Below are positions 1 through 64,000 of a stretch of 64,000 bases of DNA, piece after piece. Within the stretch, counting starts at the first letter, position 1. Every line of letters begins with the position of its first letter. Under the pieces are notes generated by a model. That model made no database searches, had not been told where the DNA came from, and saw only the letters and a list, made by a program, of their open reading frames with translations. The DNA is from a virus. The DNA is taken from IMG/VR virus record IMGVR_UViG_3300048918_000175, positions 4,010 through 68,009 of that record; one strand, written 5' to 3'. The translations under genes were made by a program, and so were the position numbers.

Positions 1-179
1 GTGTCGCGACGGCAAGCAGTGCCGCGAGCAGAACATATAGAAACCTTCTCATGTGTTGTCCGTCTCCTTAGGTTTGTCCTTCGTGGGTTTGCTGGGACCG
101 AATGTGCGTTCCCAGTTATCTTCGTACACGAACTCAGGCACTTCCTTGGGGCGTCGTGTATCACCCTTTCCGTTCTGTG

Positions 180-590
180 TCATGGTGTAAGGTGTTGATC
201 GGGAAGCAAGCGACAGCGCCTGAATGGTTCATCAGAGTGACCGTACCATCCGATGGCGTGAGTCGCTTCGTGAGCATTCGCCCAGATTGACCGCTCAAGG
301 GGCTTCGTGATGTGAATGGTCGAGTCGGCAATTTCAAAGAATCCGAGAAAGTCCTTGACTTGGCCGCCCTCAACGACCCGAATAACCTCAAAGGGATGCG
401 TTTCCCACTTTATCTCCTCGAACTTCAACATCGGCTTGACACCTTCTGGGAGCGCGCATGCCACCGCGTAGTCATATGCCTGTCGTCGAATCTCCTGCAA
501 CGTGGGCGTGCGATTGCGAACGATGATCGTGCACCCCAGGATTGTTGCGAGTACGAGGTAGATCACGCCGAGCCGAGTGTATCTGTTCAT
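180..590 (-). CDS. Membrane-anchored HExxH (zincin-like) protein; paralog of 13558..13977
   Basis: N-terminal hydrophobic helix and AHEATH motif; shares motifs with the 13558 ORF. Confidence 0.6.
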   Translation of the reverse strand: MNRYTRLGVIYLVLATILGCTIIVRNRTPTLQEIRRQAYDYAVACALPEGVKPMLKFEEIKWETHPFEVIRVVEGGQVKDFLGFFEIADSTIHITKPLERSIWANAHEATHAIGWYGHSDEPFRRCRLLPDQHLTP

Positions 591-633
591 GGAGCCCTCT
601 CTGAATTGTATCTAAAAGTTATACGACCTGCAA

Positions 634-1809
634 TCAGACCTGAAGCCCCATCTTGTCCGAAGCGCGACCCACCGAGTTCTTGCTCCGCAGGATGACTCGC
701 TTCGCTCGCGCTCGCACGTCAGCGGGTGTGATGAGACCCCATGTACCGAATCCATTATTGTTGAGGGCAAACTTCACGTACACCACCTTCCCCTCAATCG
801 CATCCGCGAACAGATCCGTGTAATTGAGTTCCCCGTTCCTCGTCTCACGCTTGAAGAACCGCTCGCACGCGAGCATCAGCGACTCCACCGTTCGCTCCGC
901 CACAGAGAGCCCTGGGAGCAGTTCTAGCTGGAGATCGTCAGGGAGCGGTGCAGTTGCAGCAGGGTGCGCGAGGATCTCGTCAAAGACGCTCTGGGGGAGC
1001 GCGCCGGGGAAGATGAGCCGATATGCTGCAATCGGCCCGAGGAGCGTGTTGTACTGAACCAAAGTCTCCAAAATCTGATATTCCAGAGTATTCTTCCACT
1101 TTTCGGACTCGCCGAGCAGTGTCAGGACGTCTTTCGGCTTGATGGTGTTCGTTGTCGTTGTCTTGGCGGCCTTGGCCGAGACGACCCACGTCTTGTCAGG
1201 TTCATGGAGCGCGTAGTCCATGAGTGGTTGGTTCGCTGCGATGGGATGCTCAATGACATAAGTGCCGAGGGGCAGCATTCCCAGATGCGTGATTGCGAGT
1301 GGGCCCATGACCTCACCAAAGTAGTTTGTCACTTCACGCACAGGGATCCGTGCCTTGTGGAGTTTGTGCAAGAGGCGAACGGTGATTTCATCCCCAACAC
1401 CCGCGTAGTACCGAAACAACCCAATGAGATAGACGCGCAATCCACCGTCCATGGCCGCGTTGTCGAGCGCCTTGAGCGTCTGTGCCATATACTCAGCAGG
1501 GGTCATCCGCCTCCCGGTGAGCCCAAGGTTTGAGGGTTTGATCGGAACTGACGCGCCGACTGCACCCGCCTTCTTGGCCTTGACCGAAATGAACAGTCCG
1601 TTCGTCGCAATGTGACCCACCGACGAATACTTCTTTGATTTATCCCACACCCCGCCCGTGAGAGTCACAAGCGACTCCATCACGGGTCCTCGTCCTAGAT
1701 TGTTCGGAATGGGAGCATGCACGACAACCTCAGCGCGTGTTTTGCCTTCGACTACAACGTAATCGGGACCCAACGACGCGATGAGGTTGTTAATCAGTGC
1801 CTGCCGCAT
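634..1809 (-). CDS. Hypothetical protein, possible PD-(D/E)xK-like nuclease fold
   Basis: 391 aa ORF; PLMDY...VVSAK spacing resembles the nuclease motif. Confidence 0.5.
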   Translation of the reverse strand: MRQALINNLIASLGPDYVVVEGKTRAEVVVHAPIPNNLGRGPVMESLVTLTGGVWDKSKKYSSVGHIATNGLFISVKAKKAGAVGASVPIKPSNLGLTGRRMTPAEYMAQTLKALDNAAMDGGLRVYLIGLFRYYAGVGDEITVRLLHKLHKARIPVREVTNYFGEVMGPLAITHLGMLPLGTYVIEHPIAANQPLMDYALHEPDKTWVVSAKAAKTTTTNTIKPKDVLTLLGESEKWKNTLEYQILETLVQYNTLLGPIAAYRLIFPGALPQSVFDEILAHPAATAPLPDDLQLELLPGLSVAERTVESLMLACERFFKRETRNGELNYTDLFADAIEGKVVYVKFALNNNGFGTWGLITPADVRARAKRVILRSKNSVGRASDKMGLQV

Positions 1810-2089
1810 CAGCTACTTCTGTTCGCAATGCCAACTTGTACCGCGCGGTCTTGAATGGCACGCTCCAAACTTCACTGCCGCGATTGACGAGGTAATTGTT
1901 GTTTGTTGCGTCAACAATCCACCCCGGTTCAGCCTTGCCTAGGCGCCGAAAAGTTCGCGAGAAGAAGTCAGGTTCGTTATCCATGATGTACCAAACCTTA
2001 TCACCCACATGAAAATGCTGTGGGATGGGGTGTCCGAGTTTGACCCCTACCAGAAGTGCAACTAAAACCGCAAGTGCTGTGAACATCAA
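1790..2089 (-). CDS. Hypothetical membrane-anchored protein
   Basis: Hydrophobic N-terminus; coupled to neighbouring ORFs. Confidence 0.55.
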   Translation of the reverse strand: MMFTALAVLVALLVGVKLGHPIPQHFHVGDKVWYIMDNEPDFFSRTFRRLGKAEPGWIVDATNNNYLVNRGSEVWSVPFKTARYKLALRTEVADAAGTD

Positions 2090-3315
2090 TCCTCCGTTGA
2101 TGGAACAGTGAGCATGTCATCCAGCGCCGTCTGTGGGTTGCCCGACCAGTTGCGAAGCATGTTGACCGAGTCCTCGAAGATGACCTTCGCCATGATCTTG
2201 AGCCACGCTTCCTCAGTATCATGGTCGTACAGATCCATCGCAGCACCGAACCAGTCGAGGCTGAAGAACGTCGAGCGAGTGAGCCATTCACGAACACTCT
2301 GCACGTAATCCTTCCGAATATCACGCTCTGCTCCTGTGGGAGAATCTTCGACCGCAGAAGTTTCGATGGACGAACAATCATCGACAAACCAATTCCACTT
2401 TCTGCGAACGTCCGACAACTTCGCGAGATACACGTCTAGTTCAGGCTTGATGTACTCCTGACCTTCAGCGTCGATGCCGAATGCCGACAGCTTCTCGACC
2501 GCCTCCTCGTGCGTTGTGATGCCGAGCAAGAATGCAAGCTTGTTCACCTTACCGTCGAGACGGAACTTGATCGAATGGAGCTTGACGTACTGGGTCGCCT
2601 TGATCTTGATGAGGCGCGAGACTTCAAGCCCTTCGTCATTCAGGTCAACATACGACGCGACGACACCCTCCTTGTCGTCCCATCCCTTGACTGTTTTCAT
2701 TAATTCCTGAAAGTCAGTCGGCAGAACGTGTGACTTCGGTGCTTCGACGCCGAACATCGCAGCGAAGTACGGACCCGCACCCACAACCAACCGCAGATCG
2801 TCCTTGTCCACGAAGCCGAGATAGGTTAGCGTCGGCTCCGTGTAGCGAATGACGATGCGGTTTTCGGGCGACGTGTACTCAAAGAGCCATGAGCAGTTCT
2901 CAAACCCCGCGAGGTCGTTGCCCAAGAAGCGAGGATACTTCTCCTCGATCATCTTCATGACCTCATCACGGAAGTCGCCGAGGTCAAAGTTGCCCCGAGT
3001 GCGCAACTGCATCCCACCTTTCCGGAAGTCTGCGATGATAAGCGTACCATCCATCTTCTCAGCGAAAGAAACCTCACCTCTCACCAACTTGTGTGCAAAT
3101 TCAACATCGTCGGGCTTGTCCTCACCGTAGTTGCGAAACTTCGGGAAGCCCGACGAGAGCACCTCACCCGTCTGACGATCTACAAGCAGAGAACGATACT
3201 TCAGTTCCTCCTCGGTCCAGACGTGCTTTGACTTCGCGGGGTTGATGAGAAAGATCCCATCCCGCTCCTTTACATCGAAGTCATCGCGGTTGATTGCTGC
3301 CAAATCAATCTTCAT
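2086..3315 (-). CDS. rnlA: RNA ligase 1 (T4 Rnl1-like)
   Basis: FPKFRNYGE, adenylation motif EKMDGT, FEY, EGVV and KIK motifs. Confidence 0.85.
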   Translation of the reverse strand: MKIDLAAINRDDFDVKERDGIFLINPAKSKHVWTEEELKYRSLLVDRQTGEVLSSGFPKFRNYGEDKPDDVEFAHKLVRGEVSFAEKMDGTLIIADFRKGGMQLRTRGNFDLGDFRDEVMKMIEEKYPRFLGNDLAGFENCSWLFEYTSPENRIVIRYTEPTLTYLGFVDKDDLRLVVGAGPYFAAMFGVEAPKSHVLPTDFQELMKTVKGWDDKEGVVASYVDLNDEGLEVSRLIKIKATQYVKLHSIKFRLDGKVNKLAFLLGITTHEEAVEKLSAFGIDAEGQEYIKPELDVYLAKLSDVRRKWNWFVDDCSSIETSAVEDSPTGAERDIRKDYVQSVREWLTRSTFFSLDWFGAAMDLYDHDTEEAWLKIMAKVIFEDSVNMLRNWSGNPQTALDDMLTVPSTED

Positions 3316-4672
3316 TGATCGACTTCTCCCGTTCGTGATAGGTTTTCAGTGCATCGACCTGCACCAACGTCACTTCCGGGAATCGGAACGCCGTCAGCTT
3401 TCCACCGAACACACATCCTGAGTCAACGTTGACGACACGATAGTCCCGATCGCCGAATGCATTGTCCGTGACAGTGTGACCATGCACCTGCCAGGGCTGA
3501 CCTCGCTGATTCGGCCACGAACTCACCCATGCCTCTGAGCGAATTGGGAACCCATCGTCACCGTGTCCTTTCACGTCACCATAGATGGCGTGTGACTGCG
3601 CCGTCTTGTCGTTCCGCCCCACCATGTAGCGTGGGATACCTGCGTGTGAAATCACAACACTTTCCGGAATGCTCTGACCCGGGACAGTGAGTGTCAACTG
3701 ATACGGGAGATTGATGAGAAAGTCCTTGTACTCGGCCTGTGCTTCGGGTGGTGCAAACTCATTCAACTGGTCGAGTGTGCCCTGAAGCCCATGCCCGATC
3801 TTGACCTTGTTTCCCTTGAGCGCACGCCCAAGCTTGTTGTCGTGATTGCCCTGCACGCACACTGCATCGCCTGCATCCACTAGCGACTTGACGGCCGCAA
3901 GTGCCGCATCGTTGAACGGGCCTCGGTCAGTAATGTCACCGACAAACGCAATCCGACGACCATAGGGGTGAATGGCGCGTAGTGGAAACGTCGTATGCAC
4001 TTCTATCTCGTACCCGAGCCGCGCGAGAAGTTCGCACAACTCCTCCATGCACCCGTGAATGTCACCGATGATATCCCAGCCCACCGCGAGCATCTCGGTC
4101 ACGCCCGGTGTCGCAATCTTCACCGTGTACCGCTGCTCGGGATCGAGGCGAATCACTTGATCGTAGACGGGCTCGTAATCACCCCCATCCATGATCCTCT
4201 CCAGTGCGCCGAGATAGTCTGCATGGTGCTTCGTAATCACCTCGGGTGGCACGAAGCGCGCACGCTTGGCGTTGTTGGCAATGCACTGCTCCACTGGCGT
4301 GTCGAATGCGAGCACCACCAGCGGCACTTCATGCTCGCTCGCGTACCGGGAGAGCGAATACCGCGCAGACCGTGTGAGATTCGTTGCGTCCGCCACCGTC
4401 AGCTTCTTGTGCTTGAGGCGCGAGTCGATGATCTTGTAAAAGACCTCGAATGCAGTGCCCGACACTCGCTGATTGGACTCGTCGTCGCAGACCAGTGCGC
4501 GGCAGACGTCCGACGAGACGATCTCCGTCGGGCGGAAGTAGTTGTGGGCGAATGTTGACTTGCCCGAGCCTGATGGCCCGACCAAGAGAACAAGCGAGTT
4601 CGGTTGCAGAATGATTGGATGAAAAATGTCTTTGGTCATCATCTCTGTTGTAGAAGGTCGTGTGTTGCTCAT
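3305..4672 (-). CDS. Polynucleotide kinase / metallophosphoesterase (Pnkp-like end-healing enzyme)
   Basis: GPSGSGKST P-loop, SSD and DATN kinase motifs; GDIHGC, GDITDRG, GNHD, HAG, VHGHT and DSGC phosphatase motifs. Confidence 0.9.
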   Translation of the reverse strand: MSNTRPSTTEMMTKDIFHPIILQPNSLVLLVGPSGSGKSTFAHNYFRPTEIVSSDVCRALVCDDESNQRVSGTAFEVFYKIIDSRLKHKKLTVADATNLTRSARYSLSRYASEHEVPLVVLAFDTPVEQCIANNAKRARFVPPEVITKHHADYLGALERIMDGGDYEPVYDQVIRLDPEQRYTVKIATPGVTEMLAVGWDIIGDIHGCMEELCELLARLGYEIEVHTTFPLRAIHPYGRRIAFVGDITDRGPFNDAALAAVKSLVDAGDAVCVQGNHDNKLGRALKGNKVKIGHGLQGTLDQLNEFAPPEAQAEYKDFLINLPYQLTLTVPGQSIPESVVISHAGIPRYMVGRNDKTAQSHAIYGDVKGHGDDGFPIRSEAWVSSWPNQRGQPWQVHGHTVTDNAFGDRDYRVVNVDSGCVFGGKLTAFRFPEVTLVQVDALKTYHEREKSINED

Positions 4673-4705
4673 GAAGATGAATCTACAACCGAACTCCTAA
4701 TTCCT

Positions 4706-5782
4706 CTACTGCAAATCTGTCCGATTCTTGTCGAGGAGATACGCTTCCGCAATTGACTTCGCGATGCACCGTCCATTTCGATTGCGGCGTTCAATCTGGG
4801 GCTTGACAACGACGCCCTCGCGTGTATGAGACCCGCCGACAGTCGTGGTCCCGTTCGTGTACTCATTCAGCTTCTCAAACGAGAATGGCCCTGCCCAGAG
4901 AATCGGCACCGTGTCGATGTTCTTGTCGAAGCAGACCTCGCGCATTCCTGCGATAGAGAGGAACCCTTCTTCGTCCTCGACCGAATCGGAATAGTAAATG
5001 TCGAATGCGCGATAATTCAACTTACCGTTCTCGCCGCCGTATGTGAGATTCTGAATTCCCGCCCCGTAAATCTCACCCCACAAGATCACCACGTCAAAGC
5101 CCGTGAGATCCAGCAAGTAATTCAGGAACGCCTCGAGGTCATACTGAATCGCAGCGCGCCAGTAGAGATTCGTGTCCTCACGCTCTAGGATCATGCGGCG
5201 TGACGACACAAGCATCTCCCGATCATCCTTCGTCATACCGACGCCGAAGTTCGTGCCATGAATCTTCTCGGTCATGACGACGTTCTCACCGAGCGTGAAC
5301 GTGTCCGGCTCTTTCTTGATATTCTCGATATTGGTGTACGTCGGGAACCAAGATGGACGAGGCCGCGCTCGCCCAGCCATGTTCGCGGGGATCGGCTGCT
5401 CGTACTTCTCAATGCCCAGGAGATGACCGATACCCGATCCCACCTTGCAGTTCTCAAGGCCACCGAAGCCTCGCTTCTCAAGCGCCTGCATGGCAACGTG
5501 GTATGGGACTACCAAGCCCTGCGACAGTTCGCCTCTCAGACGAATGGCCTTCACGCGATTCTTGAGTGGACCCGCGAGCTTACCCTCGTAACCAAACTCG
5601 GCAGCGAGTTCAACGGGAAGCAAAGCCTCTTCGGGGATGTAGAGGACCAGATCACCCGTCTTGTGAATGCCCTTCCCGACGACTGCGCGATAGCCACCGA
5701 CGCGGGCAAGCTCCAGCAAGTCGGCGTTGGGGTGTGCTGATACTTCATCCAGATTGACGAGTTCTACAGAGAAAGTGCTCAT
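4706..5782 (-). CDS. RNA ligase, DRB0094 family (N-terminal OB-fold)
   Basis: HPNADLLEL N-terminus, LRGELSQGL, EKIHGTN, GEIYG, FDI and EGVVVK motifs. Confidence 0.85.
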   Translation of the reverse strand: MSTFSVELVNLDEVSAHPNADLLELARVGGYRAVVGKGIHKTGDLVLYIPEEALLPVELAAEFGYEGKLAGPLKNRVKAIRLRGELSQGLVVPYHVAMQALEKRGFGGLENCKVGSGIGHLLGIEKYEQPIPANMAGRARPRPSWFPTYTNIENIKKEPDTFTLGENVVMTEKIHGTNFGVGMTKDDREMLVSSRRMILEREDTNLYWRAAIQYDLEAFLNYLLDLTGFDVVILWGEIYGAGIQNLTYGGENGKLNYRAFDIYYSDSVEDEEGFLSIAGMREVCFDKNIDTVPILWAGPFSFEKLNEYTNGTTTVGGSHTREGVVVKPQIERRNRNGRCIAKSIAEAYLLDKNRTDLQ

Positions 5783-5997
5783 TTTACCTCAATGCAAGGG
5801 TAGTCTACTTCGACGGGGACGGAGACACGAAATCGTTGTGAATAGTGGGGACCATGTCCCTTGACGCTACGGGTGTTGTGACTCCATCGCTGCCCGGTTA
5901 TCTTTCCACAGTGGCAACACTTTACTTCATCGGCACCGCCGAAGAATCCCGCAGTCGTGCCGTTGCCTGTTGCGTGCCAGCAGTGTTTGCGTTCCAT
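5779..5997 (-). CDS. Small Cys/His-rich hypothetical protein
   Basis: HCWH and CCHC motifs; overlaps the ligase start. Confidence 0.45.
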   Translation of the reverse strand: MERKHCWHATGNGTTAGFFGGADEVKCCHCGKITGQRWSHNTRSVKGHGPHYSQRFRVSVPVEVDYPCIEVK

Positions 5998-6476
5998 ATC
6001 CTCATCCAGTCGAAGTTGGGTCCGGGGTCTTGTTTGCGACCACGCGGGAATGCAATGTCAGAGTGTCCTACAATCTTCGTTGAATCTATGTCGGGGTATT
6101 GGCCCCGCAAGGACGAGAGTAGCCAATTCAACGAGGCATACTGCGCATCGGTATACGGAACCGTTCCTGATCCCGAGAGACAAATACCAATTGAATAATG
6201 GTTGAGTCGCAGATACCCATGCCAATACGAAAGACCTGCGTGGCGCGCCTCGTATTTCGGGTCAATAAGTTTGTAAATGACCCCGTCCTTCCCGATGACG
6301 TAATGGTACGCGTTCCGCTTGCGCTTCAGGTACCGAATCGTCTCGCGCACCGTCTCAGACGAATCGTAATGGATGACGACGATGTTATCGGACGTTGCGC
6401 GTGTCTTGCTGTGGGGAAACGGCACCGAGACGATCTTCGGCGCGAGCGTCAACCACAGCAAGAGGATCAACCTCAT
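5922..6476 (-). CDS. N-acetylmuramoyl-L-alanine amidase (Amidase_2)
   Basis: VVIH, AYHY, ARHAG, SIGI, YTDAQ, GHSDIA and KQDPG motifs. Confidence 0.85.
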   Translation of the reverse strand: MRLILLLWLTLAPKIVSVPFPHSKTRATSDNIVVIHYDSSETVRETIRYLKRKRNAYHYVIGKDGVIYKLIDPKYEARHAGLSYWHGYLRLNHYSIGICLSGSGTVPYTDAQYASLNWLLSSLRGQYPDIDSTKIVGHSDIAFPRGRKQDPGPNFDWMRIWNANTAGTQQATARLRDSSAVPMK

Positions 6477-6982
6477 AGGAGCGAGAGATTATACCGCTTC
6501 GCGAGGTGATGCTGTGTGAGAGTGAGGGCGTGCTTGTCCTTCGATGAATCGGTGTAGAAGAACCGATCGAGGCAGCCCTTCTGCTGGAGTTCGTAAAACT
6601 CATGGGCGGAGAGTTCGTCCTCGACCCACACCCAGTCGCGGGTGAAGTCAATCCCCGTCGTCTTGGTCGTGCAGTTATGAGAATCGGGATTCACGATAGA
6701 CGCAAGGCGATTCTTTGAGACCTGCAGAATATCAGCCAGCCGCTCCGAGTCAGAGGCGCCGAGGAAACCAATACCCGTCCAGCATGTCAGCCACCGCACT
6801 TCAAAGTGCTCCATCGCCCAGTGAATGAAGTTCGCAGCACCTTCCGCGGGGCCACCGCTAGGATGCTTCTGGTAATAGGCCTTCGCCTCCGAGTCCGTCA
6901 TGTGCTCGGGGAATCGGAGCAGGGTCCCATCAATATCAAGGTACAGGATCGGCTTCCGCGTGTCCTTCTGTGTCTCCGTCAT
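6473..6982 (-). CDS. HAD-superfamily hydrolase (possible RNA-repair phosphatase type)
   Basis: LYLDIDGTL motif I, WLTCW and WVEDE. Confidence 0.7.
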   Translation of the reverse strand: MTETQKDTRKPILYLDIDGTLLRFPEHMTDSEAKAYYQKHPSGGPAEGAANFIHWAMEHFEVRWLTCWTGIGFLGASDSERLADILQVSKNRLASIVNPDSHNCTTKTTGIDFTRDWVWVEDELSAHEFYELQQKGCLDRFFYTDSSKDKHALTLTQHHLAKRYNLSLL

Positions 6983-7099
6983 GTCGTTTCTTCCTCAGCA
7001 CTTTGGATGATAGCGCGATGACCCATGTCAGGGACCAGTGGTGGCCCGCGAGTTTCAGGGCTTCCTGGAGATCAAGGACGTCGCCGCCGTTATACAAGA

Positions 7100-7339
7100 C
7101 TAGTTCGGCCACTTCTTCCGGGGACATGCTTCGCCTCCAGGTAGGGGCGAGAATGCTTTCCCTTTCAGCGGGCACCCACAGTCATCGCAGGTGTACGAGA
7201 GAATCAGTGGGGTAAAGACCTTCGCGGGGCAGGTCTCACAGATCGCTAACCTCTCTGCGGCTCGGGCTCCCTGTTCCGGAGTCCCCTTGAAGACCCGTAC
7301 CCACGCCGTCGCGATTTCTCCGAGATTTGGAATTTCCAT
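7100..7339 (-). CDS. Small Cys-rich protein
   Basis: CxxC, CxxCGC and CPxxKW pattern common in large phages. Confidence 0.6.
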   Translation of the reverse strand: MEIPNLGEIATAWVRVFKGTPEQGARAAERLAICETCPAKVFTPLILSYTCDDCGCPLKGKAFSPLPGGEACPRKKWPN

Positions 7340-7522
7340 CAGGGACTACTCCTGCATCATCATGGTATGCGAGAAAGGCGAGGGCCAACTCGACCAGCGA
7401 GGGTTGCTCCCACCGGAGGAGCGTCGAGTGGTTGACGATGTTCTCTGCCCGATGCACAGCAGAGATGTATGCATCACCTGTCGGTCTCGGGAGGTCGTGT
7501 TGAAAATGCACGTCTCTCATAG

Positions 7523-7924
7523 TTAGTGCCTCGTGTTGGCAAGTGCTGCATCAATCTCGGCGTTCGTGTAATGCCGCGAGAGTAGCATTCCTCGGAACCT
7601 GTTCCAGTGGTGCTTATACAGCATCGGGATGGGATCACCCTTCGGGATCCTAAATTGATCTGCGTTGATGGTTGCAATCGTGAGGGCAAAGAGCAGGTCA
7701 TGATGGAGGGCAGACCCGAATAGCCTCCAGCTTCCTTCCACACCGACTGTCCACACCTCAGCCTTCCATTCGCGCGTTGACCGCACCGCGTCTAACTTCA
7801 CGGAGAAGTCGCGAATTTCGAGATAGAGGAGAATTGCTTCGATCTGCGCCGACACGTCGTCGGTGTCGAACTTGGATTTCTTGAAAATCTCGTAATTGGT
7901 GGGCTTCTTAGCTTTTGGCATCAA
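7523..7924 (-). CDS. Hypothetical protein
   Basis: 133 aa ORF with upstream GGGAG RBS. Confidence 0.6.
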   Translation of the reverse strand: MMPKAKKPTNYEIFKKSKFDTDDVSAQIEAILLYLEIRDFSVKLDAVRSTREWKAEVWTVGVEGSWRLFGSALHHDLLFALTIATINADQFRIPKGDPIPMLYKHHWNRFRGMLLSRHYTNAEIDAALANTRH

Positions 7925-8818
7925 GTCTCCCGTGAGTAGCAGGCACGCGTCTCTCCGCGTTTCATATTTCGTTCATCGTGTAGGTTCTCTTTCCCGTCTC
8001 ACCGTCACGCTGCGCGCGGCGAAAGCAATCGGCCAGCTTGTCGGACAGATCAGTGACCCGATGAAGGTTGGGCCACGTGTACCAGATGTTACCAAACCCA
8101 CTCGCCTCACTCACGAACTCTGACTCCCAGAGTTTCTTGCCGAACAGATACACCCGCTTGGTTATCATGTGGGAGTACCTGCTTCCGGGCACATGGGTGT
8201 ATTCATACTGAATCATTGTACCTTCCTCTGAAAGTATGCGTCGAGTTCCTCGACATACGAGATCCGACATGCTTCGACAAATTCCGAGTCTCGCTTCATG
8301 ATTTCCGGGATCCACGTGAGCCCCGAACAGAAATGCTCTGATATCGGATGGACACCGTACCCCTTCACAAGCCAGCCAGCGAGAGTGCGCACCTTCCACA
8401 TCTTCCCGTGATAGACGCCTGTCGGCACCGAGCGCGAATACTCGGGGAGCGAGTCCAGTTGCCGCTGTGATAGCCGAAGCGTTCGCATCCTAGAAGAGGC
8501 GGTCGAGAAAATTGAACGTGCCGTTCCCGAGCCATTCAACGAAGCCGAAGAAGCGCCCGATGAGCCAGACACCCGCGGCGATAACGACAACGAGACCTGT
8601 GAGCCCGACGACGATAGAGGCCAAGATAAACAGGGCAAACAGAAAGGTATCCATGATTCAGTCTTCAAAGAGAGTGACGATGCCTATGAACAGCATCGGA
8701 ATCGGCCACAGTAGGACGATGAGAAAATTGCGCCAGTTGATTTCATGGCGATAGAGCGTCACGGCCCCGTGCCCCATCAGCAGGTATACGACCGCATAGA
8801 ACACCCAGAGAATCGGAA

Positions 8819-9154
8819 TCATGCGAGGACCCAGTCCGGTGAAAGCACGTCATGCGAGTACGGTTGCCAGACCGCCGGCGCCTTGGCCAAGAACTTCGGG
8901 AGGAGGACGAACACGTCGTTCCCCAGCTTGAAGATGCGCGACTCAGGATGCCATGCAACACGTCGAATTGATTCACCTGCGCGGAGATGCTTCATGGCCT
9001 TCTCAAAGGTCATCCGCGTCTTCCGCGCTTTGGGTGTCGGTGTCGCGGGGCCTTTCAGTTTCTTCATACGCATCTCCTTTTTGTGAGCGGCCGCTTGCCG
9101 CATGAATTGTTCTTCCGTAATGGGTCCCGTCCGATCGGCGTAGCGAATAGTCAC
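8819..9154 (-). CDS. Hypothetical protein
   Basis: Operonic ORF; MTFEKAMKHLRAGESIRR...DVLSPDW resembles a common small phage protein family. Confidence 0.6.
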   Translation of the reverse strand: MTIRYADRTGPITEEQFMRQAAAHKKEMRMKKLKGPATPTPKARKTRMTFEKAMKHLRAGESIRRVAWHPESRIFKLGNDVFVLLPKFLAKAPAVWQPYSHDVLSPDWVLA

Positions 9155-9423
9155 TAGAACCCCTTCCGGTATGTCACGGCCGATACGTCGCTGAGGGTGA
9201 TCGTGTGAAGCTGCCGACGCGCGAGCGGATGTGCTTCCCAGGTGAACGTCGTGAGTTCATTGCTGTCGGAACGCTGGGTCGTGATCTTCTTGGTCCAGAG
9301 CGTGAGCCGATCTCCGGACTTCAGATACACGGTCACCCGAAGGAGCGTGCGCCCCACGACCCCGATGACGAACAGGACAAAGAGGACGAGATACAGGATC
9401 GCCTCAATCTGAAAGGGATCCAT
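9154..9423 (-). CDS. Membrane-anchored hypothetical protein
   Basis: N-terminal TM helix; coupled stop/start. Confidence 0.6.
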   Translation of the reverse strand: MDPFQIEAILYLVLFVLFVIGVVGRTLLRVTVYLKSGDRLTLWTKKITTQRSDSNELTTFTWEAHPLARRQLHTITLSDVSAVTYRKGF

Positions 9424-9851
9424 CAGATCACCCCTGCATCAGTGAACACGGCCGTCGAGAGCCCAAGCTCCGAGGCAATACGCCGCATCCCCGCGACCCA
9501 GTCTGCGAACCATTCGGTGTCCGTCGGGGTCGCGAAGGGATCGGAAGACGCATCAGAGAGGGCTCCTGGCGAGTTCAGGACTGGGGCGTCGTGTGCCCGT
9601 TGAAGGCGCTGGACAAAGAGGACATCCTTGTCATCGACGCCCATCGCGTCATAAACGGGCGTGTCGAGGCCCGAGAATGAGATGGTCTCCATCGTGGGCC
9701 TGTAGACCTCATCGGGGATCAAGTGCCCCGCGGCACACTTTCTCCCGTTGGGACCGCGGTACATGCACCCCTTGCCGACTTCAAACGACGGTCCCCGCTG
9801 GGCAATGAGCGCGAGCGCAACGGCGTTGAACAACTCTTGGCGCGTTTTCAT
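9423..9851 (-). CDS. Hypothetical protein, tandem paralog of 9848..10252
   Basis: Start re-set to MKTRQ; shares CMYRGPxGxKCAAGHLIPDE and LQxxHD. Confidence 0.7.
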   Translation of the reverse strand: MKTRQELFNAVALALIAQRGPSFEVGKGCMYRGPNGRKCAAGHLIPDEVYRPTMETISFSGLDTPVYDAMGVDDKDVLFVQRLQRAHDAPVLNSPGALSDASSDPFATPTDTEWFADWVAGMRRIASELGLSTAVFTDAGVI

Positions 9852-10252
9852 TGCGACACCGTATCGAGGACCGCGGGAGACAGATCGTACCGTGCTGCCA
9901 GGGCCCGCATCTTCGTGACCCACTGCGGGAGCCAGGCCTCAGCAGGAATCTCGGTCCACTCTGAATCGACAAGCATCGGATCATCGTGACAGGTCTGGAG
10001 ATCGCGGACAAACATCCTGTCGGCGTAGGTTCCAATACCTATCGCAGAGAGGAGCGGCTCCTCGAAATGAACCGCGAGAATGGACCTCCCTTCTAGGCCC
10101 GGGGTATAGTGTTCGTCGGGGATCAGGTGCCCCGCGGCACACTTCGACCCCTCGGGTCCCCGGTACATACATCCCTTGTCAACGGAGAACGAGGGGCGAC
10201 CCTGTGCGAGGAGTGCGAGTGCAACTCTGTTGAATACGTCCTGACGATTCAT
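9848..10252 (-). CDS. Hypothetical protein, tandem paralog of 9423..9851
   Basis: Same motif; GAGAGGGA RBS. Confidence 0.7.
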   Translation of the reverse strand: MNRQDVFNRVALALLAQGRPSFSVDKGCMYRGPEGSKCAAGHLIPDEHYTPGLEGRSILAVHFEEPLLSAIGIGTYADRMFVRDLQTCHDDPMLVDSEWTEIPAEAWLPQWVTKMRALAARYDLSPAVLDTVSQ

Positions 10253-10267
10253 GTTGTTCCCTCTCAG

Positions 10268-10492
10268 TTAGTGTCCGTAATTGAAGCCAAAGAGCCACGT
10301 CTGTGTCCCTACAACCATTTCTTCGTCATAGGAACCGCAGCAGCCCGCGTCACGATCTAGGTTGTACTCGGCGACCGAATCGTAGTCAGAGCGGAGTGCG
10401 AAGCGTGCATTGTCCACACACTCATGGCTCTCAAACGCAACATCGAATGCGTCTTGCACGACGCTCGGTACTGAATGGTAGTCATATCTCAT
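10268..10492 (-). CDS. Hypothetical protein, probably leaderless
   Basis: ATG lies 7 nt downstream of the -10 box at 10499-10504. Confidence 0.55.
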   Translation of the reverse strand: MRYDYHSVPSVVQDAFDVAFESHECVDNARFALRSDYDSVAEYNLDRDAGCCGSYDEEMVVGTQTWLFGFNYGH

Positions 10493-10769
10493 GTACGAAA
10501 CATAGCACCGTTCGGCGCGAGGAACAAGGCGCACTTTGTCCGTTTTTCAGGTCGGAAAATTATTTTTGAAATTCGGGAATTTACAGCACGCGGCAGAAAA
10601 CGGACAGAGCGATTTCTGTGAGGAATTATTTTCGGACAAGAGAAGGATATCCATGCTCTATAACCCTCCTCATATAGACCGGGAGACTAGAGATTCCATA
10701 GCCGAGTTCTCCTAGAGGCAAACGGCGGCGAGCGACGATGGTCTGTCGCTCGCGTTCTGGACGATCGGG

Positions 10770-10973
10770 CTACAGCGAGAGGAGCAGTTCGACGGTATCG
10801 ACAAACTGCACATATGCGCGGGACCCATCGACAATCTCATGGACTTTCTTCTCACGCGTAATGTCACAGAGCAGACGAAGCGGCTCAATGGCTGCATTCA
10901 CACGGTTTCGGATATCGGCGTCGGTCTTGTAGATCACGACTGCGCGATGTGCTGCGATTTCGGCGAGCGTCAT
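10770..10973 (-). CDS. Early hypothetical protein
   Basis: Downstream of promoter copy 11001. Confidence 0.55.
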   Translation of the reverse strand: MTLAEIAAHRAVVIYKTDADIRNRVNAAIEPLRLLCDITREKKVHEIVDGSRAYVQFVDTVELLLSL

Positions 10974-11059
10974 TGTCAGATAGTGTTAGAGTGTATAGAC
11001 AAGCTAGCACCGAATGTGGTGGAGCGCAAGCCTGAGGTTAGACTCGCGCGAGCCACGTA

Positions 11060-11380
11060 CTAGCAGAACTGTTCAGCGTCGTCCATTGAGACGTAGAACT
11101 TGCCGTCCACCTCGTACACGATAATGTCATCCGACATATCGTAGATCCGCACCGACTTCATGCTCATATCGTAGACGAGTACGACGAGCCGCTTGCCTGT
11201 GACGACCGTTGCCGTCTCCACCTCGATATCATTCGCGCCGCCCTCCGAATCCTCGTCCTCATATGCAATCGTGAGTGCATCACCGAGCGATGCGTCTCCC
11301 GCGAGTTCCGCCACGAATGCCTCGTTCGTTTCGATCTTCGCAACGTCGCGCAACGTTTCAAGCTTCGTCAGATTGAGCAT
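11060..11380 (-). CDS. Acidic early hypothetical protein
   Basis: Downstream of promoter copy 11407; D/E-rich. Confidence 0.65.
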   Translation of the reverse strand: MLNLTKLETLRDVAKIETNEAFVAELAGDASLGDALTIAYEDEDSEGGANDIEVETATVVTGKRLVVLVYDMSMKSVRIYDMSDDIIVYEVDGKFYVSMDDAEQFC

Positions 11381-11469
11381 GTCAGTCAGTGTTAGAGTGT
11401 ACTATCAACTTACACCTAAACGGACGGAGCGCAAGAGCAAATGTGCCTCTCGCGCTCCTCAGGTTTGGA

Positions 11470-11841
11470 CTAGTCGAACTTGTCTTGGTCTAGCGTCGAG
11501 ATGAGATAGCGACCTGGGCACAGCGCATCCTCGTAGATGATCTCCAGGTCCACGCGTTCGATCTTCACGGAGCAATCGGGATAGCAGCGAATCATGCCGA
11601 TCGCGAAGATGCCGTCGCGGCGAATCGTGCTCGGGACCTTGCGATGACGGACGACTGTGTTCGCGTCTCGCGGATCGAAGGCGAGTGTGTACATGTCGGT
11701 GTCCGAATCGCGGTTGCGCGTGAAGTTCACCGACGCCTTGCGAAGCGCCATCGCCATTTCGGTTTCGCCGTCGTCAAGCGAGGCGAGCGCCATATTGTCG
11801 AGGGCCGAGTCCAATCGCGCGAGTTCAAGAAAGAGAGGCAT
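11470..11841 (-). CDS. Early hypothetical protein
   Basis: Downstream of promoter copy 11880. Confidence 0.65.
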   Translation of the reverse strand: MPLFLELARLDSALDNMALASLDDGETEMAMALRKASVNFTRNRDSDTDMYTLAFDPRDANTVVRHRKVPSTIRRDGIFAIGMIRCYPDCSVKIERVDLEIIYEDALCPGRYLISTLDQDKFD

Positions 11842-11915
11842 GTCCTTGTCCGGTTTGAGTTGTCCTGCTCACACCGTATAATCTACACCGATGCGAGCAG
11901 GACGCAAGCCTGAGG

Positions 11916-12155
11916 TTACAGTGGGATCTTGTAGTCGAGCGCGATGATTGCGATAGCACGACGACCGTAGTACGTGCGCGAGCCGATTGCGATGTTGCAC
12001 TCCTCCAGCGGAAGTGCGTCGCCGTTGTACGTCCAATCCTTCCCGTGTTCAGTACCTGGGAGCGTCATGATCTTTTCGATCATCGTCTCCACCGAATCGC
12101 CCACAAACTCGATTGCTCCACCCGTCGCGTGATTGATGATCGACCCGTAGACCAT
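11916..12155 (-). CDS. Early hypothetical protein
   Basis: Start re-set to MVYGS with GAGGA RBS; stop lies within the next cassette. Confidence 0.6.
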   Translation of the reverse strand: MVYGSIINHATGGAIEFVGDSVETMIEKIMTLPGTEHGKDWTYNGDALPLEECNIAIGSRTYYGRRAIAIIALDYKIPL

Positions 12156-12234
12156 TGGTGTATCCTCTTGAAATGTTGGCACGTGACTGACATTTGACAA
12201 GATACACCCCAGTCCCTGGAACGCAAGCCCGAGG

Positions 12235-12498
12235 TTAATCATTGTAAACCTCGATGGTGATGGTGTGCGTGAGGATATCGACATAGAACCAGGACTTCGT
12301 TTCTCCCTGGACCGAGTTTGTCGAGATGTGCTCAAACGTCCTTCGACCGGGGTACGCGAACCGACCGACGCCCATCGCATAGTCGGTGATGACGATGATG
12401 GGGTGCACCTCCCCCGGACGGATCCCGAGCGACGACGCCTCCGCCGTCGCTCGGTCACGATTGTCAGTCCAGGTGAAGTTCTCAGTCTTGCAGAGCAT
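12235..12498 (-). CDS. Early hypothetical protein
   Basis: GGAGG RBS; stop lies within the next cassette. Confidence 0.6.
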   Translation of the reverse strand: MLCKTENFTWTDNRDRATAEASSLGIRPGEVHPIIVITDYAMGVGRFAYPGRRTFEHISTNSVQGETKSWFYVDILTHTITIEVYND

Positions 12499-12501
12499 CG
12501 G

Positions 12502-12630
12502 TCAGCCCTCCCGGGAACGCTTGTCCAACTCGCGTTCGATTTGCAGACGTTCGAGGTTGAAGCGGTCGAGTTCCGCAGCGCGGGCCTGAAGCTTTTCGAT
12601 CGAGGCGAGTGTGATGTTTGCACGAGTCAT
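12502..12630 (-). CDS. Small coiled-coil early protein
   Basis: 42 aa MTRANITLASIEKLQ...; follows promoter copy 12669. Confidence 0.5.
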   Translation of the reverse strand: MTRANITLASIEKLQARAAELDRFNLERLQIERELDKRSREG

Positions 12631-12685
12631 TGTCTTGTCCGATTGAGGTTTGTCCTGCTCACCCTTTCAATCTACACCGTGTGCC

Positions 12686-12892
12686 TCAGGTGTCAAGCGT
12701 CTTGGTTGACTTCGTGTCGCAGGCCACCGGGAGTCCGAACCACAGATCGTGCCGATGGAAGAGGAAGACGAGCGAGACATACGGGGCCTTGAGACAGGGC
12801 CAGTATCCGACCTGAAGACCGAAACCACACGAGCGAACACCGTCAGCGCGAACCTTCAGATGCCGAGACTGCGAGTGGAATGCGAGGCGCAT
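12686..12892 (-). CDS. Early hypothetical protein
   Basis: Follows promoter copy 12931 and the conserved CCGGACAAGACA-ATG leader. Confidence 0.45.
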   Translation of the reverse strand: MRLAFHSQSRHLKVRADGVRSCGFGLQVGYWPCLKAPYVSLVFLFHRHDLWFGLPVACDTKSTKTLDT

Positions 12893-12970
12893 TGTCTTGT
12901 CCGGTTAGTTGTTTGTCTCAACTAGCAAACAATTTACACCGAAGTCCTCGTTCCGCAAGCCCGGGGCACG

Positions 12971-13070
12971 CTCCCTCAGTGACACGAGGACCGAGGATCT
13001 GGACGGAGGGCATATACTCGTAGCTTGGTATCCTATTGGGTTTGTAGGTGCTTGTCCTACAATGGGTTAG
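12971..13070 (+). repeat. Dispersed ~100 bp non-coding element, copy 1
   Basis: 33/34 match to the reverse complement of 21271-21304, plus a second collinear block 73 nt further on. Confidence 0.75.
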
Positions 13071-13160
13071 AAACCTCAGGACCGCGGGGTTGGGAGCCGA
13101 GCAGGGGTCCTGTGGCGATTTGCGTTCAATTCACGAAGGAACGCGATGATTGCAGGCCAG

Positions 13161-13367
13161 TCATTCATCTGCGAAGACCACCTTCTCGCAGGACCCGCGG
13201 ACGATCCGATACTCGTGCACCCCAGCCCTGAAGGCACGTTTGGCTAGGACCAGGATCATTGCGGCGTTCGCATCCTCCTGGGTGAGGAGGACATGCTGTT
13301 CATCCCAGACTCCGTCGAGCTTCACCTGGAGTCGGTCACCACAGTAGAAGGTGTATGAGTGGATCAT
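13161..13367 (-). CDS. Early hypothetical protein
   Basis: GGAG RBS after a long structured leader. Confidence 0.55.
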   Translation of the reverse strand: MIHSYTFYCGDRLQVKLDGVWDEQHVLLTQEDANAAMILVLAKRAFRAGVHEYRIVRGSCEKVVFADE

Positions 13368-13557
13368 CGGGTCTCCGGTTGGGTACGCCCATCCGTTAAG
13401 GTACCCAGCCTTGCGACTGGGTCCTTGTCGGCAGCAGCGTCGCCGCCCCTATCGGGTGTCGGGTCAGGGGTTTCCTGAACCAGTGTGAGAGGACAACACC
13501 CTACTTTCTCACTGTGCTACAAGATACACCGTGCGCCCAAGAGCGCAAGAGCCAGTT

Positions 13558-13977
13558 TTACGGATTCTGGTCGGCCATCAGATTGCATCGCCGAAAGAAG
13601 TGTTCCGGGTGTCCTTCGGTCCCGAGCACTGCATGGAGCGCTTCATGAGCATTGACCCACGCGGCCTTCGCTCGCGGCTGCGCGATCCAGATCGTGTGGG
13701 TCTCGGCCTTGTAGAAGCCCTCTGCCATGTAGGCCTTCCCGTGCTCATCTCTCAGGCTTATCATCGGCACTGGGGCGATTGACCAGTTGAGTTCCTCGAT
13801 GTTCACCGCCGGTTCGCGGCCCTCCAAGCAGGCCACCGCGCGAGCGAATGCCACCTGATGGACCTGGTCCAGTGCGGTCACCTCGGCTGGGGCGAGTTCG
13901 GGGGTGAAGCGTAGCTGCGGTGCCAGTGGGGCACAAGCAGTAGAGCAGAGCAGTAGTCCTAGAAGCGCCTTGTTCAT
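13558..13977 (-). CDS. Lipoprotein with HExxH motif; paralog of 180..590
   Basis: LLLCSTAC lipobox-like signal, AHEALH, GGAGG RBS. Confidence 0.65.
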   Translation of the reverse strand: MNKALLGLLLCSTACAPLAPQLRFTPELAPAEVTALDQVHQVAFARAVACLEGREPAVNIEELNWSIAPVPMISLRDEHGKAYMAEGFYKAETHTIWIAQPRAKAAWVNAHEALHAVLGTEGHPEHFFRRCNLMADQNP

Positions 13978-14114
13978 GATCCCCTCCTGGGTTTGTGTGT
14001 CCGTTTCTTACTCTAACATATTTACACCGTTTCGGCTTTCGGACAAGCCCGAGGTTGGACTCCGGAACCAGGCGGACCGTGGTGGAACCCCGATTGCTCG
14101 GGGTCCCGACGTTC

Positions 14115-14402
14115 TCACGAGGACCAGTACGTCTCGCTCGCTACGCTGCAGGTCCAGCTCGTGCCGCTGTGTTCGAGGACCTGCTCCCCGCTCATGACGC
14201 TGCGAACCCAGTGCTTGCCGATCGGGGCGACGCGGCCTGAACCGTCGGGGCAGAGCTTGTCTTCCGCTTCGTGCTCGGCGATGCGCTCGTTGCGCTGAAG
14301 TTCAAGCTTGATACCCTCCGCCAGTGCCTTCGTCTCTGCGGTGATGACGACTTCGCCCTTGTCATTGAAGATCGCGTAGACCCGCTTGATCGTGTAGCGC
14401 AT
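14115..14402 (-). CDS. Early hypothetical protein
   Basis: Start re-set to MRYTIK with GAGG RBS; promoter copy 14443. Confidence 0.6.
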   Translation of the reverse strand: MRYTIKRVYAIFNDKGEVVITAETKALAEGIKLELQRNERIAEHEAEDKLCPDGSGRVAPIGKHWVRSVMSGEQVLEHSGTSWTCSVASETYWSS

Positions 14403-14565
14403 TGTGAACCTCGTTTGAGTGTGTGTCCGTCTCACATTGTACAAGATACACCTTGTGCCTTCGAACGCAAGCCTGAGGTTAAAGGAACCTGGCTATTGCG
14501 CACCTACCGCCACCGGTGTTAATATGAAGTGGCGGACGGTCCTCCGCCGACCACCAGGCTCCCTG

Positions 14566-14621
14566 GGACCCCCTAGAACTGGCGATCCCCTACCCGCGTG
14601 TCAGCGTGAGCAGGGGATCCG
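14566..14621 (+). repeat. Non-coding hairpin element; inverted copy at 15696-15751
   Basis: GGACCCCCTAGAACTGGCGATCCCCT...AGGGGATCCG matches the reverse complement of 15696-15751. Confidence 0.6.
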
Positions 14622-14640
14622 TTTGGGAGCCCTCAGTGGG

Positions 14641-14961
14641 CTAGGGGCAGTCGCACATGCGTCCGTCGTTCCAGATGATGTGCTTCCCAGAGAAGCACGG
14701 ATACGCTGTATTGATGCGCGCTATCATCTGTGATCCCTTGACCTCCAGGTGTTCGATCTTGTAGCGCAGCGTATGCACGTCGAACGGATCCTTGATGGCC
14801 GCCACGCGCAGTCGATACATCAGATCCTGAGCCCACTGCTCCTTGGTCTGATCCTTCCTGACGGGGGCCTTGACCTGCAGGAGACCGCGCGTCCACCCCG
14901 CTGAGACGATGAGCGTCCCGAGTGCGTCCTTCATCTGGGTGAAGATCGAATCCTTGCTCAT
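14641..14961 (-). CDS. Early hypothetical protein
   Basis: GGAGG RBS; ATGA coupling. Confidence 0.6.
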   Translation of the reverse strand: MSKDSIFTQMKDALGTLIVSAGWTRGLLQVKAPVRKDQTKEQWAQDLMYRLRVAAIKDPFDVHTLRYKIEHLEVKGSQMIARINTAYPCFSGKHIIWNDGRMCDCP

Positions 14962-15200
14962 GACAGATCCTCCATGAGAACCCGTGACAGACCTTCAGCA
15001 GCAGCGAGACGATATGCCTCCTGGGTGCTGAAGTCCTCGCGCGGACGCGCGTAGTAGAAGATCCCTTCGGCCCTGCACCACTCGCTGAACTCATCCTGCA
15101 GCGTGGGATCCGAATACTGCTCGGGCGTCTTGAACTTCGCGGGGACCGTCTCGTACTCAACATCCTGAACATCGTACCAAGAGATAGCGGGTCTGGGCAT
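14958..15200 (-). CDS. Early hypothetical protein
   Basis: Start re-set to MPRPA after promoter copy 15229. Confidence 0.6.
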   Translation of the reverse strand: MPRPAISWYDVQDVEYETVPAKFKTPEQYSDPTLQDEFSEWCRAEGIFYYARPREDFSTQEAYRLAAAEGLSRVLMEDLS

Positions 15201-15259
15201 CGTCGTGTCCTGTAGAGTGTATGAGAACAATCTACACCGTTCACCTGGGTGCGCAAGCC

Positions 15260-15610
15260 TCAGGTTAGCTCGGCCGTCATGAATGCGCGAGCACTCATGC
15301 CCATCGAGACGCACACCTTGATTGGCTTCTTGACCATCTTCCAGACCTGCTGGGAGCAGTCGATGGCGAGCAGTTCGCAGGATGGCATCTTATTCATCTT
15401 CGCGTATCGCTCGGTAATCATCTTGTGTATGTCGAGTTGATCGACCATGAAACCGTTCTTGTCGAGTTCGACGGATGGACACGTCACCTCGACGCGATAG
15501 AACAGCTTCCGCGTCCCACGGAGTCCGCATTGGGTCGTGTCATTCTTGACGGACACGATTCGGAAGGATCCGCGGCGCGTGAGTGTCAGGTTGATCTGTC
15601 GCTTGGCCAT
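15260..15610 (-). CDS. Early protein, possibly a degenerate QueD/PTPS-like T-fold
   Basis: YRVEV...LDKNGFMVD...PSCELLA resembles QueD, but the metal-binding His residues are absent. Confidence 0.45.
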   Translation of the reverse strand: MAKRQINLTLTRRGSFRIVSVKNDTTQCGLRGTRKLFYRVEVTCPSVELDKNGFMVDQLDIHKMITERYAKMNKMPSCELLAIDCSQQVWKMVKKPIKVCVSMGMSARAFMTAELT

Positions 15611-15750
15611 GTTCGGTCTCGTTGAAGTTGTCTGCAATCTACACCGTGATCCAGGTTCCGCAAGCCCTCCCTCAGGAGCGTTCTGACGGGATAGGCGGAT
15701 CCCCTACACTCAGCTAAGAGTGCAGGGGAGATCGCCAGTCCTAGCGGGTC

Positions 15751-16266
15751 CTAGACGACTTTCGCCGATGCTAGCGCGAAGTTCTCTTCCGCCTCCATGT
15801 ACGCTTCGTAGGCCCGATCCCGCACATCTTCGGCAAAGCACATGTCATTCCAGACACGCACGCGAGTCGCCTCGAACACCAGGAGCCGATTCGCTTCATA
15901 CGTTGAGCGCACGATGCCGTTGACGAGTTCTCCGAGCGTCTTGCGAGCGCCTGGGGTCAGTGCGTCGTTCGTGTCGGAGCGACGATTGTACGAGGTCCGA
16001 TAATCCATGTCCATCACGATGATCGGCTTCGGCAGCGGGACACCCCCCTCGTACTCGCGTGTGGCGAAGTAGAGACGAGTCGAGACGCGAATCGGTACAC
16101 CTCGGATGGTGACTTCACCTGAGAGGTACGCGACATGCTTGTCCGACTGTTGCTTCCGAGCGTCATCGGGACCTGGGGTCACGTCAAGAAACATGAGCGA
16201 AAGAGCACCGTACTTCGTCGCGATGTTTACCGCCGGATACTGCTTCTGTTCGTTCTTCATGGTCAT
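15751..16266 (-). CDS. Early hypothetical protein
   Basis: Follows promoter copy 16301. Confidence 0.6.
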   Translation of the reverse strand: MTMKNEQKQYPAVNIATKYGALSLMFLDVTPGPDDARKQQSDKHVAYLSGEVTIRGVPIRVSTRLYFATREYEGGVPLPKPIIVMDMDYRTSYNRRSDTNDALTPGARKTLGELVNGIVRSTYEANRLLVFEATRVRVWNDMCFAEDVRDRAYEAYMEAEENFALASAKVV

Positions 16267-16337
16267 TGTCTGGTTGAAGTGATTGTCCCTCACGTTTGAC
16301 AATCTACACCTTGTTCCCTGGTGCGCAAGCCCGAGGT

Positions 16338-16366
16338 AAAGCCCAGACCTATTCGGCCTGGGCTTT
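16338..16366. terminator. Hairpin, possible bidirectional terminator
   Basis: AAAGCCCAG...CTGGGCTTT inverted repeat. Confidence 0.45.
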
Positions 16367-16455
16367 CTGGAGTGCTCTCAGTCGCTTGCGCGTGTCTTCC
16401 CCGTTCACGCGACCCGAGATCCAATCCCCGATGATTTCATAAAAGTCTCTGATTG

Positions 16456-16695
16456 TCACACCTCCGTGAAAGCAGCGTGAGACCGCGTCTCTGAGTCGCC
16501 GTAGTACACATCACCCTCGCCGATGAACATGGCCTCCTTCGTCACCTTCTTGGGGTCGATTGCAGCGAGCGCGTTCAGTTCCTTCACCACCCGCGTGATC
16601 GTCGCCTTGCGCGTCGAGTAGTTCCCGCGGCATCCGCACATGCACCCGCGCAGTTTCCCAGAGTACACCCGCTTGATCGTCGTCGCGTCAATCAT
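16456..16695 (-). CDS. Early hypothetical protein
   Basis: YSGKxxGCMCGCRGNY motif; promoter copy 16734. Confidence 0.65.
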   Translation of the reverse strand: MIDATTIKRVYSGKLRGCMCGCRGNYSTRKATITRVVKELNALAAIDPKKVTKEAMFIGEGDVYYGDSETRSHAAFTEV

Positions 16696-16769
16696 CGTCG
16701 TCTCAGTTGAAGTGATTGTCCCTCACGAAGAACAATCTACACCTTGCGCCTTTGGACGCAAGCCCGAGG

Positions 16770-16997
16770 TTAGAGATGTTTGTAGGGCAGACCCGCCTCT
16801 CGTTTCAGATCCTGGAGCGCATTGAAGTCAGCAGCGTAGATCGCCTCGCCGCCATCACCGTAATGCTTCTGGTCGTGGATGGATCCGTACTTGGCCACGT
16901 AGCCGAGGAGCGTGCCGCCGCATCGCGCCATCCAAGCCTCCTGCTCCCGGACCAGTTGCATCGGGGTCTTTCCGGGAGCGCGTCGGGTGTATGTCAT
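16770..16997 (-). CDS. Early hypothetical protein
   Basis: Start re-set to MTYTRR by ATGA coupling. Confidence 0.55.
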   Translation of the reverse strand: MTYTRRAPGKTPMQLVREQEAWMARCGGTLLGYVAKYGSIHDQKHYGDGGEAIYAADFNALQDLKREAGLPYKHL

Positions 16998-17122
16998 GAG
17001 ACGTCGATGTCCGAGCCACCGCAGCTTGGGCAACCCTTGTCCGCGGCGCGCTGCGCTGCACGAACGGTCATCCGCTTCCCGCATTCCAGGCACTTGCACG
17101 GCAACGCACTGTTCTCGGTCAT
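16994..17122 (-). CDS. Small zinc-ribbon protein
   Basis: CLECG...CPSCGG; promoter copy 17164. Confidence 0.6.
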   Translation of the reverse strand: MTENSALPCKCLECGKRMTVRAAQRAADKGCPSCGGSDIDVS

Positions 17123-17194
17123 TGTCCTGTCCAGTTGATGTTGGGTGTCCGCTTCACATGTACAACTTACACCGATCGCCTTCGGGCGCAAGCC

Positions 17195-17491
17195 TCAAAA
17201 CATTCTCATGTAGCCCTGGCCCACGACGCCTGAGAGCGACTTCATCCAGATCCCACGGTTCCTCGTGATGTTGCGAAACGAGAAGATTTCAACCGTGTCG
17301 CCCTTCTTGAGTTTCATGATCTTCGCCTCGAATCTCGGGCCCGACTTCTTCCACTTTGCGTTGAGCAGTTCAAACTGGAACGAGTGCAGTCCCGCGCGAT
17401 TGCCCATGCCGCCCCAGATCGTCTTGCCGTTCACAACGACACGGTCGCCGTCTTGTGCTGCATTGAGCATCGCCTGTTGGATTCGCGTCAT
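17195..17491 (-). CDS. Early hypothetical protein
   Basis: Start re-set to MTRIQQ after promoter copy 17521. Confidence 0.6.
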   Translation of the reverse strand: MTRIQQAMLNAAQDGDRVVVNGKTIWGGMGNRAGLHSFQFELLNAKWKKSGPRFEAKIMKLKKGDTVEIFSFRNITRNRGIWMKSLSGVVGQGYMRMF

Positions 17492-17556
17492 GTTCTCTGT
17501 CCGTTTGAGTGTATGAGAACAATCTACACCGAACGCCTTTGGACGCAAGCCTGGGG

Positions 17557-17778
17557 TTAGAGCAGGGGGATCGGCAGCAAGAATTGATAGCCAGACTGAG
17601 ATGCGAGTTCCTCGACCTCCCTCCTCGCGACCGCGAGCCTTGTGGGATCGCAGAGCATGATGCCGCGCGAGCGGAGCCACTGACGGAAGCCAGACATGTA
17701 CACCATGTCATCCTTCTTGGTCACCACCACCTTGGGGTCGTACTGACGAGGGAGTCGATCACTCGGGTATATCTTCAT
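17557..17778 (-). CDS. Early hypothetical protein
   Basis: AAGGA RBS; stop lies within a cassette. Confidence 0.55.
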   Translation of the reverse strand: MKIYPSDRLPRQYDPKVVVTKKDDMVYMSGFRQWLRSRGIMLCDPTRLAVARREVEELASQSGYQFLLPIPLL

Positions 17779-17822
17779 ATGCGTGATTCCTTTGAGGCGG
17801 TTGTAGGGGGTCCTAGGGAGCG

Positions 17823-18695
17823 TTACAGCGACTCACGGCAGAGTGTGAGTCGCGCGTAGTCGCGCCATTTCTCGGGGTGGCCCTTGATGAGGCCAGCAAG
17901 CTTCGTCATCGTGCGGATCTGGAGATCGCGAATGTTATCGAGGTTGTCAACGCACCACGCGTGCGCCATCGCTGCCTGGGCTTTGTCGAGACCGTTCTTG
18001 CGAAACACCATGCCTTCTGTTGCGACATGCATCACCCAGATGCCGAGTGCTTTGCGGTCATGAATCTTGAGATCCAAGACGAGCGAGCGACCCTGGAGTG
18101 CTGCGAGATGTGGGGCGATGCGAGCACGATCCTCATCCACGATCGCCTGAAAGTTGATGTTGGAGAGGATGATGATTGAGCCGTTGAACTCGTACGTCCG
18201 AGGCGTGTCTTCAGTCTCGTCGCCGCTCGCCTTGAGGTACTGTGATTCTTTCATCCACGAGACGCGGCGAATGATTGACGAGTCAGCGAGGCCCTTGAGG
18301 ACGTTCACGCCGCCTTCATCTGCGAGGATGCCGTCAGCATCGTCAAGCACGACCACCGAGCCTGCTTCGCGCATGGCGTAGCCTAGCTTGTACAGACCGA
18401 TGGTAGAAATCTCACCGGTGACGTGGGCGTACGGGGTTCCGAGTTCGTCCAGTTTCTTGATGACGCGAAACGTCTTGCCGACTCCCGTCGAGCCCGTTGC
18501 GATGAGCGAGGGGAGGTCGCCAGCCGCGCATGATTCAGTCAGCGCCTCCATGGCCTCGAAACGCTCCTTGACCTCGTTGAGGATCTCCTCGTCGGGTCGA
18601 TCTGCCTTCGCCACCACATCCGCCTTCAGTGCCTCACGCGCCGCGACCATCTCCCTCGTCGGGCGTCCGCGCTTCTTTGGGCCGATTGCTGTCAT
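17823..18695 (-). CDS. AAA-type ATPase with N-terminal AT-hook-like motif
   Basis: Walker A GSTGVGKT, Walker B VVLDDAD, KKRGRP. Confidence 0.8.
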   Translation of the reverse strand: MTAIGPKKRGRPTREMVAAREALKADVVAKADRPDEEILNEVKERFEAMEALTESCAAGDLPSLIATGSTGVGKTFRVIKKLDELGTPYAHVTGEISTIGLYKLGYAMREAGSVVVLDDADGILADEGGVNVLKGLADSSIIRRVSWMKESQYLKASGDETEDTPRTYEFNGSIIILSNINFQAIVDEDRARIAPHLAALQGRSLVLDLKIHDRKALGIWVMHVATEGMVFRKNGLDKAQAAMAHAWCVDNLDNIRDLQIRTMTKLAGLIKGHPEKWRDYARLTLCRESL

Positions 18696-18785
18696 CCGTT
18701 CTCCAGTTGAGTGTGCTTGACTCAGTTCAATTTACACCGTTCTCCATTGTCCGCAAGCCCTTGTTTATCGGCCATCCGCCGCCCC

Positions 18786-19163
18786 CTATTGGGGGCGACC
18801 GATAGCGTCGATGACTTCACCGGTGTAGTGCTCAATGATCTTGTAGTTTCCCTGCGCGAATGCGATGCGGGGAAACGATGACTCAGGGGACCAATCGTAC
18901 CACTTGAGGACCACCTCTGCTCGCACTGAGCCGTTGCGCCAGAATTGCAGCTTCTTCCCCTCGACAAGCTCAAACGCTCCGTCGAAAGCTGCGCCGCGAT
19001 ACTTCGCCTCTGTCACGATGATGACCGTCGCGTCCTTCACGTGGCGCAGGGCCAGCGGAATCGCGTCGGGATCGGTGTGGGGTGGCGGGAGTTCGACTGG
19101 CTGAAACTTCTTTGCCGCAGTGTGATCTACTCCAGTGGTCTTCGTGTGATTGTTCTGAGTCAT
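18786..19163 (-). CDS. Hypothetical protein
   Basis: GAGG RBS; promoter at 19293-19321. Confidence 0.6.
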   Translation of the reverse strand: MTQNNHTKTTGVDHTAAKKFQPVELPPPHTDPDAIPLALRHVKDATVIIVTEAKYRGAAFDGAFELVEGKKLQFWRNGSVRAEVVLKWYDWSPESSFPRIAFAQGNYKIIEHYTGEVIDAIGRPQ

Positions 19164-19292
19164 AGTTGGTCGCCTCGTGACGACAGAGTGAAAGTGTCCT
19201 ACGTCCGTTTAACGCATTAAGCGTGCTCCTGGGTGCAGCGTTGAGAGAATGATCGAACCCCGGAATTTTTGCTCCGTCATCCTAGCATGTTC

Positions 19293-19321
19293 AACGTAGA
19301 GCCGTTTTCCGTGTCTGTCAA
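19293..19321 (-). promoter_or_regulatory. Sigma70-type promoter
   Basis: TTGACA-17-TACGTT. Confidence 0.55.
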
Positions 19322-19474
19322 CATCGAATTAAATGGATATCATTTTTGTGAGGATTTACGGTCTCAGGCTCCCTCAGTGACACGAGGACTGGCGCGAGGT
19401 TCCAAGCGTGTGAGAGTATTCGGGACACCGAGATCCTCGGTCCTAGACGGTCCCAGGGACGCTCCCTGACAGAC

Positions 19475-19509
19475 AAACGGAAGCCCCTTCTCAGCGTGTG
19501 AGAAGGGGC
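19475..19509 (-). terminator. Intrinsic terminator
   Basis: 11 bp stem GCCCCTTCTCA/TGAGAAGGGGC followed by TTCCGTTT, downstream of the 19531 ORF. Confidence 0.6.
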
Positions 19510-19530
19510 CTGCGTGTTCAGCGAGACGAA

Positions 19531-19806
19531 CTAGGCCTGCTTCTGTGCCTTCAAGATCGTCCCGTCCGTCGCGACACCGCCCGCGAGATAGCGATACGTC
19601 CGACCGCGCAGTGCGAGAAACGCGGTCACGTTCGTGATCCCGTGATCTTCGGCGAAGCGTGAGATGTAACCCTTCTCCGTGCCCTTCTTGGTGAGCTTCG
19701 CGAGTTCGCGACGGCCTGCCTTCACGTCCGTCTCACTCAGCGAGCGCCACTTGCGGACCGTCTTCTTTGCCGTCGTCTTGCGCTTTGCCGTCGTCTTGGT
19801 AGCCAT
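19531..19806 (-). CDS. Basic, histone-like/HTH DNA-binding protein
   Basis: MATKTTAKRKTTAKKT N-terminus; AAGGAG RBS. Confidence 0.6.
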   Translation of the reverse strand: MATKTTAKRKTTAKKTVRKWRSLSETDVKAGRRELAKLTKKGTEKGYISRFAEDHGITNVTAFLALRGRTYRYLAGGVATDGTILKAQKQA

Positions 19807-19908
19807 TGTCGTGTTCTCCTTGAGAAATGATTGAGTGACCTGCGATGATTTGCTACCCTTCACATTCAACAAGCTACACCTTTGCTTCTTTCGGACAAGC
19901 CCGAGTTT

Positions 19909-20121
19909 TCAGATTTCGTTTATGAGACGATCTGCCTGGGCGATCTGCTTCTTGGTCCCAGTCACAAAGATGCAGTCGTGACCGAGAAAGCATGACGTGT
20001 GTTTCCGCGCGTCGATCCCGAGGCGCTTGAGCATGGAGAGATAGCTCTTGTAACCCGGGCCGCCTTCTGCTTCGCGCAGAATGTGAAAGCCCTTCGTGTG
20101 GTGCGCGTGTCCTTTCGGCAT
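19909..20121 (-). CDS. Early hypothetical protein
   Basis: Start re-set to MPKGH with AAGGAG RBS. Confidence 0.55.
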   Translation of the reverse strand: MPKGHAHHTKGFHILREAEGGPGYKSYLSMLKRLGIDARKHTSCFLGHDCIFVTGTKKQIAQADRLINEI

Positions 20122-20122
20122 C

Positions 20123-20305
20123 TCAGTTCTCCTTTGGCACGTCGGGGCGAAAGAGCAAGATTCCGTCGCGTGTGTTCTCGTACCACGCTGGGGCAAGCTG
20201 ATGCCCCATGAAGGAGACATACTGCCCGACCCAGGAGGTCTCTGCGCGTGAGTACCAGACCTCGAGCCAAACTGTCTTTGTGACCTGAATCAGTTTCTTG
20301 TTCAT
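20123..20305 (-). CDS. Early hypothetical protein
   Basis: Start re-set to MNKKL after promoter copy 20334. Confidence 0.55.
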   Translation of the reverse strand: MNKKLIQVTKTVWLEVWYSRAETSWVGQYVSFMGHQLAPAWYENTRDGILLFRPDVPKEN

Positions 20306-20370
20306 TGTCGTGTCCGATTGAGTGTCATTGAACAAGATACACCGTTCACCTGACCGCGCAAGCCTGAGGT

Positions 20371-20616
20371 TTAACCCCACCAGGTGAGCGCCGATCCCAC
20401 GTGACCTGAGCAGACGCGGTACCACTCCTTCCGTACAGTGTCGTATCCCAGGACCTCGACCGCATCGTCCTTGGTCCACGTGGCGACTCGATTGAGGAAT
20501 GCCTTCGTGGGTTTCCGATCCTTGCGGGCCATCCAGACCAGCTCCCCGTTGATCTTCACGCGATGACCTTTCGCGGCGAGGAGCACGATCTGCGCCTGCA
20601 GTTTCGTGAGTGTCAT
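20371..20616 (-). CDS. Early hypothetical protein
   Basis: Coupled to the upstream ORF; stop lies within a cassette. Confidence 0.6.
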   Translation of the reverse strand: MTLTKLQAQIVLLAAKGHRVKINGELVWMARKDRKPTKAFLNRVATWTKDDAVEVLGYDTVRKEWYRVCSGHVGSALTWWG

Positions 20617-21095
20617 ACGCGCTTTCCGCAGACGGGGCCGATCCCACGTGCAATCGACTTCGCATCGGTCAGCGTCTTGCCGCAGACGATGCAGACACCG
20701 TACTGGATCCCGAAGGCCTGAGCCTGTGCGAGTGTGAGACGCATGCCTCGGGTCAGACGTTTGATCGCCCCCATTTCGTACACGAAAGTCCAGTGGACCA
20801 CCTTCCCATCTTCTGACAGACGATTGCCGCCGATTGGGGTCAGCTTCATCGCGTACAAGTTGCCCGTGGTCTTCGACTGCTGGACCTTGTAGACCTCGCC
20901 CGCGTCATCGCGGTAGATCCCAGTCTGGTCAGGCTTGTCGGGGTTCGCGGGCGTCGGCGCAGCGAGCAGCGACGAGATGAGTGCAGACGCTTCCGCCGTC
21001 GTCATGTTCTCGTTGGCGACGACCTCAACCTTCTTCTCAGCAGAGAGTCGGTCGATGAATGCGAGTTGCTTGTCGGATGCGATGTTCATGGTCAT
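20613..21095 (-). CDS. DUF6011-like zinc-finger protein
   Basis: CIVCGKTLTDAKSIARGIGPVC; N-terminal ASDKQLAFI motif. Confidence 0.75.
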   Translation of the reverse strand: MTMNIASDKQLAFIDRLSAEKKVEVVANENMTTAEASALISSLLAAPTPANPDKPDQTGIYRDDAGEVYKVQQSKTTGNLYAMKLTPIGGNRLSEDGKVVHWTFVYEMGAIKRLTRGMRLTLAQAQAFGIQYGVCIVCGKTLTDAKSIARGIGPVCGKRV

Positions 21096-21204
21096 GTCCG
21101 GTTTGAGTTGTCCCTCACTCTGAACAATCTACACCTTTCACCTTTGGACGCAAGCCCTCCGTGAGACGTGCGTGAACCTCATTCCGACCAGGTTCCGGCG
21201 GATT

Positions 21205-21304
21205 GTAAGTCGTTATGGGACAATGACCTACGAGACGAGGATCTGGAGCGCGTGTACTCGTATGCCTCGCGTCCAGATCCTCGGTCCTCGTGTCACTCAG
21301 GGAG
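21205..21304 (-). repeat. Dispersed ~100 bp non-coding element, copy 2 (inverted relative to 12971)
   Basis: See 12971; also contains a GAGGATCTGGA/TCCAGATCCTC hairpin. Confidence 0.75.
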
Positions 21305-21432
21305 CCCGTCAGGAAAGAGTTCTGCGCCGCAATTCGCGCAGTTTTCCTCCTCGATCGGATACCCCGCCTCCTCCTGTGCCTCCTGAGAGTCGTCAAGCTC
21401 CCAGAGTGCGCCGCATGTTCCGCATGTGACTG

Positions 21433-21786
21433 TCATCGTCCTGTCTCCAGGTACTTCACGATGCGAGCGCGTGCCTTCTCCCAGGACTTGTAGACCTTCT
21501 CGCGTGAGTTGATCGACACCTCGAATGCGTCTCCGAGCCGAATCTTCTCACCGGAGTTCACGAAGTCCGTAATGTCGAGACCGTCCCAGACCCGATCCGC
21601 CGTCCGCCGAGCGACGAACGCCTGCCGATGTGAAATCGTCTCACCTGCCGCCGATTCCTTGTCGCGTCGGATCCACATCTTCTCCTTCGGAGCGCCGAGT
21701 TTCTTGATCGCCCCGAGCGATGTCCTCGACTCCGATTGCCGCGTGCACGCGAAGTTCTCGCGCTCCACCTCGTAGATGATCTTCAT
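21433..21786 (-). CDS. Early hypothetical protein
   Basis: Follows promoter copy 21826. Confidence 0.6.
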   Translation of the reverse strand: MKIIYEVERENFACTRQSESRTSLGAIKKLGAPKEKMWIRRDKESAAGETISHRQAFVARRTADRVWDGLDITDFVNSGEKIRLGDAFEVSINSREKVYKSWEKARARIVKYLETGR

Positions 21787-21855
21787 GATCCTGTCCGGTT
21801 TAGGTTTGTCCTGCTCACCCAGTATAATCTACACCTGGGTGAGCAGAGCGCAAGC

Positions 21856-22125
21856 CTAGAGTTTGGTGATGAGTTGCGGGGCGACGCGCCACCGACGGCC
21901 GTCTGAGCAGTTGTCGAGGTGAATCGACTTCCGATTGACCTTGACGACAACGCCTTCGATCCGCTGTCCGCCCTTCGTGTGAAACGAGACGCGAGTCCCA
22001 GGACGGATTCCCACCGCCGCCTTCTGCGCCACCATGTCGAACGCTGTCCGAACCGCCTTGTTCACCTCTCTGAGGTCGTCGGCGTCCATTTCCATGATCG
22101 CCTTGAGCACGTCAGACGTCTTCAT
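21856..22125 (-). CDS. SH3/KOW-like small protein
   Basis: PGTRVSF...GVVVKVNRKS...WRV; GGAGG RBS. Confidence 0.65.
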   Translation of the reverse strand: MKTSDVLKAIMEMDADDLREVNKAVRTAFDMVAQKAAVGIRPGTRVSFHTKGGQRIEGVVVKVNRKSIHLDNCSDGRRWRVAPQLITKL

Positions 22126-22331
22126 ACGAGTGCCTCCAGAGTGTCGATTGTCGTGACCATCTGATCCGCCGCCCGATCGAGGTCATGTGCGAGATGATCG
22201 AACTTCTCCGCCTTAGCCGACTCCTCCAGGGAGCGGAGCTTGACGCGAATCATCCGAATCTGCATCGCGAGGTCATGCGCGCGATCCACGATGTGATTCC
22301 GATTCCGAAACCGCGTGACCGTGTCTGACAT
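22122..22331 (-). CDS. Early hypothetical protein
   Basis: Start re-set to MSDTV with GGAGG RBS. Confidence 0.55.
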   Translation of the reverse strand: MSDTVTRFRNRNHIVDRAHDLAMQIRMIRVKLRSLEESAKAEKFDHLAHDLDRAADQMVTTIDTLEALV

Positions 22332-22546
22332 TAGAAGGCCTCCAGAGCGAGAGAGTCGAGTTCCACCCATGCCTCGATGAGCGGAGCGAATGCGAGCAGA
22401 GCATCTTCCAGCGTCTGAGCGGAACCGAACACCGCCGCGATTTCGGCATCCGAGTAGCATTCAATCAGAACATCCCACCCGCCCTCCTCGTAATGAGCGC
22501 GAGCATGAGCCTTCACTTCCTCGACCAACTGAGCGCGTATTCCCAT
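22331..22546 (-). CDS. Early hypothetical protein
   Basis: Start re-set to MGIRA with GAGGA RBS. Confidence 0.6.
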   Translation of the reverse strand: MGIRAQLVEEVKAHARAHYEEGGWDVLIECYSDAEIAAVFGSAQTLEDALLAFAPLIEAWVELDSLALEAF

Positions 22547-22617
22547 CGTATCCTCTCTTGAGTGATTGTCCCTCACCCAGAAATCTACACCTCCTGGGTG
22601 AGGACGCAAGCCTGAGG

Positions 22618-22923
22618 TTACTTTCTTCCGTTCCTGAAGAGTTCCTGCACCCCGGGGATGTCAGTCAGTCGCTCGCCCCCAGGTGCAATCTGCTGCAAGA
22701 GCGCGTCAAGCTTCAGAATGTCACGACGAACGGCCCGATCCAAGGAGCGCGAGCGTTCACGCGACATACGACGATAATGCGCGGCCTCGGAATCGGACGC
22801 AGGCTGAATTCCCGCGATGCGCACGACAGCGCCGCCGTTCAACCTGACACGCTTGTTCGACAGCATCTCGACAACTTCAAACAGCTTCCGCCCGCCGACC
22901 TTCACGATTGATCCGACTTCCAT
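22618..22923 (-). CDS. Early hypothetical protein
   Basis: Start re-set to MEVGS after promoter copy 22968. Confidence 0.6.
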   Translation of the reverse strand: MEVGSIVKVGGRKLFEVVEMLSNKRVRLNGGAVVRIAGIQPASDSEAAHYRRMSRERSRSLDRAVRRDILKLDALLQQIAPGGERLTDIPGVQELFRNGRK

Positions 22924-23721
22924 TTTCTCATCTCCTGTGGGTGTCGTTTTCCCTCTCACTCCATGCAAATCTACACCAGAAGCAGGCAAAGTCAATCACT
23001 TTCCCTCTATAATGAAGCCTTCCTGATTCCGGTGCCTCCCAGGTTTACATAATAAGCAATATACGCACTTCCCGCGAAATAGGCATCGTAACTCGTTATA
23101 TTGCAACACTGTCCGAAGTTTACATAATATCATTTCGCCGAACCACCCGAGGACTCCGGAGTCCGGTTCCAGGTGGAAGGAAGTCCGCCGCTTCATTATA
23201 ACTCCGCGCGCCGATTCCTGTCAAGTCCGAAAATCCAAAATTCCGAAAATTCGATGACCCCTGCTCTGCTCCAAATTCCGGTTCCAGGTTTCTCGCCTCC
23301 CCTGCTCTAGACCTGGTGGTGGAGGTGTGAGTAGAGACATAGACATGCTCTCTCCGCCTCCTGGTTGGATACGTGTTCACTCAGACATAGGCGCCCGGGG
23401 AGATCACTACCTCCCCCGTCTAGGTTTCCCGGGGACCTGCGGGGTTATCTGAACGGATAGACCCGGTCATTTACGTGTTCATACAGACCGGTTTCGACGT
23501 GGGGTCATATGGATATTTACCCACGGCTCATACAAGACCTCTTCTGGTACATTCCTCAGGAAGGCTTATCACATGGCACGATATGGAAATACCCAGAGGG
23601 GCCGTGAACCGACGCTCTGGGTACCCATTACACAACATTTTCCTGTATCCCCGCGGAATACCTATTACACCCTGTACAGAGGGTTCCTACTACACCTCTG
23701 TACCTTTCCCTATCACAGATC

Positions 23722-23964
23722 CTAGAAGTCCCGCTTGGCCATCATGCGAAAGAGGTCCTCTGGGGGTGCCGTCTTGATGTTCAGGTCTACACCTTCCTCT
23801 GTGGTAATCGTCTGGGCCTTGACCCTAGCCAGTCTCTGTAGGTCCAGACGTTCCTCATCCATTTGTTGGGTTTCCTTGCGCTTACCGGAAACGGCCTTCG
23901 TGGTCTTCCGAATCAGGTTCTCAATTTCCTTGTCCGTCATGCCTCTCCTGGGTTGATCCTTCAT
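23722..23964 (-). CDS. Hypothetical protein
   Basis: Charged helical ORF. Confidence 0.5.
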   Translation of the reverse strand: MKDQPRRGMTDKEIENLIRKTTKAVSGKRKETQQMDEERLDLQRLARVKAQTITTEEGVDLNIKTAPPEDLFRMMAKRDF

Positions 23965-23970
23965 GGTCGT

Positions 23971-23977
23971 CTAAATA
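23971..23977 (+). promoter_or_regulatory. T4-like late promoter box
   Basis: CTAAATA 40 nt upstream of plus-strand ORF 24017. Confidence 0.45.
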
Positions 23978-24016
23978 GCTCAAGCGCGTTGTCCAATCCA
24001 AATACAAGACTTACTT

Positions 24017-24358
24017 ATGACGCCTACTGACGTGGTTTCAGTGCTGGATACGCTGTACGTCTCTCGCAAACGGATCGCGTTGATCCCTACGCGCTCCTCA
24101 GGGCTCCTGATGGTGTCCGACTCACTCGCTGTCTTGCTCTCCCGGAGATCGTTCTCTGAGCGTCTGTTTCGGCGTTCTGTGAACGTTGTCGTGCTCGGGA
24201 CCCTGAATACAGAACTTGTGGATCTTCTTGTCTCTGTTCGCGGAATTGCGGGGATTTACGTCACGGAGCGTGTTCCGTGGGGTCTTGCTGATCGTCTCAA
24301 GGGAGCGCGTGTTCCTCTTCACCGGCTCGTATGGTCACCTGGGTCATTGCTCCGTTAA
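24017..24358 (+). CDS. Hypothetical protein
   Basis: Plus-strand ORF after the CTAAATA box; no convincing opposite-strand gene. Confidence 0.5.
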   Translation: MTPTDVVSVLDTLYVSRKRIALIPTRSSGLLMVSDSLAVLLSRRSFSERLFRRSVNVVVLGTLNTELVDLLVSVRGIAGIYVTERVPWGLADRLKGARVPLHRLVWSPGSLLR

Positions 24359-24813
24359 GAGCGGTCTTTCAGAAGCCTGACCCGGGTACTGAGATTCTTG
24401 GGGTCTTCAAGTCCGAGGAGGGGGCCGCGGCCTACATTGCCTCCCTCACCGGAACCCGTGAGGTCTCCGACGGGCGGAAGACCGTGGCCTTCTCTGAACT
24501 CAGACGCGTCCTCATGCTTGGGGAACGCAATCCAAACGCGAAAGGACTTTCGCTCCCCCACCGGGAAAAGATTTCGCAGGCCCTCAAGCACGCTCGCCGA
24601 CGGGACCCAAACCCCTTCCTGAATCGGACCCATACCGGGTCCGCTAAGATGCGCATGGCCCTCTATCAATTGACTAGACCGAAGCGGCGTTGGATCCTTG
24701 GGCCGCAAGGTCAAGAGCGTCTTGCGCCGCTTGAAGAGCCAATTCCTCTTGGCTGGGTTCCTGGGCGGCGATCCTCGCGTCTTGGGCGAACGACACGTCA
24801 ATCAGTGTCATAA
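24331..24813 (+). CDS. Protein with NUMOD3-like DNA-binding motifs
   Basis: HREKISQALK and THTGSAKMRM segments. Confidence 0.45.
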   Translation: MVTWVIAPLRAVFQKPDPGTEILGVFKSEEGAAAYIASLTGTREVSDGRKTVAFSELRRVLMLGERNPNAKGLSLPHREKISQALKHARRRDPNPFLNRTHTGSAKMRMALYQLTRPKRRWILGPQGQERLAPLEEPIPLGWVPGRRSSRLGRTTRQSVS

Positions 24814-24982
24814 TCGTTGCGAGGCCCGAGGCAATCGTGAGGACAATCACGAGCGGAAGCCAGAATGGGGCAAAGACCCAGGCCCATGTGATTGTCGGAT
24901 ACGCCGTGAGCTTCGCGATGAGCAGAAGCCAAAAGACGATCATGTTGAGAATTGCAAACTTACCGGGAAGCGTGAGTTTCAT
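24674..24982 (-). CDS. Small membrane protein
   Basis: Two TM segments with TWAWVFAPFWLP; start re-set to MKLTL. Confidence 0.6.
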   Translation of the reverse strand: MKLTLPGKFAILNMIVFWLLLIAKLTAYPTITWAWVFAPFWLPLVIVLTIASGLATIMTLIDVSFAQDARIAAQEPSQEELALQAAQDALDLAAQGSNAASV

Positions 24983-25083
24983 TGTAGGTACCTGTCTCCT
25001 AGTGATTGGGGTTTCGTGGACGGTGCTGTGTTTCATCTTGCCCCGAAAGTGGACGGGGATCTCTTGCTTGTCACCCCGGTAGG

Positions 25084-25443
25084 TCATTCACCGCGCTCGA
25101 CCCCGAGGTCCTTGAGCAGTTTCCGCACTGGGACACGCGACCCGTAGTCGAGGCCGAGGATGACGCGAAGATCCTGAACGGCGTTGTCAATCACCGTATA
25201 GTGGAGTCCTGGTACAAGCGGCTCCGCGTCGATCCGATTATAGAACGAACCATCGGCAGAACTGTACATTTCATTCCGCCCCTCGGGGCCATAGAGGCCG
25301 ATATCACCCGCGATGCCGTATAAGCAGCACGGAACGGGGCCCTCTGCTGTGTACCATAAGAGTCTACCCGAACCTACGCCACCGAGTTCGTCTGCGCGGG
25401 CAACGATTCCGTCGAACTTCGCGGCTTCAAGTGTCTGTGTCAT
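25084..25443 (-). CDS. Hypothetical protein
   Basis: Operonic ORF. Confidence 0.55.
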   Translation of the reverse strand: MTQTLEAAKFDGIVARADELGGVGSGRLLWYTAEGPVPCCLYGIAGDIGLYGPEGRNEMYSSADGSFYNRIDAEPLVPGLHYTVIDNAVQDLRVILGLDYGSRVPVRKLLKDLGVERGE

Positions 25444-25917
25444 TGGTGTGTCGAAGGCTCCAAGAAATGGTTGATGAGCGCATGAACGTCCTTGTCCAGA
25501 TCACCCGAGTCGAAACCGAGCGCGTCTAGTCTCTCACGTATAGTAACGGGCTCGACCTTGTTCCGCGAGCCTTCGGTTGTCCGTTTTCTCGGAATAATGC
25601 CGCATGTGCATGTTCCGCCATAATGGCCCGAACAGTTTTTCGGATGGGATTCGCGTGTTGAGTCAATCATCGGATAAAGGGATTAATGCCTTTTCGGAAA
25701 GGTGCCCGGGTGCTCCGTCCGTTCCACATTGCAGACGCAACGGCGTGCGCATCATTCAGGGAGAGTTCTGAGAGAATCTGAAGCATTTCGCCTCGCGTTA
25801 CCGGCTCATTGAGATAATACGCGCGGAGGTCTGCTTTCCTCGTTGCCTCAAGGGCCTCGGCGTGGGCCCTCGCGGACTTCTGTCCAATGAAGTCGAGGAC
25901 CTCTTCGTCATCACGAA

Positions 25918-26265
25918 TCATGCGTGGCCTCTGCAGGTTGGTGCCGTCGCTTCTTTGCGACATGTGGAGCAAGTAGGCGGGCCGAACATCGTGCAGCAGG
26001 GGAATTGGTGATCACCCCAGATGCAGTGGGTGAGCAGCATGTACCACCAATTCAACTCACGTCTCCAGCGCGGGACCTTCGGGGCGAACCTGACAGTGAA
26101 CGCCAATCCAGTCTCAACTGACATGGGCTGGACTGAACAGATATCCGCCGCAAAGAGATTCGGCATTGCACGCCTCGCGAGATTCACGAGGAGCGGGTCA
26201 TACGTCTCCGGCGGAGAGGGTGGATCGGGAAAGCACGTCGCCTCGATCAGGTATGGGCGAATCAT
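25918..26265 (-). CDS. Small protein containing a major capsid (gp23) Gol-peptide-like segment
   Basis: DPLLVNLARRAMPNLFAADICSVQPMSVETGLAF; start re-set to MIRPY. Confidence 0.65.
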   Translation of the reverse strand: MIRPYLIEATCFPDPPSPPETYDPLLVNLARRAMPNLFAADICSVQPMSVETGLAFTVRFAPKVPRWRRELNWWYMLLTHCIWGDHQFPCCTMFGPPTCSTCRKEATAPTCRGHA

Positions 26266-26446
26266 GGTCTCTTGCGCATCTTCGGTGCCGGATACCCACG
26301 GAACTTGCGGTATCCCGAGGCCTTCGTGTGGACAACGAGGGCACACTTTGAACAGACATGGACAGAGTTCTTCTTGATCCCCGCGTACGGTCCGGGAAAG
26401 TGGTGCTTGCAGGCTTTCTGCTTTGCTTCCCGTTCATTCATCTTGG

Positions 26447-26770
26447 CTACGTCTGAATACATTCCGCATTCTCCCATTCTGATTTTCCTAGACCACACTT
26501 GAAACAAGTGCCCGCGCCTTCGTACCTCTGGTGCATCTGTTTTAGTTTGCCGAGGGGCGGCGCGGGCACATAGTCAGGATTCTTCTCGGCGAACACCTCG
26601 TCCAGCAGATTGTCAAGTACCTTTCGGCACTGAGCCTTCGCGGCCGTCGCGCGGTCGATATCGTGCTCCCTCCAGCCAGGAGCCTGATAGTCCGAATAGG
26701 CTTTCGTCAACCGCGCCTGTGCGGCAGCGTAATTGCTGATGGCCGCTTCCAGTTTAGCGCGTGTGACCAT
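26447..26770 (-). CDS. Hypothetical protein
   Basis: Operonic ORF. Confidence 0.55.
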   Translation of the reverse strand: MVTRAKLEAAISNYAAAQARLTKAYSDYQAPGWREHDIDRATAAKAQCRKVLDNLLDEVFAEKNPDYVPAPPLGKLKQMHQRYEGAGTCFKCGLGKSEWENAECIQT

Positions 26771-26981
26771 TCAATGCTCGGAAGATTGAATCGTTGATGC
26801 GGTCTGTTTCTCGGTTGTACTTTTCCCAATACACCCGCTTTTCTTCGTTGCGGATGTACTCCTTTCGCGCGCGGCACACAGGATCCCTTTCACACATATC
26901 CGCTTTATAGACAAGAACCCAGAGGGCAATAATGATCGCGCCGAGTACAAAGCAAGAGATTTTCGCAAGTTTCTCACTCAT
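26754..26981 (-). CDS. Membrane-anchored hypothetical protein
   Basis: N-terminal TM helix. Confidence 0.5.
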   Translation of the reverse strand: MSEKLAKISCFVLGAIIIALWVLVYKADMCERDPVCRARKEYIRNEEKRVYWEKYNRETDRINDSIFRALNGHTR

Positions 26982-27166
26982 AGCTCACCCGTCTCTTGGA
27001 TGTTGTAAATGTCGTGAATCCAGATACGCCCATGCGAGTCGTGATGCTCCCAGTCGATCACCTTCCCGAGGCGACGTTCAAAGAAGTCCTGGGCTTCATA
27101 GAGCGTGTGCTTGTAACCCAGGACTTCCTCGCGATACATGAGGACGTAGATGGACGGATTCATGGT

Positions 27167-27646
27167 CTAGAAGAACCCGTAGCCCGAGTTCGGATAGCGA
27201 TAGGTCGGCCAGTACGATGTGGGGTTCTTGGCCCGCGCCGCATCGTGCTTCTTCTGTTCACGCTCGCGCCGCTTGTCCTCAGCCTCACGCTTCCGCTTCT
27301 CTGCGCGCTGCTTGGGCGACAGGTCGAATTCCTCAACGAAATTACCGATTGAGTCGCCTGCGTCGATTGAATCCGACGCGACACCGAAGGCATGATGAAT
27401 CTCATACTCAATCAGCGATCCATCCACCGTCGTCACGCCGCATTCCTTGAGGGCGCGAGCAACGGGGCAGTTGCACGCTTTACCCTGCTCGCCTCGTGGG
27501 AGTTCCTTCAGTGCTGGGAGCTTTGCCTTCTTGCGAAGTTCGTTGACCTTCTTGAGTGCAGCGCGATAGATCGGCGCAGGCACCGTCGTCTTGGGATCAA
27601 CCAACTTCACTTTCTTCTTGGCCATGATGAATCTCCTTGTTATCAA
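27167..27646 (-). CDS. Hypothetical protein
   Basis: CNCPVARAL motif; AAGGAG RBS before MAKKK. Confidence 0.6.
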   Translation of the reverse strand: MITRRFIMAKKKVKLVDPKTTVPAPIYRAALKKVNELRKKAKLPALKELPRGEQGKACNCPVARALKECGVTTVDGSLIEYEIHHAFGVASDSIDAGDSIGNFVEEFDLSPKQRAEKRKREAEDKRREREQKKHDAARAKNPTSYWPTYRYPNSGYGFF

Positions 27647-27861
27647 CTGAATTGGTACGGTGATACACGGATGTAGCAGAAGGTCGTGTCCTCATCTCCC
27701 ACAACAGCCCAGGCACGTGACACCACGATGTAAGGCTCGCCACGAATGTTGATTAGCTCGCCGCTAGCAGGAGCTTGTGCCATAAAGAAGAATCCGAGAA
27801 GTTTGTCGGTCTCCTCTTTATGCGATGTAACAAGATGAAAACGTACCTTGAGCTTTGTCAT
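27643..27861 (-). CDS. Hypothetical protein, probably leaderless
   Basis: ATG lies 7 nt after the -10 box of TTGACC-17-TAGATT (27868-27896). Confidence 0.55.
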   Translation of the reverse strand: MTKLKVRFHLVTSHKEETDKLLGFFFMAQAPASGELINIRGEPYIVVSRAWAVVGDEDTTFCYIRVSPYQFS

Positions 27862-27956
27862 GCTTGTAATCTACAAGGATCGAGGACTAAGGTCAAGGCG
27901 GGTTGAGTCCGTTTGTGAACTCAACCCGTCCGTTTCAGAATCCGATTTCCATTGCG

Positions 27957-28151
27957 TTATCCCAATAGCACTTCTGCACGCTCGCGCAGTCGTCGGATGT
28001 GATCTTCACGACAGACTTCGACGTAATTGAAATTGGCGTCGGTATGCAGAATGTATTCCTTGCCATCAACGACGCGAACGGTTTCGGCTTGGAGGGCGTT
28101 TTCGATGAGCCGATCCCGCGTTTCGATGAGCGATTGTTCTCTGACGGACAT
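27957..28151 (-). CDS. Hypothetical protein
   Basis: GAGGAG RBS. Confidence 0.55.
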   Translation of the reverse strand: MSVREQSLIETRDRLIENALQAETVRVVDGKEYILHTDANFNYVEVCREDHIRRLRERAEVLLG

Positions 28152-28190
28152 TAGATGATCTCCTCTATGTGTTCGGTGTTCAGATACTTA

Positions 28191-28330
28191 GTTGCCTGAT
28201 CCTTCGACCAACGACGCACTGTCCACAAAGACCTGAACAGGTGCCAGAGAGGCTCCTCACGAAGGAATTTGCAAACGATCCGGCAATCGTGAATTGATTC
28301 AGGTGTAGTCGTGCGACCGAAGATAGCCAC
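28191..28330 (-). ncRNA. Candidate rod-shaped structured RNA
   Basis: Nested complementary blocks TTCGGTCG/TGGTCGAA, ACGAC/GTCGT, ACCTGAAT/GTTCAGGT, TGCCGGA/TCTGGCA. Confidence 0.45.
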
Positions 28331-28797
28331 TAGATGATCTCCTTGAGACGATCTGCCGCGTAACTCGCAGCAGGTGACATGGGCTTGATCTTGGGGTCTA
28401 TGCCGCAGACACCCTTGATGTAACCCATTGCTTGGTTGACGATGCCGTTGGACTTGTGGAAGTCCTCGGGGTTGAGGTCAAGGTGAATCTCAACATCGCG
28501 ATACAGGAGGACGTCCGCGAGCTTGAGGTACAACTCAGCCACCTTGTGCACTTCGGACATGAGGCGGAACTGCGGCGCATCGGCGCGCTTGGTGTAGTCA
28601 GCCTCACGAATGACTTCACCGAACACCTTGCAGCCATGCTGGCCGTCAATGTGAATGACGACGGCGAGCGTGAAGTCTACCATCCAGACGCCACGGATGT
28701 TGATCCGCTCGGAGTCGGCGCCAAGGTAAATCTTCGTCTCCGCAGAACTGTTGCGGATGTAGTCCATTACTACGTCGATATCCATTTGTGCTGGCAT
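28330..28797 (-). CDS. RNase H-like YkuK/DUF458 protein
   Basis: IYLGADS, RLMSEV, EIHLDLN and ASYAAD motifs. Confidence 0.8.
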   Translation of the reverse strand: MPAQMDIDVVMDYIRNSSAETKIYLGADSERINIRGVWMVDFTLAVVIHIDGQHGCKVFGEVIREADYTKRADAPQFRLMSEVHKVAELYLKLADVLLYRDVEIHLDLNPEDFHKSNGIVNQAMGYIKGVCGIDPKIKPMSPAASYAADRLKEII

Positions 28798-28818
28798 TGG
28801 TTCATCCTCAAGTGTTGA

Positions 28819-28891
28819 TGCCCTAGACAGGACTCGAACCTGTGCCTCCGGTTTCGGAAACCGGCACTCTGTCCAACTGAGCTACGAGGGC
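28819..28891 (-). tRNA. tRNA-Arg(CCG)
   Basis: Cloverleaf; anticodon arm CCGGT-TTCCGAA-ACCGG. Confidence 0.85.
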
Positions 28892-28896
28892 AATGA

Positions 28897-29106
28897 TTAG
28901 CGTGGTTTGTTACTGTGATCGTCAAAGTACCACCCACACATATGTCCGGCATGGGCTACGGAGACTGTACGAATGGTTGCCGTATCCAGCGGAGTCTGCG
29001 CGAAACTGAGCAACCTCTCGCACTGCGCCCGTGGAACATATCCGTCGTCAAAGTCACAACCCATTACAGCGAGGGCCAAGAGACCCATTACAAGGTATTT
29101 CTTCAT
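28897..29106 (-). CDS. Small lipoprotein-like protein
   Basis: MKKYLVMGLLALAVMGC; similar to the 29103 ORF. Confidence 0.55.
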   Translation of the reverse strand: MKKYLVMGLLALAVMGCDFDDGYVPRAQCERLLSFAQTPLDTATIRTVSVAHAGHMCGWYFDDHSNKPR

Positions 29107-29327
29107 TTGGTGCCCAGAATCTGAGCGTTCCCTGCCTCTCTCAGATACGTGGCGCAGGCATACGCACCTTCTTGTGGACGTGCGTTCCTCACGAACATTG
29201 AATCCTGTTGTGTCCGCGCGAGGGCAATGAGGGTCGTGCATGCCTTGAAATTAAAGGCACTTTCGCTGACTGTATCACACCCCGTCAGGAGCGCGACCAT
29301 TCCTAGTACCATGCAAATTCGCTTCAT
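29103..29327 (-). CDS. Small lipoprotein-like protein
   Basis: MKRICMVLGMVALLTGC; GAGGAGG RBS. Confidence 0.55.
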   Translation of the reverse strand: MKRICMVLGMVALLTGCDTVSESAFNFKACTTLIALARTQQDSMFVRNARPQEGAYACATYLREAGNAQILGTK

Positions 29328-29338
29328 GTGATTCCTCC

Positions 29339-29569
29339 TCACTCGTACCGTCGCCGCCGACATTCGGCTTTGAACTGGTTGTATGGTGCCCCTGCATTGT
29401 GCTCGCGCTGGGCGTCATTCGCCCAAATGTATCCACACCAACACTGATGCCGCCAGAACTTGACGGGAATGTCAATGGGTGAATAGTGCGACTCAACCGC
29501 CATTGCGCGATCTATGGGTTCTACCATCTTCCCACAGACGGGACATGCTTCTCTCACTTTCGTACTCAT
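29339..29569 (-). CDS. Small zinc-binding protein
   Basis: CPVCG and CWCG; GAGGTG RBS. Confidence 0.55.
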   Translation of the reverse strand: MSTKVREACPVCGKMVEPIDRAMAVESHYSPIDIPVKFWRHQCWCGYIWANDAQREHNAGAPYNQFKAECRRRRYE

Positions 29570-29585
29570 GTTTCACCTCATTCAG

Positions 29586-29659
<74 letters not shown>

Positions 29660-29826
29660 GTGTGGATGGGCAACGCCATGTCCGCTCCCACCCTGCTAAA
29701 TCCTTCCGGGTACTCGTAAAGGGGTCCAGGTTCTGCCCTCGCCCCGCCTCTGTCATCGTGGTATCTCACCATGTTTTAACGACTGACAAGAGGTTTTCCA
29801 CCGCTGCATGGGGACTTCTGTGCTAC

Positions 29827-30183
29827 TTATACCTTGAGCCCGAAGCGTTCCGGGGTGTTCTTGGGCTTTGGTGAGCGCATCTCATCGAACGTGCGACACC
29901 GAACCTGTTCAATCTGCTTCAGTGGGAGTCTGAGACCCGCAAACTTCAACTCCCACTCCCATCGTGTCTTACCTGACTCAAAATCAACCCAAGAGACGGC
30001 CTTCCGTTCGCGCACAATCGCGCCAATCTCATTGATGATGACCCACTCAGGATCAATCGCGGGGTTTCGAACCCAATCCTGTTTGGGCTTTCGCTTGAAG
30101 AACGTCTTGCGCCGTTTCCAAAGCCACCCGATCAGGTCAATTCCAAACGCGAGCACAAAGCCCCAAAACATTCCTTCGATCAT
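29827..30183 (-). CDS. Membrane-anchored hypothetical protein
   Basis: N-terminal TM helix. Confidence 0.55.
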   Translation of the reverse strand: MIEGMFWGFVLAFGIDLIGWLWKRRKTFFKRKPKQDWVRNPAIDPEWVIINEIGAIVRERKAVSWVDFESGKTRWEWELKFAGLRLPLKQIEQVRCRTFDEMRSPKPKNTPERFGLKV

Positions 30184-30368
30184 GGTATTGGTACCGTCTC
30201 AGCAAAATGTGGATCGACCGCGTGCAATGCGTTCTGTGCAGCGAGTTCCTCTTTCACGAGGTTTATCTCTCGCCGTGCTTCCTTCGTGGTCATCTTCGAT
30301 ACGTCAATCGCGAAGATGCGACCCCTCGGACGATTGTTGTAGTCCTGTGGTAGTTTATCCATTTCCAT
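30180..30368 (-). CDS. Mini-protein with a portal (gp20)-like segment
   Basis: RGRIFAIDVSKMTTKEA resembles T4-like portal RRIFYIDVGNMPxxKA. Confidence 0.45.
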   Translation of the reverse strand: MEMDKLPQDYNNRPRGRIFAIDVSKMTTKEARREINLVKEELAAQNALHAVDPHFAETVPIP

Positions 30369-30370
30369 AA

Positions 30371-30442
30371 TAGCGCATAGGGGAATCGAACCCCTCTCCC
30401 CCGGATGAGAACCAGGCGACCTAGCCGATAGTCGAATGCGCC
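30371..30442 (-). tRNA. tRNA-Glu(CTC)
   Basis: Anticodon loop TTCTCAT. Confidence 0.85.
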
Positions 30443-30697
30443 GTTCAGGGAGCCGTGTGAGTGTCCTGGCTTGACGATCCCACCCCGACCCCCTTGGTAC
30501 TACGAAACGAGCGGTGCGTTGAGTGCCATCATCTGGCGACCCGTCTGAATGTCGAGTGCCTCGACGTACTTCGGTCCCAACTCAGCCGCTGCCGCCGAGA
30601 GAATCGTGTGCTCCGCCGTCGGCAGAATCGCGCCCGTGCTACCCACAAAGACAAGCTTCGGTTCCATGATATAGCCTCCTTGAAGTTGACCTACAAA

Positions 30698-30805
30698 TGG
30701 AGAGGGGTGGAGTCGAACCACCGCCTGACTCTCGACTTGGTACCAGTCTACGGTCTTTGACACGGATTAAGATCCGCCGCTCTGTCCCACCTGAGCTACC
30801 TCCCC
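30698..30805 (-). ncRNA. tRNA-like RNA with a 6-nt anticodon loop and a ~39 nt variable insert
   Basis: Intact acceptor, D and T arms; GCGGA-TCTTAA-TCCGT. Confidence 0.65.
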
Positions 30806-30807
30806 AA

Positions 30808-30892
30808 TGCACCCAGCAGGATTCGAACCTGCACCCCACTGAAGGGACAGGGCTCTCGACCCTGCGTGTCTACCAGTTCCGACCATGAGTGC
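30808..30892 (-). tRNA. tRNA-Leu(GAG)
   Basis: CAGGG-TCGAGAG-CCCTG; long variable arm. Confidence 0.85.
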
Positions 30893-30893
30893 G

Positions 30894-31145
30894 TTACACT
30901 GCCTCAAGCTGCGAACAACCTTCAGCGAGCACCATCAGCTTGCCGTCTGCCATGCGTAGCCCGTACCAAACTACTTCGTACAACTTCCCTACATGAATCC
31001 TTACATCTTCAACGACACACTCCTCACCCGTGGGGTAGAAGTCGATTATCTCGCGTGTCGCGGGATCAATGTGTCGAATATTATACGTGAGCCTGACACG
31101 ATCACCCACCTTGAACTCTGGCGCAGCCTTCTCAATTACGGGCAT
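30894..31145 (-). CDS. SH3-like hypothetical protein
   Basis: FKVGDRVRL motif. Confidence 0.55.
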   Translation of the reverse strand: MPVIEKAAPEFKVGDRVRLTYNIRHIDPATREIIDFYPTGEECVVEDVRIHVGKLYEVVWYGLRMADGKLMVLAEGCSQLEAV

Positions 31146-31425
31146 GTGGGTATGTCGCGTACAGACAGGAATTGATCTTGAAGATTACATCCCAATCGAC
31201 TAGGTCGCGTGCGAACAACTCATCCCGCAGCGCAATCAGAGAGGTGACAATCGTGTCCGACTCACTTAGTTTCTTGGACGTGACTATCGTGTCCTTCGGC
31301 GTCGTGGCATCCATCTTCATCCTCCGGGGTGTCGTTGCACTCACAGCATGGATGCTCGGGCCAACATGAGCAGTGTCGTTTTCTGTCCTCGGTGCATTCG
31401 TTTCTCATGTCAGAAAGATAGCTCC

Positions 31426-32070
31426 TCAGACCGCAGACCTCAATCCCTCGGTTGTCCGAAAGTTCAGATCGAATTTCCGAATTGGGTAGTTTCCCCGGTG
31501 CGCGTCAAAGTACGCATCGAAATCTTCAATCGCCCCTTGCATGTTGTAGTGTCCATTCAGCCCAACGAGACCCCGATTCTCTGCAATAAACCGCTCCGAG
31601 GACGTCGTCCTGAACGCCCTAGGCTCCCGATCCGCATAGAGCAAGGCCAGCGTACACTTTGAGAACGATGACCATTCTAATGCGGTCCCAGGGACAGCTT
31701 TCATCGAATGCCAATGTGAGTCCGATTCTTTGAACCACTCGACAACGCGAGAAAATGCATTTGGGAATAAATCCCAGGATGCGCGCATCATCTTTGGCCC
31801 GATGCCGTTCCCACGATATGCAGGAAGGACATACACGCCTCGCGTGCGCAGAACGGTATCGGAGATATTGTAGACAGAGGTGTAACCCTTTGTCACGCCA
31901 TCTTCAACCCACGCACACGGGAAGCAGAGAATGTCCTTCGCCCACCGCTCGCGCGGATACTGCACGATGCCGAATGGGTTATTCCATATCGGAATCGTCT
32001 CGGGTTGTTTTGTGTGCCAGTGGTCTGCCATACCTTCGCAGAACTCGGACCAACGAATGACGTGGAGCAT
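31426..32070 (-). CDS. GNAT-family acetyltransferase
   Basis: VYVLPAYRGNGIG acetyl-CoA binding motif A. Confidence 0.7.
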   Translation of the reverse strand: MLHVIRWSEFCEGMADHWHTKQPETIPIWNNPFGIVQYPRERWAKDILCFPCAWVEDGVTKGYTSVYNISDTVLRTRGVYVLPAYRGNGIGPKMMRASWDLFPNAFSRVVEWFKESDSHWHSMKAVPGTALEWSSFSKCTLALLYADREPRAFRTTSSERFIAENRGLVGLNGHYNMQGAIEDFDAYFDAHRGNYPIRKFDLNFRTTEGLRSAV

Positions 32071-32085
32071 ATCTCACATGTTGAA

Positions 32086-32157
32086 TAGGTCCTGATGGAT
32101 TCGAACCAACATCTCCTGGGTCAAAGCCAGGCGTCCTAACCGTTGAACGAAAGACCT
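32086..32157 (-). tRNA. tRNA-Gln(TTG)
   Basis: CCTGG-CTTTGAC-CCAGG. Confidence 0.85.
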
Positions 32158-32161
32158 GCAG

Positions 32162-32234
32162 TGCTCCGTATCGGATTCGAACCGATATCGCTGCCTTACC
32201 AAAGCAGTATGTTGACCGTTGACACTAACGAAGC
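32162..32234 (-). tRNA. tRNA-Thr(GGT)
   Basis: CTGCT-TTGGTAA-GGCAG. Confidence 0.85.
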
Positions 32235-32237
32235 TAG

Positions 32238-32310
32238 TGCCCGCATTAGGATTCGAACCTAAATTCTGGAGTTAGAAGCTCCATGTGCTATCCAGTTGCA
32301 CTATGCAGGC
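32238..32310 (-). tRNA. tRNA-Arg(TCT)
   Basis: TGGAG-CTTCTAA-CTCCA. Confidence 0.85.
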
Positions 32311-32314
32311 GTAT

Positions 32315-32449
32315 TGGTGGACCAGTGTCAGGAGATCATCCTGACTTCGCCGCCTATGGCCCAAAGGCGTAGTAGAAAGGTCTAGAACCTTCTACTCTGG
32401 GCTTGAGAGCAGCATCATAGGCCGAAGCCTCCGCTGAGAGCAATCACCA
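32315..32449 (-). ncRNA. Candidate structured RNA ending in CACCA
   Basis: Stems TGGTG/CACCA, GCCTATG/CATAGGC, GCCCAGAG/CTTTGGGC, GTCAGGA/TCCTGAC. Confidence 0.5.
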
Positions 32450-32454
32450 GGCAT

Positions 32455-33276
32455 TTAATCCAACCAATCGTGCTTGTACGGACCGATATCATCGAACGCT
32501 TCCTCGTCGTACTTCCCGCGCCGCAGGAGATTGTTAATCTCAGAGCGATACTGCCGACGATTGTGCTTCACAGCCCACGTGCGGCCCTTCTTCTTGCCAG
32601 GCATCGGCCCGAACCACATCTCACGCTGCATCTCCCACTTCCGCTCACACTTGAAGCAGAGATAGGTCCGATCGTGATAGACCCACTTCGGCTTCGTCTC
32701 TTTCGTTTTCTGAAACTCCCAGAACGTGATGGGCTCAGGCACACGCGGAGGATTGAGCGTGCTCCAATCGAGCGATCCATTCTTGAGCTTCCAGCCCCCA
32801 ATGCGATACCGACGCCATGCGCGCTCGGCCTCGCCGTACTTCGCTTCATACTCCGCCCGAATTGCCTTCCACATCGCGTTATGTTCCTCGTCCTGTCGAA
32901 CGATATCCTTCGCGACGTGCTTGCACTGTGGGCAGAATGTGGCGTGCTTCTGCCGAGAGTAATACTTGTTACTGACGGGAGCCCAGGTCTTGAGATCCTT
33001 CCAGTAGTCCTTCTTGGTGCGGTCATTCGACCGCTTGATCGTGCCGTCGTAGGCAACGATCCACTTCTTCTTTCCGTGTGACACTTTGACGCTCCTGGTT
33101 TGGGTACCTAGATTGTCATAATGCCTCCAATGGTTTGTAGCGAGTGGATTCGGTGCTTGCCCAAAACATTCGTTCTGGATGCAATCTTCACATTCCGGAT
33201 ATTCGATTGAAGACCAGTCGTCAACGATCATATGACGCGAGGGAAGTCCGAGCAACTTCGACTCCGGAGTACTCAA
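32455..33276 (-). CDS. Basic Cys-containing hypothetical protein (start uncertain)
   Basis: Long ORF with CxxC motifs. Confidence 0.55.
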   Translation of the reverse strand: MSTPESKLLGLPSRHMIVDDWSSIEYPECEDCIQNECFGQAPNPLATNHWRHYDNLGTQTRSVKVSHGKKKWIVAYDGTIKRSNDRTKKDYWKDLKTWAPVSNKYYSRQKHATFCPQCKHVAKDIVRQDEEHNAMWKAIRAEYEAKYGEAERAWRRYRIGGWKLKNGSLDWSTLNPPRVPEPITFWEFQKTKETKPKWVYHDRTYLCFKCERKWEMQREMWFGPMPGKKKGRTWAVKHNRRQYRSEINNLLRRGKYDEEAFDDIGPYKHDWLD

Positions 33277-33469
33277 CGATGACCCACTGAGACCTCACAA
33301 CAGGTGTCTTGATGGAACTGTAGCGGGTATGTGGATGATTGTACGTCTCACCCAGCGATGGTCGGTTCTTATACATCTTTCCGTTCTTGGAGAGATTTTC
33401 CGGCGCGTTATGCTTCGACGGCTTGAAGAACATCCCAGACGGTAGGTGCAACAGTTTGTAGAATCTCAT
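33221..33469 (-). CDS. Hypothetical protein
   Basis: AAGGAG RBS; NLSKNGKMY motif. Confidence 0.6.
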   Translation of the reverse strand: MRFYKLLHLPSGMFFKPSKHNAPENLSKNGKMYKNRPSLGETYNHPHTRYSSIKTPVVRSQWVIVEYSGVEVARTSLASYDR

Positions 33470-33489
33470 ATCGTCTCCTTCTCAGTGAG

Positions 33490-33562
<73 letters not shown>

Positions 33563-33577
33563 ACATTCCTACTAAAG

Positions 33578-33661
33578 CGGAGAGCCTGGGATTCGAACCC
33601 AGATGTCCTTGCGGATGCCAGATTTCAAGTCTGGTGCAATAGCCAGTTCTGCCAACTCTCC
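33578..33661 (-). tRNA. tRNA-Ser(TGA)
   Basis: CCAGA-CTTGAAA-TCTGG; variable arm. Confidence 0.9.
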
Positions 33662-33663
33662 AA

Positions 33664-34038
33664 TTATTCTTCCACAGGTCTTGCTGTCACAATGGCGGAG
33701 ATCAATTTGAACTCAGACACCGTCTTGTCCTTCTCGACTGTCCCAATGCCTGAGACAGAATAGACAGCCGCCTCTGCCTTATCCATCATCATAAGTGCTC
33801 GCCCGCATGGGGTGTCGAGCACCCGCCCATCAAAATACCAATCACCGTCAATCGTCTCAATCGTGCCAACGCCAGCGACGTTCGCGAGAAGGACGCTTGT
33901 CGAGGGATTTGATCCCAACGTCAGAAAGACTTCCTTCCCCTTATAATCAGCGATTGCCTTCTCCATCACTGCCTTCGGATAAATGCGTCCGTTGACAGTG
34001 GGTGTATCGGCGCGAAGAAGTATGGCGTGTATTTGCAT
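33664..34038 (-). CDS. Truncated, degenerate prohead protease (gp21)-like protein
   Basis: NGRIYPKAV, LDTPCG and SVSGIG motifs; the GELGHP His position reads LTLGSNP. Confidence 0.6.
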   Translation of the reverse strand: MQIHAILLRADTPTVNGRIYPKAVMEKAIADYKGKEVFLTLGSNPSTSVLLANVAGVGTIETIDGDWYFDGRVLDTPCGRALMMMDKAEAAVYSVSGIGTVEKDKTVSEFKLISAIVTARPVEE

Positions 34039-34043
34039 GACTC

Positions 34044-34072
34044 AATATAACTCAACCCACATCCTTCATCAA
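34044..34072 (-). promoter_or_regulatory. Sigma70-type promoter internal to the tRNA array
   Basis: TTGATG-17-TATATT, with an ATG immediately downstream. Confidence 0.55.
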
Positions 34073-34090
34073 GACGTGGGTTGTCCAAAG

Positions 34091-34163
34091 TGCCCATGGA
34101 GGGATTCGAACCCCCATTACAGGTTTCGTAGACCTGTGTGCTATCCGATTCTACTACATGGGC
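34091..34163 (-). tRNA. tRNA-Arg(ACG)
   Basis: CAGGT-CTACGAA-ACCTG. Confidence 0.85.
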
Positions 34164-34167
34164 ATAA

Positions 34168-34253
34168 CGGAGAGCCTGGGATTCGAACCCAGAAATCCCT
34201 TTCAGGACGCTAGTTTTCGAGACTAGTGCAATAGCCAGTTCTGCCAACTCTCC
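34168..34253 (-). tRNA. tRNA-Ser(CGA)
   Basis: CTAGT-CTCGAAA-ACTAG. Confidence 0.9.
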
Positions 34254-34270
34254 AATTTTCGTACTACAAG

Positions 34271-34356
34271 CGGAGTGTGAGGGATTTGAACTCTCACGTC
34301 CTTTCGGACCCACCGTTTAGCAAACGGGTGCGACACACCATCTTCGCCGACACTCC
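34271..34356 (-). tRNA. tRNA-Ser(GCT)
   Basis: Loop TTGCTAA; long variable arm. Confidence 0.85.
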
Positions 34357-34456
34357 AGGGGCGGCTTCCGATCACGACGTTTCCCATACCCTGCGGCCGC
34401 AAGGCATGCGTTCGTGTGTGGCGCTTGTGGACCACCTTAATCAACCGGACACCGAG

Positions 34457-34528
34457 ATCCCCGAATCGGCTTCGAACCGACGACTCACCCTTACGAGGGG
34501 CGTATTTTACCAGCTAAACTATCAGGGA
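34457..34528 (-). tRNA. tRNA-Thr(CGT)
   Basis: CGCCC-CTCGTAA-GGGTG. Confidence 0.8.
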
Positions 34529-34539
34529 ACAGCAACAAG

Positions 34540-34611
34540 CGGGTCGTACGGGAATCGAACCCGTCTCTCTCCCGTGACAGGGGAGTATTCTAGCCGATAA
34601 ACTAATGACCC
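34540..34611 (-). tRNA. tRNA-Asp(GTC)
   Basis: CTCCC-CTGTCAC-GGGAG. Confidence 0.9.
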
Positions 34612-34647
34612 AAGTTAACCTACTTTCCAAATCGTACTAACTTACTA

Positions 34648-34719
34648 TGGGAACCGTGGGGATCGAACCCACCCCTTCAGGATTTCACCCTGACGTACGA
34701 CCAACTATACGAAGTCCCC
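34648..34719 (-). tRNA. tRNA-Phe(GAA)
   Basis: TCAGG-GTGAAAT-CCTGA (unusual G32). Confidence 0.75.
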
Positions 34720-34726
34720 GAACCTA

Positions 34727-35710
34727 CTACACACCAATCTGCTTGCGTTTCGCCTTCGACACCTTGAGCAGCGCGCCACGCAAGTTCCGTTCCTTCACGA
34801 TGACGATACGAATGCCGCGCCAGAACCCAGACTTCTCTGAGCCACGTCCTGCATCGTTCCGCATCTGCACCCAGACGTTTTCACCCACTCCCTCAAAATC
34901 TTCAACCGACCGATAGAGCTTCATGCAATTGACTGTCACCAGTCCCTTGTTCGCATTGAGCGCAAATTCATGCGGCTGCATTTTCCCCTTCACGATGCAA
35001 CCATTCGGGAGAATGTCTACACCGAATGCCGCTTCCTTGATTTCTGCATCCGTTGCTTCAACGGCAATGGGTGGATCAATCTTGTACCCGCCCACTCCAA
35101 TGTCGATCAACTGAGTGAGTCCACCCTTCAGTGCCCACTCAATAACCTTTTTCGCTTTGTCGCGCCAGATCGAATCAGCCGATGCAAGCTGGTCGCCGTT
35201 CTCACCCTTCAGCGAGATGGGAACATCACCCTTCGCGGTCGTGAGAATGAAGTCAGCCTTCTTGCCCGTACCCACACCGTCCTTCTTGGTGCCCTTCTTG
35301 CCTGTTTCCTTGATCTTCGTGACACCGCGCACCATGAACTTGCGGGTGCCATCTGTGAACAGAATGTCAAGTACCGGCATCAGCTTCAGCAGGTCCTTGA
35401 TGTGATGATGGAAGCGATCTTCTGCCATCCCACCCTTGTTCTGGGCAGTGAACTTCACGAACCGCGAGCGATCCTTGACCGTGATCGTGAACCCCTCGGC
35501 CGTGATGACGTTCTTGACCAGCTTGGGCTTCGATCCCGCGAGTGCCTCGAAAATCTTCAGTGCAACCTTGTCAACAAGCGTTGGTGCAACGAGGACGTCG
35601 AATGCCTTCGGCCCGACAGGCTTCTGTTCCTTCTGTCCTAGCTTTGCAACCAATGCTTGCAGATGATGGAGCGACAACTTTGCCATGTGCAGTCCTTGAG
35701 GGGTCTGCAC
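34727..35710 (-). CDS. PD-(D/E)xK-like nuclease-fold protein (start probably MAKLS)
   Basis: AE...KKADF...ISLK motif; CTAAATA late box at 35711-35717. Confidence 0.6.
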   Translation of the reverse strand: MQTPQGLHMAKLSLHHLQALVAKLGQKEQKPVGPKAFDVLVAPTLVDKVALKIFEALAGSKPKLVKNVITAEGFTITVKDRSRFVKFTAQNKGGMAEDRFHHHIKDLLKLMPVLDILFTDGTRKFMVRGVTKIKETGKKGTKKDGVGTGKKADFILTTAKGDVPISLKGENGDQLASADSIWRDKAKKVIEWALKGGLTQLIDIGVGGYKIDPPIAVEATDAEIKEAAFGVDILPNGCIVKGKMQPHEFALNANKGLVTVNCMKLYRSVEDFEGVGENVWVQMRNDAGRGSEKSGFWRGIRIVIVKERNLRGALLKVSKAKRKQIGV

Positions 35711-35719
35711 TATTTAGAG

Positions 35720-35792
35720 TGCGGGTGACGAGGGTCGAACTCGTATCTCTTGGGTGGAAGCCAAGCATGTTAGCCATTGTCACCACACCCGC
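35720..35792 (-). tRNA. tRNA-Gly(TCC)
   Basis: CTTGG-CTTCCAC-CCAAG. Confidence 0.9.
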
Positions 35793-35806
35793 ATTGTACT
35801 ACAGAG

Positions 35807-35879
35807 TCAGGTGGTCGGGGATTGAACCCGAGCCCCCGGCTTCACAGACCGGTACTCTACCAATTGAGCTACGCACCTG
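35807..35879 (-). tRNA. tRNA-His(GTG), atypical acceptor stem
   Basis: CCGGT-CTGTGAA-GCCGG; bulged acceptor stem. Confidence 0.7.
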
Positions 35880-35883
35880 TTAA

Positions 35884-35999
35884 TGGTTGCTGAAAAAGCT
35901 GACGAAAGCCCCGATCAAGCTAGACAATTACGGCCCTACCGTCGCCCGACCATGCAGGCTAGTTCCGTACCTTTCCTCATGTCGTTGTGACAGCAACCA
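35884..35999 (-). ncRNA. Candidate structured RNA closed by a 9 bp stem ending ACCA
   Basis: TGGTTGCTG/CAGCAACCA, GAC..GAAAG/CTTTCGTC. Confidence 0.5.
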
Positions 36000-36001
36000 A
36001 G

Positions 36002-36074
36002 CTGGGACAGAAGGAGTCGAACCTTCATCTTCCTGATTAACAGTCAGGAGACTTGCCAATTAGCCCACATCCCA
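36002..36074 (-). tRNA. tRNA-Asn(GTT), U1-A72 type
   Basis: CCTGA-CTGTTAA-TCAGG. Confidence 0.85.
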
Positions 36075-36081
36075 ATACAAA

Positions 36082-36279
36082 CTACGCGTCCCGCGACCGC
36101 AAGTTCCAATCGTAGACGTTCTCTTCCACCGTGCCATCTTCGAGGCGAATGTCGTACTGACCAGGCATTCTGCCGCAGCAATCACACCCATAGTCAAACG
36201 CTTCGACAACACATCGGAGGATCGTTGCAGGAACATCGGGACAATCTTCGTACCAAACCTTCTCGTCATCGTCGAACAT
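36082..36279 (-). CDS. Small hypothetical protein
   Basis: GAGGAGG RBS; CDCC motif. Confidence 0.55.
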   Translation of the reverse strand: MFDDDEKVWYEDCPDVPATILRCVVEAFDYGCDCCGRMPGQYDIRLEDGTVEENVYDWNLRSRDA

Positions 36280-36297
36280 AAGCCCTCCTCAAGTTGA

Positions 36298-36369
36298 TGC
36301 TCTGCCTCGGCTTCGAACCGAGCCCTAAAGGGTAAAAGCCAATTGTGCCTCCAACAACACTTGCAGAGC
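36298..36369 (-). tRNA. tRNA-Lys(TTT), weak anticodon stem
   Basis: Good acceptor and T arms; ATTGG-CTTTTAC-CCTTT has two U-U mismatches. Confidence 0.65.
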
Positions 36370-36374
36370 GTAAG

Positions 36375-36448
36375 CCCCGGGTGAAGGATTCGAACCCTCA
36401 GCGCATGGATTTGGAGGCCAGCATGTTAGCCAGTTACACCAACCCGGG
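36375..36448 (-). tRNA. tRNA-Trp(CCA), weak anticodon stem
   Basis: CTGGC-CTCCAAA-TCCAT. Confidence 0.7.
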
Positions 36449-36455
36449 ATGAAGC

Positions 36456-36584
36456 ATTGTCGTGGCGAGTCTCCCATTTATCTCGCACCGGGCTGAAAGC
36501 CGCATAGCCCTGTGACGCCAGACACGGAATATTGACGGTACCGTGCCCCACACCAGACGTTCCGTCCAAACATCTCACGACAAT
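36456..36584 (-). ncRNA. Candidate multi-branched structured RNA
   Basis: Closing stem ATTGTCGTG/CACGACAAT; inner stems GGCACGG/CCGTGTC, GGGCT/AGCCC, GCGAG/CTCGC. Confidence 0.45.
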
Positions 36585-36588
36585 ACAG

Positions 36589-36671
36589 TGGGACCGGAGG
36601 GATTCGAACCCCCAATGCCCGAAGGCGCCGGATTTACAGTCCGGTGGTTTAACCAATTCACCCACGTTCCC
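36589..36671 (-). tRNA. tRNA-Tyr(GTA)
   Basis: CCGGA-CTGTAAA-TCCGG. Confidence 0.9.
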
Positions 36672-36744
36672 ATAGCTGGAATCATACCCTTCTTTTACCC
36701 TTATGTCTTCCGACGATCGGGAACCACCCAGGAATCATCCAGCA

Positions 36745-36818
36745 TAGTCATCAAGGGGTTCGAACCCTTAGCCTTCGGCATGTCGAGCCGATGCTCTATC
36801 CAGTTGAGCTAGACGACT
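36745..36818 (-). tRNA. tRNA-Val(GAC)
   Basis: TCGGC-TCGACAT-GCCGA (C33). Confidence 0.8.
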
Positions 36819-36830
36819 GCACAAACTACT

Positions 36831-36907
36831 TGGTAGGCGTAATGAGATTTGAACTCATATTCCCGGCTTATCAGGCCGATGTACTCACCAGGTTATACGA
36901 TACGCCA
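36831..36907 (-). tRNA. tRNA-Ile(GAT)
   Basis: Loop CTGATAA; encoded CCA. Confidence 0.85.
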
Positions 36908-36908
36908 G

Positions 36909-36983
36909 TGGCGGGTGAGGGATTCGAACCCACAACCTCCGGTTTATGAGACCGTTGCTCTATCCAGTTGGAGCTACCCCGCC
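36909..36983 (-). tRNA. tRNA-Met(CAT), elongator-like
   Basis: Loop CTCATAA. Confidence 0.85.
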
Positions 36984-37080
36984 ATACCACCCAGTTACCC
37001 ATATCGGATTCGGTCCTTCGACCGACGGGGCATGATTCAGAGTCATGCCTGAGTGCAGATCCGTTGTAGCGTCCTACAAG

Positions 37081-37155
37081 TGCTCCGAGTGGGATTCGAA
37101 CCCACACCTTACCGATTAAGAGTCGGATGTACTAACCGTTGAATACTACCGGAGC
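37081..37155 (-). tRNA. tRNA-Lys(CTT)
   Basis: Loop CTCTTAA. Confidence 0.85.
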
Positions 37156-37166
37156 ATGAACTACAG

Positions 37167-37238
37167 AGAACCGGGTGGGGATCGAACCCACGACCACCTC
37201 ATTAACAGTGAGGCGCTCTACCACTGAGCTACCGATCC
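37167..37238 (-). tRNA. tRNA-Asn(GTT), G1-C72 type
   Basis: CCTCA-CTGTTAA-TGAGG. Confidence 0.85.
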
Positions 37239-37397
37239 AAAAACGACATTCTGTCAAAGCTCTATCCCGAGACGTTCGCGCGCCTCGCTTCCCCACCGCG
37301 AAATGAAGTGGCCTATGTCTTAACGGTGTCGCCCTCCTCTCGGGCTCTCACACCGCCAGTGTCTAATTTCGGCCATGAACAGTTACAGAATGTACAG

Positions 37398-37470
37398 TGC
37401 GGGTACCGAGATTTGAACTCGGCCTCCATGCTTGGCAAGCATGTGTGCTAGCCGCTGACACTACACCCGC
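37398..37470 (-). tRNA. tRNA-Gly(GCC)
   Basis: CATGC-TTGCCAA-GCATG. Confidence 0.9.
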
Positions 37471-37481
37471 GTGAACAACAG

Positions 37482-37555
37482 TCGAGGTGGTGGGACTCGA
37501 ACCCACAGCCTTCCGGTTCCAAACCGGAGAGTCTGACCAATTGACGTACACCTCG
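37482..37555 (-). tRNA. tRNA-Pro(TGG)
   Basis: TCCGG-TTTGGAA-CCGGA. Confidence 0.9.
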
Positions 37556-37739
37556 TTATGAACTACAGCTTCGTGAACACCCAACTCATAGGTTCACGCA
37601 CCATCTTGTAACCTTCTGCGGCGAGTGCCGCTTCGATCTTCTTCTTGCCCTCAGCGTCGGCTTCAATCATCTGCCAGGTGATGTGATTGAACCAGGCATT
37701 GAGAGGCATGAGACCACGTTCTAGGACTTCCATATAGAG

Positions 37740-37811
37740 TTGCCGCAAAAGGATTCGAACCTATATCTCCCGGGTCAGAGCCGGGGATACTAACCATTGT
37801 ACTATACGGCA
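37740..37811 (-). tRNA. tRNA-Gln(CTG)
   Basis: CCCGG-CTCTGAC-CCGGG. Confidence 0.85.
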
Positions 37812-37816
37812 ATAAG

Positions 37817-37887
37817 ATTACCGGATGGGATTCGAACCCATGATCGCGGCTTTGCAGGCCGCTGCCTTCCCACTTGGCTACCGATAA
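37817..37887 (-). tRNA. tRNA-Cys(GCA)
   Basis: GCGGC-CTGCAAA-GCCGC; U73. Confidence 0.85.
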
Positions 37888-37908
37888 TTTTCGCGGGCCT
37901 AAGCCCAG

Positions 37909-37991
37909 TGCGTCTGGAGGGATTCGAACCCCCACCCCCGAAGGGACCCGGTTCTAAGCCGGGCGCGTCTACCAATTCCAGCCACAAACGC
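37909..37991 (-). tRNA. tRNA-Leu(TAG)
   Basis: CCCGG-CTTAGAA-CCGGG. Confidence 0.9.
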
Positions 37992-38052
37992 ATAACTACG
38001 GGAAGACTTTGTTCTCAGCGACACGCCGAGTTACTTCCCTTTTCTCTTTCAG

Positions 38053-38124
38053 TGGAGGATAGCGGGTTCGAACCGCTGACTCATGCGTGCAAGGCAAGTG
38101 TGTTCCCAGCTATACCAATCCCCC
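38053..38124 (-). tRNA. tRNA-Ala(TGC)
   Basis: Loop CTTGCAC; G3-U70. Confidence 0.9.
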
Positions 38125-38193
38125 ATTGTGCTCTATTCTTTTCGCCGTGACGAGCAGTCACCGCCTCTCTTTATCCCTGATGGCTTGGGTCAG

Positions 38194-38265
38194 TAGCGCG
38201 TACGGGAATCGAACCCGTCTTCCCTGGGTGAAAACCAGGCGTCCTAGCCGCTGAACGAACACGCC
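38194..38265 (-). tRNA. tRNA-Glu(TTC)
   Basis: CCTGG-TTTTCAC-CCAGG. Confidence 0.9.
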
Positions 38266-38270
38266 ATACG

Positions 38271-38465
38271 TCAGAATCCGTTCTTCAACGCATTCTTCAT
38301 TCGATCAACCATCACGTCATCCTCGACGTTGAACAAATCAGCACCCTGGCCGTAGGGTCGATCACCGAGATTGTGCACCAACTGGCCAAGGCGCAGATCA
38401 GGATAAGCAGACCAGAGGGCCTTCAGCAGGTCAGATGCTTCCTTGATCCTCTTTGGATCTCTCAT
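38271..38465 (-). CDS. Small hypothetical protein
   Basis: MRDPKRI...W...PDLRLGQL...FNVEDD, a common phage family; GAGG RBS. Confidence 0.65.
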   Translation of the reverse strand: MRDPKRIKEASDLLKALWSAYPDLRLGQLVHNLGDRPYGQGADLFNVEDDVMVDRMKNALKNGF

Positions 38466-38483
38466 GTAGTTACCTCTCAGTAG

Positions 38484-38556
38484 TGGTAGCGGAGGGCCGA
38501 ATCGCACGGTACTTTCTGGTTTATGAGACCAGCGTGACACAGTTCACTTCCCCACG
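38484..38556 (-). tRNA. tRNA-Met(CAT), initiator-like and degenerate
   Basis: C1xU72 mismatch, loop CTCATAA, encoded CCA; short D arm and TGCGATT T-loop. Confidence 0.6.
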
Positions 38557-38569
38557 ATAGTTCCAACAG

Positions 38570-38651
38570 TGCTCAGAGAGGGAGTCGAACCCTCACCCCT
38601 TTCGGGACCGGATTTTGAGTCCGGCGCGTCTACCAGTTTCACCACCCGAGC
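38570..38651 (-). tRNA. tRNA-Leu(CAA)
   Basis: CCGGA-CTCAAAA-TCCGG. Confidence 0.9.
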
Positions 38652-38657
38652 ATGAAG

Positions 38658-38730
38658 TAGGCAATGTCGGATTCGAACCGACACCTGACGAGATGTAAAC
38701 TCGTTGCTCTTTCCGTTAAGCTAATCGCCT
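38658..38730 (-). tRNA. tRNA-Val(TAC), first tRNA of the array
   Basis: ACGAG-TTTACAT-CTCGT. Confidence 0.85.
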
Positions 38731-38737
38731 GTAACGC

Positions 38738-38770
38738 AAAATCCCGTACCGCTTTGTGAGCGATACGGGA
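38738..38770 (-). terminator. Attenuator terminator upstream of the tRNA array
   Basis: 12 bp stem TCCCGTATCGCT/AGCGGTACGGGA followed by TTTTGCGTT. Confidence 0.75.
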
Positions 38771-38793
38771 CGAAAGAAGAAATTCAGCGTGGG

Positions 38794-38964
38794 CTAAATT
38801 TCGATCTTGACTCCGTATCGTTCACGATTGACTGAACCGCCACCCAGACCCGCTTCATAATTCCAATCCTGTCGCTTGCACTGTCCACCACCGACCAGGC
38901 TTGTCACGGTGCTTTGCGGCAACGCGGGCTTGGAGCTAATTCGGTGTGAAGTAAAGCGTGACAT
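38794..38964 (-). CDS. Putative attenuator leader peptide containing all 20 amino acids
   Basis: MSRFTSHRISSKPALPQSTVTSLVGGGQCKRQDWNYEAGLGGGSVNRERYGVKIEI, lying between promoter and terminator. Confidence 0.65.
   Translation of the reverse strand: MSRFTSHRISSKPALPQSTVTSLVGGGQCKRQDWNYEAGLGGGSVNRERYGVKIEI
38813..38825 (-). promoter_or_regulatory. Antiterminator segment
   Basis: GTGAACGATACGG pairs 12/13 with CCGTATCGCTCAC (38756-38768), the terminator 5' arm plus loop. Confidence 0.7.
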
Positions 38965-39007
38965 AGAATGAATTGAGTTCTCTCGGTGACTTGTTGAACG
39001 TTCTATG

Positions 39008-39036
39008 AATATAACAGCCTTGAGCCTCATCTGCAA
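39008..39036 (-). promoter_or_regulatory. Sigma70-type promoter for the leader and tRNA array
   Basis: GGGC-TTGCAG-17-TATATT, same -35 context as the early cassettes. Confidence 0.65.
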
Positions 39037-39086
39037 GCCCTCGGTTGTCCGATCCGTCTAGCGCGTTCTGTTGTTTTCGATGTTTC

Positions 39087-39094
39087 TATTTATA
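39087..39094 (-). promoter_or_regulatory. T4-type late promoter
   Basis: Perfect TATAAATA. Confidence 0.55.
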
Positions 39095-39704
39095 CAACCG
39101 AGGCTTCTGTAACCTTCGATTTGGACGACTTTGCTCGCTTCCCCACCTGCTTGCTCATGGGAATCTCCTTCGCGACGACTTCGGGAAGTTCCAGAGACTC
39201 GCTGGGTTCGACAGCAGGCGCCGTGGGCTCGTCTACAACGGGATCAAGCTGACCGACGTCAATAGTGATCGGAATCCCGATCCTCGGGAGCGCAGTGACG
39301 AGCGCAGGGTACAGTCCAAGGAGCGTCTGGTCCTTGATGTGATTCAGGATGATTGCTTCTTCCCAGTGCACACCTTCGAGGATGTTGACCCACGCATTCT
39401 CACGCTGGTACGCCGCGACTCGTTCCATCGGCTGGCCCTTGGCGAACGCCTTCACGCGCCGAAACTCAGCGCGGAGCGTCGTCTCACCCATTCCCGCCGG
39501 GATATCCTTCGTGAGCTTCACGTTGGGTGGAAGACCTTCGGGGATCGAACTGATACGGCACTCATTCTGGCCCGCAATCATCATATATCCACGGAACGAT
39601 GAATCGGTCTGGAGCAGGTGATCGGCGCGAGCCGCAATATCGTTCTCATCTACACCCTTGACAATCCAGTCAAGGGCCTCATTCAGTTGGCGAAACTTCT
39701 GCAT
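39090..39704 (-). CDS. Conserved T4-like hypothetical protein
   Basis: LPP...RENAWVNILEGVHWEEA...IKD family, usually found next to rnh. Confidence 0.7.
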   Translation of the reverse strand: MQKFRQLNEALDWIVKGVDENDIAARADHLLQTDSSFRGYMMIAGQNECRISSIPEGLPPNVKLTKDIPAGMGETTLRAEFRRVKAFAKGQPMERVAAYQRENAWVNILEGVHWEEAIILNHIKDQTLLGLYPALVTALPRIGIPITIDVGQLDPVVDEPTAPAVEPSESLELPEVVAKEIPMSKQVGKRAKSSKSKVTEASVV

Positions 39705-39706
39705 GG

Positions 39707-40612
39707 TTAAAACTCCTGTATCAATTCGATCATGTTCCTCATCCGATTCTTGATGAAGAAGTTGAGCAGCATGCCCTTCCCTCTGACGCCCTTCTGCGCC
39801 TCGTAACTATGTATGATCGCCTCAGCGAGCGCGGGAGGCACATTGCGCAGATCAACCATCGCACGGTTCCGATCAAAGTTCCGTCGCAGGTTTACGTCGG
39901 CTCCGTAGATTTGATCCCACGGCAGACGCTTCCATTCCTCGACCAGTTCGGTCTTGAGCGGCTTCTGTCGCGCACCCGTGACGAACGTATCATCAGCCGA
40001 GAGGACATTCGGGACACCATCGCCCTTGTCCCCGCGGAGAATGTGCTCGGTCAAGATCCAGTCAGCAGGTTCCGTTGCCTTCACCCACATCTTCTGGATC
40101 GGTGAGTATTGCGAGACGTTCTCGTGCCGATGGAGTTGGAGGAAGTCGTGGTCGCCCGACAGAATCAAGACCTTTTCGGGCTCGGGATCATCGAATAGTG
40201 TCCCGGTTGGCACCTTGAGGTCATGACTCTGCGAGTGCAGCACCAACGTGGCAATCACGTCGTCCGCTTCCGCCCCTTCGATTTCCACGACAGGATACGG
40301 AAAGAACTCTGCCAACTCGGCCTTCACCTGATTGAGTGCAGCGAACAGGTCTTCCCAGTTGAGACCCGATTCCTCGCGCGCCTTCTTGCGCCCCGCCTTG
40401 TAGTGGACGAACTCTTGCTTGCGCCAGTACTTCCGTCCATCGCAACAGATGACGAGGGAGCCGTACTTGGATCCATACTTCATTTTGTACGAACGAATCG
40501 TGTTCAAGATCATGTGACGGATAAGCCCCACGTCCACATGAATATCCTTTCGCCCACGGACTTCTGCCATCAGTGTCGAGATGGCCGTCTGTGAGTAGTC
40601 AATCAGAATCAT
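39707..40612 (-). CDS. rnh: T4-type RNase H (5'-3' exonuclease)
   Basis: ILIDYSQ, YWRK, YKAGR, EADD, SGDHDFLQL and GDKGDGVPN motifs; start re-set to MILID. Confidence 0.9.
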   Translation of the reverse strand: MILIDYSQTAISTLMAEVRGRKDIHVDVGLIRHMILNTIRSYKMKYGSKYGSLVICCDGRKYWRKQEFVHYKAGRKKAREESGLNWEDLFAALNQVKAELAEFFPYPVVEIEGAEADDVIATLVLHSQSHDLKVPTGTLFDDPEPEKVLILSGDHDFLQLHRHENVSQYSPIQKMWVKATEPADWILTEHILRGDKGDGVPNVLSADDTFVTGARQKPLKTELVEEWKRLPWDQIYGADVNLRRNFDRNRAMVDLRNVPPALAEAIIHSYEAQKGVRGKGMLLNFFIKNRMRNMIELIQEF

Positions 40613-40675
40613 CCTTGCTCGCTTGTGCGTGTCTATACAATTTAGCACACCACGCGCATTACTTCAAGGAGCAGG

Positions 40676-40990
40676 TTAGCCGTTCAGTCCCGCCTCCAAT
40701 TGTGCAAGCGCCTTTTCCACTTCAAGCAGTTCTACGCGCTCCTGTTTCTCTCTGATGCGGCGTCGGTCTTCTGCCTTCTCCAGCGAGCGGCGCACAATCA
40801 ATCCACCTTTCACTGCCCCCAAAACGATTAAGACTGCTGGCACGGTGACAGGCCAGAGCACAGAGGCAAAGAAAACTTCTGGATACTCAGTCATACCCCA
40901 GAAATCATCCACCTTACCAATGACGACACAGATGAATGTCCAGAGTGCGAACGCAATCGGCGCGCCTACGAACCAGATAGCTGGGGTCAC
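40676..40990 (-). CDS. Membrane protein
   Basis: Two TM segments. Confidence 0.55.
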   Translation of the reverse strand: MTPAIWFVGAPIAFALWTFICVVIGKVDDFWGMTEYPEVFFASVLWPVTVPAVLIVLGAVKGGLIVRRSLEKAEDRRRIREKQERVELLEVEKALAQLEAGLNG

Positions 40991-40991
40991 A

Positions 40992-41276
40992 TCAGACTCC
41001 GAAGAGATGAATGGAGATCAAGACACCCGCGATGCCACCTGCAACACCTCCGAGTGAGTACGCGAGCCATTGTCCAATCTTGTCCCCCTCGCCCTCCTCG
41101 TCTTTCGCGAGTTTCTTGAAGAGGAGAAATCCGGTTGTGCCGAGTACGAAGTCAGAGAGTCCCGTGAGCCAGAGATTGCCCTGGCTCACGGCCCGCTGAT
41201 TGATGACGATGATGATATCCGCCACCATCGTGTACAGAAAGATCAGGAGAAGCCCCTTGATCCTTGCGGGAGTCAT
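40992..41276 (-). CDS. Small multi-pass membrane protein
   Basis: Three hydrophobic segments. Confidence 0.6.
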   Translation of the reverse strand: MTPARIKGLLLIFLYTMVADIIIVINQRAVSQGNLWLTGLSDFVLGTTGFLLFKKLAKDEEGEGDKIGQWLAYSLGGVAGGIAGVLISIHLFGV

Positions 41277-41719
41277 TCGGGCTCAATCGCAGCGCATGCC
41301 GCGTCGAACTGCTCTTCCATTCCATCGACGATTGCCATGCAGATGGCGCACGCGACAGCCGCGACAAGCAGACCGTCGAGCGCAAAGATGATTGCCCCGA
41401 CCATGTACCAGAACCGAGTTCCTCGTGCGAATCCCCGCCAGAAGAATGGTGAGTGCATCGTCCTGAGGAACTCTGCCTGTATTCTGTACCAGCGAGACCT
41501 CTTCGGGAGCCGCTGACGCACAATCCACCTGAGGTGTGAGTTCAGTTCATTTTGCACGATGCCTCGTTCTTTGTCGGTGAGGCTTATCTCGTCCGCGAGC
41601 GCGTAGTTGTACGTCGCCACACCGTCGATGTAGAGAACGTCACCGACCCAGGAGAAATCATACCCCGGGAATTCTTCTCGGAGGGCAGTGAGCAGTCCCT
41701 CCCTCAATACTTCTCGCAT
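41273..41719 (-). CDS. Hypothetical protein; N-terminal domain similar to the repeats of 52048..52527
   Basis: LLTALREEFPGYDF...LYIDGVAT. Confidence 0.55.
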   Translation of the reverse strand: MREVLREGLLTALREEFPGYDFSWVGDVLYIDGVATYNYALADEISLTDKERGIVQNELNSHLRWIVRQRLPKRSRWYRIQAEFLRTMHSPFFWRGFARGTRFWYMVGAIIFALDGLLVAAVACAICMAIVDGMEEQFDAACAAIEPE

Positions 41720-41746
41720 GTTGACTCCTGGATCGGTGAGCGTGAG

Positions 41747-42118
41747 TTACTTCTTGGCCGCGGAGTCGATGGACGTCGCGAAGTGTCCGTGTGACTCGGT
41801 GCGCGCATTGAGATAGATGCCTTCATGGCGTGCCTTCACGCGAACCTCGCGCTGCGCTTCCATGAAATCCTGCGCGACCTTCGCGAGCGAATCGGACTCG
41901 ATGGTGAAGTCATACGCCGTGCCGTTCACGCCGCCGCCGTTGCTGAAGCCGCCGCGTACCAACTCGGCTTCCCACGTCTTGTTCAGGATGCCAACCTTCG
42001 ACACCTTGACGATCTGCCCCACCTTCTCCGTCGTGCCCGGTGCTGAGTTCAGCCCGCATGCGGTGACCGACGCGAGGATAGCGAGGCTGATGATGTTACG
42101 GATAGTGCGCTGTCTCAT
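41747..42118 (-). CDS. Lipoprotein
   Basis: LASVTAC lipobox; GxxxKTWE motif. Confidence 0.65.
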   Translation of the reverse strand: MRQRTIRNIISLAILASVTACGLNSAPGTTEKVGQIVKVSKVGILNKTWEAELVRGGFSNGGGVNGTAYDFTIESDSLAKVAQDFMEAQREVRVKARHEGIYLNARTESHGHFATSIDSAAKK

Positions 42119-42136
42119 GTGTTCTCCATTCTGAGG

Positions 42137-43279
42137 TTATGCGACTCGCAGCAGCAAGAGATATGCTGCCGTCCTGCCGTTGAGGGGAGCCGCTTTGGCC
42201 CGCACCCCGTCAAACCATTTCTCGGTTTGATTTTTGCGTAATGCCATAAACTCCTTCAACTGCTCCTCTGGCTTCCGAAGCACTTTCGATCCCGACTTGC
42301 CACCGTAGCCCAGAATCTTCGGGCCCTTGACGTGCAGTGACCCTGCAATCTCACCGACGTAGTGCTGGAGCCGTCGTCGCTTCGTGTCGTACACCCACAG
42401 TTCGCTCGCGCCGAGAATGTCTACGGGGTCGATTGACGTGATCCCGAGTCCTCCATCCTCCTTGGCGTAGCGAAGTCGTGCCACGACCTTCTTCTTGTCC
42501 GTCGGCTTCTTCTTCCGCACCTTCTTGGCCTTCGCGACTGCGACCTGACCCTTCATCGCATCGCGGAGCGTCGTGAACGTTCGCACCGCATTGGCGAGTG
42601 TGCGGGGCTTCAAGTGACGAGTCCCCTCGACCAACTGCTCCTGATCGTCGGACTGGTCTTTCGATGCCTTCGCCGCAGCAATCTCGTTCCACTCGACAAT
42701 GTAGCGGTCAAGATGCGCAATCAGATGACGAAAGTGGGGTTCCTTGAACGTGGGGTCAAAGAGCACCTCCTGCATTGACGGAATGTCAATGTCGTCGCCG
42801 TCTGTGAGAATGTCTGCCGCCTCGTCAATCTCTGAGAGGGTGTCGGTGACCTGTGCCTTGATGCGATCCTGCACCGAGACTCGCGGCTTGTCTGACTCAC
42901 TGACTTCTCTCGCTTCGGGTTCAGTGAGCCCCGCGACGAAATCGTGGATCGTGTTCAGATCCTTGTCCGACAGCGGGAATCCCTGCAAGTGCATCCGCGC
43001 CATTGACGGGATCGTTGACATAATCAACGCCTTCGGGACCCCCTTCCATCTGCGAAGATCGGTTTCTGACTCAGGCGCACGATGCACGCGAATCCAGACT
43101 TCAAGATACTTCTGAAGGTCTTCCTTGCCTGCGCAGTACGCATGCCACGCAAGACCTTCGTTGAACAGCTTGCGATAGTTCGCGGGCGTGATGTTGCCCT
43201 TGTCCTCGTATGTCGGCTCTTGCGAGAAGTACGCCTCGTCGCCTCGCGGGGGACGAACAGAGTGCAGCTTGATTTTCAT
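42137..43279 (-). CDS. Conserved T4-like hypothetical protein
   Basis: SIDPVDILGASELWVYDTKRRRL...KVLRKPEEQL. Confidence 0.75.
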   Translation of the reverse strand: MKIKLHSVRPPRGDEAYFSQEPTYEDKGNITPANYRKLFNEGLAWHAYCAGKEDLQKYLEVWIRVHRAPESETDLRRWKGVPKALIMSTIPSMARMHLQGFPLSDKDLNTIHDFVAGLTEPEAREVSESDKPRVSVQDRIKAQVTDTLSEIDEAADILTDGDDIDIPSMQEVLFDPTFKEPHFRHLIAHLDRYIVEWNEIAAAKASKDQSDDQEQLVEGTRHLKPRTLANAVRTFTTLRDAMKGQVAVAKAKKVRKKKPTDKKKVVARLRYAKEDGGLGITSIDPVDILGASELWVYDTKRRRLQHYVGEIAGSLHVKGPKILGYGGKSGSKVLRKPEEQLKEFMALRKNQTEKWFDGVRAKAAPLNGRTAAYLLLLRVA

Positions 43280-43441
43280 TTGAGACCTCTCAAGTCTTTC
43301 TTCTTGGCCTGAATGTAAGCGGCATCAGTTGTCATGCCTGCCCAATCGGGATTTGAATATGTCTGCGACCCATCGAGCCAATTATCTTCGCTCCAGAGCG
43401 TATACCACCCACGCGAGCGAAGATAGTCGGCTTTTGTTTCT

Positions 43442-43735
43442 TCAGACATTCGCTGCGGGATGAAGAATGACTCCTGTGACCGAGTCCCAGCGAAATGAGC
43501 GCCAGCCCATTGCTTCCAGATCCCAGACGCGGCACGCATCGGGTGAGAACTTTCTCGGCGTCGCCGTTACGAGACGCTCCTGTTCCGCAGCGGGCATGAG
43601 TGCGGGATTGATCGTGCAGCGCATGACGCGCCGCGTTCCGTCAGCCTTGTCGAAGTTCACTGTTGCTTCGAGGTTCCGAATGCCAGCAAGAAATGCGCCG
43701 CGAATGATCGGATCCTGAAAATACGTCTGTGCCAT
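43442..43735 (-). CDS. WYL_2/Sm-like SH3-fold protein
   Basis: FDKADGTRRVMRCT...VWDLE...WRSFR; promoter TTGCGG-17-TATCGT at 43769-43797. Confidence 0.75.
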   Translation of the reverse strand: MAQTYFQDPIIRGAFLAGIRNLEATVNFDKADGTRRVMRCTINPALMPAAEQERLVTATPRKFSPDACRVWDLEAMGWRSFRWDSVTGVILHPAANV

Positions 43736-43805
43736 TTTGTGCTCCTCACGTTTGTTTTCGTGTGATGAACGATACTTAGTTAGACCTCAGACCGCAAGCC
43801 TTGGG

Positions 43806-44405
43806 TCATCCGAAAGAGATTTTCGACTTCCATTCCTCGAAACGAGTGTTGATTCGCATTTCAGTTTCGACCATGTAATGAGGATCAGTGGCGCGAGTGA
43901 TGTAAGGAATTGTGTCGGGGCCGCTTGAGCACTCCATGTCCGAACCACGAGTCGAGTAGTCCATAACAGTCGAATGGGTTCTAGTATGGCAGACCAATGC
44001 AATTGGACAATCCGTTCCTATTAACTGTGCGTCCATTGCGATTTCGCGTGACCGCTTGAACGTTCTACCCCATGAGATGAAGTCATCCCACCAGATCCAG
44101 CGCTTCGCGGGACCGTCGGGGGCAACACCTGATACAATGCCGCTCGATCCGAGACTAGTCTCTCCCGGTTTGCGAACAGCAAAAAGTGGGATGCCCGTGA
44201 GAAACGAAATCGCACCTGCTGTCGGCACGCCTGAATGCCCGCATGCCAGAATCGCATCGGCGTCTAGCTCCTGCACCGCGGCCGCACCCCAGAGGACAAT
44301 TTCCTGCATTGTCTTGATTGTGAAGGCGTCCCGAGTGTGCGACGGACACTTGTCTACAGCATGATCGGTATTCTTGCGGGTGTGCAGCTTCAGAATATGC
44401 GTCAC
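43806..44405 (-). CDS. Type I phosphoribosyltransferase-like protein
   Basis: SG..A, VRK and the PRPP-binding-like WWDDFISWGRT. Confidence 0.65.
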   Translation of the reverse strand: MTHILKLHTRKNTDHAVDKCPSHTRDAFTIKTMQEIVLWGAAAVQELDADAILACGHSGVPTAGAISFLTGIPLFAVRKPGETSLGSSGIVSGVAPDGPAKRWIWWDDFISWGRTFKRSREIAMDAQLIGTDCPIALVCHTRTHSTVMDYSTRGSDMECSSGPDTIPYITRATDPHYMVETEMRINTRFEEWKSKISFG

Positions 44406-44518
44406 GTTTGGTCTCAGCGTTTGAGTTGTCGAGAATCAACAACCGTAGACCGAATTCCGCAATCCTCGTGGTGTCCGTTTCTGCGACAGTCCAATTAATC
44501 CAATATTCCGTAAATTGG

Positions 44519-44556
44519 ACTCCCTCAGTGACACGAGGACCGATCACTGAGGGAGT
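44519..44556. repeat. Hairpin containing the dispersed-element core
   Basis: 13 bp inverted repeat; CTCCCTCAGTGACACGAGGACCGA core also at 12971, 19369 (shorter) and 21281. Confidence 0.65.
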
Positions 44557-44601
44557 TGCACTCTCTGTATTGTAGAGCGGGAGATATCCCGCTGGGGCGT
44601 C

Positions 44602-45012
44602 TTATAGGCGCGAGAGCCACGTGACGTGATTGCGTCTCACTCGCACTGAGATCCACGCATTGTACCACTTGTCGGGGTGCTCAAGGACCTCATGCTGGAA
44701 CTGTAATTTGGCCTCGTAGTAACTGCATTCCCCAAGTGAGTAGCAGATGCGGAGGATCGTGCGCGTGAAGTTCTCGGCCCCGAGGGTTGCCACATCGGTT
44801 GCAATCTCGTCAGACGAGCCGTAGTAGGTCCGCCAGTCTGATTCGACCTTGAATTTCTTTTTCTTCTTCTTGACTTGCTTGCTTTTGGAGAAAAAGAATC
44901 GCTTCTTGCCGATGTATGACTTCCCCGATAGCGTGTTGGAGATGAGGTACACGAAACCAACAGCTTTCTCGGGGATTGCTTCTAGCGGGGCACCATCGAA
45001 CACCCAGTCCAT
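44602..45012 (-). CDS. GIY-YIG endonuclease (T4 endonuclease II-like)
   Basis: GFVYLI...YIGKK...ESDWRTYYGSS...E..Q...YN. Confidence 0.85.
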   Translation of the reverse strand: MDWVFDGAPLEAIPEKAVGFVYLISNTLSGKSYIGKKRFFFSKSKQVKKKKKKFKVESDWRTYYGSSDEIATDVATLGAENFTRTILRICYSLGECSYYEAKLQFQHEVLEHPDKWYNAWISVRVRRNHVTWLSRL

Positions 45013-45015
45013 AAA

Positions 45016-45441
45016 TTAGCGACGGTCGGTGCGAAAGATCCCTGTCTCAAAGACCTTCACGTTTACCGTGCCCATGTTGAGCACATGAGGTGTGAGTGGA
45101 CCCGGGGTTGGGCCTGTACCTTCACCGCCCTCTTTCGTCCAGCCGTGATTGCCGCGCGTGGCACCGTACGAGAAGAATGCGTTGATCGCCTCGCACTCCG
45201 CCTTGGTCAGTGCAATGACGACGCCCCCTTCCTCGGCCACCGCTAGGGCGATCATGCGCCGTGACCATTCAGTCGAGGGCACGCTTTTATCTTCGTTCGC
45301 TTCACCCCATACAATGTCAACGAGGCGTTGGAGAAACGTATTAGCGGTCATCCTCTTCCTCCTCAATCTCATAGGTTTCTTCAGCGTCAATACCCTCGCC
45401 ACAAAATGGGCAGTATTGAACCCTGAGTGTTTCGCCTTCAA
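45016..45441 (-). CDS. Hypothetical protein (start probably MTANT)
   Basis: GAGGA RBS before MTANT. Confidence 0.45.
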   Translation of the reverse strand: MKAKHSGFNTAHFVARVLTLKKPMRLRRKRMTANTFLQRLVDIVWGEANEDKSVPSTEWSRRMIALAVAEEGGVVIALTKAECEAINAFFSYGATRGNHGWTKEGGEGTGPTPGPLTPHVLNMGTVNVKVFETGIFRTDRR

Positions 45442-45515
45442 CTTCGTGGATCACTCGAAATTCGTTGTCGCACGACAGGCAGACGTGATGTTGTGACTTG
45501 GCCATTGGTTATTAA

Positions 45516-47672
45516 TTAGGGGAACAGAAGTTCCGCAGTTCTGATAATGTCGCCGACAACGCTCGGATTCTTGACGATGGGATCGCCGCAACTTGCGATA
45601 GCGCCCACATGAACGAGGTGAAGTCCATTCGGACCAATCTCGGTGACTTCGATGCCGTTAATCACAACGGCCGTGAGCAGCAGTGAAGGATGCGCGGGAC
45701 CATAATGCGGACCGACTGTGCAACCCGTGAGTGCAAACTGGGTGCCGCGATAGTCAATCAAAGCGCCGACGGGATCATCAGAAGGAAGAATCGTACCACT
45801 TCCTACCCAGTCCCCGACAAGCGCAAGCTCTAGCCCAGTGCTTCCTTCATCTGTATCTATGCCGGTGACAACGGGTGCGAAACCCGTTGCAATGAGGTCA
45901 CCGAGACCCGGGGTAGCAACCTTATTCGCGGTCTGAGTGATTGTCGGTGCAAAGCCCGTAGCGACGAGTACGCCAAGACTCGCCGTGACACTCACGCCGA
46001 CAAAGATCGACGGCGCGAAGCCCGTGGCAACAAGCGTAGCGAGTGCGGGGAGCGCAACCTTATGATCTGTTGCAACTGCGGTCGGCGCGAAGCCTGTTGC
46101 AATAACGGCGCCTAGTCCCGGGGCAATGTTTTGATTGGCCGTACTTGCGACTGTCGGTGCAAAGCCTGTTGCAATGACCGAACCCACTGCGGGCGTTGCA
46201 ACCTTCGTATCTGCCCCGAATGCCGTTGGTGCAAAGCCTGTTGCAATGACCGAACCCACATCAGGTGTGACAGTCTGATGGGCCGTAATTGCAACTGTCG
46301 GTGCGAAGCCTGTTGCAATGACCGAGCCGACAGCAGGCGTGACAGACTGTGCATTGCCCACGGTTGCTGTCGGCGCGAGACCCGTTACGACCAGGGCACC
46401 TACATCGGGGAGCGCAATCTTGTGATCGGATGCCGTCGCTGTCGGTGCGAGACCTGTCGCGACAAGGACTGCAACACCAGGCAGTGCAACCTTGAGATCC
46501 GTTGCAACTGCTGTCGGCGCGAGACCGGTCGCAACAAGGACGGCCACACCGGGCAGTGCGGCCTTGTTGTCAGTAACGGCAAGTGACGGTGCGAGACCTG
46601 TCGCCGTGAGTACGCCGACACCCGCGGTGACTGAGACAGGCGACCCCGTCGCAGTGAGAGTACCGACCGAGTAGAACGTCGCGATACCGCGCAGATTTGC
46701 ATCCGTCGTCTTGATCCAACTATCGCTGCGAACGACGTTGGAGACGCGGACTTCATTGATTGGGCCCTTGAAGAAATTATTGTGCGTCCCGTTCGCGAAA
46801 CGCGATCCTACAGAAAATCTATCCGCCGTCGCGACGGTAATGTTTGCGGTGTCGGAGACCTTCGTTGCACCGTTCAGGTGAACATCGCGTGAGGTAATGC
46901 CCGCAAACGTTGCTGCCGCATAGTTCCACGCTGAGGCGGTGTAGGACGTTGAGGACGTCGCAAACGTCGATGCGCCACCGAATGAACCCGCACGAACAGG
47001 ATGTGTGCCGCTCGCATCCACACGCTTCTGGAGTGCGTGCCCTGATGTTGTATTCGTCGTGTTACCCGAATACATCATGTCACCCGATGATGTTGAATCA
47101 TCTGGGTTAAACAGCGCCTCGAACGTAATCGGCTCATTGCTTACTAGAACGGCACCGGTATCAAGCGACTGCGAGGTGCCGTTGAAGGATGCTGCGCCCA
47201 TACCACCCACGATACCCGCGGTGGCGGTCACCGAGTTGACATTCGACAAGACAACCGCATTGCTTGTCAGGTCAGTGAGTTTGAGTGTGGAGCCATCGCT
47301 CAGTTGCCAGACACCCTTGTAGTTTGAATCCCAGACTGAGGTTGAACTTGCGTCGGTCGTGAGGGCAGCATCACCTACGCCCATGTAGATATGGGTATCG
47401 GCCGAGGCGGACAACGTAGGAATCAGCACGGTCATTGAGAACGCGCCCGTTGTCGGGTTGTACGAATGGAGTTGGTATGTGTACGCCGACGTTAGCCCTG
47501 AGTCGGAGTAGGGGCGGATATCGAACCCGCTCGCGTTCTGAGACTTTCCGCTATTAGCCAAGCTGGCAGCCCAACCATACGTCCCCGCAATACGGACGGG
47601 GAAGTTAGTTTGGTTGCCCGAGTTGACCTTGTTGTGGTCAACCGCGATATCGAGGTAATGGGTGAAGCTCAT
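45516..47672 (-). CDS. Virion protein: DUF2341-like + LamG-like + 24-aa repeats + PAAR-like C-terminus
   Basis: NFPV...DIR N-terminus, ASFNG...FKGPINEVRVS, 11 VxTG(L/F)AP repeats. Confidence 0.7.
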   Translation of the reverse strand: MSFTHYLDIAVDHNKVNSGNQTNFPVRIAGTYGWAASLANSGKSQNASGFDIRPYSDSGLTSAYTYQLHSYNPTTGAFSMTVLIPTLSASADTHIYMGVGDAALTTDASSTSVWDSNYKGVWQLSDGSTLKLTDLTSNAVVLSNVNSVTATAGIVGGMGAASFNGTSQSLDTGAVLVSNEPITFEALFNPDDSTSSGDMMYSGNTTNTTSGHALQKRVDASGTHPVRAGSFGGASTFATSSTSYTASAWNYAAATFAGITSRDVHLNGATKVSDTANITVATADRFSVGSRFANGTHNNFFKGPINEVRVSNVVRSDSWIKTTDANLRGIATFYSVGTLTATGSPVSVTAGVGVLTATGLAPSLAVTDNKAALPGVAVLVATGLAPTAVATDLKVALPGVAVLVATGLAPTATASDHKIALPDVGALVVTGLAPTATVGNAQSVTPAVGSVIATGFAPTVAITAHQTVTPDVGSVIATGFAPTAFGADTKVATPAVGSVIATGFAPTVASTANQNIAPGLGAVIATGFAPTAVATDHKVALPALATLVATGFAPSIFVGVSVTASLGVLVATGFAPTITQTANKVATPGLGDLIATGFAPVVTGIDTDEGSTGLELALVGDWVGSGTILPSDDPVGALIDYRGTQFALTGCTVGPHYGPAHPSLLLTAVVINGIEVTEIGPNGLHLVHVGAIASCGDPIVKNPSVVGDIIRTAELLFP
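45866..46635 (-). repeat. Eleven ~72 bp coding tandem repeats
   Basis: PxVGxxxATG(F/L)APT with a 24 aa period. Confidence 0.75.
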
Positions 47673-47684
47673 CGCAGCACCCTA

Positions 47685-48158
47685 TTAGTCTGTCGTCGCG
47701 CCTGAGAGCGTAAAGAGTCCTGAAGCGTTCATGGTGATCGTGAACGTGTTACCCGTCGTCGTCGTCACGTCAGCAGGTGCCGTGTCGAGTAGGCACACGC
47801 ACAGCAGAGGCTTCACGATGCTGTTGACCGTCGCATTGCGATAGATGACGGCGTACCGTGCAACAATCGAACCACCCGAAGCAGTCCAAACCGGATCAGC
47901 CGCATCGAACGTGATCGTACCGCTTGAGTTGGTCCAGGTTTCGGACGTGAGCGCAAGACCACCGGTTGTGTAGCCGTTCGCGTTGGCATGCTCATTCGTC
48001 AGGTCGCCGTATACTGCTGTACCGACAGACAGGGTGTTGGCGTTGCTGGTCGAGAGGAAGAGCGCGACTTTCCAGTTTGTCGTGTCGTCCAAATCGTGGG
48101 TGCCGTCGCCGATGTACTTCTTCGCGAGGTCATACAGCTTCCACTTTCCTGCGGCCAT
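47685..48158 (-). CDS. Probable virion structural protein
   Basis: KVAL...GYTTGG...FDAAD..W...ARYAVIY family; ATAAATA late box at 48201-48207. Confidence 0.7.
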   Translation of the reverse strand: MAAGKWKLYDLAKKYIGDGTHDLDDTTNWKVALFLSTSNANTLSVGTAVYGDLTNEHANANGYTTGGLALTSETWTNSSGTITFDAADPVWTASGGSIVARYAVIYRNATVNSIVKPLLCVCLLDTAPADVTTTTGNTFTITMNASGLFTLSGATTD

Positions 48159-48199
48159 ATTGGTTTTCTCCTAATGCGGGTAACAAATAGCGTCGAAAG

Positions 48200-48583
48200 C
48201 TATTTATTACCTGCCGAGGACATCCAATCTGTGCTGATAGGCGGGGCCTTCGGGGCCTGCTTCGCGAGCACGTCTAGCTGCATCGCCATCTTCCGACGGA
48301 ATTTATCCTCATTGGCAACGCCGTAGAGGAAGTCGCGGATCTTCCCACCCCGATAGAACACGACCATGGGAATAGCCTTGATGCGGGCCGATTCCTTCAC
48401 CTCAGGAAGGGCGTCAATATCAACGGTGAGAAAGGGGATATCCTTGTACTCATCCGCCATGCGCTGGAGTAGCTCAAGCATGGGTGGGCAGTTCTCACAC
48501 CACCCCGCGTAGAACTCCGCCACGAGCAGTGGGGTGTTCTCCACTGCCGCGTCGAAGGATTCTTTGTTCTCAACTGCAATCAT
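48200..48583 (-). CDS. Thioredoxin
   Basis: FYAGWCENC and cis-Pro AIP motifs; next to nrdJ. Confidence 0.85.
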   Translation of the reverse strand: MIAVENKESFDAAVENTPLLVAEFYAGWCENCPPMLELLQRMADEYKDIPFLTVDIDALPEVKESARIKAIPMVVFYRGGKIRDFLYGVANEDKFRRKMAMQLDVLAKQAPKAPPISTDWMSSAGNK

Positions 48584-50451
48584 TAGTTGACCTCGCAGCC
48601 ACCGCCGCCGCAGGCGACTTCGCTCTGAAGTGTGGTGTTGTCATGGATTTCAACCACGTTGTCGAGGTTGATGCCATGTAGTCCCTTGACCAGTTCATGG
48701 TACTCGTCTTCCGTAATATCCTCGAATGGTGCCTGAATGTACGAGTGATCCGAGAACGGAAGCACCGAAAGTGCCGTGAAGTCCTCGCGATTGTTCCACA
48801 TCCATTCACCTACTTCTTCCCACTCACCTGGCTTGATCGTCACGGTCGTTGAGACGTTATTCTTGTTCGCACCCTTTCTGTGTCCAGGCTTGATCCACTC
48901 GCGATAGACCTGCGAGACGCGGGCGAGCAAGTCAAGGGCCGATTCAGACCGCGTGATAGCACCCTTCGGTGCAGCAATCGGCACTGAGATGACTGCCTGC
49001 TTGTTCGGCTTGAAGTATTCATCCTCAAGCAACTCTGGGTGGTTGATCGCCAAGTACTGGTAGATGGCCTCATCCTTACCCACGCGAAGTCGACGGATGT
49101 AGTAATCCGAGTGCCATGCGTGAATGCCCGATGACGTGCCGAGGACAAGCGATGACGTTCCTTCGGGCTTCACGGTCGTGCACCGTGCTGCAGGATTAAT
49201 ACCGAGCAATGCTGCCACGCGCGCGTTCTCTTCCTTCACGACGTTTGCTGCCTTCTTCATGTCGAGATTGAGAACCGTACCCGATGCGATACCCGTCATG
49301 GATACGCCGATCAATGCTTCCTTCTCGGTGACGCGCTTCCATACGTCGCGGAGATAGTGAAAGTCCGTGTAGCTCGCCTGAAGTGTGGCGATGAACGATG
49401 CCGACTTGGCACGCGCTTCGAGGTCTTCCTGACTCTCAAGATTCCCCGCGTCAATTGTCACGAGGTTACAGAACTGGAAGGGGCGTAGCGAAATCTCTGC
49501 GCAGGGGTTGAGACCCCAATCCTTGTCGTTCGTGAAGAAGAAGCCTGGCTCACCTGAACCTGATGCTTCGATCTTCTTCCAGAGTTCAATGAACACATCC
49601 TTCTCAATCTTGTGTCTCAGGATGACCGCTGAGTTGTTCGCACGGCCGCGTGCAGGATAGAGCTCCCACCAGTTGCTGAACTTGCATGTCAACATCTCCT
49701 CGTCATCCAGATCGAACAAGGCGATCATGGCAGAACGACGAATGCCACCTGCAAGCACCGCATCGGCGATGTAGCAGTTAATGTCATGCACTTCCAGCGT
49801 GGTCAGCTTCTCGTCAGTTTTCTTGCGGTCAAGGATCTTCTGGATGTTGTGTAGACAATCCTTGAGCGGTTCGGGTCCCGGTGCCTTGCCGCCCGATGTG
49901 ATGAGTGAGGCACCCTTCGGGCGAATGTCGGTGAAGTCGAATACGGGAATGGGTTTCCCTGCGAAATACGCCTTCATGAGCATCTTGATTGCATCCGCCC
50001 AGCCTTCGATTGAGTCACCAATGAGATAACGACGCTTCTGCCGTTCTGGAGTTGGTGCCGTGATCGCAGGGAGTTTCTCGACGTGATGCCGCTGGACTGA
50101 ATATCCGACGCCCGTACCCGAGAGCAGAAGGAACATCAACTCACTGAATGCCGCATAGTGGTCGATCGGCATGAAAGCGCAGTTGTACAGGCGAACGTTG
50201 TTGATTTCTACCGGGCGTCCCGCAAATTGAAACGAGCGCATCGACGGTAGCACCTTCTTGTCATATACCATCTGATATGCAGACTCAATCTCCGCGGCGT
50301 GCTGCGGAAACTTCAAGAGATGCATATGCCTATTTCGGTGTGTGAGGTCAACCCAATTCTCTCGTCGCTCAAGCTTCGGTAGAAACTTGGCATACTTCAT
50401 GTGAGTGGTGATATCCGAGAGAATGTCTACAGCTACAGCAGAGTCAGGCAC
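48583..50451 (-). CDS. nrdJ: Class II (B12-dependent) ribonucleotide reductase
   Basis: PSMR, YNC, GTGVG, NPCAEI, TVKPEGT and C-terminal CGGGGC. Confidence 0.92.
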   Translation of the reverse strand: MPDSAVAVDILSDITTHMKYAKFLPKLERRENWVDLTHRNRHMHLLKFPQHAAEIESAYQMVYDKKVLPSMRSFQFAGRPVEINNVRLYNCAFMPIDHYAAFSELMFLLLSGTGVGYSVQRHHVEKLPAITAPTPERQKRRYLIGDSIEGWADAIKMLMKAYFAGKPIPVFDFTDIRPKGASLITSGGKAPGPEPLKDCLHNIQKILDRKKTDEKLTTLEVHDINCYIADAVLAGGIRRSAMIALFDLDDEEMLTCKFSNWWELYPARGRANNSAVILRHKIEKDVFIELWKKIEASGSGEPGFFFTNDKDWGLNPCAEISLRPFQFCNLVTIDAGNLESQEDLEARAKSASFIATLQASYTDFHYLRDVWKRVTEKEALIGVSMTGIASGTVLNLDMKKAANVVKEENARVAALLGINPAARCTTVKPEGTSSLVLGTSSGIHAWHSDYYIRRLRVGKDEAIYQYLAINHPELLEDEYFKPNKQAVISVPIAAPKGAITRSESALDLLARVSQVYREWIKPGHRKGANKNNVSTTVTIKPGEWEEVGEWMWNNREDFTALSVLPFSDHSYIQAPFEDITEDEYHELVKGLHGINLDNVVEIHDNTTLQSEVACGGGGCEVN

Positions 50452-50453
50452 GG

Positions 50454-50852
50454 TTACTCCTTTGCAAGTCCAAGTGCTTTGGCGATGTTCGGCTTAAAAT
50501 ACGTGTCCGGCTTGAGAATCTTTCCGTCGTCGCGACGAATGACCTTTCCATCAACGGTCTTCGACATATTGGACGCGCGAATCTCATCCCATACCGGACT
50601 GATATTTATACCGAGGGCGTTGCAGAGCCCGAGCACAACCCAGATGAGGTCCCCCGCACCGTCGGCGACACCCACGATGTTGCCAGCGTCCCATTCGTCC
50701 ATGAGTTCCGTGAACTCTTCCTCGACCAACGCCCTGTAGAGAATGGCGAGATGCGACGGTGGCTCAAGGCCAGAATCGCCGACGGTGTGACGTGTTGCCT
50801 GTCCGCACACTTCTTGAAATGTGCGGACGTCTTCCTGGAGTTGGTTCTTCAT
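50454..50852 (-). CDS. MazG-like / PRA-PH nucleotide pyrophosphohydrolase
   Basis: EEEFTE...ADGAGD...SNMSK...RDDGKILKP; start re-set to MKNQL. Confidence 0.85.
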   Translation of the reverse strand: MKNQLQEDVRTFQEVCGQATRHTVGDSGLEPPSHLAILYRALVEEEFTELMDEWDAGNIVGVADGAGDLIWVVLGLCNALGINISPVWDEIRASNMSKTVDGKVIRRDDGKILKPDTYFKPNIAKALGLAKE

Positions 50853-51211
50853 TCGATGACAAGGGTGAGAGACTTGACGACAGCGCGGAACAGGTAATCC
50901 TTCCGCTTCTGCTCGGGTGGGAGTTGGTCGTACGGAACAATGCACGGATGCGTCTTGAAGCCTTCGCTCTTGGTGGGACCGTATACCCAGCCGCCAGCAA
51001 CCTTGAAGTCAACCCACGACTGGTGTTGATCTTCTGCGGTGAGCGCAGAGCCATCAAGGTACTTGCGAACGCCATCAATCGCAGAGTCGCGCTGCCAATC
51101 TGCCGCGTCTTCCCAGTCCTTCTGTGAGAAGTCGCCGAGTGATTCGCAGTATGCCTTGTTCGCCTGGTGCACAGTCCGCGCAATATCGTTGAGTTTGATT
51201 ATGCTTTCCAT
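50849..51211 (-). CDS. RyR-domain protein
   Basis: HQSW...GWVYG...THPCIVPYDQLP. Confidence 0.75.
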   Translation of the reverse strand: MESIIKLNDIARTVHQANKAYCESLGDFSQKDWEDAADWQRDSAIDGVRKYLDGSALTAEDQHQSWVDFKVAGGWVYGPTKSEGFKTHPCIVPYDQLPPEQKRKDYLFRAVVKSLTLVIE

Positions 51212-51214
51212 TTT

Positions 51215-52054
51215 TTAGATTTTCGTGTAGGGAGTTTTGTACTCAGTGATCCAGTCGAGGTCTTGTCCCACTGTCTTGATGTAGTCCTCAAAGTAGACAG
51301 GTGCAAGTGGCTGGAGTGCTTCAAAGATTGCTTCTGCGAGACGACGAATCTCGGGCTCGGCATGACGGTCAGAGCGTTGTTCGATGACGTTCCGCCACAT
51401 GCGAAGACCTGCTGACCAGACACCCGCCGTCTCAAGACCGTTCGGGAGCACGTTTCGTGCCTTGCCTCGCGCCCACTTGCGAAGTGGCACACCCTTGAGA
51501 TTCTTGGGGTTCAGCTTCATCAACTGCTCAACATGTGCCTTATATATCTGGAAGTCATCGCGCGCCGCCTCAACCAAACCCGCGACGAGGTACTGTTCAG
51601 CGTCGTATGGGGTAATGTCGGGGTGATAACTCTCGCCGTCGATCATGATCCAGTTGTTCTCCATGGTGAAGCCGTGCTTCTTCCAGAGTGCCGCGTAGTA
51701 CGGCTCAAGCACGATGGAGCCCTCGCCATTCTCAAAGTCGGCATACCGGGTTGACTCTTGCGAGATGTTGAGACCATGGCGATTCAACTCAAGCGAGGCG
51801 GCACGCGTGATGCCTGAAATGTCGAGGACATATTGCATGTGTGCGAGAACCGAGCCGTGCTTCGATGACACAACGGCACGTTGGTTCGCGAGATTCGCAC
51901 GCCCATCTTTACCCTTCGATCGGTAGCACCGCTTGGCGGCATACGCGCCGATCTTCTCGCCATCCGTACCGTCATCGGGGATGAGGAAGTCGGGATTCTC
52001 AATGAACTGCGGCTTTCCAATGACTCGGATTGTGGGTTTGGTTACGACTAGCAT
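51215..52054 (-). CDS. thyX: Flavin-dependent thymidylate synthase
   Basis: HGSVL, ELNRH...SQESTRY, ARNVLPN and AEPEIR motifs. Confidence 0.9.
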   Translation of the reverse strand: MLVVTKPTIRVIGKPQFIENPDFLIPDDGTDGEKIGAYAAKRCYRSKGKDGRANLANQRAVVSSKHGSVLAHMQYVLDISGITRAASLELNRHGLNISQESTRYADFENGEGSIVLEPYYAALWKKHGFTMENNWIMIDGESYHPDITPYDAEQYLVAGLVEAARDDFQIYKAHVEQLMKLNPKNLKGVPLRKWARGKARNVLPNGLETAGVWSAGLRMWRNVIEQRSDRHAEPEIRRLAEAIFEALQPLAPVYFEDYIKTVGQDLDWITEYKTPYTKI

Positions 52055-52527
52055 TCATCATCTCCTTTCTTCTGTAGATATGCCTGTACTTGTGTGGTCA
52101 TGATTGCTGCGAGTTCCGCCTCACGATCTAGCCCAGCGACTCCGTATAGCGCAACGACGAAATCGTGATCCACGCCCGCGTGCGTCTTGACCCCATCAAG
52201 GACGATCACCTTTCTCGGCCCCGACTCATACGAGAACTCATGCTGGAAGGTTACGGTGTGGGCGGGGAAGTTCTTGCGCAAGGCCTGGAGTAGAAGTTCA
52301 CCCCGCACCTCCTCGCGAAGGATGGCGGCAAGTTCTGCATCGGGATCCATGCCGAATACCTTCTTCACCTCAACATCGAGATTGTAGAAGATCCTAGTTT
52401 GCTTCCCGTCAATCACCAACACGTTTCTCGGGTAAAACGAGTTTGGATCGGGTGTGGTTTCTACAAAGTCGAATGTGTGATTCGGAAACTCGTGCCGCAA
52501 ATCACGAAGTACATAGTTTGCTTCCAT
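52048..52527 (-). CDS. Two-repeat protein with gp23-like GxDxxAELxxI segments
   Basis: FGMDPDAELAAILREE and GLDREAELAAIMTTQ. Confidence 0.6.
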   Translation of the reverse strand: MEANYVLRDLRHEFPNHTFDFVETTPDPNSFYPRNVLVIDGKQTRIFYNLDVEVKKVFGMDPDAELAAILREEVRGELLLQALRKNFPAHTVTFQHEFSYESGPRKVIVLDGVKTHAGVDHDFVVALYGVAGLDREAELAAIMTTQVQAYLQKKGDDEC

Positions 52528-53402
52528 TAGTCATTCCTCAATGAGTTCAGTGGGACAGCCCTTTGATTTAGCATAGGTAAGCATGTCGCGAGTTCCCTTC
52601 GACTCAGCAAAGTGATGATGGAAGGCGATGACCAAATCCGGGGTCTCGGTGTCAAACATATGCCTGTTTCTAATAGGACCCGCTCCTCGTCGATACCTAG
52701 CCCAGTCGGCTGGATATTCTCGAACGTCAAATCCCAAGACGGTACCCATAGCTCCCGCAAGAGTGTCAACTCCCCGGGCCCCACCGTGTACCAGAATGGT
52801 GCCGTTCGGAAACTCCATGAGCCGTTTGAGCATTGCCTCAGGATTGAACCCCTTTCGGTCCCCGGTAACGAGTATTTTGATTGCCATGATGTGTTCCATA
52901 CCTCCCGAATAATGTCCTTGTTGATTTCTTCGGTGAGCATTCGCACCAACTCATCTTCAGCGTCGAATCCGTGATAGGCTTGAAGGTCTTGCGCGTGTTC
53001 AATCGTGTACGTTGCACAGAGCTTTGGGCGTTCGTGGAACGCCCAATACCACCTATCACGAACCTCATTCTTCTCAAACGTCTTGTAGAACCAGTTCTTG
53101 AACCGATACTTGAGCAACCAGGCTTTGGAGCGAATGCGATTGCGAATACGACGAGGATGAAATTTATCATACCACTTCTCGGGGCGACGGCAGCATCCGG
53201 GTCCACAACGCCAGTCATCGTCGGGGTCTTGATAATCCTCGTCGTTGTCCTCGTTCTCTTCCTCTTCAGGGAGGAACTCGACACGGTCATCGTCACAACC
53301 CCAATCACCCCGCCCGTTCGGAAAGAGTTTGATGGGTTTCGCAGTCACCTGAGAACTGGTCATGACCACTTCAATGACAGGAACGTCTAACAGTTTTTCC
53401 AT
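52527..53402 (-). CDS. Protein with a gp23-like segment; 3' part overlaps the SLOG gene
   Basis: LCATYTIEHAQDLQAYHGFDAEDELVRML. Confidence 0.5.
   Translation of the reverse strand: MEKLLDVPVIEVVMTSSQVTAKPIKLFPNGRGDWGCDDDRVEFLPEEEENEDNDEDYQDPDDDWRCGPGCCRRPEKWYDKFHPRRIRNRIRSKAWLLKYRFKNWFYKTFEKNEVRDRWYWAFHERPKLCATYTIEHAQDLQAYHGFDAEDELVRMLTEEINKDIIREVWNTSWQSKYSLPGTERGSILRQCSNGSWSFRTAPFWYTVGPGELTLLRELWVPSWDLTFENIQPTGLGIDEERVLLETGICLTPRPRIWSSPSIITLLSRRELATCLPMLNQRAVPLNSLRND
52531..52887 (-). CDS. YspA/SLOG (DUF2493-like) protein
   Basis: ILVTGDR, VHGGARGVD, PADW, AGPIRN and SKGT motifs. Confidence 0.8.
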   Translation of the reverse strand: MAIKILVTGDRKGFNPEAMLKRLMEFPNGTILVHGGARGVDTLAGAMGTVLGFDVREYPADWARYRRGAGPIRNRHMFDTETPDLVIAFHHHFAESKGTRDMLTYAKSKGCPTELIEE

Positions 53403-54409
53403 TGCGTCAGCGCCGCCTGGGCCATCAAGCCCTGATGTGTGTGTGCCTTGATGATTTCCGTCGGTCGCAACCCCGCAAGAACCATGTCGTTAATGTCCTT
53501 CTGTTCAATGCACGGCCAGATGCAGATCCGATACCCCTGCTCAACGAATCGCGAGTACGACTTCACCACCTCACGATTGCGTGGCTGATTGTCGAGCACC
53601 AGCGTGAACTGCTCACGATCCAAACCGAGTTCTTCAACCTTCGCGAAGGCAATCCCGTTCATGGCAATCGCATTCTCAACGAACAACGAGTCCATTGCAC
53701 CTTCGGTCACGTAGACGTGCTCCGTGAGGTCAACGCGCTCCATCCCGAAGATCAAGGTGGAGTCCTCGATATTCTTGAGGAGGATGTACCGAGGCTCTTC
53801 GTTTCGGAGTGTGCGAAGGTTTAGCCCCGTCAGGCGCCCTTCACCGTCGAACAGTGGGAACATCAGCTTCGGTAGATCGCCCTTGAGCACAGACCGATCT
53901 TGATACTTCGCGGGCACGACGGAGAGCACATCCTCCACACGCGGAAGGAAGCGGAGTGTGTGAAACAGGTCGCGAGGGATTTGGCGCGCGAGACAGTACG
54001 CCACCGCCTCGTTGTCGTCGGGGAGTGTTGAGAGTCGCGGCGCGATGGCGTCAAGCGACATTTCACGATAGAGGGGAGCAGGCTCTCTGAACGTCATCAC
54101 CGGTTCGAACGCCGCATGTGCCTTGCCATTCTCACCCTTTGCGTATCGCTCAAACACATACTCCTTGTACAGGAGCGGATCGACCTCTTTCAGAAAGGTG
54201 CCGAAGTGGATTGAGCGATTGCAGTTATGGCACTTGTAGCTCAGGTCACCCTTTCCGCGATAGAAGAAGCCGCGCGCCTTATTCAGATTGGTCTTGGAGT
54301 CGCCGCACAGGATGCAACGACAATTCCAAAGGTACTCCGACTTCTTCTTGAACTTCGGCAGTCGTGCTGAAATCCGATTCAGGTACTTAATGTCAATAAA
54401 AAGGCTCAA
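53387..54409 (-). CDS. gp61: DNA primase (T4 gp61-like)
   Basis: CILCGDS..KARG..CHNC zinc finger and TOPRIM motifs VTEGAMD, DNQPRN, KDINDM; promoter TTGCGA-17-TATCTT at 54433-54461. Confidence 0.9.
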   Translation of the reverse strand: MSLFIDIKYLNRISARLPKFKKKSEYLWNCRCILCGDSKTNLNKARGFFYRGKGDLSYKCHNCNRSIHFGTFLKEVDPLLYKEYVFERYAKGENGKAHAAFEPVMTFREPAPLYREMSLDAIAPRLSTLPDDNEAVAYCLARQIPRDLFHTLRFLPRVEDVLSVVPAKYQDRSVLKGDLPKLMFPLFDGEGRLTGLNLRTLRNEEPRYILLKNIEDSTLIFGMERVDLTEHVYVTEGAMDSLFVENAIAMNGIAFAKVEELGLDREQFTLVLDNQPRNREVVKSYSRFVEQGYRICIWPCIEQKDINDMVLAGLRPTEIIKAHTHQGLMAQAALTQWKNC

Positions 54410-54482
54410 GATAGCATCTCCTGTTATACAGAAAGATAACTACCTTGAGCACTTTTCGCAATGAATTTTAGCCTTCTTCGGC

Positions 54483-54965
54483 TTACTTCGTGAGTAGTTT
54501 AATCACCGAAGGCAGAAGTGGGAGCAGATTGGAGAGCATGAGGCCGAGCACAGTGCCGCCTCCGATCAAGAGCCAACGCCATTTCTCTAGTGCAGAGATA
54601 CGATCGGCATTTTCATTAATCTTCTTCATGTTTGCCGTCTCCGAATCAGCCATCGTTTTCTTGAGATCCGAGATAGCGAGCATAATGCGCCCTTCCATTT
54701 CGGCTGATTGCTTGGAGAGGTTTGACGACAGATCCTTAATTTCGGTCTGTGTGTCCTCGCGGCGTGACTCTACGAGGTCGTAGAGATCCTGGTCTGTGTT
54801 TGCGTGAGCAGCCAAGCGTTCTTCATGCACGGCCAGCATCCTCGAAATACCGTTAGCAACATCACCGATCTTGGCGATTGCATCGTCAAGACGTGTGAAC
54901 AGACCTGTAATTTGCTGGACGTCCCGCTTGAGCACGGCGACGTCGGTTTCAACTTCCGTGTTCAT
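54483..54965 (-). CDS. Coiled-coil protein with C-terminal TM helix
   Basis: MLAVHEERL...LEKWRW, a conserved T4-like family. Confidence 0.7.
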   Translation of the reverse strand: MNTEVETDVAVLKRDVQQITGLFTRLDDAIAKIGDVANGISRMLAVHEERLAAHANTDQDLYDLVESRREDTQTEIKDLSSNLSKQSAEMEGRIMLAISDLKKTMADSETANMKKINENADRISALEKWRWLLIGGGTVLGLMLSNLLPLLPSVIKLLTK

Positions 54966-55819
54966 TAGGACTCCTTATGTTCGTTCAGGTTCTTGTTGAC
55001 CACGTACGGCTTACCCTCAAGAAACGCCATGAGTTCATCGAAGGTGAGAGACGTTTGCTTTGTCCCAATATCTTCACCCACCTGATCGGCCGCCTTCCAA
55101 CGATGGTGTCCGTCGGCGATGTAGTCGTCAGCGGTAGTGATGATATCCTTCGACTTGTACGACCCATCAGCGCACATCTTATCAACCTTTTCCTGGTTGA
55201 AGTGCTTCTGGGTTGGGGTTAGTTCCGTCGTCTTGCGTCTCCGGGCGAGGATCGTGTGCCCGGAGTTTTCGAGGTCTTCCTTGAATGCGTTGAAGTCAGA
55301 GAGTTGTGGCAGTTCCTTTCGCGACAATTCGCCTTCTAGCGCAGCTTCCTTGAGTGTGTCCCGTCGCAGCAACTTGCGCTGCCGCTTCTTACTGACAACG
55401 GGCTCGGTCTCAAGATCCTGAACGTTTGCAGTGGTTGTTCCAGCAACGCCGCCCTCACCTTCTTCGGCAAGAGACCGGAATGATCTATAACCATATTTAG
55501 TGATTTGCGTCACGTCGATGAGGTCCAATTCTTCAGCAAGAATTTCCTCATCGCCTTCCTCATAATGTTCCCGCACAAGCGAAACCGCACGCTTGAGCAG
55601 GTCAGTGTGAACTGAGGACGTATCGAGGAGTTGCTTGACCCGGAACACGAGGCGATCGAGGAGCGTGTATGCATCCTTCTCAGCGTCGGTTCGGGGCTCG
55701 CGAATCAACTTACCCTGCGAGTCGATAATGCCTAGCTTGAAGGCAGGCGTCCCCCGAAATGGGGTCGTCAGCAACGTCAGAATGCGATAGGCAAGAACTG
55801 AATCGACAAGACGGGACAT
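54965..55819 (-). CDS. T4-like hypothetical protein fused to a ParB-like domain
   Basis: AFKLGIID N-terminal family; IADGHHRW. Confidence 0.7.
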   Translation of the reverse strand: MSRLVDSVLAYRILTLLTTPFRGTPAFKLGIIDSQGKLIREPRTDAEKDAYTLLDRLVFRVKQLLDTSSVHTDLLKRAVSLVREHYEEGDEEILAEELDLIDVTQITKYGYRSFRSLAEEGEGGVAGTTTANVQDLETEPVVSKKRQRKLLRRDTLKEAALEGELSRKELPQLSDFNAFKEDLENSGHTILARRRKTTELTPTQKHFNQEKVDKMCADGSYKSKDIITTADDYIADGHHRWKAADQVGEDIGTKQTSLTFDELMAFLEGKPYVVNKNLNEHKES

Positions 55820-56211
55820 TAGATGCTTCGCAGCGTGGTTACGATACCCGTATCGAGGCCGACGTTGACCTCAGGCACCTCTCCTTCGATGACGTAGCCA
55901 TCGGGGAGATAGTTGAGAAAGACAAGAAACGTTTTCAGTTGTGGCCAATATTGCCTGTCGATCTTGAAGAACAACAGAGGAACAGTGGCCACCCCGAATA
56001 CGTTATAGAGCGAGATGATATGGTTCAGCAACAACCGTTCCTGCAACACACCCGACTTCTGGTACTTGTTGAGGAGGCGCTTAATGTAGGTAAAGCGTGC
56101 GAGATCCTCCTCGAAATCTACCATCCCCAGACAGTGCGGGTTGTGGTAGTGCTGCATTGCCCACATGAAGAAATTTTCCTCATTGAGTCGAATTGTTGAT
56201 ACCATGCTCAC
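55819..56211 (-). CDS. Conserved T4-like hypothetical protein
   Basis: YxNPxC...F.EDL.RF.YIKRL...ERLLLNHII. Confidence 0.75.
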   Translation of the reverse strand: MSMVSTIRLNEENFFMWAMQHYHNPHCLGMVDFEEDLARFTYIKRLLNKYQKSGVLQERLLLNHIISLYNVFGVATVPLLFFKIDRQYWPQLKTFLVFLNYLPDGYVIEGEVPEVNVGLDTGIVTTLRSI

Positions 56212-56223
56212 CTACTGTAGAAG

Positions 56224-56694
56224 TTACCCAGCAGATCCCCATGAAGATCCAAAGCCACCGATCGGGTACCACTTTGTTCCGATCCACATGAGAAAGATTG
56301 ACGCCATTGCGGGCACGTCGAGCGAGGTTCCTTGGCTAGCGATGTTATCGCCTTGCAGCGAGATATCACCGGATCCACCGAGGTGAAGAATGATCTTCAA
56401 CTGGCCCTCGACCGTACCATCGTCAATACTTAGTACGTTCTGCAGGCTGTTGTCAGCGGTGTAGGTGGTGAGCACGGTCAACGAATTGACCGTGCCTGTA
56501 TTTGCGATAGTCTGTGACGGTGTGTCGAGGGCGACCAAGCCTCCGAAGCGGACCAGTGCATTCGGGAGGCTTGCCAGAAACGTTGCGAGCGCGATGCGAA
56601 CCGACACTCCATTCTGGATGAGATAAAGCTGGTCGGCGGGGCTCAGAGGCCCCGCCGGATCCATCGCCGACACTTTTGTGCCGAGTTCCTGCAT
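56224..56694 (-). CDS. Probable virion protein
   Basis: Beta-rich; DG...GQLKII...W.GTKW. Confidence 0.55.
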   Translation of the reverse strand: MQELGTKVSAMDPAGPLSPADQLYLIQNGVSVRIALATFLASLPNALVRFGGLVALDTPSQTIANTGTVNSLTVLTTYTADNSLQNVLSIDDGTVEGQLKIILHLGGSGDISLQGDNIASQGTSLDVPAMASIFLMWIGTKWYPIGGFGSSWGSAG

Positions 56695-57221
56695 TACGTT
56701 ACCGTGAGCGGAGCGGTAGCGGACACGAGACCTGCGGACGTCATGGTAAGTACAGCGGAGCCTGCAACGCTCTGCGCGAGACCCGTGAAGGTAGCGACAC
56801 CTGCGACCGCTGCCTGCGTCAACGTACCACTGAGTGTGGCCAAGCTAGACGAGAGGACAACCGACGCGGTGCTTGACGTGTTGAGATTGCCGTGTGCGTC
56901 GAGAATGTGAACGACGACGGTGAAAGACACCGCGTGTACGACAGATGCCGGGACGGTGAAGGCCTGGAGACTGTAGGCAGCACCGAAGTCCGGAAGGATC
57001 GAGTCGTCGGCATTGGTGTCAACTGTATCAGTCGGAGGCGACTTCATTGCAACAAGCGTTTCAAACGTGCGGCGCGAGCCGATCGTGCGGGTATAGACCC
57101 AACCTGGATGGGCAATACCGGGTGTGACGCCGACTTCTGTAGCGTCGGCACCAAGAATCTGGGCAGCGAGCTTCGTCGTGTCCTGTGTCTTGGGCTTTGC
57201 CGTTCGGCTGTTCATGGACAT
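56694..57221 (-). CDS. Probable virion protein with an Ig-like C-terminus
   Basis: HPGW...ETLVAM; GVATFTGL; ATAAATA box at 57255-57261. Confidence 0.6.
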   Translation of the reverse strand: MSMNSRTAKPKTQDTTKLAAQILGADATEVGVTPGIAHPGWVYTRTIGSRRTFETLVAMKSPPTDTVDTNADDSILPDFGAAYSLQAFTVPASVVHAVSFTVVVHILDAHGNLNTSSTASVVLSSSLATLSGTLTQAAVAGVATFTGLAQSVAGSAVLTMTSAGLVSATAPLTVT

Positions 57222-57269
57222 GGGTGATTCTCCTAAAGTAAAGTGGATTACTTCTATTTATGCTTTCGG

Positions 57270-57851
57270 CTACTTCTTGGCTTTGGACAACCGCTTCTGT
57301 TCCAGTGTTCGCATATGCGGTTGGAGCCGCTGTGCGACGTGGGCGACGACCGATGCCGAAACCTGCTTCTCGACGCGGCGACGATCCGTTGAACCTGTGA
57401 CGGATTTGGATCCGAGGCGCTTCTTGGTGAGACGCTGGGCAGCGAGGATCGCCCGCTTCTTGAGCGCCGCAGGACCTGACGCTCGCTTGAGCGACAGGCG
57501 CCGAGCCGACGCGCGCCGATTCTTGGACTTCATCGCAGCGAGCCGCTTCTTGACGCGACCCTGATACGAGAGTGCCTCGGTGACGGGCGTCTTGTATGTT
57601 GCCTCGTAGCCGCAATGACATTCGTCGTCACAATCGGGGCAGCAGGTGCAGTCATCGGCGGGGCAGCTTTGGCAAATCTCCAATTCATTCGGATCATATA
57701 GATCCTGAATTTGCTTCCACCCCAGTGTCTCTAGCTCAGTGCGGAGCCAAAGGTCATCCTGGTCAGTCCACTGATTCCAGTATCGTGCATCGGGGCCACT
57801 GATGCTCGGTGTGTCGTTGAATCCTTCAACTAGCGTGCGAAACGAGTCCAT
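57270..57851 (-). CDS. Hypothetical protein with a basic C-terminus (possible head-core type)
   Basis: Cys cluster followed by an Arg/Lys-rich helical domain. Confidence 0.55.
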   Translation of the reverse strand: MDSFRTLVEGFNDTPSISGPDARYWNQWTDQDDLWLRTELETLGWKQIQDLYDPNELEICQSCPADDCTCCPDCDDECHCGYEATYKTPVTEALSYQGRVKKRLAAMKSKNRRASARRLSLKRASGPAALKKRAILAAQRLTKKRLGSKSVTGSTDRRRVEKQVSASVVAHVAQRLQPHMRTLEQKRLSKAKK

Positions 57852-57859
57852 GTGTTCTC

Positions 57860-58552
57860 CTATCGTGACAGCACGATTGCGGTGAGGATTGAACTGATTG
57901 CCGCAACGGCCTTCCGCGACGGCATCGGAATGAATCCAAGAATCTTGTCGTGCTTCTCAATGCCTTTCTGAAGATCGGTGATAGTTGTCGAGTCTTTCTT
58001 GACCTGAGTCACGAGCTTGCCGTTTGCCGTCTTGAGCGTTGCCTCATTGTCTTTCAGCTTTCCGATCTCCACCTTCTGTGTAGCATTTATACTGGTTTGA
58101 ACCTTAAGCGAAGAATCGGTATTGTGGAACAGTGAATCAAGCCCCGCGATGATCGAATCCTGCTTCGGGATCACAGTTCGTGCGAGGGCGATGGAATCCG
58201 TCTGTGTCTTGAGAGAGTCGGCGTCGTGCTTCTCACGATTTACGCTTGCGAGTGTAACCGTATTCTTGACCTTGATCTTCTTGACAGTCTGGGAGAGAGA
58301 ATCGACAACCCCTTCCAGTTGCACAATCGTCGTGTCACGAGCGACAACCACCGTGAGAAGTGAGTCGTTTGCCTTGAGGGTCGCGGAGATCGTGGCCTTG
58401 GCCTTCGACGCTTCGGCAATTAATGGATCCTTACCTGAATGCTGACACGTCGCCATGACCAGCACCACCAATGCCGCAACGACAAGAATCTTTGCGGTCT
58501 CTGAGAACTTTCCCCAGGTATTACTGACGTACCACTTCGCGAGTGTCCACAT
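57860..58552 (-). CDS. Membrane-anchored coiled-coil protein (spanin-like)
   Basis: TM helix plus long coiled coil next to the endolysin. Confidence 0.55.
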   Translation of the reverse strand: MWTLAKWYVSNTWGKFSETAKILVVAALVVLVMATCQHSGKDPLIAEASKAKATISATLKANDSLLTVVVARDTTIVQLEGVVDSLSQTVKKIKVKNTVTLASVNREKHDADSLKTQTDSIALARTVIPKQDSIIAGLDSLFHNTDSSLKVQTSINATQKVEIGKLKDNEATLKTANGKLVTQVKKDSTTITDLQKGIEKHDKILGFIPMPSRKAVAAISSILTAIVLSR

Positions 58553-58561
58553 GTTAAAACC

Positions 58562-59260
58562 TCAGAGAGTTCGGAGTAGCTCAACTAGCTTGGGCTGGGG
58601 AGAGCAATCCCATTTGTCAGTCCGCACCGATGTGTGCGTCCAGATGCCAGGTTCACCTGCTTGTGCTCGCGGATCAATGTCGAACATTCCCATACCCTTG
58701 AAGGTCGTGGGGATGTTCCACTTCGCGACGAGATACTGAATGAGATCCTTCAGTGATGCCAACTGTGCGTCACTGTACGCCTGCCAATACAGATATCCCC
58801 GGTACGGGGTGTCGAGCTTGAGCACGCGCGCGGGATTCACAATGTCGCCTGTTGCGACGGTGAGATAGCGCCCGTCGGAGGTCTGATGAAGCGGACCCCA
58901 GTTGCAGAGTTCGATGCCGATTGACTTCTTGTTCAGTTCTAGTGAGCCCTTTGCCCCTGCAGGCTTCCCGTTGGGGTAGAGCATTGCCTGCCCACCCAGG
59001 TGCCAGGCATAATACTTCGAGGAGTAGGCTTGAAAGATTTGCCCATCGGTCCATGCCGTCACACCCTTCGGTGGGGGACCTGCGATGATGAAGGAGGTGG
59101 CAACGCGCTCAGGCGTCGATTCCCAGTACTCCAACACATCAAAGGGACTTGCACCACCTGCAGTGTGGTGCACGTAGATCGTATCCTTGGGCGTCTCCTC
59201 TTTGACGTACTGGTCGTCAGGAAACTGGGACAGGACGATACGGCTGAGAATATCAGGCAT
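58562..59260 (-). CDS. N-acetylmuramoyl-L-alanine amidase (endolysin)
   Basis: VHHTAG, AWHLG, SIGIELCNWG, YSDAQ, WTH...DKWD motifs. Confidence 0.85.
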   Translation of the reverse strand: MPDILSRIVLSQFPDDQYVKEETPKDTIYVHHTAGGASPFDVLEYWESTPERVATSFIIAGPPPKGVTAWTDGQIFQAYSSKYYAWHLGGQAMLYPNGKPAGAKGSLELNKKSIGIELCNWGPLHQTSDGRYLTVATGDIVNPARVLKLDTPYRGYLYWQAYSDAQLASLKDLIQYLVAKWNIPTTFKGMGMFDIDPRAQAGEPGIWTHTSVRTDKWDCSPQPKLVELLRTL

Positions 59261-59676
59261 TAGACGGGACCCGCAGGCTGATTGGGATCCGGCTGAGTGG
59301 GTGGCACGGGCTGTGACGCTGCCGCCAAGAGTGCCGCTGCCGCCCTATCAGCGTCAGCCTTCGCGGTCTGCGCGGCGACGGCCGCATCGTTCTCTGCACC
59401 ACCGCCAAGGTCACCTGTCGGGACACCCACGAGCTTCTCAATAATGGCCGCCGCCCACGTTGGGACACCGGTGATTGCGAGAAGGCCAAACACCCACTTG
59501 TACATGTTCCATGCGATTGCAGGAACCTTCCAGACACCTGAACCCACAAGACCGAACGCGACGAAGAAGAACACGACGCATCCGAGGTACATCACCTGCA
59601 GGAGGTCTAGATCATCGTTGCGCGTGAAGAACAGACGGTACAGGAACGGTGACTGCTCTGAACTCGGGGTATCCAT
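59260..59676 (-). CDS. Holin-like membrane protein
   Basis: Two TM helices immediately upstream of the endolysin. Confidence 0.5.
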   Translation of the reverse strand: MDTPSSEQSPFLYRLFFTRNDDLDLLQVMYLGCVVFFFVAFGLVGSGVWKVPAIAWNMYKWVFGLLAITGVPTWAAAIIEKLVGVPTGDLGGGAENDAAVAAQTAKADADRAAAALLAAASQPVPPTQPDPNQPAGPV

Positions 59677-60229
59677 AAGTATGATCCTCTAGGCCCATCC
59701 CGAACCGAACTTGCGCGAACATGTACAGCGCCAGCGCAGGTTCGGGACAGCCTTTCTTGAAATCGGCAAAGTTGCATTGTGCGGCCAACTCCCGCATCTG
59801 CGATGCCGACATACCTTCAGCACCTTCAGAATCGGGGTCGCGCTCACCAGCCGAAACGACTTCGATTTCCGTGAAGTCGTACTCTTTCCCGTTGTACTGA
59901 TTCAGGACAGCCCGATGCCCAGTCACACGGTCAGAGCCAGCCACCATGACTACTCTGTCGTATTTATCCGAAACGGTACCCAGGTATTTCAGAAATGACG
60001 GGATTTCGGGGCTAGAGGTTACCAAATTTGTGGACGGAAAGAAGATCCGTGCCAGTTCCAATTTCGTCTGTGGTGGGAGCGGGTTCCGTTTCTTGTCCAT
60101 TGAGTGAGACAAGATGACGACGTGGTCCGCGTTCTCCCGCTTCGCGACTGCACGGACCCCGTTGATGAGAACCTGATGGCCGATTGTCGGAGGATTCATT
60201 CGTCCATAAGCGAAGACCAGTGTGCTCAC
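59612..60229 (-). CDS. Cytidylyltransferase-like protein
   Basis: YGRMNPPTIGH, NPL, AGSDRV, SAGERDPD and MSAS motifs. Confidence 0.85.
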   Translation of the reverse strand: MSTLVFAYGRMNPPTIGHQVLINGVRAVAKRENADHVVILSHSMDKKRNPLPPQTKLELARIFFPSTNLVTSSPEIPSFLKYLGTVSDKYDRVVMVAGSDRVTGHRAVLNQYNGKEYDFTEIEVVSAGERDPDSEGAEGMSASQMRELAAQCNFADFKKGCPEPALALYMFAQVRFGMGLEDHTYGYPEFRAVTVPVPSVLHAQR

Positions 60230-61449
60230 TTCCAGACCTTGGCTTGAGTGAAGTTGTTCCGCGAGAACTCGTCCCGATTGACGAGCTTGACGACCTCGTT
60301 CCGTTTCTTGTCGTGAAAGACGTAGCCCTCGGGGCCTGTCGCGGCATATCGGGTCGGGCCGAAGTCATCGGGGACTTCCTTGAACGTTTTCACCGCCTGA
60401 TTCGCGTTCAGTGACTCTACAATGACGTCCTTCACGGACATGATAGTGAAGTATAGTCTGACGAATTTGCGCCAGTCCTGTGTGTTCTGATGGAGCCACG
60501 CATCCATGTCTGCACCGATCATGGCCCATCGTGTCTTGGCCTTCTGTGTCTTGACTGCTGCGATCCTGCGCGAGAAGCGCGCCCACACGAAGTCGGCGAA
60601 GCCGTCACCATTTAATTCAGCACCATCGCGAATGAGCGAATTGACATATCGGTTCCAGAGGTACCCGGGTGTCATGTCCTTGTCGGAGTCTAGCGCGACC
60701 TGATCGAGGAACGGTGTCATTAGGTCACATCCCTGCTCAATCATATCTTCAGCGCCGCGTGCCTCATATGTTGTCAGCAGAGTCCCGCGCCGTTCATACC
60801 GTGCCTCTTCGATCCATGCGTCATAGAGGATGAAATTGCGGAGGGTGCGCACCTGTTCCCGCACATCAGGGTACGTAGTCATTTCTCTAACCCACATGCC
60901 TCGCGTACCCACATACCGCGTGTGGAAGACGACGCCGAGTGAGGTGGGTGCCATTTCTGTTGCGAGGTGCGATCCTAGTGGGACACCATAGCGAACTGTA
61001 TTGGGCTTGAAGGAGAAGTAGATCGTGTCTCCAATTTCCTCCCACGACGCCTGTCGCGAAGTCCCACGCGCCCACATGATATCACCCTGCAGGATCGTGA
61101 ACCACTCACGCGGTGCGAGCACCCTGAATGCACGCTTGAGGATTTCAGCGAGGTCGCCTTTGCCCCCGTACTGCTCCTCAATCTCATCCTCCGAGAACGC
61201 GAGACGCTGATCCTGCGCGAGTGCGGCGTGCTTCGTCGCGATGAAGAACCGATCCGTCTGGGGATCACGCCCACAGATGATTGCAGGTGCCCCGTCCCAC
61301 TTTGTAGTGAGGTCGTTTCTGAACCACGCATCGTCATCATCCTGCACCATGTCGATCAGGTCGCGGCAGTAGTCCAATGCGCGCAGTGCACCCGCTTGTC
61401 CGCCCTGCAGGATCAGGTCTTCAAGGTGCGTGATGTGGTTGTTGCTCAT
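60226..61449 (-). CDS. DUF6267-like conserved T4-like protein
   Basis: HITHLED, KWDGAPAI, QGD, FKPNT, EGYV, KLVNRDEFS; start re-set to MSNNH. Confidence 0.75.
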   Translation of the reverse strand: MSNNHITHLEDLILQGGQAGALRALDYCRDLIDMVQDDDDAWFRNDLTTKWDGAPAIICGRDPQTDRFFIATKHAALAQDQRLAFSEDEIEEQYGGKGDLAEILKRAFRVLAPREWFTILQGDIMWARGTSRQASWEEIGDTIYFSFKPNTVRYGVPLGSHLATEMAPTSLGVVFHTRYVGTRGMWVREMTTYPDVREQVRTLRNFILYDAWIEEARYERRGTLLTTYEARGAEDMIEQGCDLMTPFLDQVALDSDKDMTPGYLWNRYVNSLIRDGAELNGDGFADFVWARFSRRIAAVKTQKAKTRWAMIGADMDAWLHQNTQDWRKFVRLYFTIMSVKDVIVESLNANQAVKTFKEVPDDFGPTRYAATGPEGYVFHDKKRNEVVKLVNRDEFSRNNFTQAKVWK

Positions 61450-61880
61450 GGGATGAACGTTCCCTTCGCGAGACAGATGGGGTCTGACTGGTAGGGATGA
61501 AACCACTTGCCACCCATCTCCTCACACTTGGCACGCGCGACGGCGAGTTGTTCATCCGCTTCAAGGAGCGCGTGGACAAGAAAGGCGAACGCGCACAACA
61601 TGAACACGCCGAAAAACCACTTCTGAATTTTCTCGCTCATTGTGACGAATCATCCTTTCCGCAGTGAAGGCAGATGTAACCTGTAATGGTGATATGCGAG
61701 CAGATGCCGCAGCGATGCCAATTCAAGAACGTATCGGCGCAGATAACCTTGTCCGAGCGATCACGCCGACGCATGGCATCGGCCATCGCGTAGGAGTTCT
61801 TGCTGTGGTACTGGTATTTCTCCTTGTCTGCTGCCGCTTGCTTCTCACTCAATCTGGGCATTGTTCCTCATGATAAAGGG

Positions 61881-61914
61881 ATTTGGGTGTGCCGCGCTAA
61901 CGACACACCCAAAT
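61881..61914 (-). terminator. Hairpin, possible terminator
   Basis: 11 bp inverted repeat ATTTGGGTGTG/CACACCCAAAT after the 61923 ORF. Confidence 0.45.
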
Positions 61915-61922
61915 ATCACTTC

Positions 61923-62381
61923 CTACGCCAAGCTACGCAACTGCCTGGGTCCATGTAGTGCGAACTCACGTACACCATTCTGAAACGTTGACCCGTTGGT
62001 CAGTGCAGCAGTCGCCTTCCACTTCATCTCTCGCAGGAGTCGTTGCTCGACAACACGCCAGTGCCACTTGGCCCAATCAGACTTGGCCGTGGCCTGAGCC
62101 TTTTGGGCAAGCATCAAGTGCCGCTCATCTTGAGCAAGCACCACCTCATCGTTCACAACCGCTACGATGCGCCCGACGGGGTAATGCACTTCCAGATCAA
62201 TCGTCTGGAACTCAAAGACCGATTTCCCCTTTCGTGCATTGTCCCAAATGCGGAAGAACGTGATGGGCGCGATGATGAGGACAAGAAAGAATCCAATCAA
62301 GAGACTGCTGTAGAGGATTTCCATGATATAGATTGAGGTGAAAAGAAGAACATGTTGGGCCATTGCGATCCCCTTCACCAA
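61923..62381 (-). CDS. Membrane-anchored hypothetical protein
   Basis: TM helix; start probably MEILY. Confidence 0.55.
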   Translation of the reverse strand: MVKGIAMAQHVLLFTSIYIMEILYSSLLIGFFLVLIIAPITFFRIWDNARKGKSVFEFQTIDLEVHYPVGRIVAVVNDEVVLAQDERHLMLAQKAQATAKSDWAKWHWRVVEQRLLREMKWKATAALTNGSTFQNGVREFALHGPRQLRSLA

Positions 62382-62477
62382 CCCTCACGGGTCGATTGAG
62401 GCCGAGACACACCTGTCGCAACTCCTCTCGGTCAGCATTGGGTGGCCAGTCCCTAGCAACCCAACGTGTTCTGCTTT

Positions 62478-62729
62478 CTAGCGGAAGATCGTTGCGCCAA
62501 ACGCCTTGTACGCCGCAGCCACGACCTTCGCCGACGGCTTACCGAGACGATACTCGGTGCGTCCGAAAACGTTCTTGTTCGTGTAGATGCAGTTGCCCTG
62601 CGCGCGAAGATCGTTCACGCGAGCGCGCAGATTGCGCACACCGTAAAAGACGCGAGCACCGTACGCCGTCAGCGCACCACCGGTCTTGAGACGTGCAAGG
62701 ACAACGTCGTTCTGATTTCGTGTAGCCAT
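62478..62729 (-). CDS. Winged-helix DNA-binding protein
   Basis: LT...A...YGVRNLRARVNDLR..G..I. Confidence 0.7.
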   Translation of the reverse strand: MATRNQNDVVLARLKTGGALTAYGARVFYGVRNLRARVNDLRAQGNCIYTNKNVFGRTEYRLGKPSAKVVAAAYKAFGATIFR

Positions 62730-62843
62730 GAAATGAATCTCCGAAAATGCCCACTTTCCACTTCAAGCGCATCGGACAGTGGGTGAGCCCGAGCGCAATG
62801 GGGACGAGGGAGATCCCGAGACCTCCCTCCTCTCCCGTGTTCG

Positions 62844-63245
62844 TTACGCGACGATTGCCGCTTCGACTGCCGCCGCCTGAGCGGGCTTGAGATTTGAGAC
62901 GCGCACCGCGCCCTTGCCCGAGCCCTTTGCAGCGGCCTTCGGGGAGGTCTTCTTGGCGCTCGCAGCAGGCGCTGTCACTGTCGAGACCACGCTACCCGCT
63001 TCCTTGCCGAAGCGATCAATGACCTTCTGCACAGCCGACACCGCAGCCGCGTCAGAAAGAATCTTGCTCTGGGTGAGCAGATAGTTCGCAGCGTCCTGCT
63101 TCGTCATCTTGCTCGGCAGCGCGATGAACTCGGCGTTGCCATTCGCGAGCCGCTTGACGCGGGTCGAGAGATTGTTCGTGAAGCGGACCTTGAGTCCCTT
63201 CGGGGTCGGTGCGATACCTGCGTGAGTGAACTGCTGTGTGGTCAT
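62844..63245 (-). CDS. Basic Ala/Lys-rich hypothetical protein
   Basis: KVRFTNN..RVKRL...LPSKMTK family; GGAG RBS. Confidence 0.65.
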   Translation of the reverse strand: MTTQQFTHAGIAPTPKGLKVRFTNNLSTRVKRLANGNAEFIALPSKMTKQDAANYLLTQSKILSDAAAVSAVQKVIDRFGKEAGSVVSTVTAPAASAKKTSPKAAAKGSGKGAVRVSNLKPAQAAAVEAAIVA

Positions 63246-63508
63246 TGCGTCTCCAGTATAATGAATGTGTGAATCACTTCGCGTTGCGTCTGTCAGGACA
63301 GTTTGACCGGGAACTCATCAGTCGTCAGGGCCCCGTACCCCGAGCCATCAGCCCAGGACTCGTCAAGCTCATCGACTTCAATTTCCGATCCTTCGACCTC
63401 GCTACCCCGTTCCTCGTGGACTTTGTTTCGGTCCCAGAACTTGTGCAGTAGCTTACGAATCATTTCCCGACTCCGCAGTAGATATACTGAAAACTAATAC
63501 CGTAGTCC

Positions 63509-64000
63509 TCATCCCGCAAGCCCTATTTTGACCGTTTTTGGGCCGAATTCCGCTCCAATTTCGGGAATTAACGGCATTCTGACTCTGCGTCCGACTCGCT
63601 GGATCCGAACGATACGGGACGGGGGATTTGCGGATTTATACCATTTAACGACTTTCTTCAGGAGCAGTTTGCGCAGTTCGGTCCAGTCGAGTCCCCGAAA
63701 TGCTGACTTGTACATATAGAAGCCCTGGACTCGTCTGAGCGTGTCAATCTGATTGAGCAGCGACCCGAGCGACCGGTCGGGGTAGTAGAAGCGAAGCTCC
63801 ATCGCAATGTCGTGAGCATACGCATCCACCTCCGAAAAGTCTGTGAGATATTCAACCATGTCGATCCGCTTCTTGGACCGAAGGGTGTGCTCAACACGGA
63901 CATGTCGATTATAGTAGTCCACCATCGACGCCGACGCGGCCATGAAGTGTCCGCGGTGGATGAGTTCATGCTGGAGGATTTGCGACAGGAAGAAGCGAAT
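63509..64000 (-). CDS. HExxH protein, 5' end beyond the window
   Basis: Frame is open to the window edge: ILQHELIH...Y...EVDAYA. Confidence 0.6.
   Translation of the reverse strand: MRFFLSQILQHELIHRGHFMAASASMVDYYNRHVRVEHTLRSKKRIDMVEYLTDFSEVDAYAHDIAMELRFYYPDRSLGSLLNQIDTLRRVQGFYMYKSAFRGLDWTELRKLLLKKVVKWYKSANPPSRIVRIQRVGRRVRMPLIPEIGAEFGPKTVKIGLAG

What the first reader, a model, noticed from the sequence alone, without database searches (positions are those of the whole stretch)
25918..53402. Scattered mini-genes carrying isolated fragments of T4-like head proteins: possible immune-sensor decoys
Five ORFs outside any structural module each hold a short segment resembling a head protein: the gp23 Gol region (25918), a second gp23 helix (52527, and twice in 52048), a gp20 portal segment (30180) and a degenerate gp21 protease (33664). 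Established: capsid, portal and related proteins trigger defences (Lit and CapRel by capsid, Avs4 by portal). Inference: these fragments may be decoys or competitive inhibitors of pattern-recognition sensors, or assembly regulators. The similarities were recognised from memory.
Basis: partly seen in the sequence, partly recalled or inferred. Interest (0 to 1): 0.78.

Follow-up and report, generated by a model that had tools for sequence, protein, structure and literature searches.

The report
Mini-genes made from phage head-protein pieces
A large uncultured T4-like phage carries several small genes, outside its head-gene block, that are built from single conserved pieces of its capsid protein and from a catalytically dead head protease; such stripped-down copies recur in other big phages and their job is still untested.

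Summary
Partly confirmed. Four of the five ORFs really derive from head genes. ORF 25918 (real gene probably 25918-26265, 115 aa) holds the gp23 "Gol" stretch (Pfam Gp23 E 1.2e-9). ORF 52527 holds the gp23 spine-helix stretch (E 3e-11), but its last 120 codons overlap a genuine SLOG gene in another frame. ORF 52048 is a tandem repeat whose two units each match that helix (own profile E 2.4e-7; 0 of 4000 shuffles). ORF 33664 is a truncated gp21-fold protein without the catalytic histidine, and it has a same-length, His-less homologue in another sample. The portal likeness of ORF 30180 is not above chance. An independent complete 455-kb phage has three ~80-aa mini-genes, each with a different gp23 motif, 21 kb from its true gp23. 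One of them keeps the canonical motif better than that phage's own capsid protein. About 2,500 cultured T4-like records and 10 other uncultured T4-like records (6 virus records, 4 bins) show none. At least some are therefore real accessory genes rather than debris. They are most likely binding-only mimics. The decoy idea is untested. This scan has noted the same class before on other DNA; my three paper searches listed no paper describing it.

The parts
25918..26265 (-). 115-aa mini-gene (shorter form of ORF 25918-26346). The gp23 Gol-like stretch lies at 26086-26205, followed by a Cys/Trp/His-rich tail of doubtful coding quality.
   Evidence: Pfam Gp23 E 1.2e-9. My profile gives E 2.7e-17. 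ATG 26265-26263 overlaps the TGA of the upstream ORF, and its own TGA 25920-25918 overlaps the ATG of the next ORF. Codon score is positive only for about 26310-26190.
52527..53402 (-). 291-codon ORF. The gp23 strand plus spine-helix stretch lies at 52887-53024. The N-terminal part is acidic, then Trp/Arg/Lys-rich. The last ~120 codons overlap the SLOG gene.
   Evidence: Pfam Gp23 E 3e-11. Frame analysis. Logan contigs of run X1 match 52681-53450 with no differences. Only 116 of 5,390 (2.2%) 122-codon windows of this phage's genes are open in that shifted frame.
52531..52899 (-). Genuine 122-aa SLOG (YAcAr) gene hidden inside ORF 52527-53402. It starts exactly where the gp23 likeness ends.
   Evidence: Pfam PF10686 E 5.2e-9, 36.2 bits against a cut-off of 28.2. 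Positive codon score in its frame.
52048..52527 (-). 159-aa protein made of two ~75-aa repeats. Each ends in a gp23-like turn plus helix start, at 52294-52377 and 52081-52149.
   Evidence: Repeat E 3e-12, 38% identity. gp23-helix profile E 2.4e-7. 0 of 4,000 shuffles reach the score. Codon score 0.19, in the range of real genes. AF2 single-sequence model pLDDT 65 shows strand, short helix, long helix in each unit.
41273..41719 (-). 148-aa ORF whose N-terminus is a third copy of the first half of the 52048 repeat. It has no gp23-like helix.
Evidence: BLASTP to P0004 E 1e-4, 38% over 47 aa. No Pfam family.
33664..34038 (-). 124-aa truncated, His-less gp21 (prohead protease) homologue lying between tRNA genes.
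   Evidence: A 120-aa homologue, P0159, is 33% identical end to end. tRNA-Ser ends at 33661 and tRNA-Arg starts at 34090.
30180..30368 (-). 62-aa ORF next to tRNA-Glu. The claimed portal likeness is not significant, so I do not count it as part of the set.

Best explanation
These are small accessory genes that a large T4-like phage has made from pieces of its head-morphogenesis genes. There are two kinds. The first presents a single conserved P-domain element of the capsid protein gp23 on an unrelated scaffold: the Gol stretch in 25918, and the strand plus spine-helix in 52527 and, duplicated, in 52048. The second is a gp21 core that has lost its catalytic histidine and its ends (33664). None can form a capsid fold or cut protein. 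They can therefore only act by binding. I think they are mimics that compete for a partner which normally reads these conserved elements, most likely a host-side reader. Candidates are EF-Tu for the Gol stretch and defence proteins that recognise short capsid motifs. Shown here: origin, truncation, loss of the histidine, recurrence in other phages, and conservation of the mini-gp21. Inferred: that they are translated, that they bind, and what they bind.
For: Origin and truncation. Signs of being genes: P0001 has ATGA coupling at both ends. P0003 and P0004 have codon scores of 0.21 and 0.19, against 0.20-0.40 for 13 long genes. P0003 has a same-length, same-start, His-less homologue at 33% identity in another sample, so the truncated form is old and kept. 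Between the two repeats of P0004 the helix-start motif is the longest identical block. Recurrence: a complete 455-kb phage (G001) has three tightly packed ~80-aa genes between its late sigma factor and its gp47/gp46 genes. Each carries a different gp23 motif, 21 kb from the true gp23. Its Gol mini-gene scores 69.2 bits on a canonical gp23 profile, against 47.2 for that phage's own gp23. It keeps canonical residues where the own capsid protein has changed. This points to a target other than the phage's own capsid. About a dozen of the 150 listed representative hits looked, by eye, like complete small proteins with unrelated flanks. All 10 that I scanned match phrog_138. Rarity: every matching record among cultured phages has exactly one place (1843, 2472 and 2516 records). 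The 6 other near-complete T4-like virus records (164-236 kb) and the 4 T4-like contigs held in metagenome bins have no fragment. The feature is therefore accessory, not a by-product of T4-like genome structure. One paper (passages seen) states that Lit and CapRel detect the capsid protein through short motifs and that EF-Tu sits in the Avs7-capsid complex.
Against: No binding, expression or phenotype was measured. The tails of P0001 (after about aa 60 of 115) and of P0005 (after aa 170) have negative codon scores and junk-like composition. P0005 overlaps a real gene by about 370 nt. No orthologue of P0001, P0004 or P0005 was found. The searches were viral contigs pattern scans, 160 primase neighbourhoods totalling about 2.05 Mb, word searches and the exhaustive search, which matched only the Gol stretch. 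In G001 the mini-genes are absent from the syntenic loci of 8 relatives, so they are volatile. Several metagenomic members carry twin-arginine-like leaders, which fits a cytoplasmic target poorly. By my recall the Gol peptide alone activates Lit, so a plain copy would be a trigger rather than a decoy. The phage's own gp23 is not on the record, so I cannot say how far the fragments have drifted from it. True gp23 of G001 and G002 score as low as the window's fragments on my profiles, which withdraws my earlier reading.
Confidence: 0.4

Rival explanations
1. Recombination debris: dead pieces of g23 and g21 copied into early and tRNA regions by illegitimate recombination. They stay open only by chance and have no function.
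For: Junk-like tails and negative codon scores in P0001 and P0005. P0005 runs through a real gene. No orthologues of P0001, P0004 or P0005 were found. The mini-genes are absent from syntenic loci of G001's relatives. The matched stretches are only 40-45 aa.
Against: P0003 has a conserved same-length homologue. P0004 is a well-coding tandem duplication that keeps the motif. P0001 fills the space between two genes exactly, with ATGA overlaps. A 122-codon open shifted frame occurs in only 2.2% of windows. Three tightly packed mini-genes with a shared leader occur in G001. Debris of head genes is absent from about 2,500 cultured T4-like records.
Confidence: 0.2
2. Regulators of the phage's own head assembly: the pieces bind nascent gp23, gp21 or the scaffold and hold back or time folding and assembly.
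For: The pieces come from elements that I recall as packing against each other in the gp23 P domain. A His-less gp21 core could still bind cleavage sites. T4 prohead cores hold several small proteins (passages of PMC9958956).
Against: The genes sit among early, tRNA and nucleotide-metabolism genes, not with head genes. No T4 late-promoter motif lies in front of them; the 2 matches in the window are at 39087 and 50603. In G001 the Gol mini-gene fits the canonical motif better than its own capsid protein. Ordinary T4-like phages assemble heads without such genes.
Confidence: 0.15
3. Weapons against co-infecting rival T4-like phages: strand or helix mimics that poison folding or assembly of canonical gp23. 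The owner would be protected because its own gp23 has diverged at those positions.
For: In G001 the mini-genes keep canonical residues at the positions where the own gp23 differs. The motifs chosen are among the best-conserved blocks in my alignment of 67 gp23.
Against: This rests on one genome, and it is clear only for the Gol mini-gene. The cterm-profile scores of mini-gene A and of the own gp23 are equal, 34.0 against 33.9 bits. The window's own gp23 is unknown. No interference data exist.
Confidence: 0.1

Closest known systems
Gol region of T4 gp23 in the Gol / EF-Tu / Lit exclusion system of prophage e14 (details recalled; one preprint's passages seen)
   Same: P0001 carries the homologous stretch, Pfam Gp23 model positions 3-42, 58% identical to a cyanophage gp23 there. 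As with the experimental Gol peptide, the stretch stands apart from the rest of the capsid protein.
   Different: Here it is a natural separate gene with its own unrelated tail. It has changes at two positions that are nearly invariant in my alignment A4: Ser for Gly before VQPM, and Glu for Pro before TG. EF-Tu binding and Lit activation are untested, and the host is unknown.
Stand-alone capsid-fragment mini-proteins noted earlier in this scan (e1-5336711, e1-5955629, e1-5625223, e1-6050422 and others). My three paper searches listed no paper describing them.
   Same: A small ORF outside the head module that carries one conserved gp23 element between unrelated flanks. I found members independently: P0008, P0009, P0124, P0156, P0135 and others, plus L300 in G001.
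   Different: This genome combines two different gp23 elements, a tandem duplication of one of them, and a dead mini-gp21. Its members lack the twin-arginine-like leader seen in some others.
T4 gp21 prohead protease (MEROPS S77, PDB 5JBL) and small diverged protease paralogues of giant phages.
   Same: P0003 aligns over its whole length with 24 gp21 sequences at 23-31% identity. It keeps the NGRxY, TPxG and SxxGxG blocks. Its model matches 5JBL at TMq 0.81.
   Different: P0003 lacks about 30 N-terminal and 85 C-terminal residues. It has Ser43 where all 24 homologues have the His of GEL(G/N)HP, and Gly56 at the second conserved His. It scores below Pfam's cut-off. It sits inside the tRNA array.
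T4 gp24 and other full-length gp23 paralogues
   Same: These are also duplicates of the capsid gene within one genome. Examples: G006 has two full-length matches, and L296 has three in tandem.
   Different: Those are complete HK97-fold proteins of 437-554 aa next to gp23. The ORFs here keep 40-45 aa of the fold.

Membership tests
Gp23 major capsid protein (Pfam PF07068, HK97 fold) | Sequence match above the curated cut-off | tested here: met
   P0001 38.5 bits and P0005 43.8 bits against a cut-off of 24.4. P0004 has no Pfam hit and matches only my own helix profile.
Gp23 major capsid protein (Pfam PF07068, HK97 fold) | Complete fold: match over most of the 376-position model in a protein of about 400-520 aa | tested here: not met
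   Only model positions 3-42 (P0001) and 149-198 (P0005) match. No further piece appears in any frame of the record at E<=10.
Gp23 major capsid protein (Pfam PF07068, HK97 fold) | Position in the head gene block next to g21/g22 | tested here: not met
   Neighbours are small early-type ORFs, primase, SLOG and thyX. No g22, g20, g18, g19 or g17 piece is on the record.
Prohead protease gp21 (S77) | Assemblin-like fold | tested here: met
   AF2 model pLDDT 80, pTM 0.71. Foldseek top hit is 5JBL, TMq 0.81, E 2.4e-6, followed by herpesvirus proteases. Caveat: the model was built on an alignment of gp21 sequences, which pulls it towards that fold.
Prohead protease gp21 (S77) | Catalytic histidine | tested here: not met
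   The His of GEL(G/N)HP, present in 24 of 24 homologues, is Ser43 in P0003. The second conserved His is Gly56. The only His of P0003 is residue 4. That the first column equals T4 His85 is my inference from recall and from the 5JBL alignment.
Prohead protease gp21 (S77) | Catalytic serine | tested here: inconclusive
   Ser94 lies in an invariant Ser column. I could not fix which Ser column is the T4 nucleophile.
Prohead protease gp21 (S77) | Pfam gathering score and full length | tested here: not met
   21.8 bits against 27 and 21.2 bits in the six-frame search. P0003 is 124 aa against 207-223 aa for the homologues.
T4-type portal gp20 (PF07230) | Any significant sequence match | tested here: not met
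   E 0.13, 11.4 bits against 22.9. No match. My segment profile gives domain E 0.77 with noise at 0.34.
Gol / EF-Tu / Lit system | Binding of the Gol-like stretch to EF-Tu and activation of a Lit-type protease | not testable with these tools
   The host is unknown and no Lit gene is at hand. See Tried and rejected for the one computational attempt, which gave no verdict.
Stand-alone capsid-fragment mini-proteins (undescribed class) | Small complete ORF with one conserved gp23 element and unrelated flanks, away from the head block | tested here: met
   P0001 and P0004 meet it. P0005 meets it only if its first ~170 codons are the product.
Stand-alone capsid-fragment mini-proteins (undescribed class) | A full-length gp23 elsewhere in the same genome | not testable with these tools
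   The record is 32% complete. The feature is met in the comparison genome G001.

The most novel reading that the evidence does not exclude
Large T4-like phages carry a panel of single-motif mimics of their own most conserved head proteins: capsid strands, the spine helix and a dead protease. The panel is either bait that blunts host defences reading short capsid motifs (Lit- or CapRel-type) or using EF-Tu, or poison for the capsid assembly of rival phages. The owner's own capsid protein would have drifted away from the mimicked motif.
Probability: 0.25. Interest if true: 0.85.

Novelty: new variant of a known kind. Interest (0 to 1): 0.6.

Why it matters
If these mini-genes are mimics, they would be a natural set of probes for what reads conserved capsid motifs inside an infected cell. 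That bears on an open question for the Lit, CapRel and Avs-type defences. They would also be a new way for phages to counter such sensing or to fight rival phages. The finding makes this testable with ordinary experiments: express each mini-gene with a defined sensor and its trigger, or with a canonical T4-like phage. It also matters for annotation. Short Gp23 or protease hits in big phage genomes are easily dismissed as fragments or mislabelled 'major head protein'; for example, the 128-position family phrog_12830 is labelled that way.

Tried and rejected
Close DNA relatives: megablast of 25000-35000 against phages found only tRNA matches.

Orthologue hunts that found nothing:
- The search for related loci with P0005 and P0001 in viral contigs.
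- Word searches with P0004 and with P0005 residues 60-200. The second did not even find gp23, so it is an insensitive blank.
- tblastn of P0001-P0007 against 160 primase loci.

All-against-all BLASTP of 133 predicted proteins found no paralogy among the five ORFs at E<=0.01.

The search for related loci with alignment A1 returned 80 loci. 78 were ordinary gp23 genes, either 419-488 aa or cut by a contig end. Two uncut frames were 293 and 332 aa, and I did not pursue them. With P0109 it returned one ordinary gp23 locus.

P0004 fold: VIA-align against 48,161 chains gave a best Z of 5.9 and no family standing out. The Atlas structure search gave TM below 0.5. The fold is not identified. Atlas features for P0005 residues 1-175 pointed to Gp23 clusters at 0.85-0.87, below the 0.9 lead level.

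Complex prediction of E. coli EF-Tu with P0001 (alignment A4) returned 'no answer', score 0.00. That is neither support nor evidence against binding.

The look-up of sequencing runs listed one DNA run, X1, possibly the source sample, and no RNA holder. Nothing can therefore be said on expression.

Frameshift and leaders:
- I saw no slippery heptamer between frame 0 and the SLOG frame when reading 52899-52950 by eye, so I dropped a fusion by programmed frameshift.
- Leader idea 1: that the N-terminal leader of the G001 mini-genes derives from the gp23 N-terminus. My N-terminal profile gave E 0.99 or worse, so I rejected it.
- Leader idea 2: that P0005 shares that leader. One regex match in 100,435 aa against 0.035 expected. 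However, one arm of the regex was written after seeing P0005, and the G001-only form misses it by one residue. This is a lead only.

An earlier reading that the window's fragments are far more degenerate than any real gp23 is withdrawn. The true gp23 of G001 and G002 score 41-47 and 37.5-41 bits on the same profiles.

Colinearity with g20-g21-g22-g23 was considered and rejected. Along the direction of transcription the order is gp23-middle, gp21, (gp20?), gp23-N-terminus.

Paper searches listed no paper on natural capsid-fragment genes.

Full report
What the window is. The window is 64 kb of a 68,009-base IMG/VR virus record judged 32% complete. G+C is 52-59%. Nearly all plausible genes are on the minus strand. 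It holds 35 tRNA genes between 28817 and 38730. It also holds T4-type replication and nucleotide genes: primase, ribonucleotide reductase, three RNA-ligase-like proteins, thyX, and a MazG-like protein (Pfam PRA-PH). The primase is at most 38.7% identical to that of any cultured phage, the best being cyanophages. It is at most 44% identical to IMG/VR contigs and 47-49% to metagenome contigs. This is therefore a distant, isolated T4-like lineage, which limits comparative tests. The sample is labelled a root metagenome.

The observation. I translated the five ORFs and scanned them against Pfam and PHROGs.
- P0001 (25918-26346) matches Gp23 at E 1.2e-9, aa 48-87 on model positions 3-42.
- P0005 (52527-53402) matches Gp23 at E 3e-11, aa 127-172 on positions 149-198. 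Both are above Pfam's cut-off.
- A six-frame search of the whole record finds exactly these two Gp23 pieces and nothing else at E<=10.
- P0003 matches a head-maturation protease PHROG (E 2.9e-6, aa 1-105) and Pfam S77 below the cut-off (21.8 against 27 bits).
- P0004 has no family hit.
- P0002 has only Portal_T4 at E 0.13.
As a control I ran tblastn with 14 proteins of Synechococcus phage S-RSM4 against the record. The 14 were g3, g13-g23 without g24, uvsY and g55. Only g23 gave significant hits (two, E about 1e-9) and g21 (E 2.2e-6, 116 aa across all of P0003). The third and fifth best g23 segments fell on the two repeats of P0004. Nothing fell on P0002.

Targeted profiles. From 66 full-length gp23 genes of IMG/VR loci plus S-RSM4 I built profiles of the Gol stretch and of the helix stretch. 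I searched all 1,442 stop-to-stop frames of 30 aa or more in the record.
- P0001 scored E 2.7e-17 and P0005 scored E 1.3e-12.
- P0004 scored E 2.4e-7 through two domains, one per repeat. The next hit was at E 0.7.
- Of 4,000 shuffles of P0004, the best scored 9.3 bits against 27.1 observed.
- P0004 is a tandem duplication (E 3e-12, 38% identity). The block at the start of the helix is the longest identical run between the repeats.
- P0006 (41273-41719) repeats the first half of the unit.
- The same treatment for the portal, with 30 gp20 sequences plus S-RSM4, put P0002's frame first. The score was only E 0.055, domain E 0.77, with a noise hit of equal size at 0.34.
I therefore count four of the five claims as real and the portal claim as unsupported.

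Gene structure. A codon model trained on 13 long genes gives P0003 a score of 0.21 and P0004 a score of 0.19, within the range of the training genes (0.20-0.40).

P0001 is positive only around the gp23-like part. Its Cys/Trp/His-rich tail scores at or below zero in every frame. Even so, the 115-codon version is bounded precisely. Its ATG (26265) overlaps the TGA of the upstream ORF, and its TGA (25918) overlaps the ATG of the downstream ORF. That is the usual coupling of packed phage genes.

P0005 is positive up to about codon 170, and then another frame takes over. That frame encodes a genuine 122-aa SLOG (YAcAr) protein, Pfam E 5.2e-9. The gp23 likeness ends exactly at that gene's ribosome-binding site and start. 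An independent assembly, Logan contigs of run X1 at depth about 7-8, matches 52681-53450 without any difference. The overlap is therefore not an indel error of the record. Only 2.2% of 122-codon windows in this phage's genes are open in that shifted frame. The long overlap is thus unusual, but I cannot tell selection from chance.

The protease piece. I aligned P0003 with 24 gp21 sequences taken from the IMG/VR gp23 loci.
- P0003 keeps the NGRxY, TPxG and SxxGxG blocks.
- It has Ser43 where all 24 have the His of GEL(G/N)HP, and Gly56 at the second conserved His. Its only His is residue 4.
- It lacks about 30 N-terminal and 85 C-terminal residues.
- The AF2 model made on this alignment (pLDDT 80) finds T4 gp21 (5JBL) first, TMq 0.81 and E 2.4e-6, then herpesvirus proteases. 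The alignment biases the model towards that fold.
- In the sequence alignment to 5JBL, the chain carries Ala at the GELN-x-P position. With my recollection that His85 is catalytic, this suggests that column is the catalytic His.
- A word search found one homologue, P0159: 120 aa, from another data set, 33% identical from first to last residue. In that pairwise alignment no His appears anywhere in P0159's 118 shown residues, so none at that place.
A truncated, His-less form kept at 33% identity argues for a maintained gene.

Is the phenomenon found elsewhere? The exhaustive search with the 115-aa P0001 gave 267 hits at E<=0.001. All matched only the Gol stretch, query residues about 17-60, and none matched its tail. 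One repeat protein, P0031, matched the tail's composition. Most short hits are collinear with full-length gp23, so they are genes cut by contig ends. About a dozen looked, by eye, like complete small proteins with unrelated flanks. Four of these have a twin-arginine-like leader, and three have a coiled-coil N-terminus. All 10 that I scanned match phrog_138. Their 90% clusters hold one or two sequences each.

A scan of GTDB genome contigs returned 54 loci. 53 were ordinary gp23 genes or genes cut by a contig end. One, L300, held a complete 90-codon frame. L300 is identical to part of a 455,147-base IMG/VR record judged 100% complete, G001. There, three genes of about 84, 86 and 78 aa lie between a late sigma factor (gp55-like) and the gp47/gp46 nuclease genes. 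Each overlaps its upstream neighbour by 14-26 bases.
- Mini-gene A carries the GYKG...FYCPYVPL block (phrog_138 E 6.7e-7).
- Mini-gene B carries the Gol stretch (E 1e-16).
- Mini-gene C carries the IGFKTRYG block (my C-terminal profile, E 6e-4).
- All three share an N-terminal leader.
The true gp23 of G001 lies 21 kb away. Mini-gene B scores 69.2 bits on my canonical Gol profile, against 47.2 for G001's own gp23. It keeps canonical residues where the own protein differs. For A and C this holds only at single positions. A related 499,572-base phage, G002, lacks these genes at the syntenic place, as do 7 further relatives. G002 does have a 255-codon partial gp23 frame 268 kb from its true gp23. 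G001 and G002 each have only one gp21 match.

How common is it? In the cultured-phage collection, Gol-type queries hit 1,843, 2,472 and 2,516 records, always at exactly one place per record. Six other near-complete T4-like virus records of 164-236 kb, and four T4-like contigs held in metagenome bins, show only full-length matches. One of them also has a gp24-type paralogue. Ectopic head-gene pieces are thus not a general feature of T4-like genomes. In my small, non-random sample they occur in this record and in the two giant phages.

What it most likely is. These are not capsid proteins or proteases, because they fail the defining tests for a complete fold and a catalytic His. For P0003 and P0004, and probably P0001, the balance favours real accessory genes exapted from head genes. 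Such products can only bind. The G001 comparison suggests that the conserved motif is kept for a partner other than the phage's own capsid.

I therefore favour mimicry of a conserved element read by a host-side partner. One preprint (passages read) states that Lit and CapRel detect the capsid protein through short motifs and that EF-Tu is part of an Avs7-capsid complex. That the T4 Gol stretch binds EF-Tu and activates Lit is my recollection, not something I read here.

Several points weigh against a simple decoy. A faithful Gol copy should activate Lit. Some family members carry export-type leaders. There are no expression or binding data. The rivals are debris, own-assembly control and anti-rival poison. 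They are listed with their tests.

Relation to earlier notes of this scan. After forming my reading I looked up earlier notes. At least eight other genomes of large uncultured T4-like phages were reported to carry stand-alone Gol-type mini-genes, some with Tat-type leaders. Several were reported to carry dead protease copies, sometimes together with mini-capsid copies. These are unchecked AI notes. They agree with what I found independently, and they show that this class has been seen before in the scan. I found no paper describing it. What is particular here is the combination in one genome of two different gp23 elements, a tandem duplication of one of them, and a mini-gp21.

Noticed in passing
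window 52531-52899 (-): A 122-aa SLOG (YAcAr, PF10686) gene lies wholly inside the longer ORF 52527-53402, between primase and thyX. By my recall, SLOG domains are linked to nucleotide signalling in conflict systems. Together with the two capsid-piece genes it may form a small accessory islet.
   Followed up: partly
window 28817-38730 (-): An array of 35 tRNA genes with small ORFs interspersed. P0003 and P0002 sit directly against tRNA genes, 2-3 bases away. A T4 late-promoter word, TATAAATA, lies at 39087-39094 just upstream of the array, and a second at 50603-50610 (2 matches, 0.11 expected).
   Followed up: no
window 44602-45012 (-): A 136-aa ORF whose N-terminus looks to me like a GIY-YIG homing-endonuclease motif (by eye; no family scan was run) has relatives in 58 of the 160 primase loci (up to 54% identity). 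It is not adjacent to any of the head-gene pieces.
   Followed up: no
window 50454-51211 (-): A RyR-domain protein (PF02026, E 4.7e-11) and a protein matching PRA-PH (E 5.7e-9) and, weakly, MazG (E 0.0088) lie between thyX and ribonucleotide reductase.
   Followed up: no
window 9423-10252 (-) and 180-590 / 13558-13977 (-): Two pairs of paralogous small genes: 46% identity over 136 aa, and 38% over 105 aa.
   Followed up: no
window 42500-42501: One Logan contig of run X1 carries three extra T bases inside the 380-aa gene 42137-43279, at depth 7.2 of 15.1. This may be an in-frame population variant.
   Followed up: no
L300 2100-3681 (= G001, 455-kb phage): Three ~80-aa mini-genes share an N-terminal leader of the form K-x-K/L-N-W-F/L-x3-F-G, and each carries a different gp23 motif. 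A similar word precedes the gp23-like stretch of P0005 and opens P0124, but that link is not statistically secure.
   Followed up: partly
L315 1162-1926 (G002, 499-kb phage): A 255-codon frame holds only the A-domain part of gp23 (44% identical to the phage's own gp23 over 78 aa), 268 kb from the true gene.
   Followed up: partly
L296 1088-4571: Three tandem full-length gp23 paralogues (554, 534 and 546 codons) on a contig binned with a Bacilli genome.
   Followed up: no
window 26262-26462 (-): The 66-aa ORF just upstream of the Gol mini-gene is Cys/His-rich, as is the tail of the mini-gene itself. These may be small zinc-binding early proteins.
   Followed up: no

What the first reader, a model, noticed from the sequence alone, without database searches (positions are those of the whole stretch)
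38731..39036. Pan-amino-acid attenuator controlling a phage tRNA array
Seen on the minus strand, in order: a promoter (TTGCAG-17-TATATT), a 56-codon ORF (38964-38794), a 12 bp hairpin plus U-tract (38770-38738), and the first tRNA 7 nt later. The ORF contains all 20 amino acids by codon 37, using 30 different codons. Codons 47-51 (GTGAACGATACGG) pair 12/13 with the terminator 5' arm and loop, forming a mutually exclusive antiterminator. The 27 tRNAs between this terminator and the next internal sigma70 promoter (34044) also cover all 20 amino acids. Established: trp/his/leu-type attenuators have this layout but use runs of one amino acid. Inference: stalling at any codon frees the antiterminator and switches on the replacement tRNA set, for example after starvation or cleavage by host anticodon nucleases such as PrrC, RloC, PARIS or VapC. 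This would make it a general sensor of tRNA-pool damage. I do not know of a described phage example but cannot search the literature.
Basis: partly seen in the sequence, partly recalled or inferred. Interest (0 to 1): 0.93.

Follow-up and report, generated by a model that had tools for sequence, protein, structure and literature searches.

The report
All-amino-acid leader switch before phage tRNAs
Just ahead of its tRNA genes, an uncultured T4-like phage has a promoter, a tiny reading frame that uses all 20 amino acids, and an RNA stop signal that can fold two ways; a related phage keeps the layout, so it may switch tRNA production on when protein synthesis falters, though this is untested.

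Summary
On the minus strand lie TTGCAG-17-TATATT, a 56-codon ORF (38964-38794) with all 20 amino acids by codon 37, a 13-bp hairpin with a U-run, and tRNA-Val 7 nt later.

One metagenome relative reached through the neighbouring gene (L049) keeps the promoter block, ATG, stop, terminator, 7-nt spacing and the antiterminator pairing. Its ORF has all 20 amino acids by codon 35. A third peptide homologue (P0009) has them by codon 38.

The peptide sequence is not conserved (dN/dS about 0.8), but the frame is: both ORF indels are in frame. In both DNAs the nascent RNA folds into the antiterminator unless a ribosome sits at or beyond about codon 43 (window) or 39 (L049), so every amino acid lies inside the "sensing" stretch.

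Against this reading:
- The ORF has no Shine-Dalgarno, although most genes of the phage do.
- There are only two independent lineages.
- I found no expression data.
- The completeness statistic was partly chosen after the fact.

Best reading (about 0.45): a ribosome-dependent attenuator gating the tRNA array. I found none in print. Earlier unchecked notes of this scan report the same idea on other phage DNA.

The parts
39087..39094 (-). TATAAATA motif overlapping the stop codon of the upstream DUF6433 gene. It may be a T4-type late promoter, but that consensus is recalled and no call confirmed it.
   Evidence: It occurs 2 times in the window against 0.11 expected. L049 keeps it as ATAAATA.
39008..39053 (-). 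Promoter: a conserved upstream block ending in -35 TTGCAG (39036-39031), a 17-nt spacer, and -10 TATATT (39013-39008).
   Evidence: The 22-nt block 39032-39053 is identical in L049. The same GGCTTGC[AG]G..TGAGG type occurs at 43799 and 63521, upstream of protein genes.
38965..39001 (-). 5' untranslated leader. The transcription start is inferred about 7 nt after the -10. It holds conserved GTTCAACAA, CACCGAG and ACTCAATTCA blocks and no Shine-Dalgarno.
   Evidence: RNAalifold pairs GUUCA with UGAAC of the antiterminator strand.
38794..38964 (-). Leader ORF of 56 codons plus TAG, with all 20 amino acids in codons 1-37.
   Evidence: L049 conserves the ATG and the stop, and both ORF indels (15 and 6 nt) are in frame. 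dN/dS is about 0.83.
38864..38903 (-). Conserved hairpin inside the ORF (codons 21-34). This is the most conserved part of the 'peptide'. It may be a pause or folding element (inference).
   Evidence: RNAalifold consensus columns 112-151. All pairs are kept in both sequences, and the bulged base varies.
38813..38825 (-). Antiterminator 5' strand (codons 47-51).
   Evidence: It pairs with 38769-38757 in the nascent-RNA MFE: 12 pairs in the window and 11-12 in L049. It beats shuffles in all but 28 of 2000 (window) and 6 of 2000 (L049).
38779..38802 (-). Hairpin holding the stop codon, nested between the two antiterminator strands.
   Evidence: L049 keeps it, with 2 pairs changed on both sides.
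38731..38771 (-). Intrinsic-terminator-like hairpin (38771-38741) with the tail TTTGCGTTAC. It ends 7 nt before the tRNA.
   Evidence: dG -19.9; L049 -18.9. By direct reading of the alignment, one stem pair is C-G in the window and U-A in L049, and two more differ on one side (G-U wobble). The full-length MFE contains the terminator in both sequences.
34090..38730 (-). Gated block of 26 tRNA genes covering all 20 amino acids, with two ORFs inside (38271-38540 and 34727-35710). It ends at a terminator-like hairpin at 34083-34053.

Best explanation
This is a ribosome-dependent transcription attenuator at the head of the phage's tRNA operon.

Transcripts start at the TTGCAG-17-TATATT promoter and run into a terminator 7 nt before tRNA-Val. 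The terminator's 5' arm can pair instead with codons 47-51 of a 56-codon leader ORF.
- If no ribosome has reached about codon 43 when the 5' arm emerges, the antiterminator forms and RNA polymerase reads into the 26 tRNA genes. This happens when translation is slow, stalled or absent.
- If a ribosome has run through to the end of the ORF, the antiterminator strand is masked or sterically blocked, the terminator forms, and the tRNA genes stay off.
- Codons 1-37 hold every amino acid, mostly once each, so a severe decoding failure at any of them would be sensed. The phage tRNAs would then restore decoding and shut the switch, giving feedback.

Shown: the anatomy, its conservation, the alternative folds, and the geometry.
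Inferred: translation of the ORF, termination at the hairpin, coupling between the two, and the physiological trigger.
For: 1. Every element sits at the stated coordinates.

2. L049 was found only through the neighbouring DUF6433 gene (72% identity). It keeps the promoter block, ATG, TAG, stop-codon hairpin, terminator, the exact 7-nt distance to tRNA-Val(TAC), and the antiterminator pairing.

3. The frame is kept while the peptide is not.
- There are 58 differences in 147 aligned nt.
- dN/dS is 0.535/0.647, and differences by codon position are 22/19/17. The adjacent real gene gives 24/21/64 and dN/dS 0.17.
- Indels inside the ORF are 15 and 6 nt. Outside it they are 2, 1, 3, 2 and 1 nt.
- Under random substitution the frame stays open in only 9-13% of trials.

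4. Completeness is replicated. It is reached at codon 37 (window), 35 (L049) and 38 (P0009). With the columns shared with the window held fixed, L049 is complete in 4-11% of simulations, and complete within 37 codons in 0.2-1.3%.

5. Geometry. In the nascent-RNA model the antiterminator is intact with the A site at codons 1-42 (window) or 1-38 (L049). It is lost at codons 47-55 (window) or 42-48 (L049), with 1 of 11 pairs left at 49-50. Both ORFs are complete inside that stretch. For random residues at gene composition, the chance of completeness within 42 codons is 0.010, and within 38 codons 0.004.

6. The full-length RNA prefers the terminator by 8-10 kcal/mol, and the RNA before the 3' arm prefers the antiterminator, in both sequences.

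7. No promoter-like site lies between the terminator and tRNA-Val. tRNA-Val and tRNA-Leu can therefore only be made by read-through.
Against: - Neither the window nor L049 has a Shine-Dalgarno within 15 nt of the ATG. In contrast, 50 of 71 long frames of this phage have a start with an SD-like tetramer.
- With no ribosome the model gives read-through. A poorly translated leader would therefore leave the switch mostly on.
- In the window, a ribosome at the stop codon does not directly cover either antiterminator strand: 10-12 pairs are still formally possible. Blocking there rests on a steric argument.
- The U-run is short: four U, then GCG, then UU.
- Each amino acid is present only one to a few times, unlike the runs in the trp and his leaders, so only severe depletion would be sensed.
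- Some leader codons are not read by tRNAs of the first block. ACT, ACC, ACA, TCA and CAA are read by tRNAs lying beyond the 34083 hairpin (my reading).
- 'By codon 37' was chosen after the fact. For the whole 56-codon ORF, completeness has a chance of about 0.07.
- There are only two independent lineages. P0009 is close to L049 and came from a protein database, which biases it towards intact ORFs.
- One low-depth contig in run X1 shows a 1-nt deletion at 38902 inside the ORF. I could not retrieve it.
Confidence: 0.45

Rival explanations
1. A translation-independent leader. The conserved alternative RNA folds form a switch, or simply a partly efficient terminator. It would be set by RNA polymerase kinetics, an RNA-binding protein or another factor, and it also ends the upstream rnh-DUF6433 transcript. 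On this view the open frame is incidental.
For: - There is no Shine-Dalgarno.
- dN/dS is near 1, with no third-position excess.
- The best-conserved 'codons' coincide with RNA hairpins.
- The 280-nt leader folds better than all 200 shuffles, z = -3.75.
- No terminator lies between the DUF6433 stop and this hairpin.
Against: - The ATG and the stop codon are aligned in L049, and both ORF indels are in frame while the five outside are not.
- The frame stays open in only 9-13% of neutral simulations.
- Amino-acid completeness is repeated in L049.
- No Rfam family, T-box included, matches 38731-39090 at E <= 1.
Confidence: 0.3
2. A separate small RNA gene. The promoter and terminator would make a stable, structured RNA of about 265 nt with a function of its own, and the tRNAs would be made by leak-through. 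Two comparisons apply: the small stable RNAs encoded in the T4 tRNA cluster (recalled), and attenuator-derived sRNAs such as rnTrpL.
For: - The element has its own promoter and terminator, strong predicted structure and conserved hairpins.
- A terminated attenuator RNA acting in trans is reported for Sinorhizobium (PMC6614838, abstract seen in the listing).
Against: - It does not explain the conserved antiterminator complementarity.
- It does not explain the conserved 7-nt junction to tRNA-Val.
- It does not explain the preserved, amino-acid-complete frame.
- It is compatible with attenuation rather than opposed to it.
Confidence: 0.12
3. A gene for a functional 56-residue protein, with an ordinary terminator after it.
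For: - The ORF is conserved in three sequences.
- One of them (P0009) was called as a gene by a public pipeline.
Against: - dN/dS is about 0.83 overall, and dN exceeds dS in codons 1-19. The differences are spread evenly over the codon positions.
- There is no SD.
- The profile found no protein beyond P0009 among the 1.84 billion representatives (one per 50%-identity cluster of about 15 billion proteins) or among the 5.8 billion 90%-identity clusters.
Confidence: 0.03
4. Chance. The ORF and its completeness are accidents of a diverse sequence beside a real terminator.
For: - The completeness property was noticed after the fact.
- A 56-codon ORF is complete by chance about 7% of the time.
Against: For L049, the joint neutral expectation of two in-frame indels (1/9), an open frame (0.09-0.13) and completeness (0.05-0.11) is about 0.001. 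The duplex also beats almost all shuffles.
Confidence: 0.1

Closest known systems
Leader-peptide (ribosome-mediated) attenuators of amino-acid operons: trpL, hisL, thrL, ilvL, pheL (textbook knowledge, recalled; ribosome-mediated attenuation is described in the abstract of PMC6614838)
   Same: The order of parts is the same: promoter, short leader ORF, an antiterminator strand at the 3' end of the ORF, an intrinsic terminator, then the regulated genes. The peptide sequence is unimportant while the frame is kept.
   Different: The regulated genes are tRNAs, not biosynthetic enzymes. The ORF is longer (56 codons). It has no run of one amino acid and instead carries about one codon of each of the 20. 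No Shine-Dalgarno is seen. There is no clear 1:2 anti-antiterminator, only a 5-6 bp GUUCA:UGAAC pairing.
whiB7 uORF attenuator of mycobacteria (PMC10274678, abstract read)
   Same: Stalling in a uORF is thought to cause antitermination. Depriving the cell of many different amino acids, or inhibiting tRNAs and tRNA synthetases, activates it. The uORF's coding sequence sets what is sensed, and the uORF sequence varies between species.
   Different: That uORF is enriched for alanine and controls a transcription factor in a bacterium. This one is evenly stocked with all 20 amino acids and sits before tRNA genes in a phage. I tested no sequence relationship.
Cryptic 26-gene tRNA operon of Anabaena 7120, induced by translational stress (PMC8421152; PMC10272220 abstract)
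   Same: A long accessory tRNA array is kept off and switched on when translation is impaired.
   Different: Control there is by the RHH repressor TrcR acting at the promoter. The words 'attenuat', 'leader' and 'terminator' occur 0 times in the main text of PMC8421152. That array is cellular (on a megaplasmid), not in a phage.
T-box riboswitches (recalled)
   Same: A terminator/antiterminator leader that reads the state of tRNAs.
   Different: A T-box binds one specific uncharged tRNA directly and has no ORF. No T-box or other Rfam family matches this leader at E <= 1.
Earlier notes of this scan on other phage genomes: leader ORFs with all 20 amino acids, or matching their tRNA array, placed before phage tRNA blocks
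   Same: The same proposed logic, including cases in uncultured T4-like phages with 26 tRNAs.
   Different: The DNA is different: the by-sequence look-up found no look-alike. These are unchecked AI notes. I treat them as leads, not as support.

Membership tests
Leader-peptide transcription attenuator | A short ORF in the transcribed leader, between the promoter and the terminator | tested here: met
   The 56-codon ORF 38964-38794 lies downstream of TTGCAG-17-TATATT and upstream of hairpin 38771-38741.
Leader-peptide transcription attenuator | An intrinsic terminator immediately upstream of the regulated genes | tested here: met
   The 13-bp hairpin (dG -19.9) with its T-run ends 7 nt before tRNA-Val, and L049 keeps it. 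This is met by sequence only. Actual termination cannot be tested here.
Leader-peptide transcription attenuator | A mutually exclusive antiterminator whose formation depends on where the ribosome is in the ORF | tested here: met
   The alternative helix is the MFE of the nascent RNA in both sequences. It is lost when the modelled ribosome A site is at codons 47-55 (window) or 42-48 (L049), with 1 of 11 pairs left at 49-50. It beats shuffles in all but 28 of 2000 (window) and 6 of 2000 (L049).
Leader-peptide transcription attenuator | Regulatory codons: a cluster of codons for the amino acid(s) that are sensed | tested here: not met
   There is no run of one amino acid. All 20 are present, and 11 of them occur once in codons 1-37. 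This is the point at which it would be a new variant.
Leader-peptide transcription attenuator | The leader ORF is translated (ribosome-binding site, ribosome occupancy) | tested here: inconclusive
   There is no SD-like motif within 15 nt of the ATG in the window or L049, against 50 of 71 long frames that have one. Frame conservation argues for translation. No RNA or ribosome data were available.
Leader-peptide transcription attenuator | The frame and the regulatory content are conserved in relatives while the peptide sequence drifts | tested here: met
   dN/dS is about 0.83, the ORF indels are in frame, and completeness is reached at codons 37, 35 and 38 in the three homologues. Only two lineages are independent.
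T-box riboswitch | A match to the T-box covariance model (specifier loop and T-box bulge) | tested here: not met
   cmscan of 28000-40000 at E <= 1 lists no match to any family within 38731-39090 on either strand.
Repressor-controlled accessory tRNA operon (Anabaena trn/TrcR type) | An RHH repressor and its operator at the promoter | not tested
   I searched for no repressor. The conserved 16 nt upstream of the -35 (39037-39053) could be a protein-binding site.

The most novel reading that the evidence does not exclude
Phages carry a general gauge of decoding capacity. A leader ORF is kept by selection to contain every amino acid, upstream of a ribosome-sensitive terminator switch, so that failure to decode any codon class turns on a complete replacement tRNA set. 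Such failure could come from starvation, phage-induced decay of host tRNA, or tRNA-cleaving defence nucleases. The new tRNAs then turn the switch off again. This would be a tRNA-pool homeostat, and a new logic for attenuation: one codon of everything instead of many codons of one amino acid.
Probability: 0.3. Interest if true: 0.9.

Novelty: new variant of a known kind. Interest (0 to 1): 0.72.

Why it matters
The function of phage tRNA genes is under active debate. Proposals include codon compensation, replacing a decaying host tRNA pool, and escape from tRNA-cleaving defences (abstracts listed). How their expression is controlled is largely unknown.

A leader ORF that samples all 20 amino acids and gates the array would have three consequences:
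- Phage tRNA synthesis would be demand-driven.
- Leader-peptide attenuation would extend to RNA genes and to a 'sense everything' logic.
- It would provide a compact natural sensor of global decoding capacity that reporter fusions can test directly.

If the ORF turns out not to be translated, the element is still a conserved terminator/antiterminator switch at the head of a tRNA operon. That too is undescribed in the papers I could search.

Tried and rejected
**Search for more relatives**
I therefore could not fetch the contigs of the close DUF6433 homologues P0002, P0003, P0004, P0006 and P0007 (50-73% identity), or that of P0009.
- Scans of viral contigs:
  - The DUF6433 protein alone found none.
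  - Its alignment found 47 loci, all at 24-50% identity, and 0 of 47 have a tRNA.
  - The 22-nt promoter block found 0.
  - The 327-aa protein inside the array found 0.
  - The leader peptide alignment found 0.
  - The terminator-tRNA junction pattern found 0.
  - A looser junction pattern found 1 hit, which is chance because no tRNA is there.
- The metagenome-contig scan kept 80 loci. Only L049 is close, at 72% identity. I scanned 40 of the other 79 for tRNAs, and 1 of those 40 has a single tRNA.
- In genome contigs the peptide alignment found 0. A gapped DNA pattern found 88 hits, about what chance predicts by my own estimate, and I did not examine them further.
- Among the records behind five distant loci, one (G005) has at least 14 tRNAs, but the head of that array runs off the contig end and no minus-strand terminator is seen there.
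- Cultured distant relatives: DLP_6 and Cr30 have no tRNA array after rnh. I fetched Phabba and RSP15 but did not analyse them beyond the annotation tables; they show no obviously similar head.

**Peptide searches**
- A word-index search with the 56-aa peptide found no candidate, not even a called gene in the window's own record.
- Both profile searches found only P0009.

**Expression**
- No RNA holder was listed. One DNA run (X1) holds the stretch.
- Laying X1 gave one identical contig spanning 38609-39300, plus tRNA look-alikes.
- Slight extra depth over 38824-38931 comes from low-depth contigs that I could not read. One of them has a 1-nt deletion at 38902.

**Ideas rejected or uninformative**
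- A functional small protein is rejected on dN/dS.
- Matching leader codons to the phage anticodons is uninformative. By my own wobble count, the 35 tRNAs read about 53 of 61 sense codons.
- An upstream in-frame ATG at 39030 has a good SD (GAGGG) in the window, but L049 has no counterpart.
- Pfam and PHROGs gave no function for the ORFs inside the array.
- The T4 late-promoter consensus was not found in the two papers I searched for it, so it stays a recalled item.

**Literature**
- Searches returned no leader-peptide attenuator of phage tRNA genes.
Full report
**What the window is.** The window is 64,000 of the 68,009 bases of a linear virus record that CheckV estimates at 32% complete. GC content is about 55%. 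The long ORFs run mainly on the minus strand, which I read as the coding strand. Markers of a T4-like phage are present:
- a T4-type RNase H (39707-40648), with at most 45% identity to any cultured phage;
- a class II ribonucleotide reductase;
- a DUF6433 protein (39090-39704);
- 35 tRNA genes between 28817 and 38730, all on the minus strand.

**The observation.** On the minus strand these are:
- -35 TTGCAG at 39036-39031, a 17-nt spacer, and -10 TATATT at 39013-39008;
- an ATG at 38964 opening a 56-codon frame that stops at TAG 38796-38794;
- a 13-pair hairpin at 38771-38741, followed by TTTGCGTTAC;
- tRNA-Val(TAC) starting at 38730.

The ORF reaches all 20 amino acids at codon 37, using 30 different codons. 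ARAGORN finds 26 tRNAs from 38730 down to 34090, not 27, and they cover all 20 amino acids. The 27th may be a sub-threshold tRNA-like match at 38487-38556. A terminator-like hairpin at 34083-34053 closes this block.

**Is it more than chance?** 'All 20 amino acids in 37 codons' is rare:
- 32 of 46,475 stop-free six-frame windows;
- 2 of 11,890 windows in 71 putative genes, and 0 of 71 gene N-termini;
- 1 of 859 ATG-started stop-free windows, which is this ORF itself;
- 0.003 for random residues at gene composition.

The cut-off of 37 was chosen after the fact, however. For a whole 56-codon ORF the chance is about 0.07. The complementarity between codons 47-51 and the terminator 5' arm (-18.3 kcal/mol) is matched by 28 of 2000 dinucleotide shuffles of the upstream leader.

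**Relatives.**
- The DUF6433 protein has homologues at 50-73% identity in public metagenomes.
- Collection scans returned one close relative with DNA. This is L049, a 2,341-bp metagenome contig with 72% identity in DUF6433.
- The 47 viral-contig loci are at 24-50% identity, and none of the 47 has a tRNA.
- L049 was found through the neighbouring gene, so it is an unbiased test.
- L049 carries, in order: rnh, DUF6433, an extra 95-aa ORF, the homologous leader, then tRNA-Val(TAC), tRNA-Leu(CAA) and tRNA-Lys(CTT).
- A profile of the two leader peptides found one protein among the 1.84 billion cluster representatives: P0009, 51 aa, from a 1,206-bp contig.
- Further scans found nothing more.

**What is conserved.**
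- The 22 nt that end in the -35 are identical in L049.
- The ATG, the TAG and the T-run are aligned. The distance from the T-run to the tRNA is 7 nt in both.
- Within the ORF, 58 of 147 aligned nt differ.
- The two ORF indels are 15 and 6 nt. Those outside the ORF are 2, 1, 3, 2 and 1 nt.
- The peptide is not under protein-type selection. dN/dS is 0.535/0.647, and differences by codon position are 22/19/17. The adjacent DUF6433 gene gives 24/21/64 and dN/dS 0.17.
- With the same number of random substitutions the frame stays open in 9-13% of trials.
- The best-conserved 'codons' (21-34) coincide with a conserved RNA hairpin.

**Completeness in relatives.** The L049 ORF (49 codons) is complete at codon 35 and P0009 at codon 38. 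Between the window and L049, the residues F, H, Y, N, E and D sit at non-homologous positions.

With the columns identical to the window held fixed and the others redrawn, L049 is complete anywhere in the ORF in 4-11% of trials. It is complete within 37 codons in 0.2-1.3%. P0009 is too close to L049 to add weight: the matching figures are 1.0 and 0.38. It also came from a protein database, which favours intact frames.

For L049, the joint neutral expectation is about 0.001. This combines two in-frame indels (1/9, assumed), an open frame (0.09-0.13) and completeness (0.05-0.11).

**Folding and geometry.**
- In both sequences the full leader folds with the terminator formed.
- In both, the RNA present before the 3' arm is made folds into the antiterminator: 12 pairs in the window and 11-12 in L049. 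This helix encloses a small hairpin that holds the stop codon.
- With the 3' arm blocked, the fold is 8-10 kcal/mol less stable than the terminator fold.
- By direct reading of the alignment, the tenth terminator pair is C-G in the window and U-A in L049. The same C-to-U change turns the window's A.C mismatch in the antiterminator into an A-U pair.
- RNAalifold counts 3 pairs changed on both sides: 2 in the stop-codon hairpin and 1 in an ORF-internal hairpin.
- I masked a ribosome footprint (A site -15 to +14 nt) on the nascent RNA. The antiterminator stays intact for A-site codons 1-42 (window) and 1-38 (L049). It is lost at codons 47-55 (window) and 42-48 (L049), with 1 of 11 pairs left at 49-50.
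- Both ORFs become complete just inside that stretch. For random residues at gene composition, the chance of completeness is 0.010 within 42 codons and 0.004 within 38.
- With no ribosome, the model gives the antiterminator, which means read-through.

**Evidence against the ribosome model.**
- Neither sequence has a Shine-Dalgarno near the ATG. Yet 50 of 71 long frames of the phage have a start with one.
- In the window, a ribosome at the stop codon does not cover either strand, so blocking there is a steric inference.
- The U-run is short.
- Each amino acid appears only one to a few times.
- The Thr (ACT, ACC, ACA), Ser (TCA) and Gln (CAA) codons of the leader are read by phage tRNAs that lie beyond the hairpin at 34083 (my reading).
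- There are no expression data.
- One unreadable low-depth contig shows a 1-nt deletion inside the ORF.

**Promoter context.** The -35 region belongs to a family, GGCTTGC[AG]G..TGAGG, that is also found at 43799 and 63521 upstream of protein genes. This supports a real transcription start. TATAAATA at 39087-39094 occurs 2 times against 0.11 expected, and L049 keeps it as ATAAATA. It may be a T4-type late promoter feeding the same leader, but that consensus is recalled and I did not confirm it.

**Comparison with what is known.**
- No Rfam family matches the leader at E <= 1.
- The layout is that of leader-peptide attenuators. The defining run of one amino acid is absent, and translation is unproven.
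- The nearest published logic is the whiB7 uORF attenuator. It responds to deprivation of many amino acids and to inhibition of tRNAs and tRNA synthetases (PMC10274678, abstract).
- The nearest published biology is the silent 26-gene tRNA operon of Anabaena. It is induced by translational stress but controlled by the repressor TrcR (PMC8421152, passages; PMC10272220, abstract).
- Five full-text searches returned no leader-peptide attenuator of phage tRNA genes. I saw listings and abstracts only, and supplements were closed.
- This scan has noted the same idea before on other phage DNA, including all-20 leaders in uncultured T4-like and giant phages. No look-alike of this sequence was on record. 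Those notes are unchecked and I give them no evidential weight.

**Verdict.** A conserved promoter-ORF-antiterminator-terminator unit heads the tRNA operon. The one relative found independently of the ORF keeps both the frame and its amino-acid completeness, while the peptide itself drifts. I rate the readings as follows:
- ribosome-dependent attenuator: about 0.45;
- the stronger claim that completeness is selected as a pan-amino-acid sensor: about 0.3;
- translation-independent switch or leaky terminator: about 0.3.

It would be a new variant of a known kind. Interest is 0.72.

Noticed in passing
window 30695-30805 (-): A tRNA-like or tmRNA-like element lies between tRNA-Leu(GAG) and tRNA-Glu(CTC). 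The Rfam tmRNA model scores 26 bits (E 2.5e-7), below its gathering score of 47, and ARAGORN does not call it.
   Followed up: no
window 39008-39053, 43769-43820, 63491-63545 (-): A phage promoter family with a conserved block, CGG..A...A.GGCTTGC[AG]G..TGAGG, ahead of a TAnnnT -10. Two of the three copies precede protein genes.
   Followed up: partly
window 39087-39094 (-); L049 1489-1496: A TATAAATA/ATAAATA motif sits at the stop codon of the gene upstream of the leader in both phages. In L049 an extra 95-aa ORF (1209-1496) is inserted just before the motif, which suggests a cassette boundary.
   Followed up: partly
window 38487-38556 (-): A sub-threshold tRNA match (22.9 bits) overlaps the start of the 89-aa DUF1040-like ORF (38271-38540).
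   Followed up: no
window 34053-34083 (-): A 13-bp hairpin lies directly after tRNA-Arg(ACG). Its loop and tail contain TTGATG-17-TATATT, so it could be both the end of the first tRNA block and the next promoter.
   Followed up: no
window 38824-38931, run X1: Extra low-depth contigs in the same root-metagenome run align at 80% or more to the conserved core of the leader only. This hints at related phages in that sample. One of the contigs has a 1-nt deletion at 38902.
   Followed up: partly
window 39028-39030 (-): An in-frame ATG with a good SD (GAGGG 7 nt upstream) lies inside the promoter spacer. Transcripts from further upstream could translate a 78-aa extended form of the leader ORF. L049 has no counterpart.
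   Followed up: partly
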